IMG/VR virus record: IMGVR_UViG_3300029825_000751
Coordinates: 1-35,209 of that record
DNA length: 35,209 nt
Strand: one strand, 5' to 3'
From: a virus
Taxonomy: Duplodnaviria > Caudoviricetes
Shown: positions 1 through 35,209 of the stretch, piece by piece
How positions within the stretch are numbered: position 1 is the first letter of the stretch
Layout of the letters: each line of letters starts with the position of its first letter
Program-made: the position numbers and the translations under genes
The notes under the pieces: model-generated
The model's database searches: none
What the model was told of the DNA's origin: nothing
Seen by the model: the letters and a program-made list of their open reading frames with translations, nothing else

Positions 1-402
1 TTAATAACGGTGTCTATTGGTAGGAGTGCCAAATGATATATTTGGTGATGATGCTTTGTTTTTATTATCTATTGCAGGAAGTGCTATAGGTATTGTAAAT
101 TTTATCCCTGTCGTTATAGAATTTTGGCCATCTGTATTTTTATTTATTCCTCCGCCGATATATGCAAGCATTACACCAATCCCTGCTTTTGTTGCTTCGC
201 TTGAAGATGAGGCTAAAGCGACCTCAAAACAAATATTTTGTACAGTCCTTACATTATTATCAATATGAGTAACCATTACATCACCCTTTTCAATATTGGC
301 GGGATTTACAATTGCGTCATATTCGGCTGATTCGGTCTGGGCATCTCTAACTCCGGTAATAATCTGAAGTAATGTTTCTTTAATAAATTCTTTGAGTTCC
401 AT
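1..402 (-). CDS. Hypothetical protein, Trypco2-like, downstream of and co-oriented with the repressor
   Basis: ATG at 402 (MELKEFIKETLLQIITGVRDAQ...FEVAL...GIGV...IKFTIPI) is preferred to the TTG at 426. The family resemblance is from recall only. Confidence 0.6.
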   Translation of the reverse strand: MELKEFIKETLLQIITGVRDAQTESAEYDAIVNPANIEKGDVMVTHIDNNVRTVQNICFEVALASSSSEATKAGIGVMLAYIGGGINKNTDGQNSITTGIKFTIPIALPAIDNKNKASSPNISFGTPTNRHRY

Positions 403-430
403 TTTATATCTTATATCTTTTTCCAAATTG

Positions 431-1123
431 TTATTCTAAACGTATCACGCCGGCAACGATGGCGATGCCGGTTATTTCTTCTTTGGGTATCTCGAATGGT
501 GGATACTCTTTATTGTCAGATATGGCAAGGATATGATCATTGTCGTTACCCTCTTTTATCCTTTTTACTAAAATACCTTGTTCACGGGTGGCAATAACAT
601 GGCATTTATTCCACTGGATAAACCGGCTTTCCTTAATGATCGTGCAGGCGACCACATCGCCGGAATTATATTTCGGATACATGGATGATCCGGATATCTC
701 AATCATGAAGTCTATTGTGCGAAACCTGAATTTAGGCACTACATAATATTCTTTTACGTCTTGCTCTTGAATACTGAATTCTGAATTACCGAAGCCGGCA
801 ACGCTTAACTGATTGACTAATGGGATGGGTTTAATGTCACAGTTTAGTCCTAATTCTTTTAATGCAGATTCCTCATTACTTACTTTTTGTGCTAAATTTC
901 TTTCTTTAAGCATTTCTCCCTTACCCGTAAGAAGCCATTCGGAATTCAAATCGCTATACGTATGTAGTATTTTCGCAATACTCTGAACAGACAGGCCGCG
1001 CCCTCCTTTTCGCTGTTTCCCCAGTGAGCCAACAGGCAATCCACATTGTACGGTAACTTTATTATCGTTTAACCCTTTGTGATCAATATATTTATCAAGC
1101 CTATCGAAAAAATCTCCGCTCAT
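431..1123 (-). CDS. CI-like phage repressor with N-terminal HTH and C-terminal S24 (LexA/UmuD) autopeptidase domain
   Basis: HTH ending LNSEWLLTGKGEM, an AG cleavage-site-like VAGFG, catalytic Ser in GSSMYP and Lys in LVKRI; divergent from the early operon. Confidence 0.9.
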   Translation of the reverse strand: MSGDFFDRLDKYIDHKGLNDNKVTVQCGLPVGSLGKQRKGGRGLSVQSIAKILHTYSDLNSEWLLTGKGEMLKERNLAQKVSNEESALKELGLNCDIKPIPLVNQLSVAGFGNSEFSIQEQDVKEYYVVPKFRFRTIDFMIEISGSSMYPKYNSGDVVACTIIKESRFIQWNKCHVIATREQGILVKRIKEGNDNDHILAISDNKEYPPFEIPKEEITGIAIVAGVIRLE

Positions 1124-1147
1124 ATTGGAAAATATCTATAAAAATAT

Positions 1148-1178
1148 TTTGTAATGTTGCGATATGTCTATATATTTG
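1148..1178 (+). promoter_or_regulatory. Bacteroidetes-type early rightward promoter (-33 TTTG, -7 TAnnTTTG)
   Basis: TTTG at 1148-1151, 19-nt spacer, TATATTTG at 1171-1178, in the repressor/cro intergenic region. It overlaps the palindrome AAAATATTTT (1141-1150), a possible operator. Confidence 0.7.
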
Positions 1179-1237
1179 CATATCCTTTCTGTTTAGAAAG
1201 TGGCGATAAAGGTACAAAAAATTTAATAAATACAGAT

Positions 1238-1423
1238 ATGGGTGAGATTTTAACAAAACATGGCGACCGACAAGAACTGGCAAAGATATTTAATGTCAGT
1301 ATTGTAACGATTCGTAGTGCCTTAAAAGGTAGAACGAAAAGTCCGCTTGCGCAGCGGATCAGAAAAGCCGCTATCGAACGTGGCGGCGTGGAAGTTGAAC
1401 TTAATAAAATCAAGCGACTATGA
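1238..1423 (+). CDS. Cro/Ner-like small HTH regulator
   Basis: ATG at 1238; RQELAKIFNVSIVTIRSAL is HTH-like; first gene of the operon divergent from the repressor. Confidence 0.75.
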   Translation: MGEILTKHGDRQELAKIFNVSIVTIRSALKGRTKSPLAQRIRKAAIERGGVEVELNKIKRL

Positions 1424-1614
1424 AAGCGAAAATCATTCTTGTAAATTTTATGCTCAGTTTTATTGGGCTGAGTATCGACACGGAAAACTCGCCGTTCTGG
1501 GCAGGACTGGTAGCCATCGCTTGGTTCCTTATCTCGGGGGCGATCTTAATCCGGGCAGATCGTCGTGGCGCTATGGATAATTTGAAACGTAAATTTAAAA
1601 TAAATGACTTATGA
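1420..1614 (+). CDS. Small two-TM membrane protein, hypothetical
   Basis: Two hydrophobic segments; ATGA overlaps with both neighbours. Confidence 0.65.
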   Translation: MKAKIILVNFMLSFIGLSIDTENSPFWAGLVAIAWFLISGAILIRADRRGAMDNLKRKFKINDL

Positions 1615-1994
1615 AAACAGAAACAGAAAGCGTATTCATGCAAATGCACAATGGAACACGTACTGGCGAGGGTTCGTTTTATGTCGGACTACAAAAGCTA
1701 TTCTATCTTGCCGATCAATCAAATAGACGAAAGCTGGTGGAGGCGTTCCCTGATTTTTTCGGAGATGAAGTTCCTGAATTTGGCATAGCCAATACGGAAG
1801 ATGGAATTGACAATTTGAAATCATTAATGATGAAAAAATATCGCCAACTTGGCCGTGAATGGGCGCAGGTTGATTGGCAGATTGAAGTTGAAAGAATAAC
1901 GAATCCCGGGCATGATTTACAAAAAAGACGGAATAATCTCGAAGCTATTTTCCGATTCGTGGAAGAGTTACTTCCTGGAGTTGCGGATTCCTAA
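1611..1994 (+). CDS. Hypothetical early protein
   Basis: 127-aa ORF coupled to the upstream gene by an ATGA overlap. Confidence 0.65.
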   Translation: MKTETESVFMQMHNGTRTGEGSFYVGLQKLFYLADQSNRRKLVEAFPDFFGDEVPEFGIANTEDGIDNLKSLMMKKYRQLGREWAQVDWQIEVERITNPGHDLQKRRNNLEAIFRFVEELLPGVADS

Positions 1995-2030
1995 ACGGTT
2001 CTCGGCGGGGTTCGATTCCCCGCATAGGAA
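1988..2030 (+). other. tRNA-like minihelix (acceptor-like stem plus T-arm) just upstream of the transposase
   Basis: GCGGGG-TTCGATT-CCCCGC (2005-2023) has a T-loop-like 7-nt loop and is enclosed by TTCCTA (1988-1993) / TAGGAA (2025-2030). No D or anticodon arm. Confidence 0.5.
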
Positions 2031-2045
2031 CAATTTATAACACAC

Positions 2046-4061
2046 ATGTACTATTATAACAACATATTAGTTTTTGAGGCCGAATGGCTGATTGATAATG
2101 GCATTATGTCAGATGATCAATACAGAAATATGGCGAAAAGACATCAAATAAACGTTGTTCGCCGGGGTTGTAGAAATACTCCCGCCCTGGTGGCTTATGA
2201 TAGTATTCCGGAGCGGTTTAAAGATGCGATAAAAAATTTGATGAAGTGTGATCCTTATGAAGCGGCTCGCGTAAATGAAATAGAAATAAGGATAAAAGAC
2301 AATGCCGAGGCTTCGAAATTCTTTGAGGATTATTTATTGGCTGATGGACGTAATTTACCTAAAGAAACACGCATCGAATATTACACTAATGCGATCGTGC
2401 TGGATGCTATCAGTACACTTTTAGCTGACAGAAAATCCTTCCGGGCCGCTCGCGGTACTCGTCTACCCCGCAAATGGGACGACATTGCTGTAGGTGTACA
2501 AAACCTTGACCGGACGAAATACCCGCACACCCTTCCTGCCAACGCGCGTCGTTTGGAGGACCGATACAAACGTTACAAAAAAGAAGGATTGGTTAGCCTT
2601 ATACATAAAAACTTTATGAATATCAACGCCGCAAGTGTGGATGACGAAGTTAAGGAAAGTTATTTAGCTGAATTACTTGCGGCACCTAATAATCTCGACA
2701 ATTCGCAAGTAGCGCGACTCTATAATATGATAGCGGGCCAGATGGGATGGAAACAAATTACCCGTGCTGCGGTAGGGGTATGGCGTAAAAAACTCGAAAC
2801 AACTATATACGCACGGCGTCGCGGATCGGTGGCTTTCTCGAACACAAAAGCGATGCAGGTAAAACGCTCCGCTCCGAATGATCCGATGATATATTGGACG
2901 CTTGACGGTTGGGATGTAGAATTACTTTATCAGAAGGTAACCATATCGAAATATAAGGATAAAGCAACTGGCGAAACGAAAGAACGGCAAACGATAACCT
3001 ATCACCATCGACCGACCGTTGTCGTAGTTTTGGATGCTTGCTGTAAATATCCGATTGGATACGCTGTCGGAACGCACGAAACCCCGGAACTCACGAAAGC
3101 GGCCCTTCGGAATGCGGCCCAACATACTGCCCAGTTGTTTGGAAAAATGTATCGGGCAAATCAGCTACAAAGTGACCGCTATTCCATTAAAACCCTTACG
3201 CCTATTTATGAGGTGATGGCGAAAAAGGTTACACCGGCGCGTGCTAAGAACGCAAAGGCAAAGATTATTGAGCCTTATTTCAATTCAATCAATAAAAAAT
3301 GGTGCCAAATGCTTCCTAACTGGTCGGGATTCGGCATCACTTCGGATCGTGATAAACAACCGAACACGGAATATCTGAATAAGTATAAATCATCGTTTCC
3401 GGATTTTGAGGGTGTATGCACGCAGGTTGAGATGATTATACAACGTGAGCGGGACGAAAAGATCGAAAAATACATGGAATTATGGAATTCTATGGATGAA
3501 AGTAAGAAGATCGAATTGTCGCAAGAAAGTTACCTGCTGAACTTCGGAGAAACGACCGGACGCACGATCTTGCTTCGGGGATCGGGGCTCCATCCGACTA
3601 TTTTGGGCCAACGGCGCGATTACGATTGCTTCGATGTTCGATTCCGTGATTTCGCTTCTGAAAAATGGAAGGTGATGTATGATCCGGACGACCTGTCGCA
3701 CGTGCTCGCCGTAAATGATGACGAAACGCGGCGCTTTGTTCTCGAAGAAAAGTATGTGCAACCAATGGCACTGACTGATCAAAAAGAAGGCGACAGTGAA
3801 CAGTTGAAACGTGTACGCGACTTTAACAAAGGATTGACCGATACTATGATCGAACGCGGAACGAAGTCGATCAACATCGTCAGGCAACATATTCAGGAAA
3901 CCCGCTCTATTGACGACGAAACACTTAAACGCATATTGATAACGGACAGTGCCGGGCAGCATAAAAACGTGAAAAGCCAAGCGCGCCGGCTTAAAGAATC
4001 GGCTATTGATGCAGTAGAGATAGACGATATTCACACCGAAAATGTAAGCGATAGGTATTAA
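2046..4061 (+). CDS. Mu-type DDE transposase (MuA-like)
   Basis: 671 aa; candidate DDE residues in WTLDGWD, LQSDRY and AKIIEPYF; VLDACCKYPIGY strand; followed by a MuB-like ATPase. Confidence 0.9.
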   Translation: MYYYNNILVFEAEWLIDNGIMSDDQYRNMAKRHQINVVRRGCRNTPALVAYDSIPERFKDAIKNLMKCDPYEAARVNEIEIRIKDNAEASKFFEDYLLADGRNLPKETRIEYYTNAIVLDAISTLLADRKSFRAARGTRLPRKWDDIAVGVQNLDRTKYPHTLPANARRLEDRYKRYKKEGLVSLIHKNFMNINAASVDDEVKESYLAELLAAPNNLDNSQVARLYNMIAGQMGWKQITRAAVGVWRKKLETTIYARRRGSVAFSNTKAMQVKRSAPNDPMIYWTLDGWDVELLYQKVTISKYKDKATGETKERQTITYHHRPTVVVVLDACCKYPIGYAVGTHETPELTKAALRNAAQHTAQLFGKMYRANQLQSDRYSIKTLTPIYEVMAKKVTPARAKNAKAKIIEPYFNSINKKWCQMLPNWSGFGITSDRDKQPNTEYLNKYKSSFPDFEGVCTQVEMIIQRERDEKIEKYMELWNSMDESKKIELSQESYLLNFGETTGRTILLRGSGLHPTILGQRRDYDCFDVRFRDFASEKWKVMYDPDDLSHVLAVNDDETRRFVLEEKYVQPMALTDQKEGDSEQLKRVRDFNKGLTDTMIERGTKSINIVRQHIQETRSIDDETLKRILITDSAGQHKNVKSQARRLKESAIDAVEIDDIHTENVSDRY

Positions 4062-4080
4062 AATTTTAAATAACAATTGT

Positions 4081-4932
4081 ATGAAAAAAAGGACTTTAGA
4101 CAAACAAGGAATTGTAAGCCGGCTGCGCGAATATTGCGCGAAATATGACAGTCAGAACAAAGCCGCCGCATCACTTAAAGGCGTTAGTTCGGCGACTGTG
4201 TCGCAAATGGTGAATGGAAACTGGGAACTGATTAAGGATGAAATGTGGCGTAATGTAGCGGCACAAATCGGCTACACTGCCGAGCAATGGTCGGTGGTAA
4301 AAACAAGGAATTTTAGCGAGTTGATGTTTATCTACGGTGACGCACAGGAAAACAGCCTTGTCTTGGCGGTTATCGGGGATGCCGGCAGTGGAAAAACGTT
4401 TGCTGCGCGCTACTTTCAGGAGACAAATCGGCGGGCATATCTTCTTTGCTGCAATGAGTATTGGAATAGGAAACTTTTCCTTGCCGAGTTGCTTACCGTG
4501 ATGGGTAAGGATTACAGCGGTTATACGGTCGGCGAAATGATGCACGAGGTGGTTTCGGGACTGAAAAAGCAGGAAACCCCGCTTTTAATTTTGGATGAAG
4601 CAGACAAATTGAGCGATCAGGTACTGTTCTTTTTTATCACCTTGTATAATCAGTTGGAGGATGAGTGCGGAATCGTCCTGCAAGCGACAAATCATCTTGA
4701 AAAACGCCTGAAACGCGGTATTAAGCTGAACAAAAAAGGGTATAACGAAATTTGGAGCCGTGTCGGGCGCAAGTGCGTGAAGTTGTCGGGAGTGTCTGCG
4801 GAAGATATCGCTTCCGTGTGTGCTGCAAACGGCGTAAACGACACTAAAACGGTCGATCGTATAATTGATGATTCTGAAAGTGATTTACGGCGGGTGAAAA
4901 GGCGTATCCACGCGAGTAAAAAGTCTGCTTAA
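4081..4932 (+). CDS. MuB-like AAA+ transposition ATPase
   Basis: N-terminal HTH, Walker A GDAGSGKT, Walker B LLILDEAD; directly after the transposase. Confidence 0.88.
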   Translation: MKKRTLDKQGIVSRLREYCAKYDSQNKAAASLKGVSSATVSQMVNGNWELIKDEMWRNVAAQIGYTAEQWSVVKTRNFSELMFIYGDAQENSLVLAVIGDAGSGKTFAARYFQETNRRAYLLCCNEYWNRKLFLAELLTVMGKDYSGYTVGEMMHEVVSGLKKQETPLLILDEADKLSDQVLFFFITLYNQLEDECGIVLQATNHLEKRLKRGIKLNKKGYNEIWSRVGRKCVKLSGVSAEDIASVCAANGVNDTKTVDRIIDDSESDLRRVKRRIHASKKSA

Positions 4933-4954
4933 ACGATATTTGAAAGGTATTTAA

Positions 4955-5578
4955 ATGGCACGATTGAAACGGGCATTAAGCGTTAGCGACATTCAGTCAT
5001 ACAAACCCACCGTATTGGATTTTGAGGGCGAATGGTTGGCGAGTTTCGGTCGTCCAGAGTTGACCGGTGCCTGGCTCATGTGGGGACCGTCCTTTTCAGG
5101 CAAGACGCGAATGGCTTTACAGTTGGCAAAATACCTCGCTCGCTTCGAGCGTGTCGCTTACAATTCTTTGGAAGAGGGCCTTTCGATGTCGATGCAGGAA
5201 GCAATTATATCGGTTGGGATGGCAGAAGTTTCGCGCAACTTCATCCTGCTGGACAAAGAGCCCATCTCGGAGTTGAAAGAGCGGTTGCGACGCCGGAAAA
5301 GCCCTCGCGTGGTGATTATAGATAGCGTGCAGTACACCGGATTGACGTATTCCGATTATGTATCGCTAAAAGAAGAGTTTCGAAACAAGCTGTTTGTGTT
5401 TATTTCCCATGCGGACGGCCGGGAACCAAAGGGCAATGTCGCGAAGAGTATCAGGTATGATGCATTTGTGAAAATATCGGTGAGGGGCTACGCGGCGGAG
5501 ATCATGTCCAGATTTGGCGGTGGAGAGAAATTTATAATATGGCAAAAGGGATACGATAACTTTGATAAATTTAATTAG
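4955..5578 (+). CDS. Second P-loop ATPase (RecA/KaiC-like fold)
   Basis: Walker A GPSFSGKT, YNSLEEG, Walker B VVIIDS. Confidence 0.8.
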   Translation: MARLKRALSVSDIQSYKPTVLDFEGEWLASFGRPELTGAWLMWGPSFSGKTRMALQLAKYLARFERVAYNSLEEGLSMSMQEAIISVGMAEVSRNFILLDKEPISELKERLRRRKSPRVVIIDSVQYTGLTYSDYVSLKEEFRNKLFVFISHADGREPKGNVAKSIRYDAFVKISVRGYAAEIMSRFGGGEKFIIWQKGYDNFDKFN

Positions 5579-6025
5579 ATGAACGGATTAATGGAAAAAC
5601 AACAAAAAGTATTGCTCAAGAAATTTCACACGCTTCTTGGCAAAGCGGGCATCGGCGAAGAGGGCAAACGCGAGCTGCTTGCCACGTATGGTGTGTTCAG
5701 TTCCCGCGACCTATCCGCGCGCGACCTATTGGACTTGTGTGACAGAATTGACAGGATGATGCGCCCCGATGCTGCGGAATTGGATAAATGGCGCAAACGG
5801 GTGATTGCGGCGATTTTCGGATGGCGCAAAGCAATGGGCGATACAAGCAGTATGGCAGAAGTAAAGGCGATTGCCTGCCGGGCAGCGGAGGCTAAATACT
5901 ATAATGCGATACCCCTCGATCGATTGCGTTCGCTTTACTATGCTTTCAGCAAAAAAACAAAGGACTTGGAGTTTGTCGAAAAGCTGACGATCGACGAGTT
6001 AGATATTAAGACTTGGGTAAACTGA
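5579..6025 (+). CDS. GemA/Mu gp16-like protein
   Basis: KKFHTLLGKAGI...YGVFSSRDLS...LLDL resembles the GemA N-terminal pattern; position in the Mu early region fits. Confidence 0.6.
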   Translation: MNGLMEKQQKVLLKKFHTLLGKAGIGEEGKRELLATYGVFSSRDLSARDLLDLCDRIDRMMRPDAAELDKWRKRVIAAIFGWRKAMGDTSSMAEVKAIACRAAEAKYYNAIPLDRLRSLYYAFSKKTKDLEFVEKLTIDELDIKTWVN

Positions 6026-6032
6026 TTTTAAG

Positions 6033-6278
6033 ATGGCGTACAATAGAAGAAACTTTTTAACACGTGTATTGGAAATGCAGATACTTGTTTTGCGGGTGCA
6101 AAAGGAGCATAAGGGCATTCCCTATACGGTTATTTATCGGGATTATGTAGAGGCGCGTTTTCGGATATCGTACGCGACATTCAATAATTGGTTAGGCATA
6201 CCGGCAAAACGGGAGTTGGAAAAATTGGATAAACAGGACGATTATGAATGCAAAACAGAAACAACGGCGGAAGTATAA
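6033..6278 (+). CDS. Small HTH-like protein, candidate Mor/C-type late activator
   Basis: C-terminal IYRDYVEARFRISYATFNNWL looks HTH-like, and the gene follows the GemA-like gene as mor does in Mu-like phages. The function is inferred. Confidence 0.45.
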   Translation: MAYNRRNFLTRVLEMQILVLRVQKEHKGIPYTVIYRDYVEARFRISYATFNNWLGIPAKRELEKLDKQDDYECKTETTAEV

Positions 6279-6444
6279 GCTTCATTACAACCTGCGCCGG
6301 AAAGGAAATACGGTTGTAGCGCGTGAAAAGTTTGTCACGAAACGGGCAAAGGAGGTTTCTCCGACTGAAAAGAAGTGGTTAAGCGAACTGATCGCTTTCG
6401 GTTATTGTGTCGGGGACGGGTTATTTACCCCCCCCTACTATTAA
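6244..6444 (+). CDS. Small basic hypothetical protein
   Basis: 66-aa ORF in the tightly packed early operon. Confidence 0.55.
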   Translation: MNAKQKQRRKYKLHYNLRRKGNTVVAREKFVTKRAKEVSPTEKKWLSELIAFGYCVGDGLFTPPYY

Positions 6445-6474
6445 TAAATTACTAATTGATTAAATATATTTTAT

Positions 6475-6732
6475 ATGACAACGGAAGAAAGACTTTTAGA
6501 ACTTAAAAAAATGGGTGATGGGATTGATACACTTGATGAAAATGAAGCAATCGTACAGATTATAACGGTTAAAGGGCGATTTTATCCCCTTATAAATGGA
6601 GACTATACCGCTATACAGGCTTTAATGGAGGCTGCGTACAGATTATTCCCGGACTTTAAAGACATTATCGATGATATTGTAAATGGAGAGTCTGTAATTA
6701 AAGAACTTAAAACAGACCATTTGAACAAATAA
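6475..6732 (+). CDS. Hypothetical protein
   Basis: 85-aa ORF with an AT-rich leader, co-oriented with the operon. Confidence 0.6.
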   Translation: MTTEERLLELKKMGDGIDTLDENEAIVQIITVKGRFYPLINGDYTAIQALMEAAYRLFPDFKDIIDDIVNGESVIKELKTDHLNK

Positions 6733-6735
6733 ATT

Positions 6736-7389
6736 ATGGAAAAGACAATTGATTTAAGTAATGTTTCGGCTGCCGAATTAGAAGCGTTGCTGAAACGAAA
6801 AAAGGAAGAGGAGCATAAGGCCGAACTGGCGAAGCGCGATGCCTATGAGGGCATCCGGGCGCAACTCATACACGCGGTTATGCAAAAAGTGGAAGGAGTG
6901 ACGAGTGACGTGGAAAACCTGCATGATTTTGTGGTTAACGAAACAGACAGTTTTAAAGCCGTGATGGCCGAGTATGGACAGTTAAAATATTCGGGACAGA
7001 TGAGTTTCAGGATACAAAACGAAAATTACCGCATTGAGGTAAAAAGTAACAAGGTGAAGAAATTCGACGAACGTGCCGATATCGCCGCGACTCGGTTGAT
7101 TGACTTCTTGCAAAAATGGATTAAACAATCCCAAAAAGGGACAGACGATCCGATGTACCAACTCGCGATGGTTTTACTCGAACGGAACAAACAGGGTGAT
7201 TTGGATTACAAGAACATAAGCAAATTGTACGACCTCGAAAACCGCTTTAACGATGCTGAGTATTCAGACATTATGAAGCTATTTAAAGAAAGTCATTTGG
7301 TCGATGGCACCGCTACGAATTACTATTTTTTCAAACGCGACAAACAGGGCGTTTGGCGTAAATTGGAACCGAGTTTTAACAGATTATAA
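6736..7389 (+). CDS. DUF3164-like protein of Mu-like phages
   Basis: 217 aa, coiled-coil N-terminus, FDERADIA motif and C-terminal YYFFKRDKQGVW. Family name from recall. Confidence 0.65.
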   Translation: MEKTIDLSNVSAAELEALLKRKKEEEHKAELAKRDAYEGIRAQLIHAVMQKVEGVTSDVENLHDFVVNETDSFKAVMAEYGQLKYSGQMSFRIQNENYRIEVKSNKVKKFDERADIAATRLIDFLQKWIKQSQKGTDDPMYQLAMVLLERNKQGDLDYKNISKLYDLENRFNDAEYSDIMKLFKESHLVDGTATNYYFFKRDKQGVWRKLEPSFNRL

Positions 7390-7396
7390 ATAACAA

Positions 7397-7870
7397 ATGA
7401 TGAAAACATTACAGATTACTGAGTCAAATGCGCGTAAGTTGTACAATGATGCAACACCGGAGTTTAAAACAACATTGGAAGATACTTTCGGCAAGGAATT
7501 TTTCTCACAGAAGATTACCGATCGCGTGAAAACGTACAGGGACGCCTGCCATGAAACGGGCGAAACGCCGATTATCGAGGAAAACATGAGGGTAGCCGGT
7601 TTTACAGAGGACGAAATAAATTACCGGAAGCTTAAAACAATCACGAAAGCCTTAAACGAGGGCTGGGTTCCCGATTGGACTGACGATGACGAATCAAAAT
7701 GGATCCCGTGGTTTGGGTGGTCCTCTTCGGGCTTCGCGTTCTGCGATACGGATTGCAGCTACTCGCATACGGATGCGGGTAACGGCTCGCGCCTTTGCTT
7801 TAAAAGCGACGAATTAGCCACCTACGCCGGCAAGCAGTTTGCCGACATCTATAAAGGGTTTATGTTTTAA
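7397..7870 (+). CDS. DGR target protein 1 (small early-region protein, paralog of target 2)
   Basis: Contains VR1; shares DRVKT, ALNEGW.PDW, W.PWFG, SRLCFK and YAG.QF motifs with 7890-8276. Confidence 0.9.
   Translation: MMKTLQITESNARKLYNDATPEFKTTLEDTFGKEFFSQKITDRVKTYRDACHETGETPIIEENMRVAGFTEDEINYRKLKTITKALNEGWVPDWTDDDESKWIPWFGWSSSGFAFCDTDCSYSHTDAGNGSRLCFKSDELATYAGKQFADIYKGFMF
7715..7799 (+). repeat. Variable repeat VR1
   Basis: 85-nt ungapped match to TR1 with 11 mismatches at TR adenines (e.g. AAC>TGC, AAT>GAT, AAT>CAT) and one T>G at the 5' edge. Confidence 0.95.
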
Positions 7871-7889
7871 CAATTAATATTTACACACA

Positions 7890-8276
7890 ATGAAAGAAAA
7901 AGAAGTAAAAAGAGATGTAACCGAAAGGGTGAAAACTTTCGAAGATGCCCAAGCTGAGACGGGGCGCCCTGGCGTACCGGAATTTTCCGATGTTCCGGAG
8001 GACATGCGGCCCTATTTCAAAGCACAGTATAAGATTGTGGTGATTGCCCAGGCCCTTAATGAGGGATGGAAACCGGATTGGACGAACGGCAATCAGAAGA
8101 AATGGGTTCCCTGGTTTGGGTTGTCCTCTTCGGGCTTCGCGTTCGGCGTTACGGTTTTCAACTGCTCGAATGCGGCTGCGGGTAACAGCTCGCGCCTTTG
8201 CTTCAAAACGGAAGCGCTGGCAAATTATGCGGGACGTCAGTTTGTTGAAATTTGGGATGAATTATTGCAAAAATGA
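7890..8276 (+). CDS. DGR target protein 2 (small early-region protein)
   Basis: Contains VR2; paralog of target 1. Confidence 0.9.
   Translation: MKEKEVKRDVTERVKTFEDAQAETGRPGVPEFSDVPEDMRPYFKAQYKIVVIAQALNEGWKPDWTNGNQKKWVPWFGLSSSGFAFGVTVFNCSNAAAGNSSRLCFKTEALANYAGRQFVEIWDELLQK
8118..8202 (+). repeat. Variable repeat VR2
   Basis: 85-nt ungapped match to TR1 with 13 mismatches, all at TR adenines (AAC>GGC, GAT>GTT, AAT>GTT, TAC>TTC, AAT>GCT and others). Confidence 0.96.
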
Positions 8277-8283
8277 TTGAAAC

Positions 8284-8483
8284 AGGCGGCCGGACTTTGT
8301 GGGTTGTCCTCTTCGGGCTTCGCGTTCAACGATACGAATTACAACTACTCGAATACGAATGCAGGTAACAGCTCGCACCTATGCTGAAAGATATTCAAAG
8401 TCCGGAACCTTGCCTCTCGGCAAAAGATAACTTATTTGAAAGGTGCCGGTAGGGAAACCGAACGCTCCGAATAGAAAGCAAAG
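8284..8483 (+). ncRNA. DGR template RNA 1 (TR1 plus structured flanks)
   Basis: CCGGACTTTG (8290-8299) pairs with CAAAGTCCGG (8396-8405) around TR1; hairpin TTGCC-TCTC-GGCAA (8410-8423); ends in AAGCAAAG (8476-8483). Same layout as the TR2 flanks. Confidence 0.75.
8301..8385 (+). repeat. Template repeat TR1
   Basis: Intergenic, rich in AAC/AAT codons (21 adenines), matches VR1 and VR2, directly upstream of the RT. Confidence 0.96.
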
Positions 8484-8490
8484 GAAAAAG

Positions 8491-9477
8491 ATGAAACGGA
8501 TAGGAAATTTATATGATAGTATTTGCAGCCTTGACAACCTTGCCCTCGCGTATCAAAAAGCGAGGCAAGGCAAGGCTATGCAATACGGCGTAAGGCTCTT
8601 TGAAAAGAATGCGGATGCCAATATCCGGCAAATTCAGGAGGAGCTGCAAAACGGTACTTACCGGACATCGGAATACAGTGTCTTCACGATATTTGAACCG
8701 AAAGAACGCGAGATATCCCGCCTTCCATTCCGTGACCGGGTCGTCCATCATGCGATTATGAATATCATGGAGCCGATATGGACAAGCATTTTCATCCGGA
8801 ATACTTACTCCTGCATCAAAGGGAGGGGCATCCACGACGTTTTATATCATTTGAAACGCGACTTAAAAGATGTGGAAAATACCCGTTATTGCCTGAAGAT
8901 TGACATTCGCAAGTTTTACCCAAGCATCGACCACGATATCTTAAAGGTAATAATCCGGAAAAAGATTAAAGATATCCGTCTATTGGGACTACTCGACGAA
9001 ATAATCGACAGTGCACCAGGCGTGCCAATTGGCAACTATCTATCCCAGTTCTTTGCGAACTTATATCTGTCGTATTTCGATCATTGGCTGAAAGAAGACA
9101 GAAAAGTTAAGTATTACTATCGCTATGCGGATGACATGGTGATATTGGCAGCGGACAAGGCATATCTGCATGGCTTACTGGTCGAGATTAATCATTACCT
9201 GGTCTCTCGCTTGAATCTGCGTTTAAAAAGCAATTATCAGGTGTTCCCGGTTGATGCACGCAGCATTGACTTTGTCGGGTATAGGTTTTATCATACGCAT
9301 ATCCTGATGCGTAAATCGATTAAAAAGCGGCTTTGCAGGAAAGCTGCTAAACTGAATAAAAAGGATTTAACAGAAAAAGAATACAGGCAACGGATTGCAT
9401 CCTGGCTCGGATGGGCAAAGCACTGTAATTCGCGTCACCTGCTTAAAACGGTAATAGGAAATGAAAAAGTTCTCTGA
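8491..9477 (+). CDS. DGR reverse transcriptase
   Basis: MKRIGNLY start; PFRDRVVHHA, LKIDIRKFYPSIDH, GVPIGNYLSQ (GxxxSQ, typical of DGR RTs), YRYADD catalytic motif, DFVGY; 328 aa with no endonuclease or RNase H domain. Confidence 0.96.
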   Translation: MKRIGNLYDSICSLDNLALAYQKARQGKAMQYGVRLFEKNADANIRQIQEELQNGTYRTSEYSVFTIFEPKEREISRLPFRDRVVHHAIMNIMEPIWTSIFIRNTYSCIKGRGIHDVLYHLKRDLKDVENTRYCLKIDIRKFYPSIDHDILKVIIRKKIKDIRLLGLLDEIIDSAPGVPIGNYLSQFFANLYLSYFDHWLKEDRKVKYYYRYADDMVILAADKAYLHGLLVEINHYLVSRLNLRLKSNYQVFPVDARSIDFVGYRFYHTHILMRKSIKKRLCRKAAKLNKKDLTEKEYRQRIASWLGWAKHCNSRHLLKTVIGNEKVL

Positions 9478-9778
9478 TTTTGGAATTAATACGCTTGAAA
9501 ACAAGCATGTTTTCGCTGTCCCTGTCGTTTCGATAGAAGAGCTGACAAATTGCGAAATAGAAGTATTGGACTATGAGTCGGGAGTTAAAACACGTCACGG
9601 TGAAGGACGCTACATTGTAAAAGTTAAGTATGAAGGCGTGGAGCGGAAGTTCTTTACAAATGCGGCTCCGATTAAAGAGGCATTGGATAAAGTAGATAAA
9701 AAGGATTTCCCTTTTTTGACAACAATTAAACAGCAACGCTTCGGAAGTGGAAGCGGAAAAACATTTTATTTTACATGA
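9461..9778 (+). CDS. Hypothetical beta-rich protein overlapping the RT stop; candidate DGR accessory factor
   Basis: 17-nt overlap with the RT 3' end; 105 aa; not helical or Avd-like. The role is inferred from position. Confidence 0.7.
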   Translation: MKKFSDFGINTLENKHVFAVPVVSIEELTNCEIEVLDYESGVKTRHGEGRYIVKVKYEGVERKFFTNAAPIKEALDKVDKKDFPFLTTIKQQRFGSGSGKTFYFT

Positions 9779-10047
9779 TTATGATTAATGAAGTATCGAA
9801 AAAAACGGGAATTCCGGTTAACGATTTGCTTGGCAAATCCCGTAAGCACGAGGTGTCATGCGTGAGGCAGTTATATTATAAGTTATTGAAAGAGAAAACG
9901 GGTTTTTCGACTGCAAAAGTCGCAGAACTATGCAGTAGGAATCATGCAACTGTTTTGTATGGGATTCGAAAAGTTAATGATATGTTGCAGATTGGGGATA
10001 AATACGCCGTTCGTATGTGGAATAAAATAAAAGATTTGGAAGCATGA
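9775..10047 (+). CDS. DnaA C-terminal (domain IV)-like HTH protein
   Basis: DLLGKSRKHEVSCVRQ...TGFSTAKVAELCSRNHATVLYGIRKV mirrors the DnaA RDHTTV HTH signature. Confidence 0.75.
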   Translation: MIMINEVSKKTGIPVNDLLGKSRKHEVSCVRQLYYKLLKEKTGFSTAKVAELCSRNHATVLYGIRKVNDMLQIGDKYAVRMWNKIKDLEA

Positions 10048-10325
10048 AGAATAAAGCGAAACAGGAGGTTGATTTTTATAAAACAGTTATTTCGGCTCGA
10101 TGGCGAAATGAACGATTTATTATGACACAGGCGGTTATGCATTATGGCATGTCTGGTATAAATAAATCTGATTTTACTTTTGAAGATGAAAAGGTAAAAA
10201 ATTACAGTCGCAAAATGTTTACGGTAAGATGTAGAGGCAAGTTGCTCTTCAGGCGCTTTCCGGCAGACTTGCACGGGCTGTGTTTTAAATACGAAAGCCC
10301 TATTTTTAACAACGTAACGGAATAA
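10044..10325 (+). CDS. Hypothetical protein
   Basis: 93-aa ORF with an ATGA overlap. Confidence 0.55.
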   Translation: MKNKAKQEVDFYKTVISARWRNERFIMTQAVMHYGMSGINKSDFTFEDEKVKNYSRKMFTVRCRGKLLFRRFPADLHGLCFKYESPIFNNVTE

Positions 10326-10330
10326 ATGCT

Positions 10331-10729
10331 ATGATTATCGCAGTAGATTTTGATGGAACAATAGTGAAAGATCGTTATCCGGGGATCGGTGATCCCCGCC
10401 CGGGAGCGATTGAAACTCTTCGGAAATTAAAGAAAGAAGGTTACATCCTCGTGCTGTGGACTTGCCGTACAGGAAAAGAACTCGCACAGGCGGTGAAATT
10501 TTGCGCCGAGGCCGGCATCCGGTTCGATGCGATTAACGAAAACTTGCGTTACCGGGTTATCGAGCATCGGGGTAGTGATCCGCGGAAGCTGGGCGCGGAT
10601 TTATATATCGATGACAGGGGCCTTATCGACATCCCAAATTGGGATGAGATATATAAGATCGTGCATCGCCGGGTGCCGGATCAACTTGAGAGGCTCGATA
10701 TGTCGTATGGATTTCCGCCGGAATATTGA
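10331..10729 (+). CDS. HAD-superfamily hydrolase/phosphatase
   Basis: Motif I IIAVDFDGT, motif II LWTCR, motif IV YIDDR. Confidence 0.85.
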   Translation: MIIAVDFDGTIVKDRYPGIGDPRPGAIETLRKLKKEGYILVLWTCRTGKELAQAVKFCAEAGIRFDAINENLRYRVIEHRGSDPRKLGADLYIDDRGLIDIPNWDEIYKIVHRRVPDQLERLDMSYGFPPEY

Positions 10730-10757
10730 TAAAAATGACTTTTTGATTACAATTCGT

Positions 10758-10789
10758 CGCTCCGGTTTGTGAAAATAGGGGCGGTTTTT
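10758..10789 (+). terminator. Possible terminator of the early operon
   Basis: CGCTCC/GGGGCG imperfect stem followed by a T5 run after the last early gene. Confidence 0.35.
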
Positions 10790-10884
10790 ATAACAAGGTG
10801 ATGAAAAGCAGGAAATAATCCCGCTTTTTCAGTGTATTATGAAAACAATTGAGTAATTTTACAAAAGGGTATTAATTCAAAAAT

Positions 10885-11274
10885 ATGTTTATGAAAAAGA
10901 TTCTATTAATGTTATCCTGCATGGCTATATTAGCAGGTTGTAGTAAATCGGAGAATGAGCCGGAAGTAATTAAAAATGATTATGCTAATACTAAGTGGAC
11001 AGCAACTGATGATATCGCAGAATTAATTTACGGTAAAACCTGCACTACTACAATCGAATTCTTTGAGGATTACACCTGTCAAGAAATAAACAAGCGTGTA
11101 GGAATGAAATTCGGAGCGGGGACATTTGTTGAGCCCGGAACTTACAAGTTGAAAAAGGACTCTATTTATTGGACTATCGGTAAAAATACAATCGGGGGTA
11201 TTGCAAAAGGAAGTGTTTTAGCGACTAATATGGGGACGGTTTCAGGAGGAAAAAGAACTTATACTAAAGAATAA
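10885..11274 (+). CDS. Lipoprotein moron (start may be 10891)
   Basis: Signal MKKILLMLSCMAILAG-C (lipobox), then a beta-rich lipocalin-like body. Confidence 0.8.
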   Translation: MFMKKILLMLSCMAILAGCSKSENEPEVIKNDYANTKWTATDDIAELIYGKTCTTTIEFFEDYTCQEINKRVGMKFGAGTFVEPGTYKLKKDSIYWTIGKNTIGGIAKGSVLATNMGTVSGGKRTYTKE

Positions 11275-11275
11275 T

Positions 11276-11302
11276 AAAAAGCAACTTTGTAAAGCTGCTT
11301 TT
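11276..11302. terminator. Probable bidirectional terminator between convergent genes
   Basis: AAAAGCA-ACTTTGTAAAGC-TGCTTTT inverted repeat between the stops at 11274 and 11301. Confidence 0.5.
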
Positions 11303-11762
11303 ACTGACTTGCGGTTTGATCTTCAAACGCGGTTCGAAATACAATTTGATAGATAAACAGCCCATTGCGGCTGTTTTCTTTTTGTTGTGACATTCGGGAG
11401 AGCGGCTCAAAATCGGGGGTACTCCAGCCTTGTAGGGCCGCGTAAGTATCGGCGATGATATCGTATGGTTTAAGAGCCGCAGGGGCAACGGCGGGCGGAG
11501 CATCCGCGCTTGTTCGCATTTCTTGATTAAACGCAAGGCGGACGGTTATTCGGGCGTCGCAGTCCTGATCAAAATCGGTAATGTCTTCCGCTCCCGGAAT
11601 TGAAATGACAATTAGAGCACACGGAAAAGCGATCGCAGGGCGGTCGATGTTTTGATTTAATGCCGACACTCTTTCGAGTTGCCCCGTGTCAAGATCTATC
11701 CAGCGCAATTCCTTTACTTCTTTTTTCAATCGTGCCATGATGGCGGTGTAAACTGTTTTCAT
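11301..11762 (-). CDS. Mu gp37-like tail terminator/completion protein
   Basis: WIDLDTGQL...PAIAFPCALI...ALQGW pattern; last gene of the head/neck operon. Confidence 0.6.
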   Translation of the reverse strand: MKTVYTAIMARLKKEVKELRWIDLDTGQLERVSALNQNIDRPAIAFPCALIVISIPGAEDITDFDQDCDARITVRLAFNQEMRTSADAPPAVAPAALKPYDIIADTYAALQGWSTPDFEPLSRMSQQKENSRNGLFIYQIVFRTAFEDQTASQ

Positions 11763-11778
11763 ATCGTTTAAATAGTAA

Positions 11779-12279
11779 TTAATTATCTTTTAAAATGCGG
11801 GTAAATTCCTTTTTAATCTTCGTATTTATGTTCCCAATTAGGACAGCCGATCGGCCGACAAAACGGCGTTGCGGCATCTGAAATTCTTTCTTCCCGTATA
11901 TTTTTGCCCGCCCCCCGTAATTATGTACATGTGCATACGGTTTGTCGTTGCTTATACGAACGCCTCGGTCGGTACGCCGGAAGGTGATTGAATTTTGCAG
12001 TTCGCGTGTTTCTCCTGATAAAACCGGAGCGGTAGTACGTGCCTGCGAAAATCTACCTGTTTGACCGCTATGCCCATACCAGGAACTATCGGGATTCCTT
12101 CGCTTGACATCCTTCCAAGGATTTAATACTTTATCCGTAAACCCTTCGTCGGCAAATGACTTTTTATAGTGGTTTACAGCTTCCACCCCAACAATATTCT
12201 TTATGTCGTCTCCGGAGGCGAACTCCTTTATTTTATCCATTTTCGAGGTGAAACGCCTGTTAAACTCGTTGATATCCAT
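11779..12279 (-). CDS. Phage virion morphogenesis protein (Mu gpG-like)
   Basis: LSGETRELQNSI, YAHVHNYGG and MPQRRFVG motifs. Confidence 0.82.
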   Translation of the reverse strand: MDINEFNRRFTSKMDKIKEFASGDDIKNIVGVEAVNHYKKSFADEGFTDKVLNPWKDVKRRNPDSSWYGHSGQTGRFSQARTTAPVLSGETRELQNSITFRRTDRGVRISNDKPYAHVHNYGGRAKIYGKKEFQMPQRRFVGRSAVLIGNINTKIKKEFTRILKDN

Positions 12280-12296
12280 TTTTTTGTTTGAAAAAT

Positions 12297-12398
12297 CTTG
12301 TTATTATCAAATAGTTTTGTACATTTGCCTAAAATAAACGTCTTTAATGAGGCGCACGTTGTTGAAAAGCGTGTTAGCTGATTTAAAGACGTTTATTT
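12297..12398 (+). ncRNA. Candidate promoter plus hairpin small RNA, antisense to the head operon
   Basis: CTTG (12297-12300), 19 nt, TACATTTG (12320-12327), then a 16-bp perfect inverted repeat (12332-12347 / 12383-12398) with an inner stem. Confidence 0.5.
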
Positions 12399-14846
12399 CT
12401 TTATAATTATATTGATGGCGTATGGCTGTTCCACGCCGTTTATTACTTCCGTATTTAGCCTCAAATTCACGCCTTTGAAGTAAAGCTTGTAGTAGTAATA
12501 TTTCTCTACTCCGCGCCGTTTTTTTGATGCATAATTCGGACTCTCTATATTTAATGCCGCTTCGCTCAGGAACTGTGCACGGTCGATAATCTGAAAGATA
12601 TCCTTTGCCAGTTCTTTCATGTGCAATTCGGTAAAATGTCCCGTGATGCTTTTTATAGCCCTTTTAGTTACCAGTACCTGCCCGGTTTTGAAATTTTCCT
12701 TTTGAAGCTGTATGCCGAATTGTGGAATATGCTTCTTTGTCCACTCTTTTATTTCGCGATCTTTCTGCCGACGGCGGTACTGTTTGGCGAATTCGATTAC
12801 TTCGTCCCGTATTTCATCTGCCGTTTCGGAAAAATAAGGCGTATTGGAAATCTTTACGAATTCAGCCGTTTTGCCGGGATTGTTTTGAAACTCGGGCGGT
12901 ACAAATTCACCTCCCGGCACAGGCGTAACATCTTTGTCTGTCGGTTGTACCCGGCAGGCACAATTCCAATCCGATGGCGGCATGTGAGTATCCCACCACG
13001 GATGTTGAATCGGAAGAATCGTACCGACGTATTCCAAATGCGTCTCGCGTTTGTTCTTTGCCGTACTGATAAGATATTCGAGATTGGGATACAGATGTTC
13101 CGTTTCGAGATACTTTTTATAATTCACGGCGGCGCGGGCGGATCGTATGGCGGTGTTATACTCGGTTTGTAACCAGTTGACATTATAGTCCTTTGATATT
13201 TGCAACGCCTGTTTTTTAAACTCCCGGAATGAACGTAAATTACCCTCTTCATCATGTAATAGGGCTGCAATCTCTTTCGTTTGTTGATGATTCTTAAATG
13301 CCGCAAACACAGAAGTATTTGTCTTAAACTCATCGACAAAATCCTGTTTCTTCTTTCCGAATTCCGGCTCCTCTGAAAAAACCTTATCAATGCCTTGCTG
13401 TAACGCGTCGTCGGTAATTTTAAAGAGTTTTTTATTTACTACTTCGTCGTTACCGCCGTACACCTCTTTTAGCGCCTCGTTTAGTAATTTGCCCAGGTCG
13501 ATGGAGTAACTGTCGCTTTCGTTATCTTTTAGCGTTACGCGGCCCGTAATACCGTCGATTAACCGCCTCGCGAAGCTTGTTTGTGTGCCCCGCTCCTTTG
13601 TCGGGGCGACTGCGAAAAAACGGTCGAAGAGTTTTTTGCTTTTTGGGCTACCAGGCTCATCCAGATCCGGATCATCGTCGGGTTCGGACTTTGTAGCTTG
13701 CGTACTGCGTTTTGCGATAACATCATCTTTCTCGGCTGCCGGGATGCCAAATTTTTCTTGAAAATAGTAAGCCGGTATCTCAATGACATCGGAGAGCGAT
13801 ATAAGTTCATCAACTGTCAGTCCTTGTATAGCCTTCGGAAATACAAACGATCCGCCGGAAACATTATACCCCCGCCGTTCGAGTATAGGTTTCAGTTTGT
13901 GATTCAGAACGCGCTGGACAAAGCGTAGATCGGATTTATTTACTTCTTCTTCGACCTCTTTATGCACTTGACCCTGCGATCGGCTTGCCCCATCCTTTGT
14001 TGTCATCGTTTGTGACAAAATTGTTATGAGCAGTTGTTCGTCGCAAGTTTCGATGAAGTCTTTGTATAAGGTGCCGCCTCCGTTCCCGGATTGAGTGGTC
14101 GTTTCGACATCCGTTTCCTTTGGCACGATAAGTGTTGCTGCCGCGCCTTGATTGTTAAAAGCATCTTGAAGCGCCTTGCGTGCTTCAACATCGTAAATGC
14201 TATATTTGCCGATTCGGAGTGGCATACCAAACAGTTCAACCATTTGCGCCCAATCACCGAAACCGCCACGCTTGAATATCGCATAGGGACATGCACGAAG
14301 GATTAACCCATGTTTGTGCTCACGCGAGATCACTTCGATTACATCCATGTCGGCATAGGATATTTGCCCTTCAGGGTCATTTTCCATTTTGGCGATCATC
14401 TTTGTCTCAGGACGTATATGTTTTCGAGGAACGGAATACACGTGCATTCCGGTTTCATCGAACGAAGGCTGTATCACGGACATATACCAAAACTTCGCTT
14501 TGGTTACTTCTTGTAATAAATACTCGAAATCTTCCGTGTCAATCAGGTCTATCATTTCCTCGCTTTCCTCGCCGTCCTGATACTGAAATGTGAGGTCTGC
14601 GCCTGTGACGGCCCGGATGCGTTTGTCTATCGCATCGCCCAGTACAGGGTCATCTATGACATCCTCATACATATTAAGAAGTTGCGTACGACGCCCCATG
14701 TCTGCGGCTTGGAGGGCCGTTCGCCATTTTCCAATATCGAGTATTTGTCGATTTACCGGCCTAACCTCGATTTGATTTACAATGATTTGCTGTTGTTTAG
14801 CAGTTGCCGTCAGTTGCTTTGTATTTTGTTTTCGTCTCCTTGACAT
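12393..14846 (-). CDS. Portal protein (Mu gp29/DUF935-like) fused to a MuF/gp30 head morphogenesis domain and a C-terminal extra domain
   Basis: Portal motifs DWAQMVELFGMP and ILSQTMTT...GASRSQGQVH; MuF motifs NWLQTEYNTA, HPWWDTHMPPSDWNCAC and FQNNPGKT; about 120 further aa after MuF. Confidence 0.87.
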   Translation of the reverse strand: MSRRRKQNTKQLTATAKQQQIIVNQIEVRPVNRQILDIGKWRTALQAADMGRRTQLLNMYEDVIDDPVLGDAIDKRIRAVTGADLTFQYQDGEESEEMIDLIDTEDFEYLLQEVTKAKFWYMSVIQPSFDETGMHVYSVPRKHIRPETKMIAKMENDPEGQISYADMDVIEVISREHKHGLILRACPYAIFKRGGFGDWAQMVELFGMPLRIGKYSIYDVEARKALQDAFNNQGAAATLIVPKETDVETTTQSGNGGGTLYKDFIETCDEQLLITILSQTMTTKDGASRSQGQVHKEVEEEVNKSDLRFVQRVLNHKLKPILERRGYNVSGGSFVFPKAIQGLTVDELISLSDVIEIPAYYFQEKFGIPAAEKDDVIAKRSTQATKSEPDDDPDLDEPGSPKSKKLFDRFFAVAPTKERGTQTSFARRLIDGITGRVTLKDNESDSYSIDLGKLLNEALKEVYGGNDEVVNKKLFKITDDALQQGIDKVFSEEPEFGKKKQDFVDEFKTNTSVFAAFKNHQQTKEIAALLHDEEGNLRSFREFKKQALQISKDYNVNWLQTEYNTAIRSARAAVNYKKYLETEHLYPNLEYLISTAKNKRETHLEYVGTILPIQHPWWDTHMPPSDWNCACRVQPTDKDVTPVPGGEFVPPEFQNNPGKTAEFVKISNTPYFSETADEIRDEVIEFAKQYRRRQKDREIKEWTKKHIPQFGIQLQKENFKTGQVLVTKRAIKSITGHFTELHMKELAKDIFQIIDRAQFLSEAALNIESPNYASKKRRGVEKYYYYKLYFKGVNLRLNTEVINGVEQPYAINIIIKK

Positions 14847-14848
14847 AA

Positions 14849-15259
14849 TTAAAAATGATTGTTGCGTTTTGGGTTTGAGTTAAATAAAATTATCCCCGTT
14901 TGCTTATCATTCGGGAGGGGTTCCAAGTCGGGAGTTACATCGCCTTTTTGTACCGATTTTAGCCAGTCGATCGCTCGCTTATATCGTTCCATCCGGAGGC
15001 CTAAATCCGTATTAACATTGCAGATATTTACGAAGTGCCAAACTGCGATATCTTTCAGGAAAATTACCAGAAGAGAGTTTCGACGGTTACCTTCTTTTTC
15101 GAATTCACCGGAGATATCATAAGCTCTGAGGTATCCTTTCGCTTCTGCGAGGGCTGCATCAATGGCCGACTGTAAAATAGTGTCATCGCCGTTTGTTATC
15201 ACGTTGATTTGCTCCTGATACAGATGTGTTTTTATTTCGTCAATCGTTACGTAACTCAT
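14849..15259 (-). CDS. Mu gp36-like (DUF1320) head-tail adaptor
   Basis: AEAKGYL...DIAVWH...RYKRAIDWLKSVQKG pattern. Confidence 0.8.
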   Translation of the reverse strand: MSYVTIDEIKTHLYQEQINVITNGDDTILQSAIDAALAEAKGYLRAYDISGEFEKEGNRRNSLLVIFLKDIAVWHFVNICNVNTDLGLRMERYKRAIDWLKSVQKGDVTPDLEPLPNDKQTGIILFNSNPKRNNHF

Positions 15260-15576
15260 AGCTTTGCGTATTTGAATTGTGGATGACTGTTGACTTTTGT
15301 CTGCGTATCATAAAGACAAATGCGTGAAAGCTTTTCGAGAGTGATGTGCTGCTTGATAATGCCGGCCTTTTTAAGCCGTTGAATATCTTTTCGATTGAAT
15401 GTCCTGTATTTTCCGCCGAGAAAATAGACATACGTCCGTTTTCCTTTCATCGCGCCATTCCCGGCGGCGAGCCTCTCGGCTCTCCTGACGGCGCGACGGA
15501 AGTGGGAGAGATTCGCGCGGTACCGCGTGCGTAATTCGAGAAACTTAGAGAGAATCTTTACAATTAATTTCTTCAT
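15256..15576 (-). CDS. Basic hypothetical protein
   Basis: ATG at 15576 lies 1 nt after the terminase stop; ATGA-type overlap with the next gene. Confidence 0.6.
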   Translation of the reverse strand: MKKLIVKILSKFLELRTRYRANLSHFRRAVRRAERLAAGNGAMKGKRTYVYFLGGKYRTFNRKDIQRLKKAGIIKQHITLEKLSRICLYDTQTKVNSHPQFKYAKL

Positions 15577-15577
15577 T

Positions 15578-17143
15578 TTAATATCGTTTTTTATTGACAT
15601 GCAAGATGCCGGTTATAATCGTGTCACCAGCCAAGGTGAGCATCTTATTATTGGTGATAAATACGCCACCTTCCACGGCATCGGGGCCGTCGGCAGGGCT
15701 GTTAAGCGCGGGGGAAACAAGCAGGAATTGTTCTTCGAGCCGTTTCATGTGTGGGTTATCTTTCTCTTTTATATTTAAAATCAATCGACCTGTACGGTTT
15801 AGCGGCTCCAGGTTACCTTCAATTCGTGAGAACTTGTCCGGCTTTTTTCGTGTGTCGGGAATGACTCCGATGTGATGCGCTCTTTCCTGTCCCTTACGGA
15901 AAAAGAGCGGGAGAAACACTTGTTCGTAAAAAGGGTCTTGAAGGGTGTTATTTTCGATGTAATTATATATCTGCGTTTTGCCCTTCACGTAATCTTCGAT
16001 TTCATAAAACCAATCCACAAACTCATCATTTGTTACCCGATCGAGTCTGCCGGTTATGACATAAAACTTACCTTCAAGCGCCCCGATAAGCCAAAGCGCT
16101 TTTGTGCTGTTCTTGCGATCTGTTTTGTTGTTCGATGGCGACGGGTCGGCATAAGCAACAAGGAATCGGAATTTATTGAGCGGTGGAACATCGCCATAAA
16201 CCATTTCTTTAAATACGTCGCCCTCTGATACCGGATTATTATAGAATTCACGTTGTCCGGCCGCCGCGGAAATAATGGATAGGAACAAGTCGATATCTTC
16301 CTCGCTGTTCTTACCCTGCCAACTTGATTTTCCGTATTTATCTCGAATGTTAATTATATCTGCGTGTCCAATTCCGATCTCTTTTAATTCGTTTGCTTTA
16401 GCGATCGCCCGGGTAATGCAACAATCTTTTGCGATGATATTCCCGTTAAATAGGATACGGTAATTATTTGACATAGACATCGTGGGAACCAACGCGCTCT
16501 CGAGCCAAGTCCATTTATCCTTTATACGTTCAGTATTGCGGGTTTCTTCGTCCGTATCAATATCATCAATCAGAATAAAGTCCGGCCGTACTTCATCTTT
16601 ACGGGTACCGCGAGGCGATTGTCCTGCTCCGATGGCCCTAAATGCTACGCCCGACAAAGTGGTAAATTCCTTGTCTTCCCAATCCCCAATTTTTTGCTGT
16701 ATGCCGTAATCTTGTTTTATACGGTTGTTTGCTTCGAGGTTTGCCCGTATTGGGTTAAGCAGACGGATGGCATTGTCCTGACTGTTTGAAATAAGTAGTA
16801 TGTTTCTGATTTGCCCCGTTAAAGCAAGCTTGGTAATTTCCATCATCGAGCGGGCAGATTTCGCAAGCTCACGCGCCCATGCCCGGACTTCGTACCAGCG
16901 GGCGTGCTTCATAATGCGGGTTGTGGCTTTTCTGTGAAACGGTGCCGGCTCAGATTTGTAGTATTGTTCGAAGTAATAAGCAAACCACGCTTCGTCATCG
17001 GCTTCAAGCCGTTTCTTTCGGGCCTGTATTTCAGCAAAAGTATCGTCTTGGTTTACGGATGTCGATGCAAAAATACCCCTAATTGTCTCTTCCCAGCTTT
17101 GAAGAGCATGTCTCTCGTCCGGTTTTAATCTTTTCTGTGCCAT
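15578..17143 (-). CDS. Terminase large subunit
   Basis: Variant Walker A WARELAKS, Walker B FILIDD, nuclease motifs YADPS and DGPDA. Confidence 0.88.
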   Translation of the reverse strand: MAQKRLKPDERHALQSWEETIRGIFASTSVNQDDTFAEIQARKKRLEADDEAWFAYYFEQYYKSEPAPFHRKATTRIMKHARWYEVRAWARELAKSARSMMEITKLALTGQIRNILLISNSQDNAIRLLNPIRANLEANNRIKQDYGIQQKIGDWEDKEFTTLSGVAFRAIGAGQSPRGTRKDEVRPDFILIDDIDTDEETRNTERIKDKWTWLESALVPTMSMSNNYRILFNGNIIAKDCCITRAIAKANELKEIGIGHADIINIRDKYGKSSWQGKNSEEDIDLFLSIISAAAGQREFYNNPVSEGDVFKEMVYGDVPPLNKFRFLVAYADPSPSNNKTDRKNSTKALWLIGALEGKFYVITGRLDRVTNDEFVDWFYEIEDYVKGKTQIYNYIENNTLQDPFYEQVFLPLFFRKGQERAHHIGVIPDTRKKPDKFSRIEGNLEPLNRTGRLILNIKEKDNPHMKRLEEQFLLVSPALNSPADGPDAVEGGVFITNNKMLTLAGDTIITGILHVNKKRY

Positions 17144-17144
17144 G

Positions 17145-17597
17145 TCAGGATATTTTTGTTTTTACATAACCATCCAGCACTGGTGCAATACGCTGCGCTT
17201 CCAGAATATCAAATGTTCGAAGCCATGATAAAAGTCCTTGAAACGTAGCAATGATATCCGCCAATCCGATATCTGATTCCATTTTGTTAATCGAAGCCGC
17301 AAGCTTTGAGATAATATCTGCCTCCGCAGACGTTGCATATCGATTTCCGTCCGCGGCAGGCCGTTCCGCAATGGTGCGGTTAACTTCGGCTAATTGTCTG
17401 TACAGATTTTTTAACTGTTCTTCTTTGGTAATGGTAATCGAAACTTTCAGGTTTTCCCAATTTCCGCTTTTCACCCACTTATTCATCGTCACGGCCGATA
17501 CACCTACACGTTCGGCAATTTCTTTTTGTGTGAGATTTTCGCGCAGGAAAAGAAGTTTCGCCCATTCCTTTTTTTGTTCGTTTGTCAAATTTGCCAT
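17145..17597 (-). CDS. Terminase small subunit-like HTH protein
   Basis: N-terminal HTH TQKEIAERVGVSAVTMNKW; directly upstream of the large terminase. Confidence 0.7.
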   Translation of the reverse strand: MANLTNEQKKEWAKLLFLRENLTQKEIAERVGVSAVTMNKWVKSGNWENLKVSITITKEEQLKNLYRQLAEVNRTIAERPAADGNRYATSAEADIISKLAASINKMESDIGLADIIATFQGLLSWLRTFDILEAQRIAPVLDGYVKTKIS

Positions 17598-17613
17598 GTT
17601 CCCGTTTTTGATG

Positions 17614-17723
17614 CGAAACTACTTTTTACCCGCTTCAGAAGGAAAAAGTGTATTAAGGGTTAGAACGATCGTTATAAGGGTTAATACACTTTTTGTTTTT
17701 TCCGCCCTACTGCCATTCCTTTG
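17614..17723. promoter_or_regulatory. Symmetric divergent late-promoter region
   Basis: A 14-bp perfect inverted repeat (17643-17656 / 17681-17694) and the palindrome AACGATCGTT (17664-17673) share one axis. Degenerate -7 boxes lie on both strands (17614-17621 minus, 17716-17723 plus), each centred 51 bp from the axis. Confidence 0.65.
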
Positions 17724-17743
17724 CCTGAAAATTATTAAGCGAC

Positions 17744-18706
17744 ATGGCGAAAGCAAAAACATTTGTTCTGAGTGATGAATCGATAAATACATTCGGATTC
17801 CGGGTACTAACATCCGGAGCGGATATTGAGCAGTTTAAGCGCAATCCGGTGATGTATCTTAATCACGATGACTATGGAACCCCTATCGGTCGATGGGAAA
17901 ACATAAGAATTGAGAACGGACAATTACTCGCGGATGCAGTATTCGATATGGAGGATGAAGAGGGAAAGAAGATTGCCGGCAAGGTTGACCGGGGCTTTTT
18001 GAAGATGGCATCTATCGGATTCCGGGCATTAGAGCGATCTGAAGAGACTAAGTTAATGCTCCCGGGACAACAATATCCGACAGTTACGAAATGGCGGCTG
18101 CGTGAAGCCTCGATTGTGGGCATCGGTTCAAATCATAATGCTATACGCCTGTACGATGAAAACGATCGGTTGCTTTCCGATGATGAAATACTGAGACTTT
18201 TCGATAAACCTAAACAGATAAATTTTGAACGAAAAATGAAAAAGGAAACATTAGCCCTTTTGTCACTCGCTGATACGGCAAGTGATATTGAACTGCATGA
18301 CGCGGTTCGCAAGATTCTTGACGAAAAAAAGAAACTGGAAGATGATAAAAAAGAATTGTCCGACAAGTTGAAAAAGATTGAAGATGATGCCAAAGCGGCA
18401 AAAAAAGCCGACGCGGTAAAGTTGACCGATGCAGCGATCAAAGCTGGCCGGTTGAATGCAAAAGCAAGGGAGGCAACGTTGAAGCAATTCGATAATGATT
18501 TCGAAGCAACGAAAACTATGCTGGAAGCTATCCCTTCGAGCGTGTCCTTAAAAGATGTACTAAAAGAAACGGATAAAACCGAGTTGCAAAAATTGTCCGA
18601 CATGACGTGGGATCAACTCGACAAAGGAAACAAACTGGCTGTGTTGAAAGACAAATATCCGGACTTGTATAAGGAGAAATTCGACGAACAATTCGGGCAA
18701 AAATAG
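17744..18706 (+). CDS. Prohead protease with C-terminal scaffold domain
   Basis: NPVMYLNHD, LKMASIGF and LREASIV motifs, then a charged coiled-coil region with an internal ATG (MKKETLALL). Confidence 0.85.
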   Translation: MAKAKTFVLSDESINTFGFRVLTSGADIEQFKRNPVMYLNHDDYGTPIGRWENIRIENGQLLADAVFDMEDEEGKKIAGKVDRGFLKMASIGFRALERSEETKLMLPGQQYPTVTKWRLREASIVGIGSNHNAIRLYDENDRLLSDDEILRLFDKPKQINFERKMKKETLALLSLADTASDIELHDAVRKILDEKKKLEDDKKELSDKLKKIEDDAKAAKKADAVKLTDAAIKAGRLNAKAREATLKQFDNDFEATKTMLEAIPSSVSLKDVLKETDKTELQKLSDMTWDQLDKGNKLAVLKDKYPDLYKEKFDEQFGQK

Positions 18707-18762
18707 TCTGCTAACTCGCGGTTATTAAACAAACATTTTAACAATAACAAACTTACTTAACG

Positions 18763-19818
18763 ATGAAGAAAATTTCAGCAATTATGTTTAACCTGCTTAT
18801 CGGTGTAATTTTAGCGACGGTAACAGGCGGCGGCCCTTTGGCCGCTGTGGGGATCGGCGGCGCATTGTCGCTCATTCCGAAACCATCAACAAATATTCTC
18901 CCCATGGCTATTCAAGTCGAAATATGGGAAAAGGATATAGTTGAGGGCCTTTGGGCAGATAACGCCTTTTTAAATTTTGCGTATAACGCAGATCAATATG
19001 TGCTGCAAGGCAAGGTGGTACATATACCGCAAGCGGGCGCTCCTGCAAATACGGTAGTAAATAGAACGGAATTGCCGGCAGCGGTTACACAGCGTGCAGA
19101 TGTAGATGTGACGTATGCTATCGACGAAATTACATCTGATCCTATCCTGATCCCTAATGCTGACACGATAGAGTTGTCGTATAACAAACGTACTTCGGTT
19201 ACCGAGCAGATGCGTAAAAACATGTACGAGGTGTCTGCTTTGAATATGCTCTACAGGTGGGGGCCTGATAAAGCGGAGCGTATATTGCGTACTTCCGGTG
19301 ATGCCGTTACGGCACATTTGCCGAGTGCAACCGGAAACCGTAAGTCTTTTAAACTTGTAGATGTCAAAAAGGCGCAAACGCAGATGAACAAAGATAACGT
19401 GCCGAGTGCGGATCGTTATCTGATGGTCGATGCGGAAATGTACGATCAGCTGACAAATGATATGACAGCAAATCAAAATCGAGACTTCCTTGCCGCATAC
19501 GACGAAAAAAATGGTATTCTCGGGCGTATTTACGGATTTAACGTAATTATGCGCGCGCAGGTATTGCGATATACCAACGCCGGAACACCCGCCAAAAAGC
19601 AATGGACAGGAAATGGGGCCGCTACCGATAATGCCGCCGCTTTGGCGTGGCAGAAACAAAGTGTCGAACGTGCATTAGGCGATGTAAAGTTCTTCGAGAA
19701 CATTGGCGATCCTACTTTTTATGGCGATATCTATTCGGCATTGATCCGTTTGGGTGGACGTATTCGCAGGGACGATGCCAAGGGGGTATTAGCTATTGTT
19801 CAGGATTCTGTAGCATAA
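18763..19818 (+). CDS. Major capsid protein (hydrophobic N-terminal leader; alternative start 18904)
   Basis: Follows protease/scaffold; VPSADRYLMVD and GILGRIYGFNV are typical of HK97-fold capsid proteins. Confidence 0.8.
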   Translation: MKKISAIMFNLLIGVILATVTGGGPLAAVGIGGALSLIPKPSTNILPMAIQVEIWEKDIVEGLWADNAFLNFAYNADQYVLQGKVVHIPQAGAPANTVVNRTELPAAVTQRADVDVTYAIDEITSDPILIPNADTIELSYNKRTSVTEQMRKNMYEVSALNMLYRWGPDKAERILRTSGDAVTAHLPSATGNRKSFKLVDVKKAQTQMNKDNVPSADRYLMVDAEMYDQLTNDMTANQNRDFLAAYDEKNGILGRIYGFNVIMRAQVLRYTNAGTPAKKQWTGNGAATDNAAALAWQKQSVERALGDVKFFENIGDPTFYGDIYSALIRLGGRIRRDDAKGVLAIVQDSVA

Positions 19819-19824
19819 TAGCAC

Positions 19825-20253
19825 ATGAAAACAAGCGACAACGGCATCAAACTGATTAAAGCGCATGAGGGCTTTGTCCCTCGCGCTTACCTTTGCCCGG
19901 CGGGCGTCTGGACGATCGGTTACGGACACACGGGCGGCGTTAAAAACGGTGATAGAGTGACCGAATCGCGGGCGGAAAACTTTCTGCGTGAGGATGTTCT
20001 CACGGCAGAAAATGCCGTGAATGCGACTGGCCTGAAGTTAACACAGAATCAGTATGATGCCCTTGTTTCGTTTGTGTTCAACGTCGGTACCGGGAATTTC
20101 AACCGTTCGAGCCTGCTTCGAATAGCAAAATCGAATCCGTCTGACCCGCGTATTCAATTTGAATTTTCCCGGTGGGTGTACGCTGATGGAAAGATTTTAC
20201 CGGGATTGGTTAAACGGCGTAAGGCGGAAGCTTCTTTATATTTTAAACAATGA
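19825..20253 (+). CDS. Endolysin, GH24 phage lysozyme
   Basis: HEG...AYLCPAGVWTIGYGHT, QYDALVSFVFNVG, LPGLVKRRKAE. Confidence 0.93.
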   Translation: MKTSDNGIKLIKAHEGFVPRAYLCPAGVWTIGYGHTGGVKNGDRVTESRAENFLREDVLTAENAVNATGLKLTQNQYDALVSFVFNVGTGNFNRSSLLRIAKSNPSDPRIQFEFSRWVYADGKILPGLVKRRKAEASLYFKQ

Positions 20254-20540
20254 CAGAAACAATAGTTACAGCCGTAGTAGGCATATTGACAAGTGTGGGC
20301 GGTTATTTTGTCGGCAGAAGGAAGCGGCAGAATGATTTTCTATCAGAATTGCAGGGGAGTATAGATATGCTTTCCGCTAAAAACGCGAAATTGCTTGAGG
20401 ATATTGTTGAACTGCGTATGCAAAATGCGGAACTTCTTGCAAGCGTAGCGTCTTTAAAGCTGCAAAACGAATCTCTTAAAAAAGAAATATCAGAATTGAA
20501 TGCAAGACTGGAAGAATTAAAAACGATGACGACAAAATGA
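20250..20540 (+). CDS. Holin-like single-TM protein with coiled coil
   Basis: N-terminal TM followed by GRRKR and a heptad coiled coil; lies inside the lysis cassette. Confidence 0.55.
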   Translation: MTETIVTAVVGILTSVGGYFVGRRKRQNDFLSELQGSIDMLSAKNAKLLEDIVELRMQNAELLASVASLKLQNESLKKEISELNARLEELKTMTTK

Positions 20541-20932
20541 AAAAATTTATCGGTATATTTTTGTTAGTTGTCATCCTGACGGGATGCAAGACACAAAAGG
20601 TATTCGTTCCTGTTGATCATGTTACAACCGAGTATCGCGATCGATACAAACTCGACAGTATCTACTATCGAGATACGATAGAGATTACCAATGCAGGGGA
20701 TACAATTTTTAAAAATGTCATCCGGTGGCGTGAGCGGTTTATAAGGGATACGGTATATCAGTCTCGCACTGATAGCATTCCGGTTATCATTGAAGTTGAA
20801 AAGGAAATCCCCGTAAACTACTTAACGAAATGGCAAACGATTCGGATATGGATCGGAAACATTATACTTATTATTCTTGCCGCACTTGTCGGTTGGAAAC
20901 TGATTAAACTGTATTTAAAACTCAAAAAATAA
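20537..20932 (+). CDS. Candidate unimolecular spanin
   Basis: N-terminal lipobox (ILTG-C), beta-rich middle, C-terminal TM (IWIGNIILIILAALVGW); lies inside the lysis cassette. Confidence 0.6.
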   Translation: MKKFIGIFLLVVILTGCKTQKVFVPVDHVTTEYRDRYKLDSIYYRDTIEITNAGDTIFKNVIRWRERFIRDTVYQSRTDSIPVIIEVEKEIPVNYLTKWQTIRIWIGNIILIILAALVGWKLIKLYLKLKK

Positions 20933-20937
20933 AAATT

Positions 20938-21447
20938 ATGGCAGAAAAAACAATTGCAAAACTTCGGGTTGTCGAAACTGAGTTTGCCGATCCGATCGCT
21001 AACGAGGCGGGAATCGCTACCGCTATATGGGCGAAACAGCCCTTAACATATAGGGAAGATGCTGTTGAAATCGTACAAGGGGAGCCGGAGGAAGAACCAT
21101 TATACTCTCATGAGAACGATGCACCTGAGGACGTAGATTATGCAGGCACCGGAGTGTCTGCAACAGGCTCTTTTATTAAAGCTACACGCGAGCAGATGGT
21201 GGGTCTTATGGGCGGTAGTGTAGTCGGTGAAGGCGAAGCTGCACAGTATGCGCATCCTGCAAGTCTTTTAACTCTTAACAAGGCTATTCGTTTTACTTGC
21301 AAGGACGGGTCTAAAGTGATTATCCCTAACGCAAAAGGGTATGTCCTCTTGAACTTGAATATAGGTAAGGGCGGTTTGGGTAAATTTCCTTTTAGATTTA
21401 ATTGCCAAGCCGCATCTCCCGATTGGAAATGTGATATTTTGCTTTAA
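20938..21447 (+). CDS. Probable major tail tube protein
   Basis: 169-aa acidic, beta-rich ORF upstream of the chaperone pair and tape measure. Confidence 0.6.
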   Translation: MAEKTIAKLRVVETEFADPIANEAGIATAIWAKQPLTYREDAVEIVQGEPEEEPLYSHENDAPEDVDYAGTGVSATGSFIKATREQMVGLMGGSVVGEGEAAQYAHPASLLTLNKAIRFTCKDGSKVIIPNAKGYVLLNLNIGKGGLGKFPFRFNCQAASPDWKCDILL

Positions 21448-21448
21448 T

Positions 21449-21910
21449 ATGGATGCACGGTTAAAAGCGGCAAACGCAATATTGGAAAGGGGCGTGCGGT
21501 TTAGGCTGCCCGCCCCTTTTTACAAGCGATGGCTGAAAAAAGATTACGTAACAATCCGTCACCTGAAAGCGGGCACCATCTTGGAGATTTCGAGCGTGGT
21601 ATTGAATTCGAAATTAGAGGAAGCCATTACACTTGGTGATTATGAGTTCCTGCATAAAGCTATCGAACCTTGTGCCCGGTGTATTGCTATCGCGATTTTG
21701 AATGATAAGCGCGATATCGAAAAGAAAGCAGGGAGGCTTACGAAACGGCTTTTGTGGAAGGTTAGCGATGAAAGCATGATTGATATTTTCCTGAAAATAT
21801 CAATCATGAATCGCGTATCGGATTTTACGATTATTACCAGATACCTGTTGAATCAGATGATGACGATGATGAGCAGGAAGAATTTGGGGCAAGTGGACGA
21901 CGGGAGTTAA
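21449..21910 (+). CDS. Tail assembly chaperone (gpG-like)
   Basis: ATG at 21449 right after the tube gene stop; lies between tube and tape measure. Confidence 0.6.
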   Translation: MDARLKAANAILERGVRFRLPAPFYKRWLKKDYVTIRHLKAGTILEISSVVLNSKLEEAITLGDYEFLHKAIEPCARCIAIAILNDKRDIEKKAGRLTKRLLWKVSDESMIDIFLKISIMNRVSDFTIITRYLLNQMMTMMSRKNLGQVDDGS

Positions 21911-21918
21911 AAGGCCGG

Positions 21919-22116
21919 ATGACAGGCCTGCATAGCCCGTGGGGATTATTGGGCGAGATAATGAAGGAACGCGGATATACGCATGATTATGTTTTATGGG
22001 GTGTTTCCTGGATAAATTTATTGATGGAGCGGGCCGATGCTCCGAGATATACAAAAAAACAGTTTGCACCTTTCGTGGATGGGGCAGGCGGATTAAAACA
22101 ACGATTAAGACGATAA
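21919..22116 (+). CDS. Tail assembly chaperone extension (gpT-like), probably reached by -1 frameshift
   Basis: In the -1 frame relative to 21449-21910, and open upstream across that gene's stop. Confidence 0.55.
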   Translation: MTGLHSPWGLLGEIMKERGYTHDYVLWGVSWINLLMERADAPRYTKKQFAPFVDGAGGLKQRLRR

Positions 22117-22120
22117 CGGT

Positions 22121-25100
22121 ATGGCAGAGGAACCGGTTGAAATAGATATTAATTTACGGCAAAACGTCGATACGGAAGCGGACAAAGCTTCCGAGGCGAT
22201 TGCGCGGCTTACGGCAGAAAGCAATCGTGCACAGGAGAATGCTTCGCGGATGATTATCGTGCAGCGGGATGTAGTCGCCCGGCTGAAAACAGAGATTGAA
22301 TCGCTGCAAAAGTCGTTTAGTAATATCTCTGTCGATACCGGCGATGAAAAGGCGGTAAAATGGCGGCAGGAAACGTACCAGCAAATTCGTTCGCTCAATA
22401 TCGAATTGACAAAGCAGGAAGGCATTCTCTCCGAACTGGAAACAAGAAATAGTGCGCTCGGGGAAACAAAAGCAAAGCTTATCGGAGAAATAGAGGGGGT
22501 TGGTACTGCAATGAAAAATCTTACTGCCTTGGGACGCAATGAGAGCGAGCAATACAAAGAATTGGAAGCGCAACTCGGGACACTCGCGGATGCGTATCTT
22601 TCCGTTCAGGATGAGCAGGATAAGATTGTTGAGGCCCGTGTGAATCTTGAATCGTTTTCCGATTCTTTAAACGGTGTGTCGGATTCGATTCAAAACGGCG
22701 TTAAGGAATTCGGAACTGCGTCGGATAAGACGTCGGAATTTACGGATAGCCTCGAGGCGGTCGGCAAAGCGCAGGCGGTTGTCGAAGCCGGGCAAAAAAC
22801 AGTTAACGATACTGTTAAAGAGACGGCACAAGCTACCCGTAGCGCCTCGCAAGAAACGCAGAGATGGTCTGCATTAAATCAAATTCTTGCTAAAACATTC
22901 AATATTTCCAATGCCGCCGCGCAGCGGTTGATTTCAACCCTGTCGCTTGGATTAGGTGTTGCAATATCCTTTGTGACAAAATTAATTCAAAAGCAAATAG
23001 AGAAATGGCAAGAAACAAAACGCGAACTCGAAGAATATAATAAAGCGACCGCCTCAAATGCTGCGTCTCAAACTGCAAACTATGAAAAACTACGCTCATC
23101 ATACAATAAGCTGGGCGATGATGTTAAATCGAAAGAGAAATTTATACGCGATAATCAAACTGCTTTTAATCAGCTTGGCGTTGCGATAAATGATGTGAAT
23201 TCTGCTGATAATCTATTTATATCACAAACCGAAGCCTTTAAGTCTGCTATTGAGCAGCGTGCAAGAGCCGCTGCGGCTATGGATATGGCAACGGAAAAAT
23301 ATAAATCCGCCATGCAAAAACAATCGCAAGCCGATGAACGGGAAAAGAATCCTAACGCTTGGGAGCAGCTATCGACGGTATCTGATTTTTATGATCGAGA
23401 CGGCAAACAAGTTTTACGCAATAAGGGGGCTGTATCTTCTGCGGATAAAATACGTGAACAAGCACGAAAAGAAGAACAGGCTGCTAACGATTATGTTAAT
23501 CAGTCTGTGTCTTCACAGAAAAAGGCTGCGGAACAATTGAAAAACGCTAATATCGATGCCGCAAATGAACTAAAAGAAGGGACAAGGGTCTGGTGGAAAT
23601 GGCAAAAGGAAATTGCCCAGTCTCGATTGGATGCTTTGAAAGATACGGATAAGAACTCGGCAGAGTGGAATAAGTTGTCGGATGAAATCCTGACGGCGGA
23701 TAAGATGATTAAAACCTTTGATATAACCGGATCGGATAAAAAGTCGTCAACTGTAGCTAAAAAGAAAGAGACGGCTGAGCAAAAGCTACAAAAAATGGAA
23801 GTTGACATTCAAAAGGAGATTAATGCTTCCGTTGTGGCCGCTATGCAGGAAGGGCGAGACAAAAAGCTTGCAGAGTTGGAGGCTGATTATAATGCCCGTA
23901 AGGCTCTTATTCAGCAACGACAGAGTGAGATCGAACAACTTGAAAAAGATACCGGCGTCGATGGATCAACACAAAAAGCCGCATTGGACAAACTTTCTGA
24001 GAGCGAAACAAAGAAGTATAATGCACAGATTAAAGTTATAACAGACGGCTCCCAAAAGGCCCTTTCGGAAATTTGGAACGAAGTTAACTCGCGCTTTCGC
24101 ACTGAAACCCAAAATCGATTAAATGAAATAGATCTATTTTATAAAGAGCAAATCAAAAAAGCAAAAGAAAATGGGGCTACGCAGGAGCAACTCGATAACC
24201 TTTCCGTTTCCCATACCCGGGATATCGCACTCGAAAATCAGCAAATCGCCCTTGAGACGCTCGAATTTGCTTCACAGGTTGATATACGCCGTGCCCATAT
24301 ACAGGATAAACGCGTTTTGTTTGAGACGGATCGGGAAGAGAAAATATTAAAAATACAACTTGATTCAGCAAAGAAACGGCTTGCGAAGTTGGAGGACCTG
24401 CAATCTTCCGGAGTTGATTCCGGTAAGGATATCGAAGTCGCCAAAGTTGAGATCGAGGGGTTAAATGCAGAACTAAATAAAATGCCATCAAAGAAAATAG
24501 CTGAGGTGGCTGATAAGTTGCAACAGGCGTTCTCGGGAGTAGGAGACTTTGCAAGTGTTTTTGACGAAGATTTGGGTACCTTGTTTGATATGGCTTCCTC
24601 TGCGGCTGGAGGTATAGCCGATATCGCTTCCGGTAATTATATCCAGGGCGCACAAAAGCTACTGTCGACGGTTGGCAAAATTATAAATGCCAACAAGCAG
24701 GCAAATGAGGAGATTCGAAAGTTTAACCTCGATCTTGCGCAGCAGGCTATTGATTACAGCTTGGCTGTAATACGCGCTATTAAAGATGTAAAGAGTGAGA
24801 CGGATTCGATCTTTATCGATGATAGCACCAATACGCTCACGCAAGGCATGTCCGGTTATAACGCTGCAATTGAAAAGCAGTCCGAATTAATGAATCAGCT
24901 GGGAGATGCAACAGTTAAGACGGGTGTTAAAAAGAAGAAGTTTTTAGGAATAACTTATGGCACGAAGGACGTGTATTCTAATCTACTGAAATCTTATCCC
25001 AAATTAATCGATAAGGACGGGGCATTGAACCGGGAACTCGCCGAAACGCTGCAAGCTTCCGGCAATCTGAACGGTGAAACGCAAAAACTAATTGATAATA

Positions 25101-25774
25101 TTTTACAGGCACAGGATGCCGCCAACGAGGCGATGCAGGCCGTGGAAAGCAAACTACAAAGCCTTGTTGGTTCTATCGGAACACAATTAAAAGATGTGCT
25201 TGATGATGCGTTTGCGTCCGGTACGGATTCGGCAAAGGCTATGAGGAATAACGTTATCGATATGCTTAAAAGCATTAATACGCAAAATCTTTTTAATGCT
25301 GTATTCGGATCATTGTTCGCCAACCTCGAAGGACGAATGAAAGAAAGCTACGGCGAGGGCGGAGACCGAAATATATCGGACGATCTCGAGTGGTTCATGG
25401 GTGAATATCCTGAACTGGTCGGAGACTATAATAAAGGATTACAAGAACTTCAAAAAGCGATAAAGGAACAATATGGCGTCGATGCATTTGAGGCGGAAAG
25501 TACCCGCACGGCGGTGAATAAAGGTATCGCACAGGCGTCGCAGGACTCGTTTGATGAATTTAGCGGCCGTATGACTTTCCTCGTCATGAAAGTCTCCGGA
25601 ATCGGGACGATTAATACGTCTATACTCGATACGAATCGTGAGCAGTATGCAATTATGCAAGCGATGTTGAGCCATCTGGAAACGATATCGGAAAACAGCG
25701 AGTTTCTAAGAAATTTGAAGAATATTAAAGAAGACATCGCTAAGATGAGAGAGGGGATAATTCTAAAACGATGA
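22121..25774 (+). CDS. Tail tape measure protein
   Basis: 1217 aa, Ala/Gln/Glu/Lys-rich helical protein in the canonical position. Confidence 0.88.
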   Translation: MAEEPVEIDINLRQNVDTEADKASEAIARLTAESNRAQENASRMIIVQRDVVARLKTEIESLQKSFSNISVDTGDEKAVKWRQETYQQIRSLNIELTKQEGILSELETRNSALGETKAKLIGEIEGVGTAMKNLTALGRNESEQYKELEAQLGTLADAYLSVQDEQDKIVEARVNLESFSDSLNGVSDSIQNGVKEFGTASDKTSEFTDSLEAVGKAQAVVEAGQKTVNDTVKETAQATRSASQETQRWSALNQILAKTFNISNAAAQRLISTLSLGLGVAISFVTKLIQKQIEKWQETKRELEEYNKATASNAASQTANYEKLRSSYNKLGDDVKSKEKFIRDNQTAFNQLGVAINDVNSADNLFISQTEAFKSAIEQRARAAAAMDMATEKYKSAMQKQSQADEREKNPNAWEQLSTVSDFYDRDGKQVLRNKGAVSSADKIREQARKEEQAANDYVNQSVSSQKKAAEQLKNANIDAANELKEGTRVWWKWQKEIAQSRLDALKDTDKNSAEWNKLSDEILTADKMIKTFDITGSDKKSSTVAKKKETAEQKLQKMEVDIQKEINASVVAAMQEGRDKKLAELEADYNARKALIQQRQSEIEQLEKDTGVDGSTQKAALDKLSESETKKYNAQIKVITDGSQKALSEIWNEVNSRFRTETQNRLNEIDLFYKEQIKKAKENGATQEQLDNLSVSHTRDIALENQQIALETLEFASQVDIRRAHIQDKRVLFETDREEKILKIQLDSAKKRLAKLEDLQSSGVDSGKDIEVAKVEIEGLNAELNKMPSKKIAEVADKLQQAFSGVGDFASVFDEDLGTLFDMASSAAGGIADIASGNYIQGAQKLLSTVGKIINANKQANEEIRKFNLDLAQQAIDYSLAVIRAIKDVKSETDSIFIDDSTNTLTQGMSGYNAAIEKQSELMNQLGDATVKTGVKKKKFLGITYGTKDVYSNLLKSYPKLIDKDGALNRELAETLQASGNLNGETQKLIDNILQAQDAANEAMQAVESKLQSLVGSIGTQLKDVLDDAFASGTDSAKAMRNNVIDMLKSINTQNLFNAVFGSLFANLEGRMKESYGEGGDRNISDDLEWFMGEYPELVGDYNKGLQELQKAIKEQYGVDAFEAESTRTAVNKGIAQASQDSFDEFSGRMTFLVMKVSGIGTINTSILDTNREQYAIMQAMLSHLETISENSEFLRNLKNIKEDIAKMREGIILKR

Positions 25775-26724
25775 TAGCAGGTAGTTGTATAGTTGACGGT
25801 ACCGATATCGGCACCTTGGGGGCGTTTATCGAACAGGACGGGTCGGATGATTTCCTTTCGTTCCCAGATCGTCGTACGCCTGATCAAAATGATTGGGCGG
25901 AGCACGACGGGTTGGATGTTGATTTATCTGATTTATCTTTTGACGCAAAAAAAGTGACAGTGAACTACGTGATGATTGCCAATGATGAAACAACGTTTAA
26001 ACGGAACTTAAATGCCTTTAAAACGATGCATTTTGCTACCGGTTACCGATCTGTTTTTGTAAAAGAATTTAACCGGACATTCCATCTGCGTTTTGTAGGA
26101 TTTGCGAATTATTCTCATAAGGGCGGTCTTGCGAAGTCCGGCAAAAAGACGGGAAAAATCACAGTCGAGTATAACATGGATGATCCGTTGCAGTTTTTTA
26201 CCCCCGCTATCGATACGCCTATTTCAACGCGGACAACATTGTCGTACGTGACACTTAACGGCATTGACCTGTCACGATTCGGGATTGTTGTCCGTGATAT
26301 CTACTCGACTGTACTGCGCCCTCATTCGGCAAAAGCACGTTTGGAACGAAAAATAAATGATGTAAGCGGAGTGATAGCTGATACCGGTATTATACCATCG
26401 AGGCAGGGTCGGCAGATCACGATTGAGTGTGTTATGATGGCTGGAACATTATCGGAGTTTATGACTAACTACAACGCGCTGTTTAATAATCTTCGAATTA
26501 TAAAACCTGTGAAACTTGGAATAACCCGTACTGCTACTATGATACAATGTTATTATTCAAAGATGTCCGGTTTAAAAAAAGAAACACCTTTCTCCAGAAA
26601 GATAAAAATGAGCTTTAATCTGATTTTACAAGAGGTGACACTTATGCAGTTGTTGCGCTTGTTATCTTCGCAGCGAGGGTTAATAGTGACGGAAGATTAT
26701 AATTATATCGAATTGAATTATTAA
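25771..26724 (+). CDS. Distal tail (Dit-like) protein
   Basis: Directly after the tape measure; two internally similar halves (VDGTDIGTLG / LNGIDLSRFG). Confidence 0.6.
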   Translation: MIAGSCIVDGTDIGTLGAFIEQDGSDDFLSFPDRRTPDQNDWAEHDGLDVDLSDLSFDAKKVTVNYVMIANDETTFKRNLNAFKTMHFATGYRSVFVKEFNRTFHLRFVGFANYSHKGGLAKSGKKTGKITVEYNMDDPLQFFTPAIDTPISTRTTLSYVTLNGIDLSRFGIVVRDIYSTVLRPHSAKARLERKINDVSGVIADTGIIPSRQGRQITIECVMMAGTLSEFMTNYNALFNNLRIIKPVKLGITRTATMIQCYYSKMSGLKKETPFSRKIKMSFNLILQEVTLMQLLRLLSSQRGLIVTEDYNYIELNY

Positions 26725-26728
26725 ATAT

Positions 26729-28114
26729 ATGACAGATATACAAAAAACAAGAATAATTGAATTACCTGATGCGACATCGTTGAGGGGGGGGTACACAGTT
26801 GCCGACGATGGTGTGAAAACGTCAAAAGTAAGTCTTGAATTCCTCGAATCCGCCGCGTCGGGGCATCTCGGTTGGTACGGTGTCGAGCGGGATTCGTCGA
26901 TAGCCAATTCGGCATGTACAAGGATAGGCAAACATGAGTTACATGTAGCGCTTCCTATACAAAACCGGATGCGGCGTTGCCTGCTCCGTGATGACGGGAC
27001 AGTAAGATACTACCTGCACCCTAATGACAGTTCGAAAACAGATACGGGAATGCCGGCTGACTTATCCGGTGCACAGGGTCAGGTAATGGTAGAAATACCG
27101 GAACATTACTGCCGTTTCGAAACGGAAGGAACCATTTCACGCGTGAAGTTCTCGGAGTTTCCAATACCGGGGTTTCATAAAGTGCAAAAATGTTACGTCT
27201 CTGCTTATGAGGCAAGCGTGCAACGTTCAACAAATAAATTATCATCTGTTGTAAATCTTTCAGCTGATTATCGGGGAGGGGGCAATCAGTCCGGTTGGGA
27301 CGGAACCTTCCGCACCCAGTTAGGCCGGCCGGCTACGAATATTTCGCTTACAAACTTCCGTACTTATGCCCGTAACCGTGGGGCAGCGTGGAACTGCTAT
27401 GTGTACGATGTGCATAAGACGGTTACTTGGTTATATTTTGTTGAATATGCTAATTTAAATTGCCAGCTTGAGTTTAACCCCTCCTTGAACATAAATGGTT
27501 ACAGGCAAGGCGGATTGGGACAGGGGGTAACAAATATGTCGAACTGGGATTTGTTCGGGTATTATCCGGTTATCCCGTGCGGAACGACCAATAGCCTCGG
27601 AAATAAATCCGGAGTAATAAGCTATATAGTAAATAAAAATGATGAAGGAACAAATCAACAGGTATTGAATGTGCCGTCTTATCGAGGTATTGAAAATCCG
27701 TTCGGGCACGTGTGGAAATGGATGGACGGATGTAAATGCCGTATTCAGGCAGATGGTGCAGGGGGGCTCTCTGAATTTTACGTATGCGACAATCCTTCCG
27801 CTTTTCAAAGCGACAACTATGATGGATATGTTTTGCGGGGTGTGCTTCCGCGAGAAGAAGGGTATGTGAAGCGGGTTATGGCGGGCGAGTGGGGCGATAT
27901 TATGCCGGCTGAAACAGGCGGTAGTTCGGTTACGTATTTCTCCGATTACTACTATACGTCTATACCCGGTTCAGGGGAATCACAGAGGGGCGTTCTGGTC
28001 GGTGGCCTTGCGCATGACGGTGCGAGTGCGGGTCTCGTTTATGCGCTTACGAATAACGCGCCTTCGAATGCGCTTGCGACGATCGGTTCCCGGCTTTGCT
28101 TTTCCCCCGCGTAG
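26729..28114 (+). CDS. DGR target protein 3: tail fibre/receptor-binding protein with C-terminal CLec-type domain
   Basis: YRGIENPFGHVWKWMDG and RGVLVGG...GSRLCF motifs; VR3 occupies the extreme C-terminus; lies in the tail module. Confidence 0.9.
   Translation: MTDIQKTRIIELPDATSLRGGYTVADDGVKTSKVSLEFLESAASGHLGWYGVERDSSIANSACTRIGKHELHVALPIQNRMRRCLLRDDGTVRYYLHPNDSSKTDTGMPADLSGAQGQVMVEIPEHYCRFETEGTISRVKFSEFPIPGFHKVQKCYVSAYEASVQRSTNKLSSVVNLSADYRGGGNQSGWDGTFRTQLGRPATNISLTNFRTYARNRGAAWNCYVYDVHKTVTWLYFVEYANLNCQLEFNPSLNINGYRQGGLGQGVTNMSNWDLFGYYPVIPCGTTNSLGNKSGVISYIVNKNDEGTNQQVLNVPSYRGIENPFGHVWKWMDGCKCRIQADGAGGLSEFYVCDNPSAFQSDNYDGYVLRGVLPREEGYVKRVMAGEWGDIMPAETGGSSVTYFSDYYYTSIPGSGESQRGVLVGGLAHDGASAGLVYALTNNAPSNALATIGSRLCFSPA
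27988..28100 (+). repeat. Variable repeat VR3
   Basis: 113-nt ungapped match to TR2 with 13 mismatches, all at TR adenines (AAT>CTT three times, AAT>CAT, AAC>GAC, AAT>AGT, GCA>GCG, AGT>GGT, CAG>CGG, CTA>CTT). Confidence 0.96.
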
Positions 28115-28119
28115 CGGGG
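28105..28119 (+). promoter_or_regulatory. GC-rich hairpin just downstream of VR3 (DGR target-recognition-like)
   Basis: CCCCGC-GTA-GCGGGG: 6-bp GC stem with a 3-nt loop, 4 nt after the VR end. Confidence 0.7.
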
Positions 28120-28141
28120 CGAACGCGTCCGGTAAAAATAT

Positions 28142-28380
28142 AGGCTGTTTGCTTTTGGGCGTTCTGGTCGGTGGCAATGCGAATAACGGTGCGAATGCAG
28201 GTCTCGTTTATGCGAATACGAATAACGCGCCTTCGAATGCGAATGCGACGATCAGTTCCCAGCTATGCTGAAGAAATATAAATAAAAGCAAAGGCCTTGC
28301 CGCTTGGCAAAAGATTACATTTAGTTATAAGGGTATTAGTATTCCGGATTCGGGAAAAAGTTCCCTATAAACAAGCAAAG
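28142..28380 (+). ncRNA. DGR template RNA 2 (TR2 plus structured flanks)
   Basis: TTTGCTTTT (28148-28156) pairs with AAAAGCAAA (28284-28292) around TR2; hairpin TTGCC-GCTT-GGCAA (28297-28310); ends in AAGCAAAG (28373-28380). Confidence 0.75.
28157..28269 (+). repeat. Template repeat TR2 (no adjacent RT)
   Basis: Intergenic, rich in AAT/AAC codons (26 adenines), matches VR3 but not VR1 or VR2. Confidence 0.96.
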
Positions 28381-28404
28381 ATTAAAACTGTAAAAAATAA
28401 ATAT

Positions 28405-28719
28405 ATGAGAGCGAACTCGGATCATAGGCCTCGGGCCCTTTTAGATTTAGGAGACGGTACCTGGCATTTCAATTACGATATAAAAAAGATTGAATCGGAG
28501 GATGAATCAGGTAAAAGAATTTCGTATGAATATCATACCGTACATGTTCATAATTGTTCATATGCTACGATTGTCGGCGCGATGATACGGAATCGATATG
28601 TGGTTGATGAAGAATTATCCCTCCAGCGACAGCGTAATGAAAAACCGGCTGAGTTTCAGTCGTATTTTGACTATTGTGAAGAATGCAAGGCGATTGTTAA
28701 GAAAGAATTAGGATTATGA
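28405..28719 (+). CDS. Hypothetical tail-associated protein (possible fibre chaperone)
   Basis: ATG at 28405 (MRANSDHRP) is preferred to the TTG at 28297; ATGA overlap with the large tail gene. Confidence 0.7.
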   Translation: MRANSDHRPRALLDLGDGTWHFNYDIKKIESEDESGKRISYEYHTVHVHNCSYATIVGAMIRNRYVVDEELSLQRQRNEKPAEFQSYFDYCEECKAIVKKELGL

Positions 28720-31700
28720 ACATATACGATAGTACAGGTAAAGAGATACTCGATATACTTGTAGATGACAGCAGCGTGCGTTATCGCTCGATAATGAGTG
28801 ATGACAGCCTGACGCTCGACTTTTCAACAACGGGGCCGGTATCGGTTCCACGCTGGGCGTATTGTGTATATGAAGGTGCCCGGTACACGTTGTTCTATAC
28901 CGAGAACTTTAAGAAGAATAACACACGAGATTTCGAATATACCCTTACGCTGCACGGATGGCGCGAGTGGCTGAACTTTGTTAAGTTCAAAGATGTCTCT
29001 TCAAAGCCTTACAGACTGAAATTTAGCCTTACCGCTACACCGCGCGAGTTCATGTCCGCTCTGGTGGCTTGCTTAAATCTCGCTGATCCGATGGGCGGAT
29101 GGGCGGTGGGCGATTGTATCGAAGCAACAGAAAAAGCGCTATCATTCAATCATGAATGGTGTATCGATGTCCTGGGCCGTTTCGTTTCAGAATTTAATAC
29201 AGAATATGAGTTTGAATCGAAGATTGTCCATCTTCGAAAAGTTGAAAAATATAAGGGTGATCCGCTTCCGCTCAGCTACGGAAAGGGTAACGGTTTTAAA
29301 TCGGGCGTCGGACGGTCGAACGAAGGGAATAAACAACCGATCGGGAAGTTGTTTGTCGAGGGTGGCGATCGGAATATTGATTATTCAACTTACAAAAGCA
29401 ATACGCTGTTACTTCCCAAGTCTGCCACGCTCGAATATAACGGTAAAACGTACAGGACGGATGCGGACGGGGTGTATATCACCCGCGACGGGAATAACAA
29501 TATAGGGGAAGATAGCTACGATGGTAGTTCTCATTACCCGAAACGTGTCGGTACCGTGTCGGAGGTGATCCCGGTCGATGCTCCTAAGAATTTCTATGAC
29601 ATAAAAGACAGCAGCATCCCGGCATCGCTCGATTATTCGAAATGCAGAATCGGCGGCGAAAAGGCGACGATCGTCTTTCAAAGCGGGGTTCTTGCTGGAC
29701 GTGAATTTGATCTCGAGCAAACCGATATTGCGCTTACCGGATATATTCATTCAGAGCGTCGTTTTAAGATTGTCCCTGCCGAACTCGACGGTTACATGAT
29801 GCCCGGTGGCGCATTTGTCCCCGCTGTGGGAGATAAGTACGCGATCTTTAATATCTCCATGCCGTCGGCGTATATTTCCGACGACGCAACCAAAACGGGC
29901 GCCAGTTGGGATATGTTCCGGGAGGCGGTAAAATACTTTGCCGAAGAGGAGCAGGATAAATTTAGCTTTACCGGCGAGTTGGATGGCGTGTGGAGCAAAT
30001 CGCGCTGGCTCGAGATCGGCGGAAAGATCGTCCCCGGCGGGCATGTGTTATTTTCCGATCCGCAGTTTCAGCCCGACGGCGTGCTGATTCGGATAACGGC
30101 CGTAAAAGACTATGTTAATAGCCCGCATAAACCGGAAATCACACTAAGCAACGCGCCGGTATCCGGATCGTTTTCTGCCGACTTGGGGAAGATTGAAGCG
30201 GGGGAAGTTATCCGGGAATCAGATAAAAAGGAAGTCATTAGGTATTCAAAACGTCAGTGGCGCGATGCCCGCGAAACAATGTCGATGTTGCAGGAATCGT
30301 TGTTAAATTATTCAGGAAGCATCAATCCGATCACCGTCCGAACAATGCAATTGCTCGTCGGAGATGAGGGCCTACAATTTCGCTTTGTAAACAGCAAAAC
30401 CAATCCGCAGCGGATTAATCACGATGTTTCTTTCAATGCTACTACAAAGGTTTTAACAGCCGCGAGTGGGATATTGCAGCACATGACGCTCGGTATTACG
30501 ACGCTGAAAAAAACACACGCCGCGTCAGAGTATAAGTACTGGGATATGTCCGCTTACGCATCGCCGGCATTGGAAGCGCACAAAGCATATTACCTGTACG
30601 CTAAATGCTCCAAAACCGGCACAGCGGGCACGTTCTTGCTTTCGGAAACCGCGATCGCGATGGAAAGTGTAGCAGATTACTATCATTTTCTGCTCGGTAT
30701 TCTCAACAGCGAACAGGACGATGACCGTTCCTTTGCCCCGCTTTACGGTTATACGGAAATCTTGCCGGGCCGCGTCACAACTGATAAAATTGTCAGCCAG
30801 GACGGTAAAACTTATTTCGACTTATTAGGGGGTGTCATTGGTGGAAGGATTAAATTCCAATCAGGAGGCGAGGATAAGGATTTAGGAGATTGGGCCAAAA
30901 GCGCAGACGACGGCATCCAGGATGCGAAGGACAAAGTTGATGATTTGCAGACAGGGGGTGTGAATTTATATTTAAACAGTAATAAAAAAGTAACTAATGC
31001 CGGATATGGTTTAACAACTTATTCGTTTGCTCCCGGTACCGAGTTAATTGCCGGTGAGGACTATGTTTTATCTATTAAAGGAACACTTACTGATCCATCT
31101 CAAGATGGTTTTTATATTAACGTACAAATCAACGATGGCTCTTGGTCTGCATTGGTAATAGTTGGTGAAGCTGATAAAGACGTCGATGGTGTATATCGGA
31201 AAGTGTTTAAAATGCCCTCTCTTGCAGGAATTGACACGCATAATATTTCAGGACTTTATTCAAATCCTCCCGGCACTTACAAACAGTCATCGGTTGATTG
31301 GATAATGCTGCAAAAAGGTAATAAACCTTCTATAAGTTGGCAAGAAAATCCCGCCGACACTCAAGCTCGAATTGCAGATGCAAAACAAGCTGGAAAAGAT
31401 GCGCAAGATTCGATTACAGAAACAAACGCTACCGTTTCGGGATTGAAAAACTTTACAGATACGTCTTTCAGGGACGGAATAATAGATAGGACGGAAAGCG
31501 CAGCTATCGAAAAATATAAAAACTCTCTCAATGAGACAATGTTAAAGGCGGAAGCAAGCTATAACAAAGTGTACGGGAATAGCTACCTCGAAGGTTCCGC
31601 TAAAACGAATTTGCTTAACGCGAAAATAAATCTTTGGGGCGCGCGTGATACTCTGCTTTCTTCGATAAACAGTGCAATCGCAAACGGCGAAACGACCGCG

Positions 31701-33518
31701 GCAGAAAAGGCAGATGTCGACAGCAAATTCAGCTCATTTAATTCTTATATGTCCGCTTATCAATCGGCATTAGAGGAAGCGAATAAAGCGATACAAGTTA
31801 AATTAGACAGCCTATCGACCGACAAAGCTAATAATGCTAAATCCGATGCAATTAGTGAGGCTAATCAGTATACGGTTAATCAGCTTCGAAGGACTGAAAC
31901 AGTAATAGATGCTCAATCCTTAGATGTCAACACGTATTATCCAGTTCTCATAAAAATGTCTTCGGCCGTCCCTTATCGAATCAAGTTATATCGAACTTTA
32001 TCTGGTGCCGCTGATGGTATTCCTTCGTGGAGCACCCATACGGGTGGTTTTTCTGTTAACTGCGAATGGACAAGCATCGGGTCAGGTTGGGGGACAATTG
32101 ATGTTAGAAGAATCATTGAACGATTTTCTATCAGATTTGTAAATGGTGAAGCAGTAGGTTCGATAGGCCAAATGACAAATAGTAGCTATGAATATATTTA
32201 CGTACGCGGCGGTTCTCGGTATCATTTTATAGTAGAAGGAGGAACGGGTGTGGAGGTATCTCTTAAAACAGAAGCCTTCACAACATATAACGAATCGGTC
32301 GGCCCAATATCTTCTGGAATAGTAGTGCCGGTTATCACGACTGATGCTATTAATGCCGTTGCTGCCGATGCGCAGGCAAAAGCCAATGAGGCCAAAGCCA
32401 AAACGCAATATCAAACCCTTATAGACGGCGGTCTAATATACTCTGCAATCATGAAACTGTTCGATGCCGGCGGAACGGGTAACGAGACTGCAGGGATAAG
32501 CGGAGTTGTCAACGGCGATACTAATAATCCCGCATTTTGGGCAGGCGGAACCTATGATGATGCGGTAGCCGGCATTGCGAACATTATACATCGTTTCAAT
32601 GGGAGTAGTAAAATCGGAGTGTTTTTTGTTGAAAAAGATGGAAAAATAAGAGTCATTGATCCGGGCACTGGCGAAACAAGGTTCCTTTTTAATAATGCAA
32701 ATATTCCGACACTTTCATCCCTGCTAAATTCAAGCGGGTACGGGCAAACGGTTAGTAATGCAGAGGAATTAGATACAGTTACCACCTACGAACTTCCGAA
32801 TAAGCTGACAGTAACAAAAGAAGGTTCTGAAATTATATTTAATGCGTCTTATCTTCAAATAGCCCTTCAGGGCAGCTATGGTCAGAACGGCGTAGTAGTC
32901 ATTCGGTTGCACAAAGATGGAGAACTCTATGCCATAGGAGAAAGACTTAGCCTTACTTTATCGTCTTCGAGCGGGACATTTAGAAGGGAAAACATAATGA
33001 ATAATTTTCCCAACCTCCCAACGGGTACATATTCAATCGTCGTTGCTGTATCTGGAAATGCTACAAGCAAATTTGGGCATATCGGAGCATCTACGTTAAG
33101 CTGGCGTTTCGCGGGGGCGAAACAAACACAATTCGGATTAAACGGCTTTACTTCTTTCTTCTCTAATAATCACATTTATTTCACAGAATCCGGCGGGTTG
33201 GATGTTCGGGGCAAAGTGAATATGCCGGGTGTATTGGCGGCAGGGAGAGCAAGTTCTCAAGGGATAATGCAATACGGATGGAAAATGTCTAAAATATCGA
33301 ATTTGGATGTGAATAAAAATGGCACAGGTAGGTATACTATTACACACAATATCGGGCACCAGAAATATAGCCCTATAATCATCCAGTTAGGACAATCAGT
33401 CTTTCCATCAGTAGATTATATTGGGAACTATGCGGTTGAATGCTCGTTTTGGGAAAAAGACTCAGGTAACCTAACCGATGCTCCATTCTCTTTTACCCTG
33501 ATCGGAGAAAGCTATTAA
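28716..33518 (+). CDS. Large tail-tip/central fibre protein
   Basis: 1600 aa; N-terminal hub-like region (LPLSYGKGNGF), coiled-coil linkers alternating with beta-rich modules. Confidence 0.82.
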   Translation: MNIYDSTGKEILDILVDDSSVRYRSIMSDDSLTLDFSTTGPVSVPRWAYCVYEGARYTLFYTENFKKNNTRDFEYTLTLHGWREWLNFVKFKDVSSKPYRLKFSLTATPREFMSALVACLNLADPMGGWAVGDCIEATEKALSFNHEWCIDVLGRFVSEFNTEYEFESKIVHLRKVEKYKGDPLPLSYGKGNGFKSGVGRSNEGNKQPIGKLFVEGGDRNIDYSTYKSNTLLLPKSATLEYNGKTYRTDADGVYITRDGNNNIGEDSYDGSSHYPKRVGTVSEVIPVDAPKNFYDIKDSSIPASLDYSKCRIGGEKATIVFQSGVLAGREFDLEQTDIALTGYIHSERRFKIVPAELDGYMMPGGAFVPAVGDKYAIFNISMPSAYISDDATKTGASWDMFREAVKYFAEEEQDKFSFTGELDGVWSKSRWLEIGGKIVPGGHVLFSDPQFQPDGVLIRITAVKDYVNSPHKPEITLSNAPVSGSFSADLGKIEAGEVIRESDKKEVIRYSKRQWRDARETMSMLQESLLNYSGSINPITVRTMQLLVGDEGLQFRFVNSKTNPQRINHDVSFNATTKVLTAASGILQHMTLGITTLKKTHAASEYKYWDMSAYASPALEAHKAYYLYAKCSKTGTAGTFLLSETAIAMESVADYYHFLLGILNSEQDDDRSFAPLYGYTEILPGRVTTDKIVSQDGKTYFDLLGGVIGGRIKFQSGGEDKDLGDWAKSADDGIQDAKDKVDDLQTGGVNLYLNSNKKVTNAGYGLTTYSFAPGTELIAGEDYVLSIKGTLTDPSQDGFYINVQINDGSWSALVIVGEADKDVDGVYRKVFKMPSLAGIDTHNISGLYSNPPGTYKQSSVDWIMLQKGNKPSISWQENPADTQARIADAKQAGKDAQDSITETNATVSGLKNFTDTSFRDGIIDRTESAAIEKYKNSLNETMLKAEASYNKVYGNSYLEGSAKTNLLNAKINLWGARDTLLSSINSAIANGETTAAEKADVDSKFSSFNSYMSAYQSALEEANKAIQVKLDSLSTDKANNAKSDAISEANQYTVNQLRRTETVIDAQSLDVNTYYPVLIKMSSAVPYRIKLYRTLSGAADGIPSWSTHTGGFSVNCEWTSIGSGWGTIDVRRIIERFSIRFVNGEAVGSIGQMTNSSYEYIYVRGGSRYHFIVEGGTGVEVSLKTEAFTTYNESVGPISSGIVVPVITTDAINAVAADAQAKANEAKAKTQYQTLIDGGLIYSAIMKLFDAGGTGNETAGISGVVNGDTNNPAFWAGGTYDDAVAGIANIIHRFNGSSKIGVFFVEKDGKIRVIDPGTGETRFLFNNANIPTLSSLLNSSGYGQTVSNAEELDTVTTYELPNKLTVTKEGSEIIFNASYLQIALQGSYGQNGVVVIRLHKDGELYAIGERLSLTLSSSSGTFRRENIMNNFPNLPTGTYSIVVAVSGNATSKFGHIGASTLSWRFAGAKQTQFGLNGFTSFFSNNHIYFTESGGLDVRGKVNMPGVLAAGRASSQGIMQYGWKMSKISNLDVNKNGTGRYTITHNIGHQKYSPIIIQLGQSVFPSVDYIGNYAVECSFWEKDSGNLTDAPFSFTLIGESY

Positions 33519-33556
33519 AAAAAGCCGGATTTTTATAGTCCGGCTTTTTTTAATAG
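33512..33556. terminator. Bidirectional intrinsic terminator
   Basis: 18-bp perfect inverted repeat CTATTAAAAAAAGCCGGA / TCCGGCTTTTTTTAATAG with a 9-nt loop, between convergent genes. Confidence 0.9.
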
Positions 33557-33570
33557 TTCTTTGAAATATT

Positions 33571-34173
33571 CTATTCAAAAGGCAGGAATGTAAACGCCTC
33601 GTTGAACAACCTATACACTTCTGTATAGTTCGCGTCTGCGTAGGCGGATTCAATGAGCGGCCTTACGGAATTTATAACATCTTCGGGGATATACGCAATT
33701 GTATCTGTAATTACTGTGTCAAATTGCCCTATTTGGGTTGTTTTGATTGTTGGGTCATATATTAACGTATCAGTTGTTCCTTCCTTAATATACAATAGCC
33801 GAGTAATATAAATATCATAGGCATGAGTAAAATCCCTGACATAATTGCCTTTTTGGTTGATAACATCTGTTCCCCACATTTTCAAAGCGGGGATTGTCAA
33901 ATCTCGCTGTGCTTCCGAAAAACCGCGACTGGCAGTGTATATTGTTTCCTCGTTGTATTTATCGTCGCTATACCGAGTGGTAAATTGTATTTCGTGCCCT
34001 TGTTCGACAATCTCCAAAGCGGTTAACCCCGATACGGTTGCGCGCACTCCTGCGGCAGGTCTGATCAGAATCATCGCATTCGGATCGAGTTTCCCTTTGT
34101 TGGCGCTTGGTTCGTCTTTGCCGCAAGAGGCTAAAATAATAAGTGATAATAAAAAGAATAAGATTTTTTTCAT
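33571..34173 (-). CDS. Lipoprotein moron
   Basis: ATG at 34173; signal MKKILFFLLSLIILAS-C followed by GKDEP, like Bacteroidetes surface lipoproteins. Confidence 0.82.
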   Translation of the reverse strand: MKKILFFLLSLIILASCGKDEPSANKGKLDPNAMILIRPAAGVRATVSGLTALEIVEQGHEIQFTTRYSDDKYNEETIYTASRGFSEAQRDLTIPALKMWGTDVINQKGNYVRDFTHAYDIYITRLLYIKEGTTDTLIYDPTIKTTQIGQFDTVITDTIAYIPEDVINSVRPLIESAYADANYTEVYRLFNEAFTFLPFE

Positions 34174-34240
34174 AACTGAAACATTTAAATATGAGTATAA
34201 AAATATAAAATAAATATCAAATAATGAATGGTAAGGGTAT

Positions 34241-34375
34241 AAAAAAACCCTCGCCGTCAATTCGTCAAAATACCACTCCTAACGAATTGAGAAGGTGCCA
34301 CGACACCACAGCAAGGGCTATAAGCCTTTCGGTGTCGTGGCACCTATTTTTATACGGAGTGGTAGTGCAAAGATA
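34241..34375 (-). ncRNA. Candidate structured leader or sRNA with its own -7 promoter box
   Basis: TATCTTTG on the minus strand (34368-34375); 15-bp perfect stem 34293-34307 / 34331-34345; outer stem 34271-34279 / 34356-34364; alternative pairings; T7 run at the 3' end (34241-34247). Confidence 0.55.
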
Positions 34376-34414
34376 TGAATTTTGATAATATAAAAACGAA
34401 ATAGAATAAAAAAA

Positions 34415-35209
34415 ATGAAGACGCCTATAACTTATTGGGGTGGTAAACAACAATTGACAAAGCGTATTTTGTCGCTAATCCCAACGCATAAGCAATACGA
34501 TGAGCCATTCTTCGGAGGTGGGGCAATATTTTTTGCCAAGCAGCCATCCGAAATTGAATTTATCAACGATGTAAATGGTGAGATGGTCAACTTCTACCGT
34601 ACGTTGAAACGCAAGTTTCCCGAGTTGAAAGATGAAGTCGATTGTACGCTACATAGCGAATTTCAACACAACCAGGCCCGGGAGATATATTCCGATCCAC
34701 TTTCGCATTCGGATGTGCTGCGATCATGGGCCGTGTGGATGCTCAGCAAGCAATCCATTTACTCGATTTTCACAAATGGGTGGGCGGTAAGCATCGATAG
34801 CAATAAGGCCAAGCAGGTACAATGGTCGAAAGAAACTTTCACCATTTTATACGCCCGACGCCTGGAACGTACAAGCATCTTTTGTCGGGATGCTATAAAT
34901 GTCATTGAATCGACTGACACGCCGACCACGTTCCATTACGTCGATCCTCCGTATTTTAATTCCGATATGGGCCACTATGACGGATATACCAAAGAGGACT
35001 TCACCAACCTGCTAAATGTGTTATCGTCGTGCAGGGGGCGGTTTATGCTTAGCAGCTATCCGAGCGATATATTAAACGAATATGTGAAGCAAAACGGTTG
35101 GAAGTGTATTGAAATGAACATGAAAAAATCATCCGGGAAAGGGAACAAAACGGAAGTCTTAACGATTAACTACCATAAGCCGGTAGCAAGACAGATGATG
35201 CTGTTCTAA
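34415..35209 (+). CDS. DNA adenine methyltransferase (Dam/D12 class) in the Mu mom position
   Basis: YWGGK, motif I EPFFGGGA, INDVN, motif IV VDPPY. Confidence 0.92.
   Translation: MKTPITYWGGKQQLTKRILSLIPTHKQYDEPFFGGGAIFFAKQPSEIEFINDVNGEMVNFYRTLKRKFPELKDEVDCTLHSEFQHNQAREIYSDPLSHSDVLRSWAVWMLSKQSIYSIFTNGWAVSIDSNKAKQVQWSKETFTILYARRLERTSIFCRDAINVIESTDTPTTFHYVDPPYFNSDMGHYDGYTKEDFTNLLNVLSSCRGRFMLSSYPSDILNEYVKQNGWKCIEMNMKKSSGKGNKTEVLTINYHKPVARQMMLF

Follow-up and report, generated by a model that had tools for sequence, protein, structure and literature searches.

Two different template RNAs and a single reverse transcriptase in the DGR of a Mu-like Bacteroidales-type prophage

Which enzyme serves a DGR template that stands far from the only reverse transcriptase (RT) of its phage? 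The question is raised by a Mu-like prophage of Bacteroidales type (Caudoviricetes; IMGVR_UViG_3300029825_000751), whose 35,209-nt record, rated 62% complete, was analyzed over its full length and is called the window below. It carries a transposase, a transposition ATPase, a Mu portal and gp36 (phrog_310, phrog_296, PF06074, PF07030), as found in Mu-like transposable phages. Its early DGR cassette consists of two small targets, a template (TR1), the RT and an OB-like gene; its tail locus, 19.8 kb away, holds a third target and a separate template for it (TR2) but lacks an RT. A first-pass annotation had recognized two different templates, placed them about 19 kb apart instead of 19.8 kb, and described TR2 as an RT-less satellite that makes one enzyme run two diversification programmes. 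That description is supported here by strain variation in the third target and by a layout that recurs in other phages.

Composition of the early cassette and the tail locus

All features lie on the + strand. Target gene 1 (7397..7870; 156-157 aa; phrog_11581, function unknown) belongs to the early operon and contains VR1 (7715..7799). In its predicted structure, the body is helical and the VR occupies a beta-hairpin and loop. Compared with solved structures for the C-type lectin or Ig fold of DGR targets, it had no match in the PDB (best Z 4.2), and its structural matches were uncharacterised viral proteins only. Target gene 2 (7890..8276; 128 aa), which contains VR2 (8118..8202), is a paralogue (45% identical). 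TR1 (8301..8385; 85 nt, 21 adenines) is preceded by the 5' arm of an enclosing stem (8284..8297) and followed by a 3' RNA scaffold (8386..8483). The RT gene (8491..9477; 328 aa; phrog_1423, E 1e-132) encodes the DGR-type motifs (GxxxSQ, YxDD) as GNYLSQ at residue 181 and YADD at 212, such a motif having been named DGR-typical (PMC12386605). In a tree obtained by a quick search rather than a careful one, the RT falls in the early-cassette clade (SH-aLRT 100). It is the only RT in the window, as the annotation had stated: a six-frame PF00078 search to E 1 and a profile of 123 related RTs (--max) both matched 8491-9477 only.

The OB-like gene (9461..9778; 105 aa; phrog_19665) overlaps the RT end, and its family adjoins RT or TR in both cassette types. 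The model of the protein (pLDDT 91) gave weak best matches to SSB/OB folds (Z 5.0-5.8). An Avd search with PF22296 had no match up to E 1; the 105-aa protein is a candidate accessory factor replacing Avd.

In the tail module, target gene 3 (26729..28114; 461 aa) belongs to phrog_5302, 'tail protein' (E 5.9e-133), and its sequence had no match in the PDB. VR3 (27988..28100) forms its C-terminus. The GC-rich hairpin directly after VR3 (28105..28119), of uncertain role, folds but has a z of 0.13 and is not conserved in two relatives; post-VR hairpins exceeded shuffles in 1/8 cases, did not in 7/8, and were not conserved. TR2 (28157..28269; 113 nt, 26 adenines) lies between a 5' enclosing-stem arm (28142..28155) and a 3' scaffold (28270..28380) of the same fold as that of TR1. 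A 24-nt junction (28381..28404) then leads to a 104-aa ORF (28405..28719; weak phrog_11557), which the annotation had also placed after TR2. When we looked behind TR2 in related phages, as the annotation had advised, we found a 1-kb RT gene at the position of the junction, and the homologue of the 104-aa ORF begins inside the last RT codons. Judged by these relatives, the comparison shows that an RT formerly stood behind TR2. The junction resembles the C-terminal codons of RT genes and may be what is left of them. A sigma-70 scan of the + strand near TR2 gave no promoter. The Bacteroidetes -7 motif TANNTTTG was absent near TR1 and TR2, and its overall count was at chance level.

The scaffold downstream of TR1 comprises the 3' arm of the enclosing stem, a hairpin, an internal-loop stem and a tail complementary to the 3' end of the TR. 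Across relatives, 91% of alignment cells are paired and 21/31 pairs show double changes; 0/500 shuffles were as good, and slid controls reached 39-59%. The covariation model matched the window exactly twice, at TR1 and TR2, so that structured RNA with an enclosing duplex and a 3' spacer surrounds both templates. Rfam RT-17 (RF03020) matches the TR1 flank at 8406-8490 with 43.7 bits, above the 40.4-bit cut-off, and the TR2 flank over the full model length with 38.2 bits (E 7.5e-6), below it; one near-invariant internal-loop G is replaced by A in the TR2 scaffold. Single-sequence folds of both RNAs were no better than shuffles (z 0.17, -0.42), and the structure is therefore drawn from covariation only.

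Adenine-directed variation at both templates

TR1 differs from VR1 at 11 adenines and at a single non-A base at the 5' edge (position 8305), which the annotation had omitted from otherwise correct counts, and from VR2 at 13 adenines and no other base; TR2 likewise differs from VR3 at 13 adenines and 0 non-A bases. The chance of such adenine restriction is 1.7e-7, 2.8e-10 and 2.7e-10 for VR1, VR2 and VR3, respectively, and each VR lies near the 3' end of its gene, as in DGRs. No additional VR was found in the window at a threshold of at least 16 consecutive non-A matches. The two templates are indeed different (47/85 bases identical, anchored at the 3' end), although they do not share mainly that end, as had been thought, since the whole flanking scaffold is common to both. 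Crossed pairs have 28/64 (TR1 with VR3), 27/63 (TR2 with VR1) and 26/63 (TR2 with VR2) non-A mismatches, so neither TR can template the targets of the other, and the VRs do not all match one TR as in single-template, multi-target DGRs of the Quimbyvirus type. In a redundant set of 203 TR/VR pairs, examined for an IMH/IMH* difference, the last two template adenines face a near-fixed VR base, T opposite the last in 196/203 and G in 201/203. This leaves about 19 (TR1) and 24 (TR2) free positions and lowers the 4^21 and 4^26 nucleotide spaces first calculated.

A second strain is represented by contigs of runs X4 and X5 (depth about 7-9); as both runs have the same contigs, they count as one independent strain. 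Over 1,501 bases it differs from the window at 15 positions, 14 within VR3 and 1 elsewhere. All 14 VR3 differences lie opposite TR2 adenines (P 3.5e-11) and amount to 9 amino acid changes, and TR2 is identical in the second strain. The X4/X5 contig spanning 28113-28800 showed 0 differences, which makes TR2 and the RT-less junction common to both strains. VR1 and VR2 differ at TR1 adenines in 13/14 and 13/15 cases, with no difference listed for TR1. Variation at TR adenines opposite a constant TR, as expected of a DGR, is thus seen in one independent strain; runs X2 and X3 carry the alleles of the window, X2 possibly being its source, and contribute no further variation.

The relative L001 has the same RT-less junction, and its tail gene differs at 77/120 fourfold sites. 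Between it and the window, each VR follows its own TR at all 10 positions where the TRs differ by non-A bases, and the same holds for 17/17 such positions in the comparison with a further phage, G354. Together, these sequence comparisons show that VR3 is being rewritten from TR2, and that TR2 is not a fossil.

Recurrence of the layout and the enzyme serving TR2

Four other phages share the layout of two templates and one RT; in two of them the RT stands at the early cassette, and the other two are mirror images with a tail-located RT. G354 is arranged like the window, with templates 22 kb apart, a tail pair with 19 A and 0 non-A mismatches and one RT; L001 and L076, co-linear records under a single genome id, together have one RT. 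The RT-less pairs of the mirror layout have 11 A and 0 non-A (G393) and 14 A and 1 non-A mismatches (G333), with one RT each. The tail-protein tree needs three label changes, indicating separate losses of the RT in window/L001 and in G354. Elsewhere, RT-less scaffolds are rare, RT sequence being absent in 0/77 evaluable pattern matches, and the two-template layout is uncommon, since no second distinct template was found in 21 early-cassette contigs read whole or nearly whole. None of 82 scaffold-positive records had two templates and two RTs, the presumed intermediate. phrog_5302 was found in 0/49 early-cassette records, in a search whose positive control was also silent. RT-less TR/VR pairs also occur in three records in which no RT was found (G349, G348, G053); in G349, the RT is cut after about 15 codons and the pair has 15 A and 1 non-A mismatches. 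A 5-kb contig (L241) carries an RT-less TR with intact scaffold and is not classifiable.

From these sequence data, we consider it likely that the phage's own single RT serves both TR1 and TR2. Two complete cassettes of different RT lineages would have come together in the same phage, which would then have lost one RT gene but kept its template RNA. The remaining RT would recognize the scaffold common to both RNAs instead of the template sequence and copy TR1 or TR2 into adenine-mutated cDNA; as each cDNA is homologous only to its own VRs, the two programmes would not cross. Variation of VR3 would retune a host-receptor-binding tail tip, and that of VR1 and VR2 two intracellular binding proteins, probably against host defence or regulatory proteins. 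The window RT is only ~62% identical to tail-type RTs and belongs to a different clade, which makes cross-lineage use an assumption, and it lies in the early region, TR2 in the late one.

A fossil TR2, left by a cassette that lost its RT, with VR3 frozen, is hardly credible. In crAss-like phages, the RT is known to have been deleted and the TR left behind (PMC11054128), and the same is seen in L054, L242 and L256, where VR differences stem from recent, separate RT losses only. The annotation had named an invariant VR3 as the sign of a fossil; VR3 varies, exclusively at TR2 adenines, between strains that share the RT-less junction, it tracks its TR in all 10 informative positions against L001, and 0/87 non-A mismatches have accumulated despite 64% fourfold divergence from the RT-less sister. 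Slightly less improbable, but still very doubtful, is that VR3 alleles arise in sibling phages, whose identical TR2 is still followed by an RT, and enter the RT-less phage by recombination. Most relatives have a complete tail cassette (TR and RT in 108/192 tail loci), and strain differences in the N-terminal 40 residues of target 3 show recombination in this gene. Against such a supply, three collections yielded no RT-bearing locus with a tail gene of >62% identity, the differences between strains fall on TR2 adenines only, and L001, with its fourfold sites near saturation, has the RT-less junction as well.

The alternative with most weight, though we regard it as unlikely, is that TR2 is active and served, wholly or in part, by another DGR RT of the host cell, a tail-type enzyme of a co-resident prophage or integrated element. 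In run X2, a TR2-like stretch (16 differences in 94) lies on a contig of 2,088 bases, and RT-like stretches are present at a similar depth (7.9 vs 6.5); the Bacteroidales genome G050 has two complete cassettes, one of each type, on different contigs; and RT-less pairs occur in records where no RT was found. Bacteroides strains average 1.01 DGRs (10.1101/2024.11.15.621889). The search could evidently see such contigs, as X2 demonstrates, and at 80% likeness it found no RT-like or TR2-like contig in X3 and no second one in X4 or X5, although this absence proves little. Scaffold matches were present in only 7/151 sampled Bacteroidales genomes, so chance alone would rarely supply a helper, and in five phages an RT-less template is accompanied by one RT of its scaffold family and no more, the two orientations both occurring. 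Service by the phage's own RT accordingly remains the reading that we prefer.

Precedents and implications

Hankyphage carries a single tail-targeting DGR cassette. Like the window, it is a transposable phage of Bacteroidales, here Bacteroides, with a DGR (PMC6199706, PMC12135933). A megablast comparison of positions 7300-28500 gave no nucleotide match among the phage records of the collection. Remote targets of one TR and several TRs per RT are already published. In the Quimbyvirus double-VR DGR, one RT acts on a tail gene and on a remote gene that is apparently non-structural (PMC8008677), four induced Bacteroidota prophages have a distal second VR (PMC12629997), and non-adjacent targets have been described (PMC5758913). 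Quimbyvirus-type phages thus resemble the window in their targets, but their distal VR was, in the account cited, found with the RT-adjacent TR and shares one template, whereas each target class of the window has its own template and scaffold. The view that multi-target DGRs normally reuse one TR, taken by the annotation, holds for such cases and understates the precedent: the zeta crAss-like phages Lera and ct1yV3 possess three TR-VR pairs (PMC12386605) and Stenotrophomonas SKA14 a multi-TR DGR (PMC6642488), each, like the window, with several different TRs and one RT. The second and third pairs of Lera, with 3 and 10 non-A changes, were considered possibly no longer functional (PMC12386605); the extra TR of the window, in contrast, lies 20 kb away from the RT, shows 0 non-A changes and is active according to the strain data. 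Like TR2, the degenerate loci of Thiohalocapsa PB-PSB1, for which trans diversification was proposed (PMC10907252), and a TR-VR of Nostoc PCC 7120, called a remnant (PMC7517822), have no local RT. As presented there, however, it is the TR of the complete locus that the trans-served VRs of Thiohalocapsa match, and for loci with a distinct TR of their own the explanation given was intact variants or past activity (PMC10907252). In the parts of the literature covered here, we found no RT-less template that is active, lies far from the RT and has a target of its own.

The templates of the window resemble the BPP-1 DGR RNA, in which an upstream-downstream duplex encloses the TR and the TR 3' end pairs with a downstream strand (10.1101/2023.10.23.563531). 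They differ in that the 3'-end helix crosses the enclosing stem as a pseudoknot, whereas the BPP-1 coordinates given there are nested, and in having an OB-like gene instead of Avd; TR1 lies beside the RT, as in BPP-1, and TR2 does not. Rfam RT-17, derived from RT motifs of PMC5737381, covers the 3' flank only, in which TR1 passes the cut-off.

A TR/VR pair lacking an RT has been taken for a remnant, and TR2/VR3 is an active example. With standard tools, which examine 10 kb around an RT and take the TR found there as the query (PMC6602519, PMC8008677), such a pair would be missed. Among the 10 best target-1-like genes in tail-DGR phages, 8 are remote VRs of the tail TR, as in the Quimbyvirus type. 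With two templates, the tail tip and the early proteins need not have fixed residues in common, as they must in single-template relatives. With two natural RNAs and one enzyme, the specificity between RT and RNA in Avd-less DGRs can be tested directly, and the pair offers a natural model for multiplexed targeted mutagenesis. More tentatively, any template with an RT-17-type scaffold might be readable by any RT of the family, across lineages and possibly across co-resident prophages; RT-less satellite DGR RNAs would then form a class of non-autonomous retroelements, with one enzyme running several programmes, missed by RT-centred surveys. With this natural sequence evidence, the unit of a DGR shifts from one RT with one template toward one RT with any RNA that has the right scaffold.

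Two template-target systems and a single reverse transcriptase

On the plus strand, TR1 (8301-8385) is matched by VR1 with 11 adenine mismatches and 1 other and by VR2 with 13 and 0, and TR2 (28157-28269) is matched by VR3 with 13 and 0. Restriction of mismatches to adenines has a chance probability of 1.7e-7 to 2.7e-10 across the pairs. These adenine counts confirm those of the first-pass annotation, which had not reported the one extra non-adenine mismatch in TR1/VR1. Two separate searches (PF00078 in six frames and a profile of related RTs) each returned one match, the ORF at 8491-9477 already claimed as the sole RT of the window, and no further VRs were found in the window. The templates had been described as different sequences sharing mainly their 3' end. 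They are indeed distinct, since each shows 26-28 mismatches at 63-64 non-adenine positions against the other's VRs, but they share more than the 3' end, being homologous when anchored there (47/85 bases identical) and having a common flanking scaffold. The proposed sequence spaces of 4^21 and 4^26 were too large: the last two template adenines face near-fixed VR bases, so the values are nearer 4^19 (TR1) and 4^24 (TR2). The amino acid spaces, computed with the codons of those two adenines included, are 1.9e11 and 1.6e14.

Target 3 (26729..28114) is a PHROG tail protein and had no sequence match in the PDB. In the model of target 1 (pLDDT 89), which matched no solved structure, a beta-hairpin with its loop carries the VR; given that its gene belongs to the early operon, the protein may act inside the cell. 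A 105-aa gene (9461..9778) accompanies both cassette types, and its protein model has a weak likeness to OB folds (Z up to 5.8); a search for Avd (PF22296) found none in the window. Because the tail module of the window lacks this gene as well as an RT, both proteins would be supplied by the early cassette.

The window spans the whole of an IMG/VR provirus record (35,209 bases; completeness rating 62%). Judged from its gene series, the phage is Mu-like: a repressor, a transposase and a transposition ATPase come first, followed by Mu-type head genes, the tail module and a DNA methyltransferase. A near-identical tail protein attributed to a 'Porphyromonadaceae bacterium' and the presence of fermentation metagenomes among the holders suggest that the host is an environmental member of the Bacteroidales. 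The divergent packaging and head operons flank a 26-bp palindrome without spacer (17643-17694, 85% complementary). A near-identical phage copy (L189:17372-21540) diverges past window position 34100 and has a truncated tail-gene fragment and pieces of a lipoprotein-like paralogue.

Activity and origin of the RT-less template

We compared the window with contigs from X2, X3, X4 and X5, 4 of the 11 listed sequencing runs. X2 and X3 carried the same alleles as the window, and the identical contigs of X4 and X5 were counted as one strain. In the tail region, this strain showed 15 differences in 1,501 bases, 14 in VR3 and 1 elsewhere; all 14 VR3 differences lie opposite TR2 adenines (P 3.5e-11), with 9 amino acid changes. 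In the early cassette, the 29 differences in 2,301 bases were all within VR1 and VR2, at TR1 adenines in 13/14 and 13/15 cases, respectively. The X4/X5 contig showed 0 differences over 28113-28800; therefore, TR2 and the RT-less junction are common to both strains. VR3 thus varies opposite an unchanged TR2 and is not the invariant partner of a fossil template, and the locus set is a real, active split DGR.

The related locus L001 has the same tail-VR-TR-ORF order as the window and is co-linear with it across the junction. Between the two, the tail genes differ at 77/120 fourfold sites and the TRs at 13/113 positions, and where the TRs differ without an A on either side, each VR follows its own TR (10/10). 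Such tracking despite diverged tail genes argues that TR-to-VR copying continued after RT loss. Plain gene conversion would also remove adenine differences, so TR2-to-VR3 copying is presumably mutagenic. Target 3 also varies between strains in its first 40 residues (26729-26850), and protein P0006 has an L001-type N terminus on an otherwise window-type target 3.

Tail-homologue loci numbered 192, with redundancy between collections. A TR followed by an RT occurs at 108 of them; 10 have an RT but no detected pair, and 6 a TR but no RT. At 5 loci the TR lies at the contig end, 31 are cut off too early and 32 show neither. The 104-aa ORF of the window begins 24 bases after the TR2 RNA scaffold, but its homologue in many RT-bearing relatives begins inside the last RT codons, which suggests that the RT gene behind TR2 was deleted and its RNA retained. 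In a quick tree of 55/123 RTs, those left by dereplication, the window RT groups with early-cassette RTs at SH-aLRT 100; its median identity to tail-type RTs is 62%.

In three large gut phages (L054:11354-11572, L242 and L256), TR and VR are retained and the RT is deleted at differing points; their TR is almost identical to that of the RT-bearing L031, and they are likely recent fossils. A 5-kb contig holds an RT-less tail TR (L241:2751-3141; 19 adenine and 2 non-adenine mismatches) with an intact scaffold, possibly a further satellite template. L498 and L500 combine intact scaffold, TR and VR with an internal deletion in the RT. Tandem duplications spanning the TR left two near-identical copies at L120:3081-4395 and L226:11124-11628.

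In the scaffold, a 13-pair stem encloses the TR and is followed by two further stems; a helix formed by the TR 3' end and the bases immediately upstream of the RT start crosses the enclosing stem. In an alignment of 41 elements, from which the structure was itself drawn and which favours its fit, 91% of cells are paired and 21/31 pairs show double changes; 0/500 shuffles scored as high, and slid controls reached 39-59%. Searched with a model of the 3' part, the window yields exactly two copies. The TR1 flank scores above the cut-off of Rfam RT-17 (RF03020) and the TR2 flank below it (38.2 vs 40.4). A conserved internal loop (8441-8467 and 28329-28367) presumably resembles the bulged-G (loop E) motif. 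The crossing helix shows double changes in only 1/6 pairs of the same alignment and, when hand-anchored, 26 C-G versus 7 T-A at one position; our guess is that it is the template-primer duplex. In BPP-1, cDNA synthesis is described as needing such flanking RNA both to be primed and to stop (10.1101/2023.10.23.563531).

The enzyme serving TR2

From the sequences compared here, TR2 is probably served by the phage's own RT. That an active TR2 instead depends on another DGR RT in the host cell, from a co-resident prophage or element, seems unlikely. In favour of it, X2 includes a further tail-type DGR contig of comparable depth; against it, at 80% likeness no TR2-like contig occurs in X3, X4 or X5 and no second RT-like contig in X4/X5. 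Supply from outside would also fit the RT-less pairs of G349, G348 and G053, records (53-85% complete) in which no RT was found; an RT start or a damaged scaffold is still present in them. No record with two templates and two RTs was found among 82 scaffold-positive records.

In G349, a target 1/2 pair is followed by an RT cut after about 15 codons (L393:4993-5171), and many gut phages (L363-L410) have such a pair with the RT cut short, or with TR and RT both gone. Neither pair nor RT is present at 23/78 loci.

Recurrence of two templates with one RT

Published work describes remote VRs of one TR (PMC8008677, PMC12629997, PMC5758913), several TRs with one RT (PMC6642488, PMC12386605), including three TR-VR pairs in Lera (PMC12386605), trans action from a shared TR (PMC10907252) and DGR remnants (PMC7517822, PMC11054128). 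It also reports a single TR in 216/271 multi-VR DGRs and function of TR, avd and brt in trans from a plasmid. Neither these and further sources drawn on (PMC6602519, PMC10743442, PMC5737381, PMC12875486, 10.1101/2020.04.01.020958, 10.1101/2024.11.15.621889) nor literature searches yielded a distant template that lacks an RT and was shown to be active on its own target; supplements and subscription papers may hold such loci.

Over 99 phage records, scaffold model R1 detected a scaffold in 82 and two scaffolds in 2. The Mu-like provirus G354 has the window's layout, with two small targets, TR, RT (75% identical) and OB-like gene, and a tail gene 22 kb off with its own TR (19 adenine, 0 non-adenine mismatches) and no RT. 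In G393, a target-1-like gene and its neighbouring RT-less TR (11 and 0) precede a complete tail cassette by 2 kb. The RT of G333 (94% complete) is intact (325 aa) and stands at the tail, and an RT-less TR adjoining a target-1-like gene (14 and 1) is found at a distance of 34 kb in the record. L001 and L076 are co-linear records with one genome id, and we infer that they are linked in one genome. Each of these four cases has one RT. In a quick tail-protein tree of 30 rows, in which L011 was labelled RT-bearing from an RT start at the contig end, the window and L001 joined (99) among RT-bearing tails, in a group to which G354 does not belong, which implies at least two tail-side RT losses, plus the mirror cases G393 and G333.

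The two-template layout is uncommon: none of 21 early-cassette contigs had a second template and 75 of 80 scaffold pattern matches with flanks keep a full RT (2 have a partly deleted RT and 3 ended too soon; the scan covered 27/64 parts). In genome G037 (L296/L297), an early-type TR also matches a third target-1-like gene ~20 kb off (69 nt, 9 adenine, 1 non-adenine). A target-1-like gene is present in 19/44 tail-homologue records, and 8 of the best 10 such genes in tail-DGR phages (L310, L311, L313-L318) are remotely placed VRs of the tail TR. Six of these draw on only its 3' 75 bases and two on about 105-111. The usual alternative to the two-template layout is one template serving both target types. 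TR1-type templates look like 5'-shortened tail TRs.
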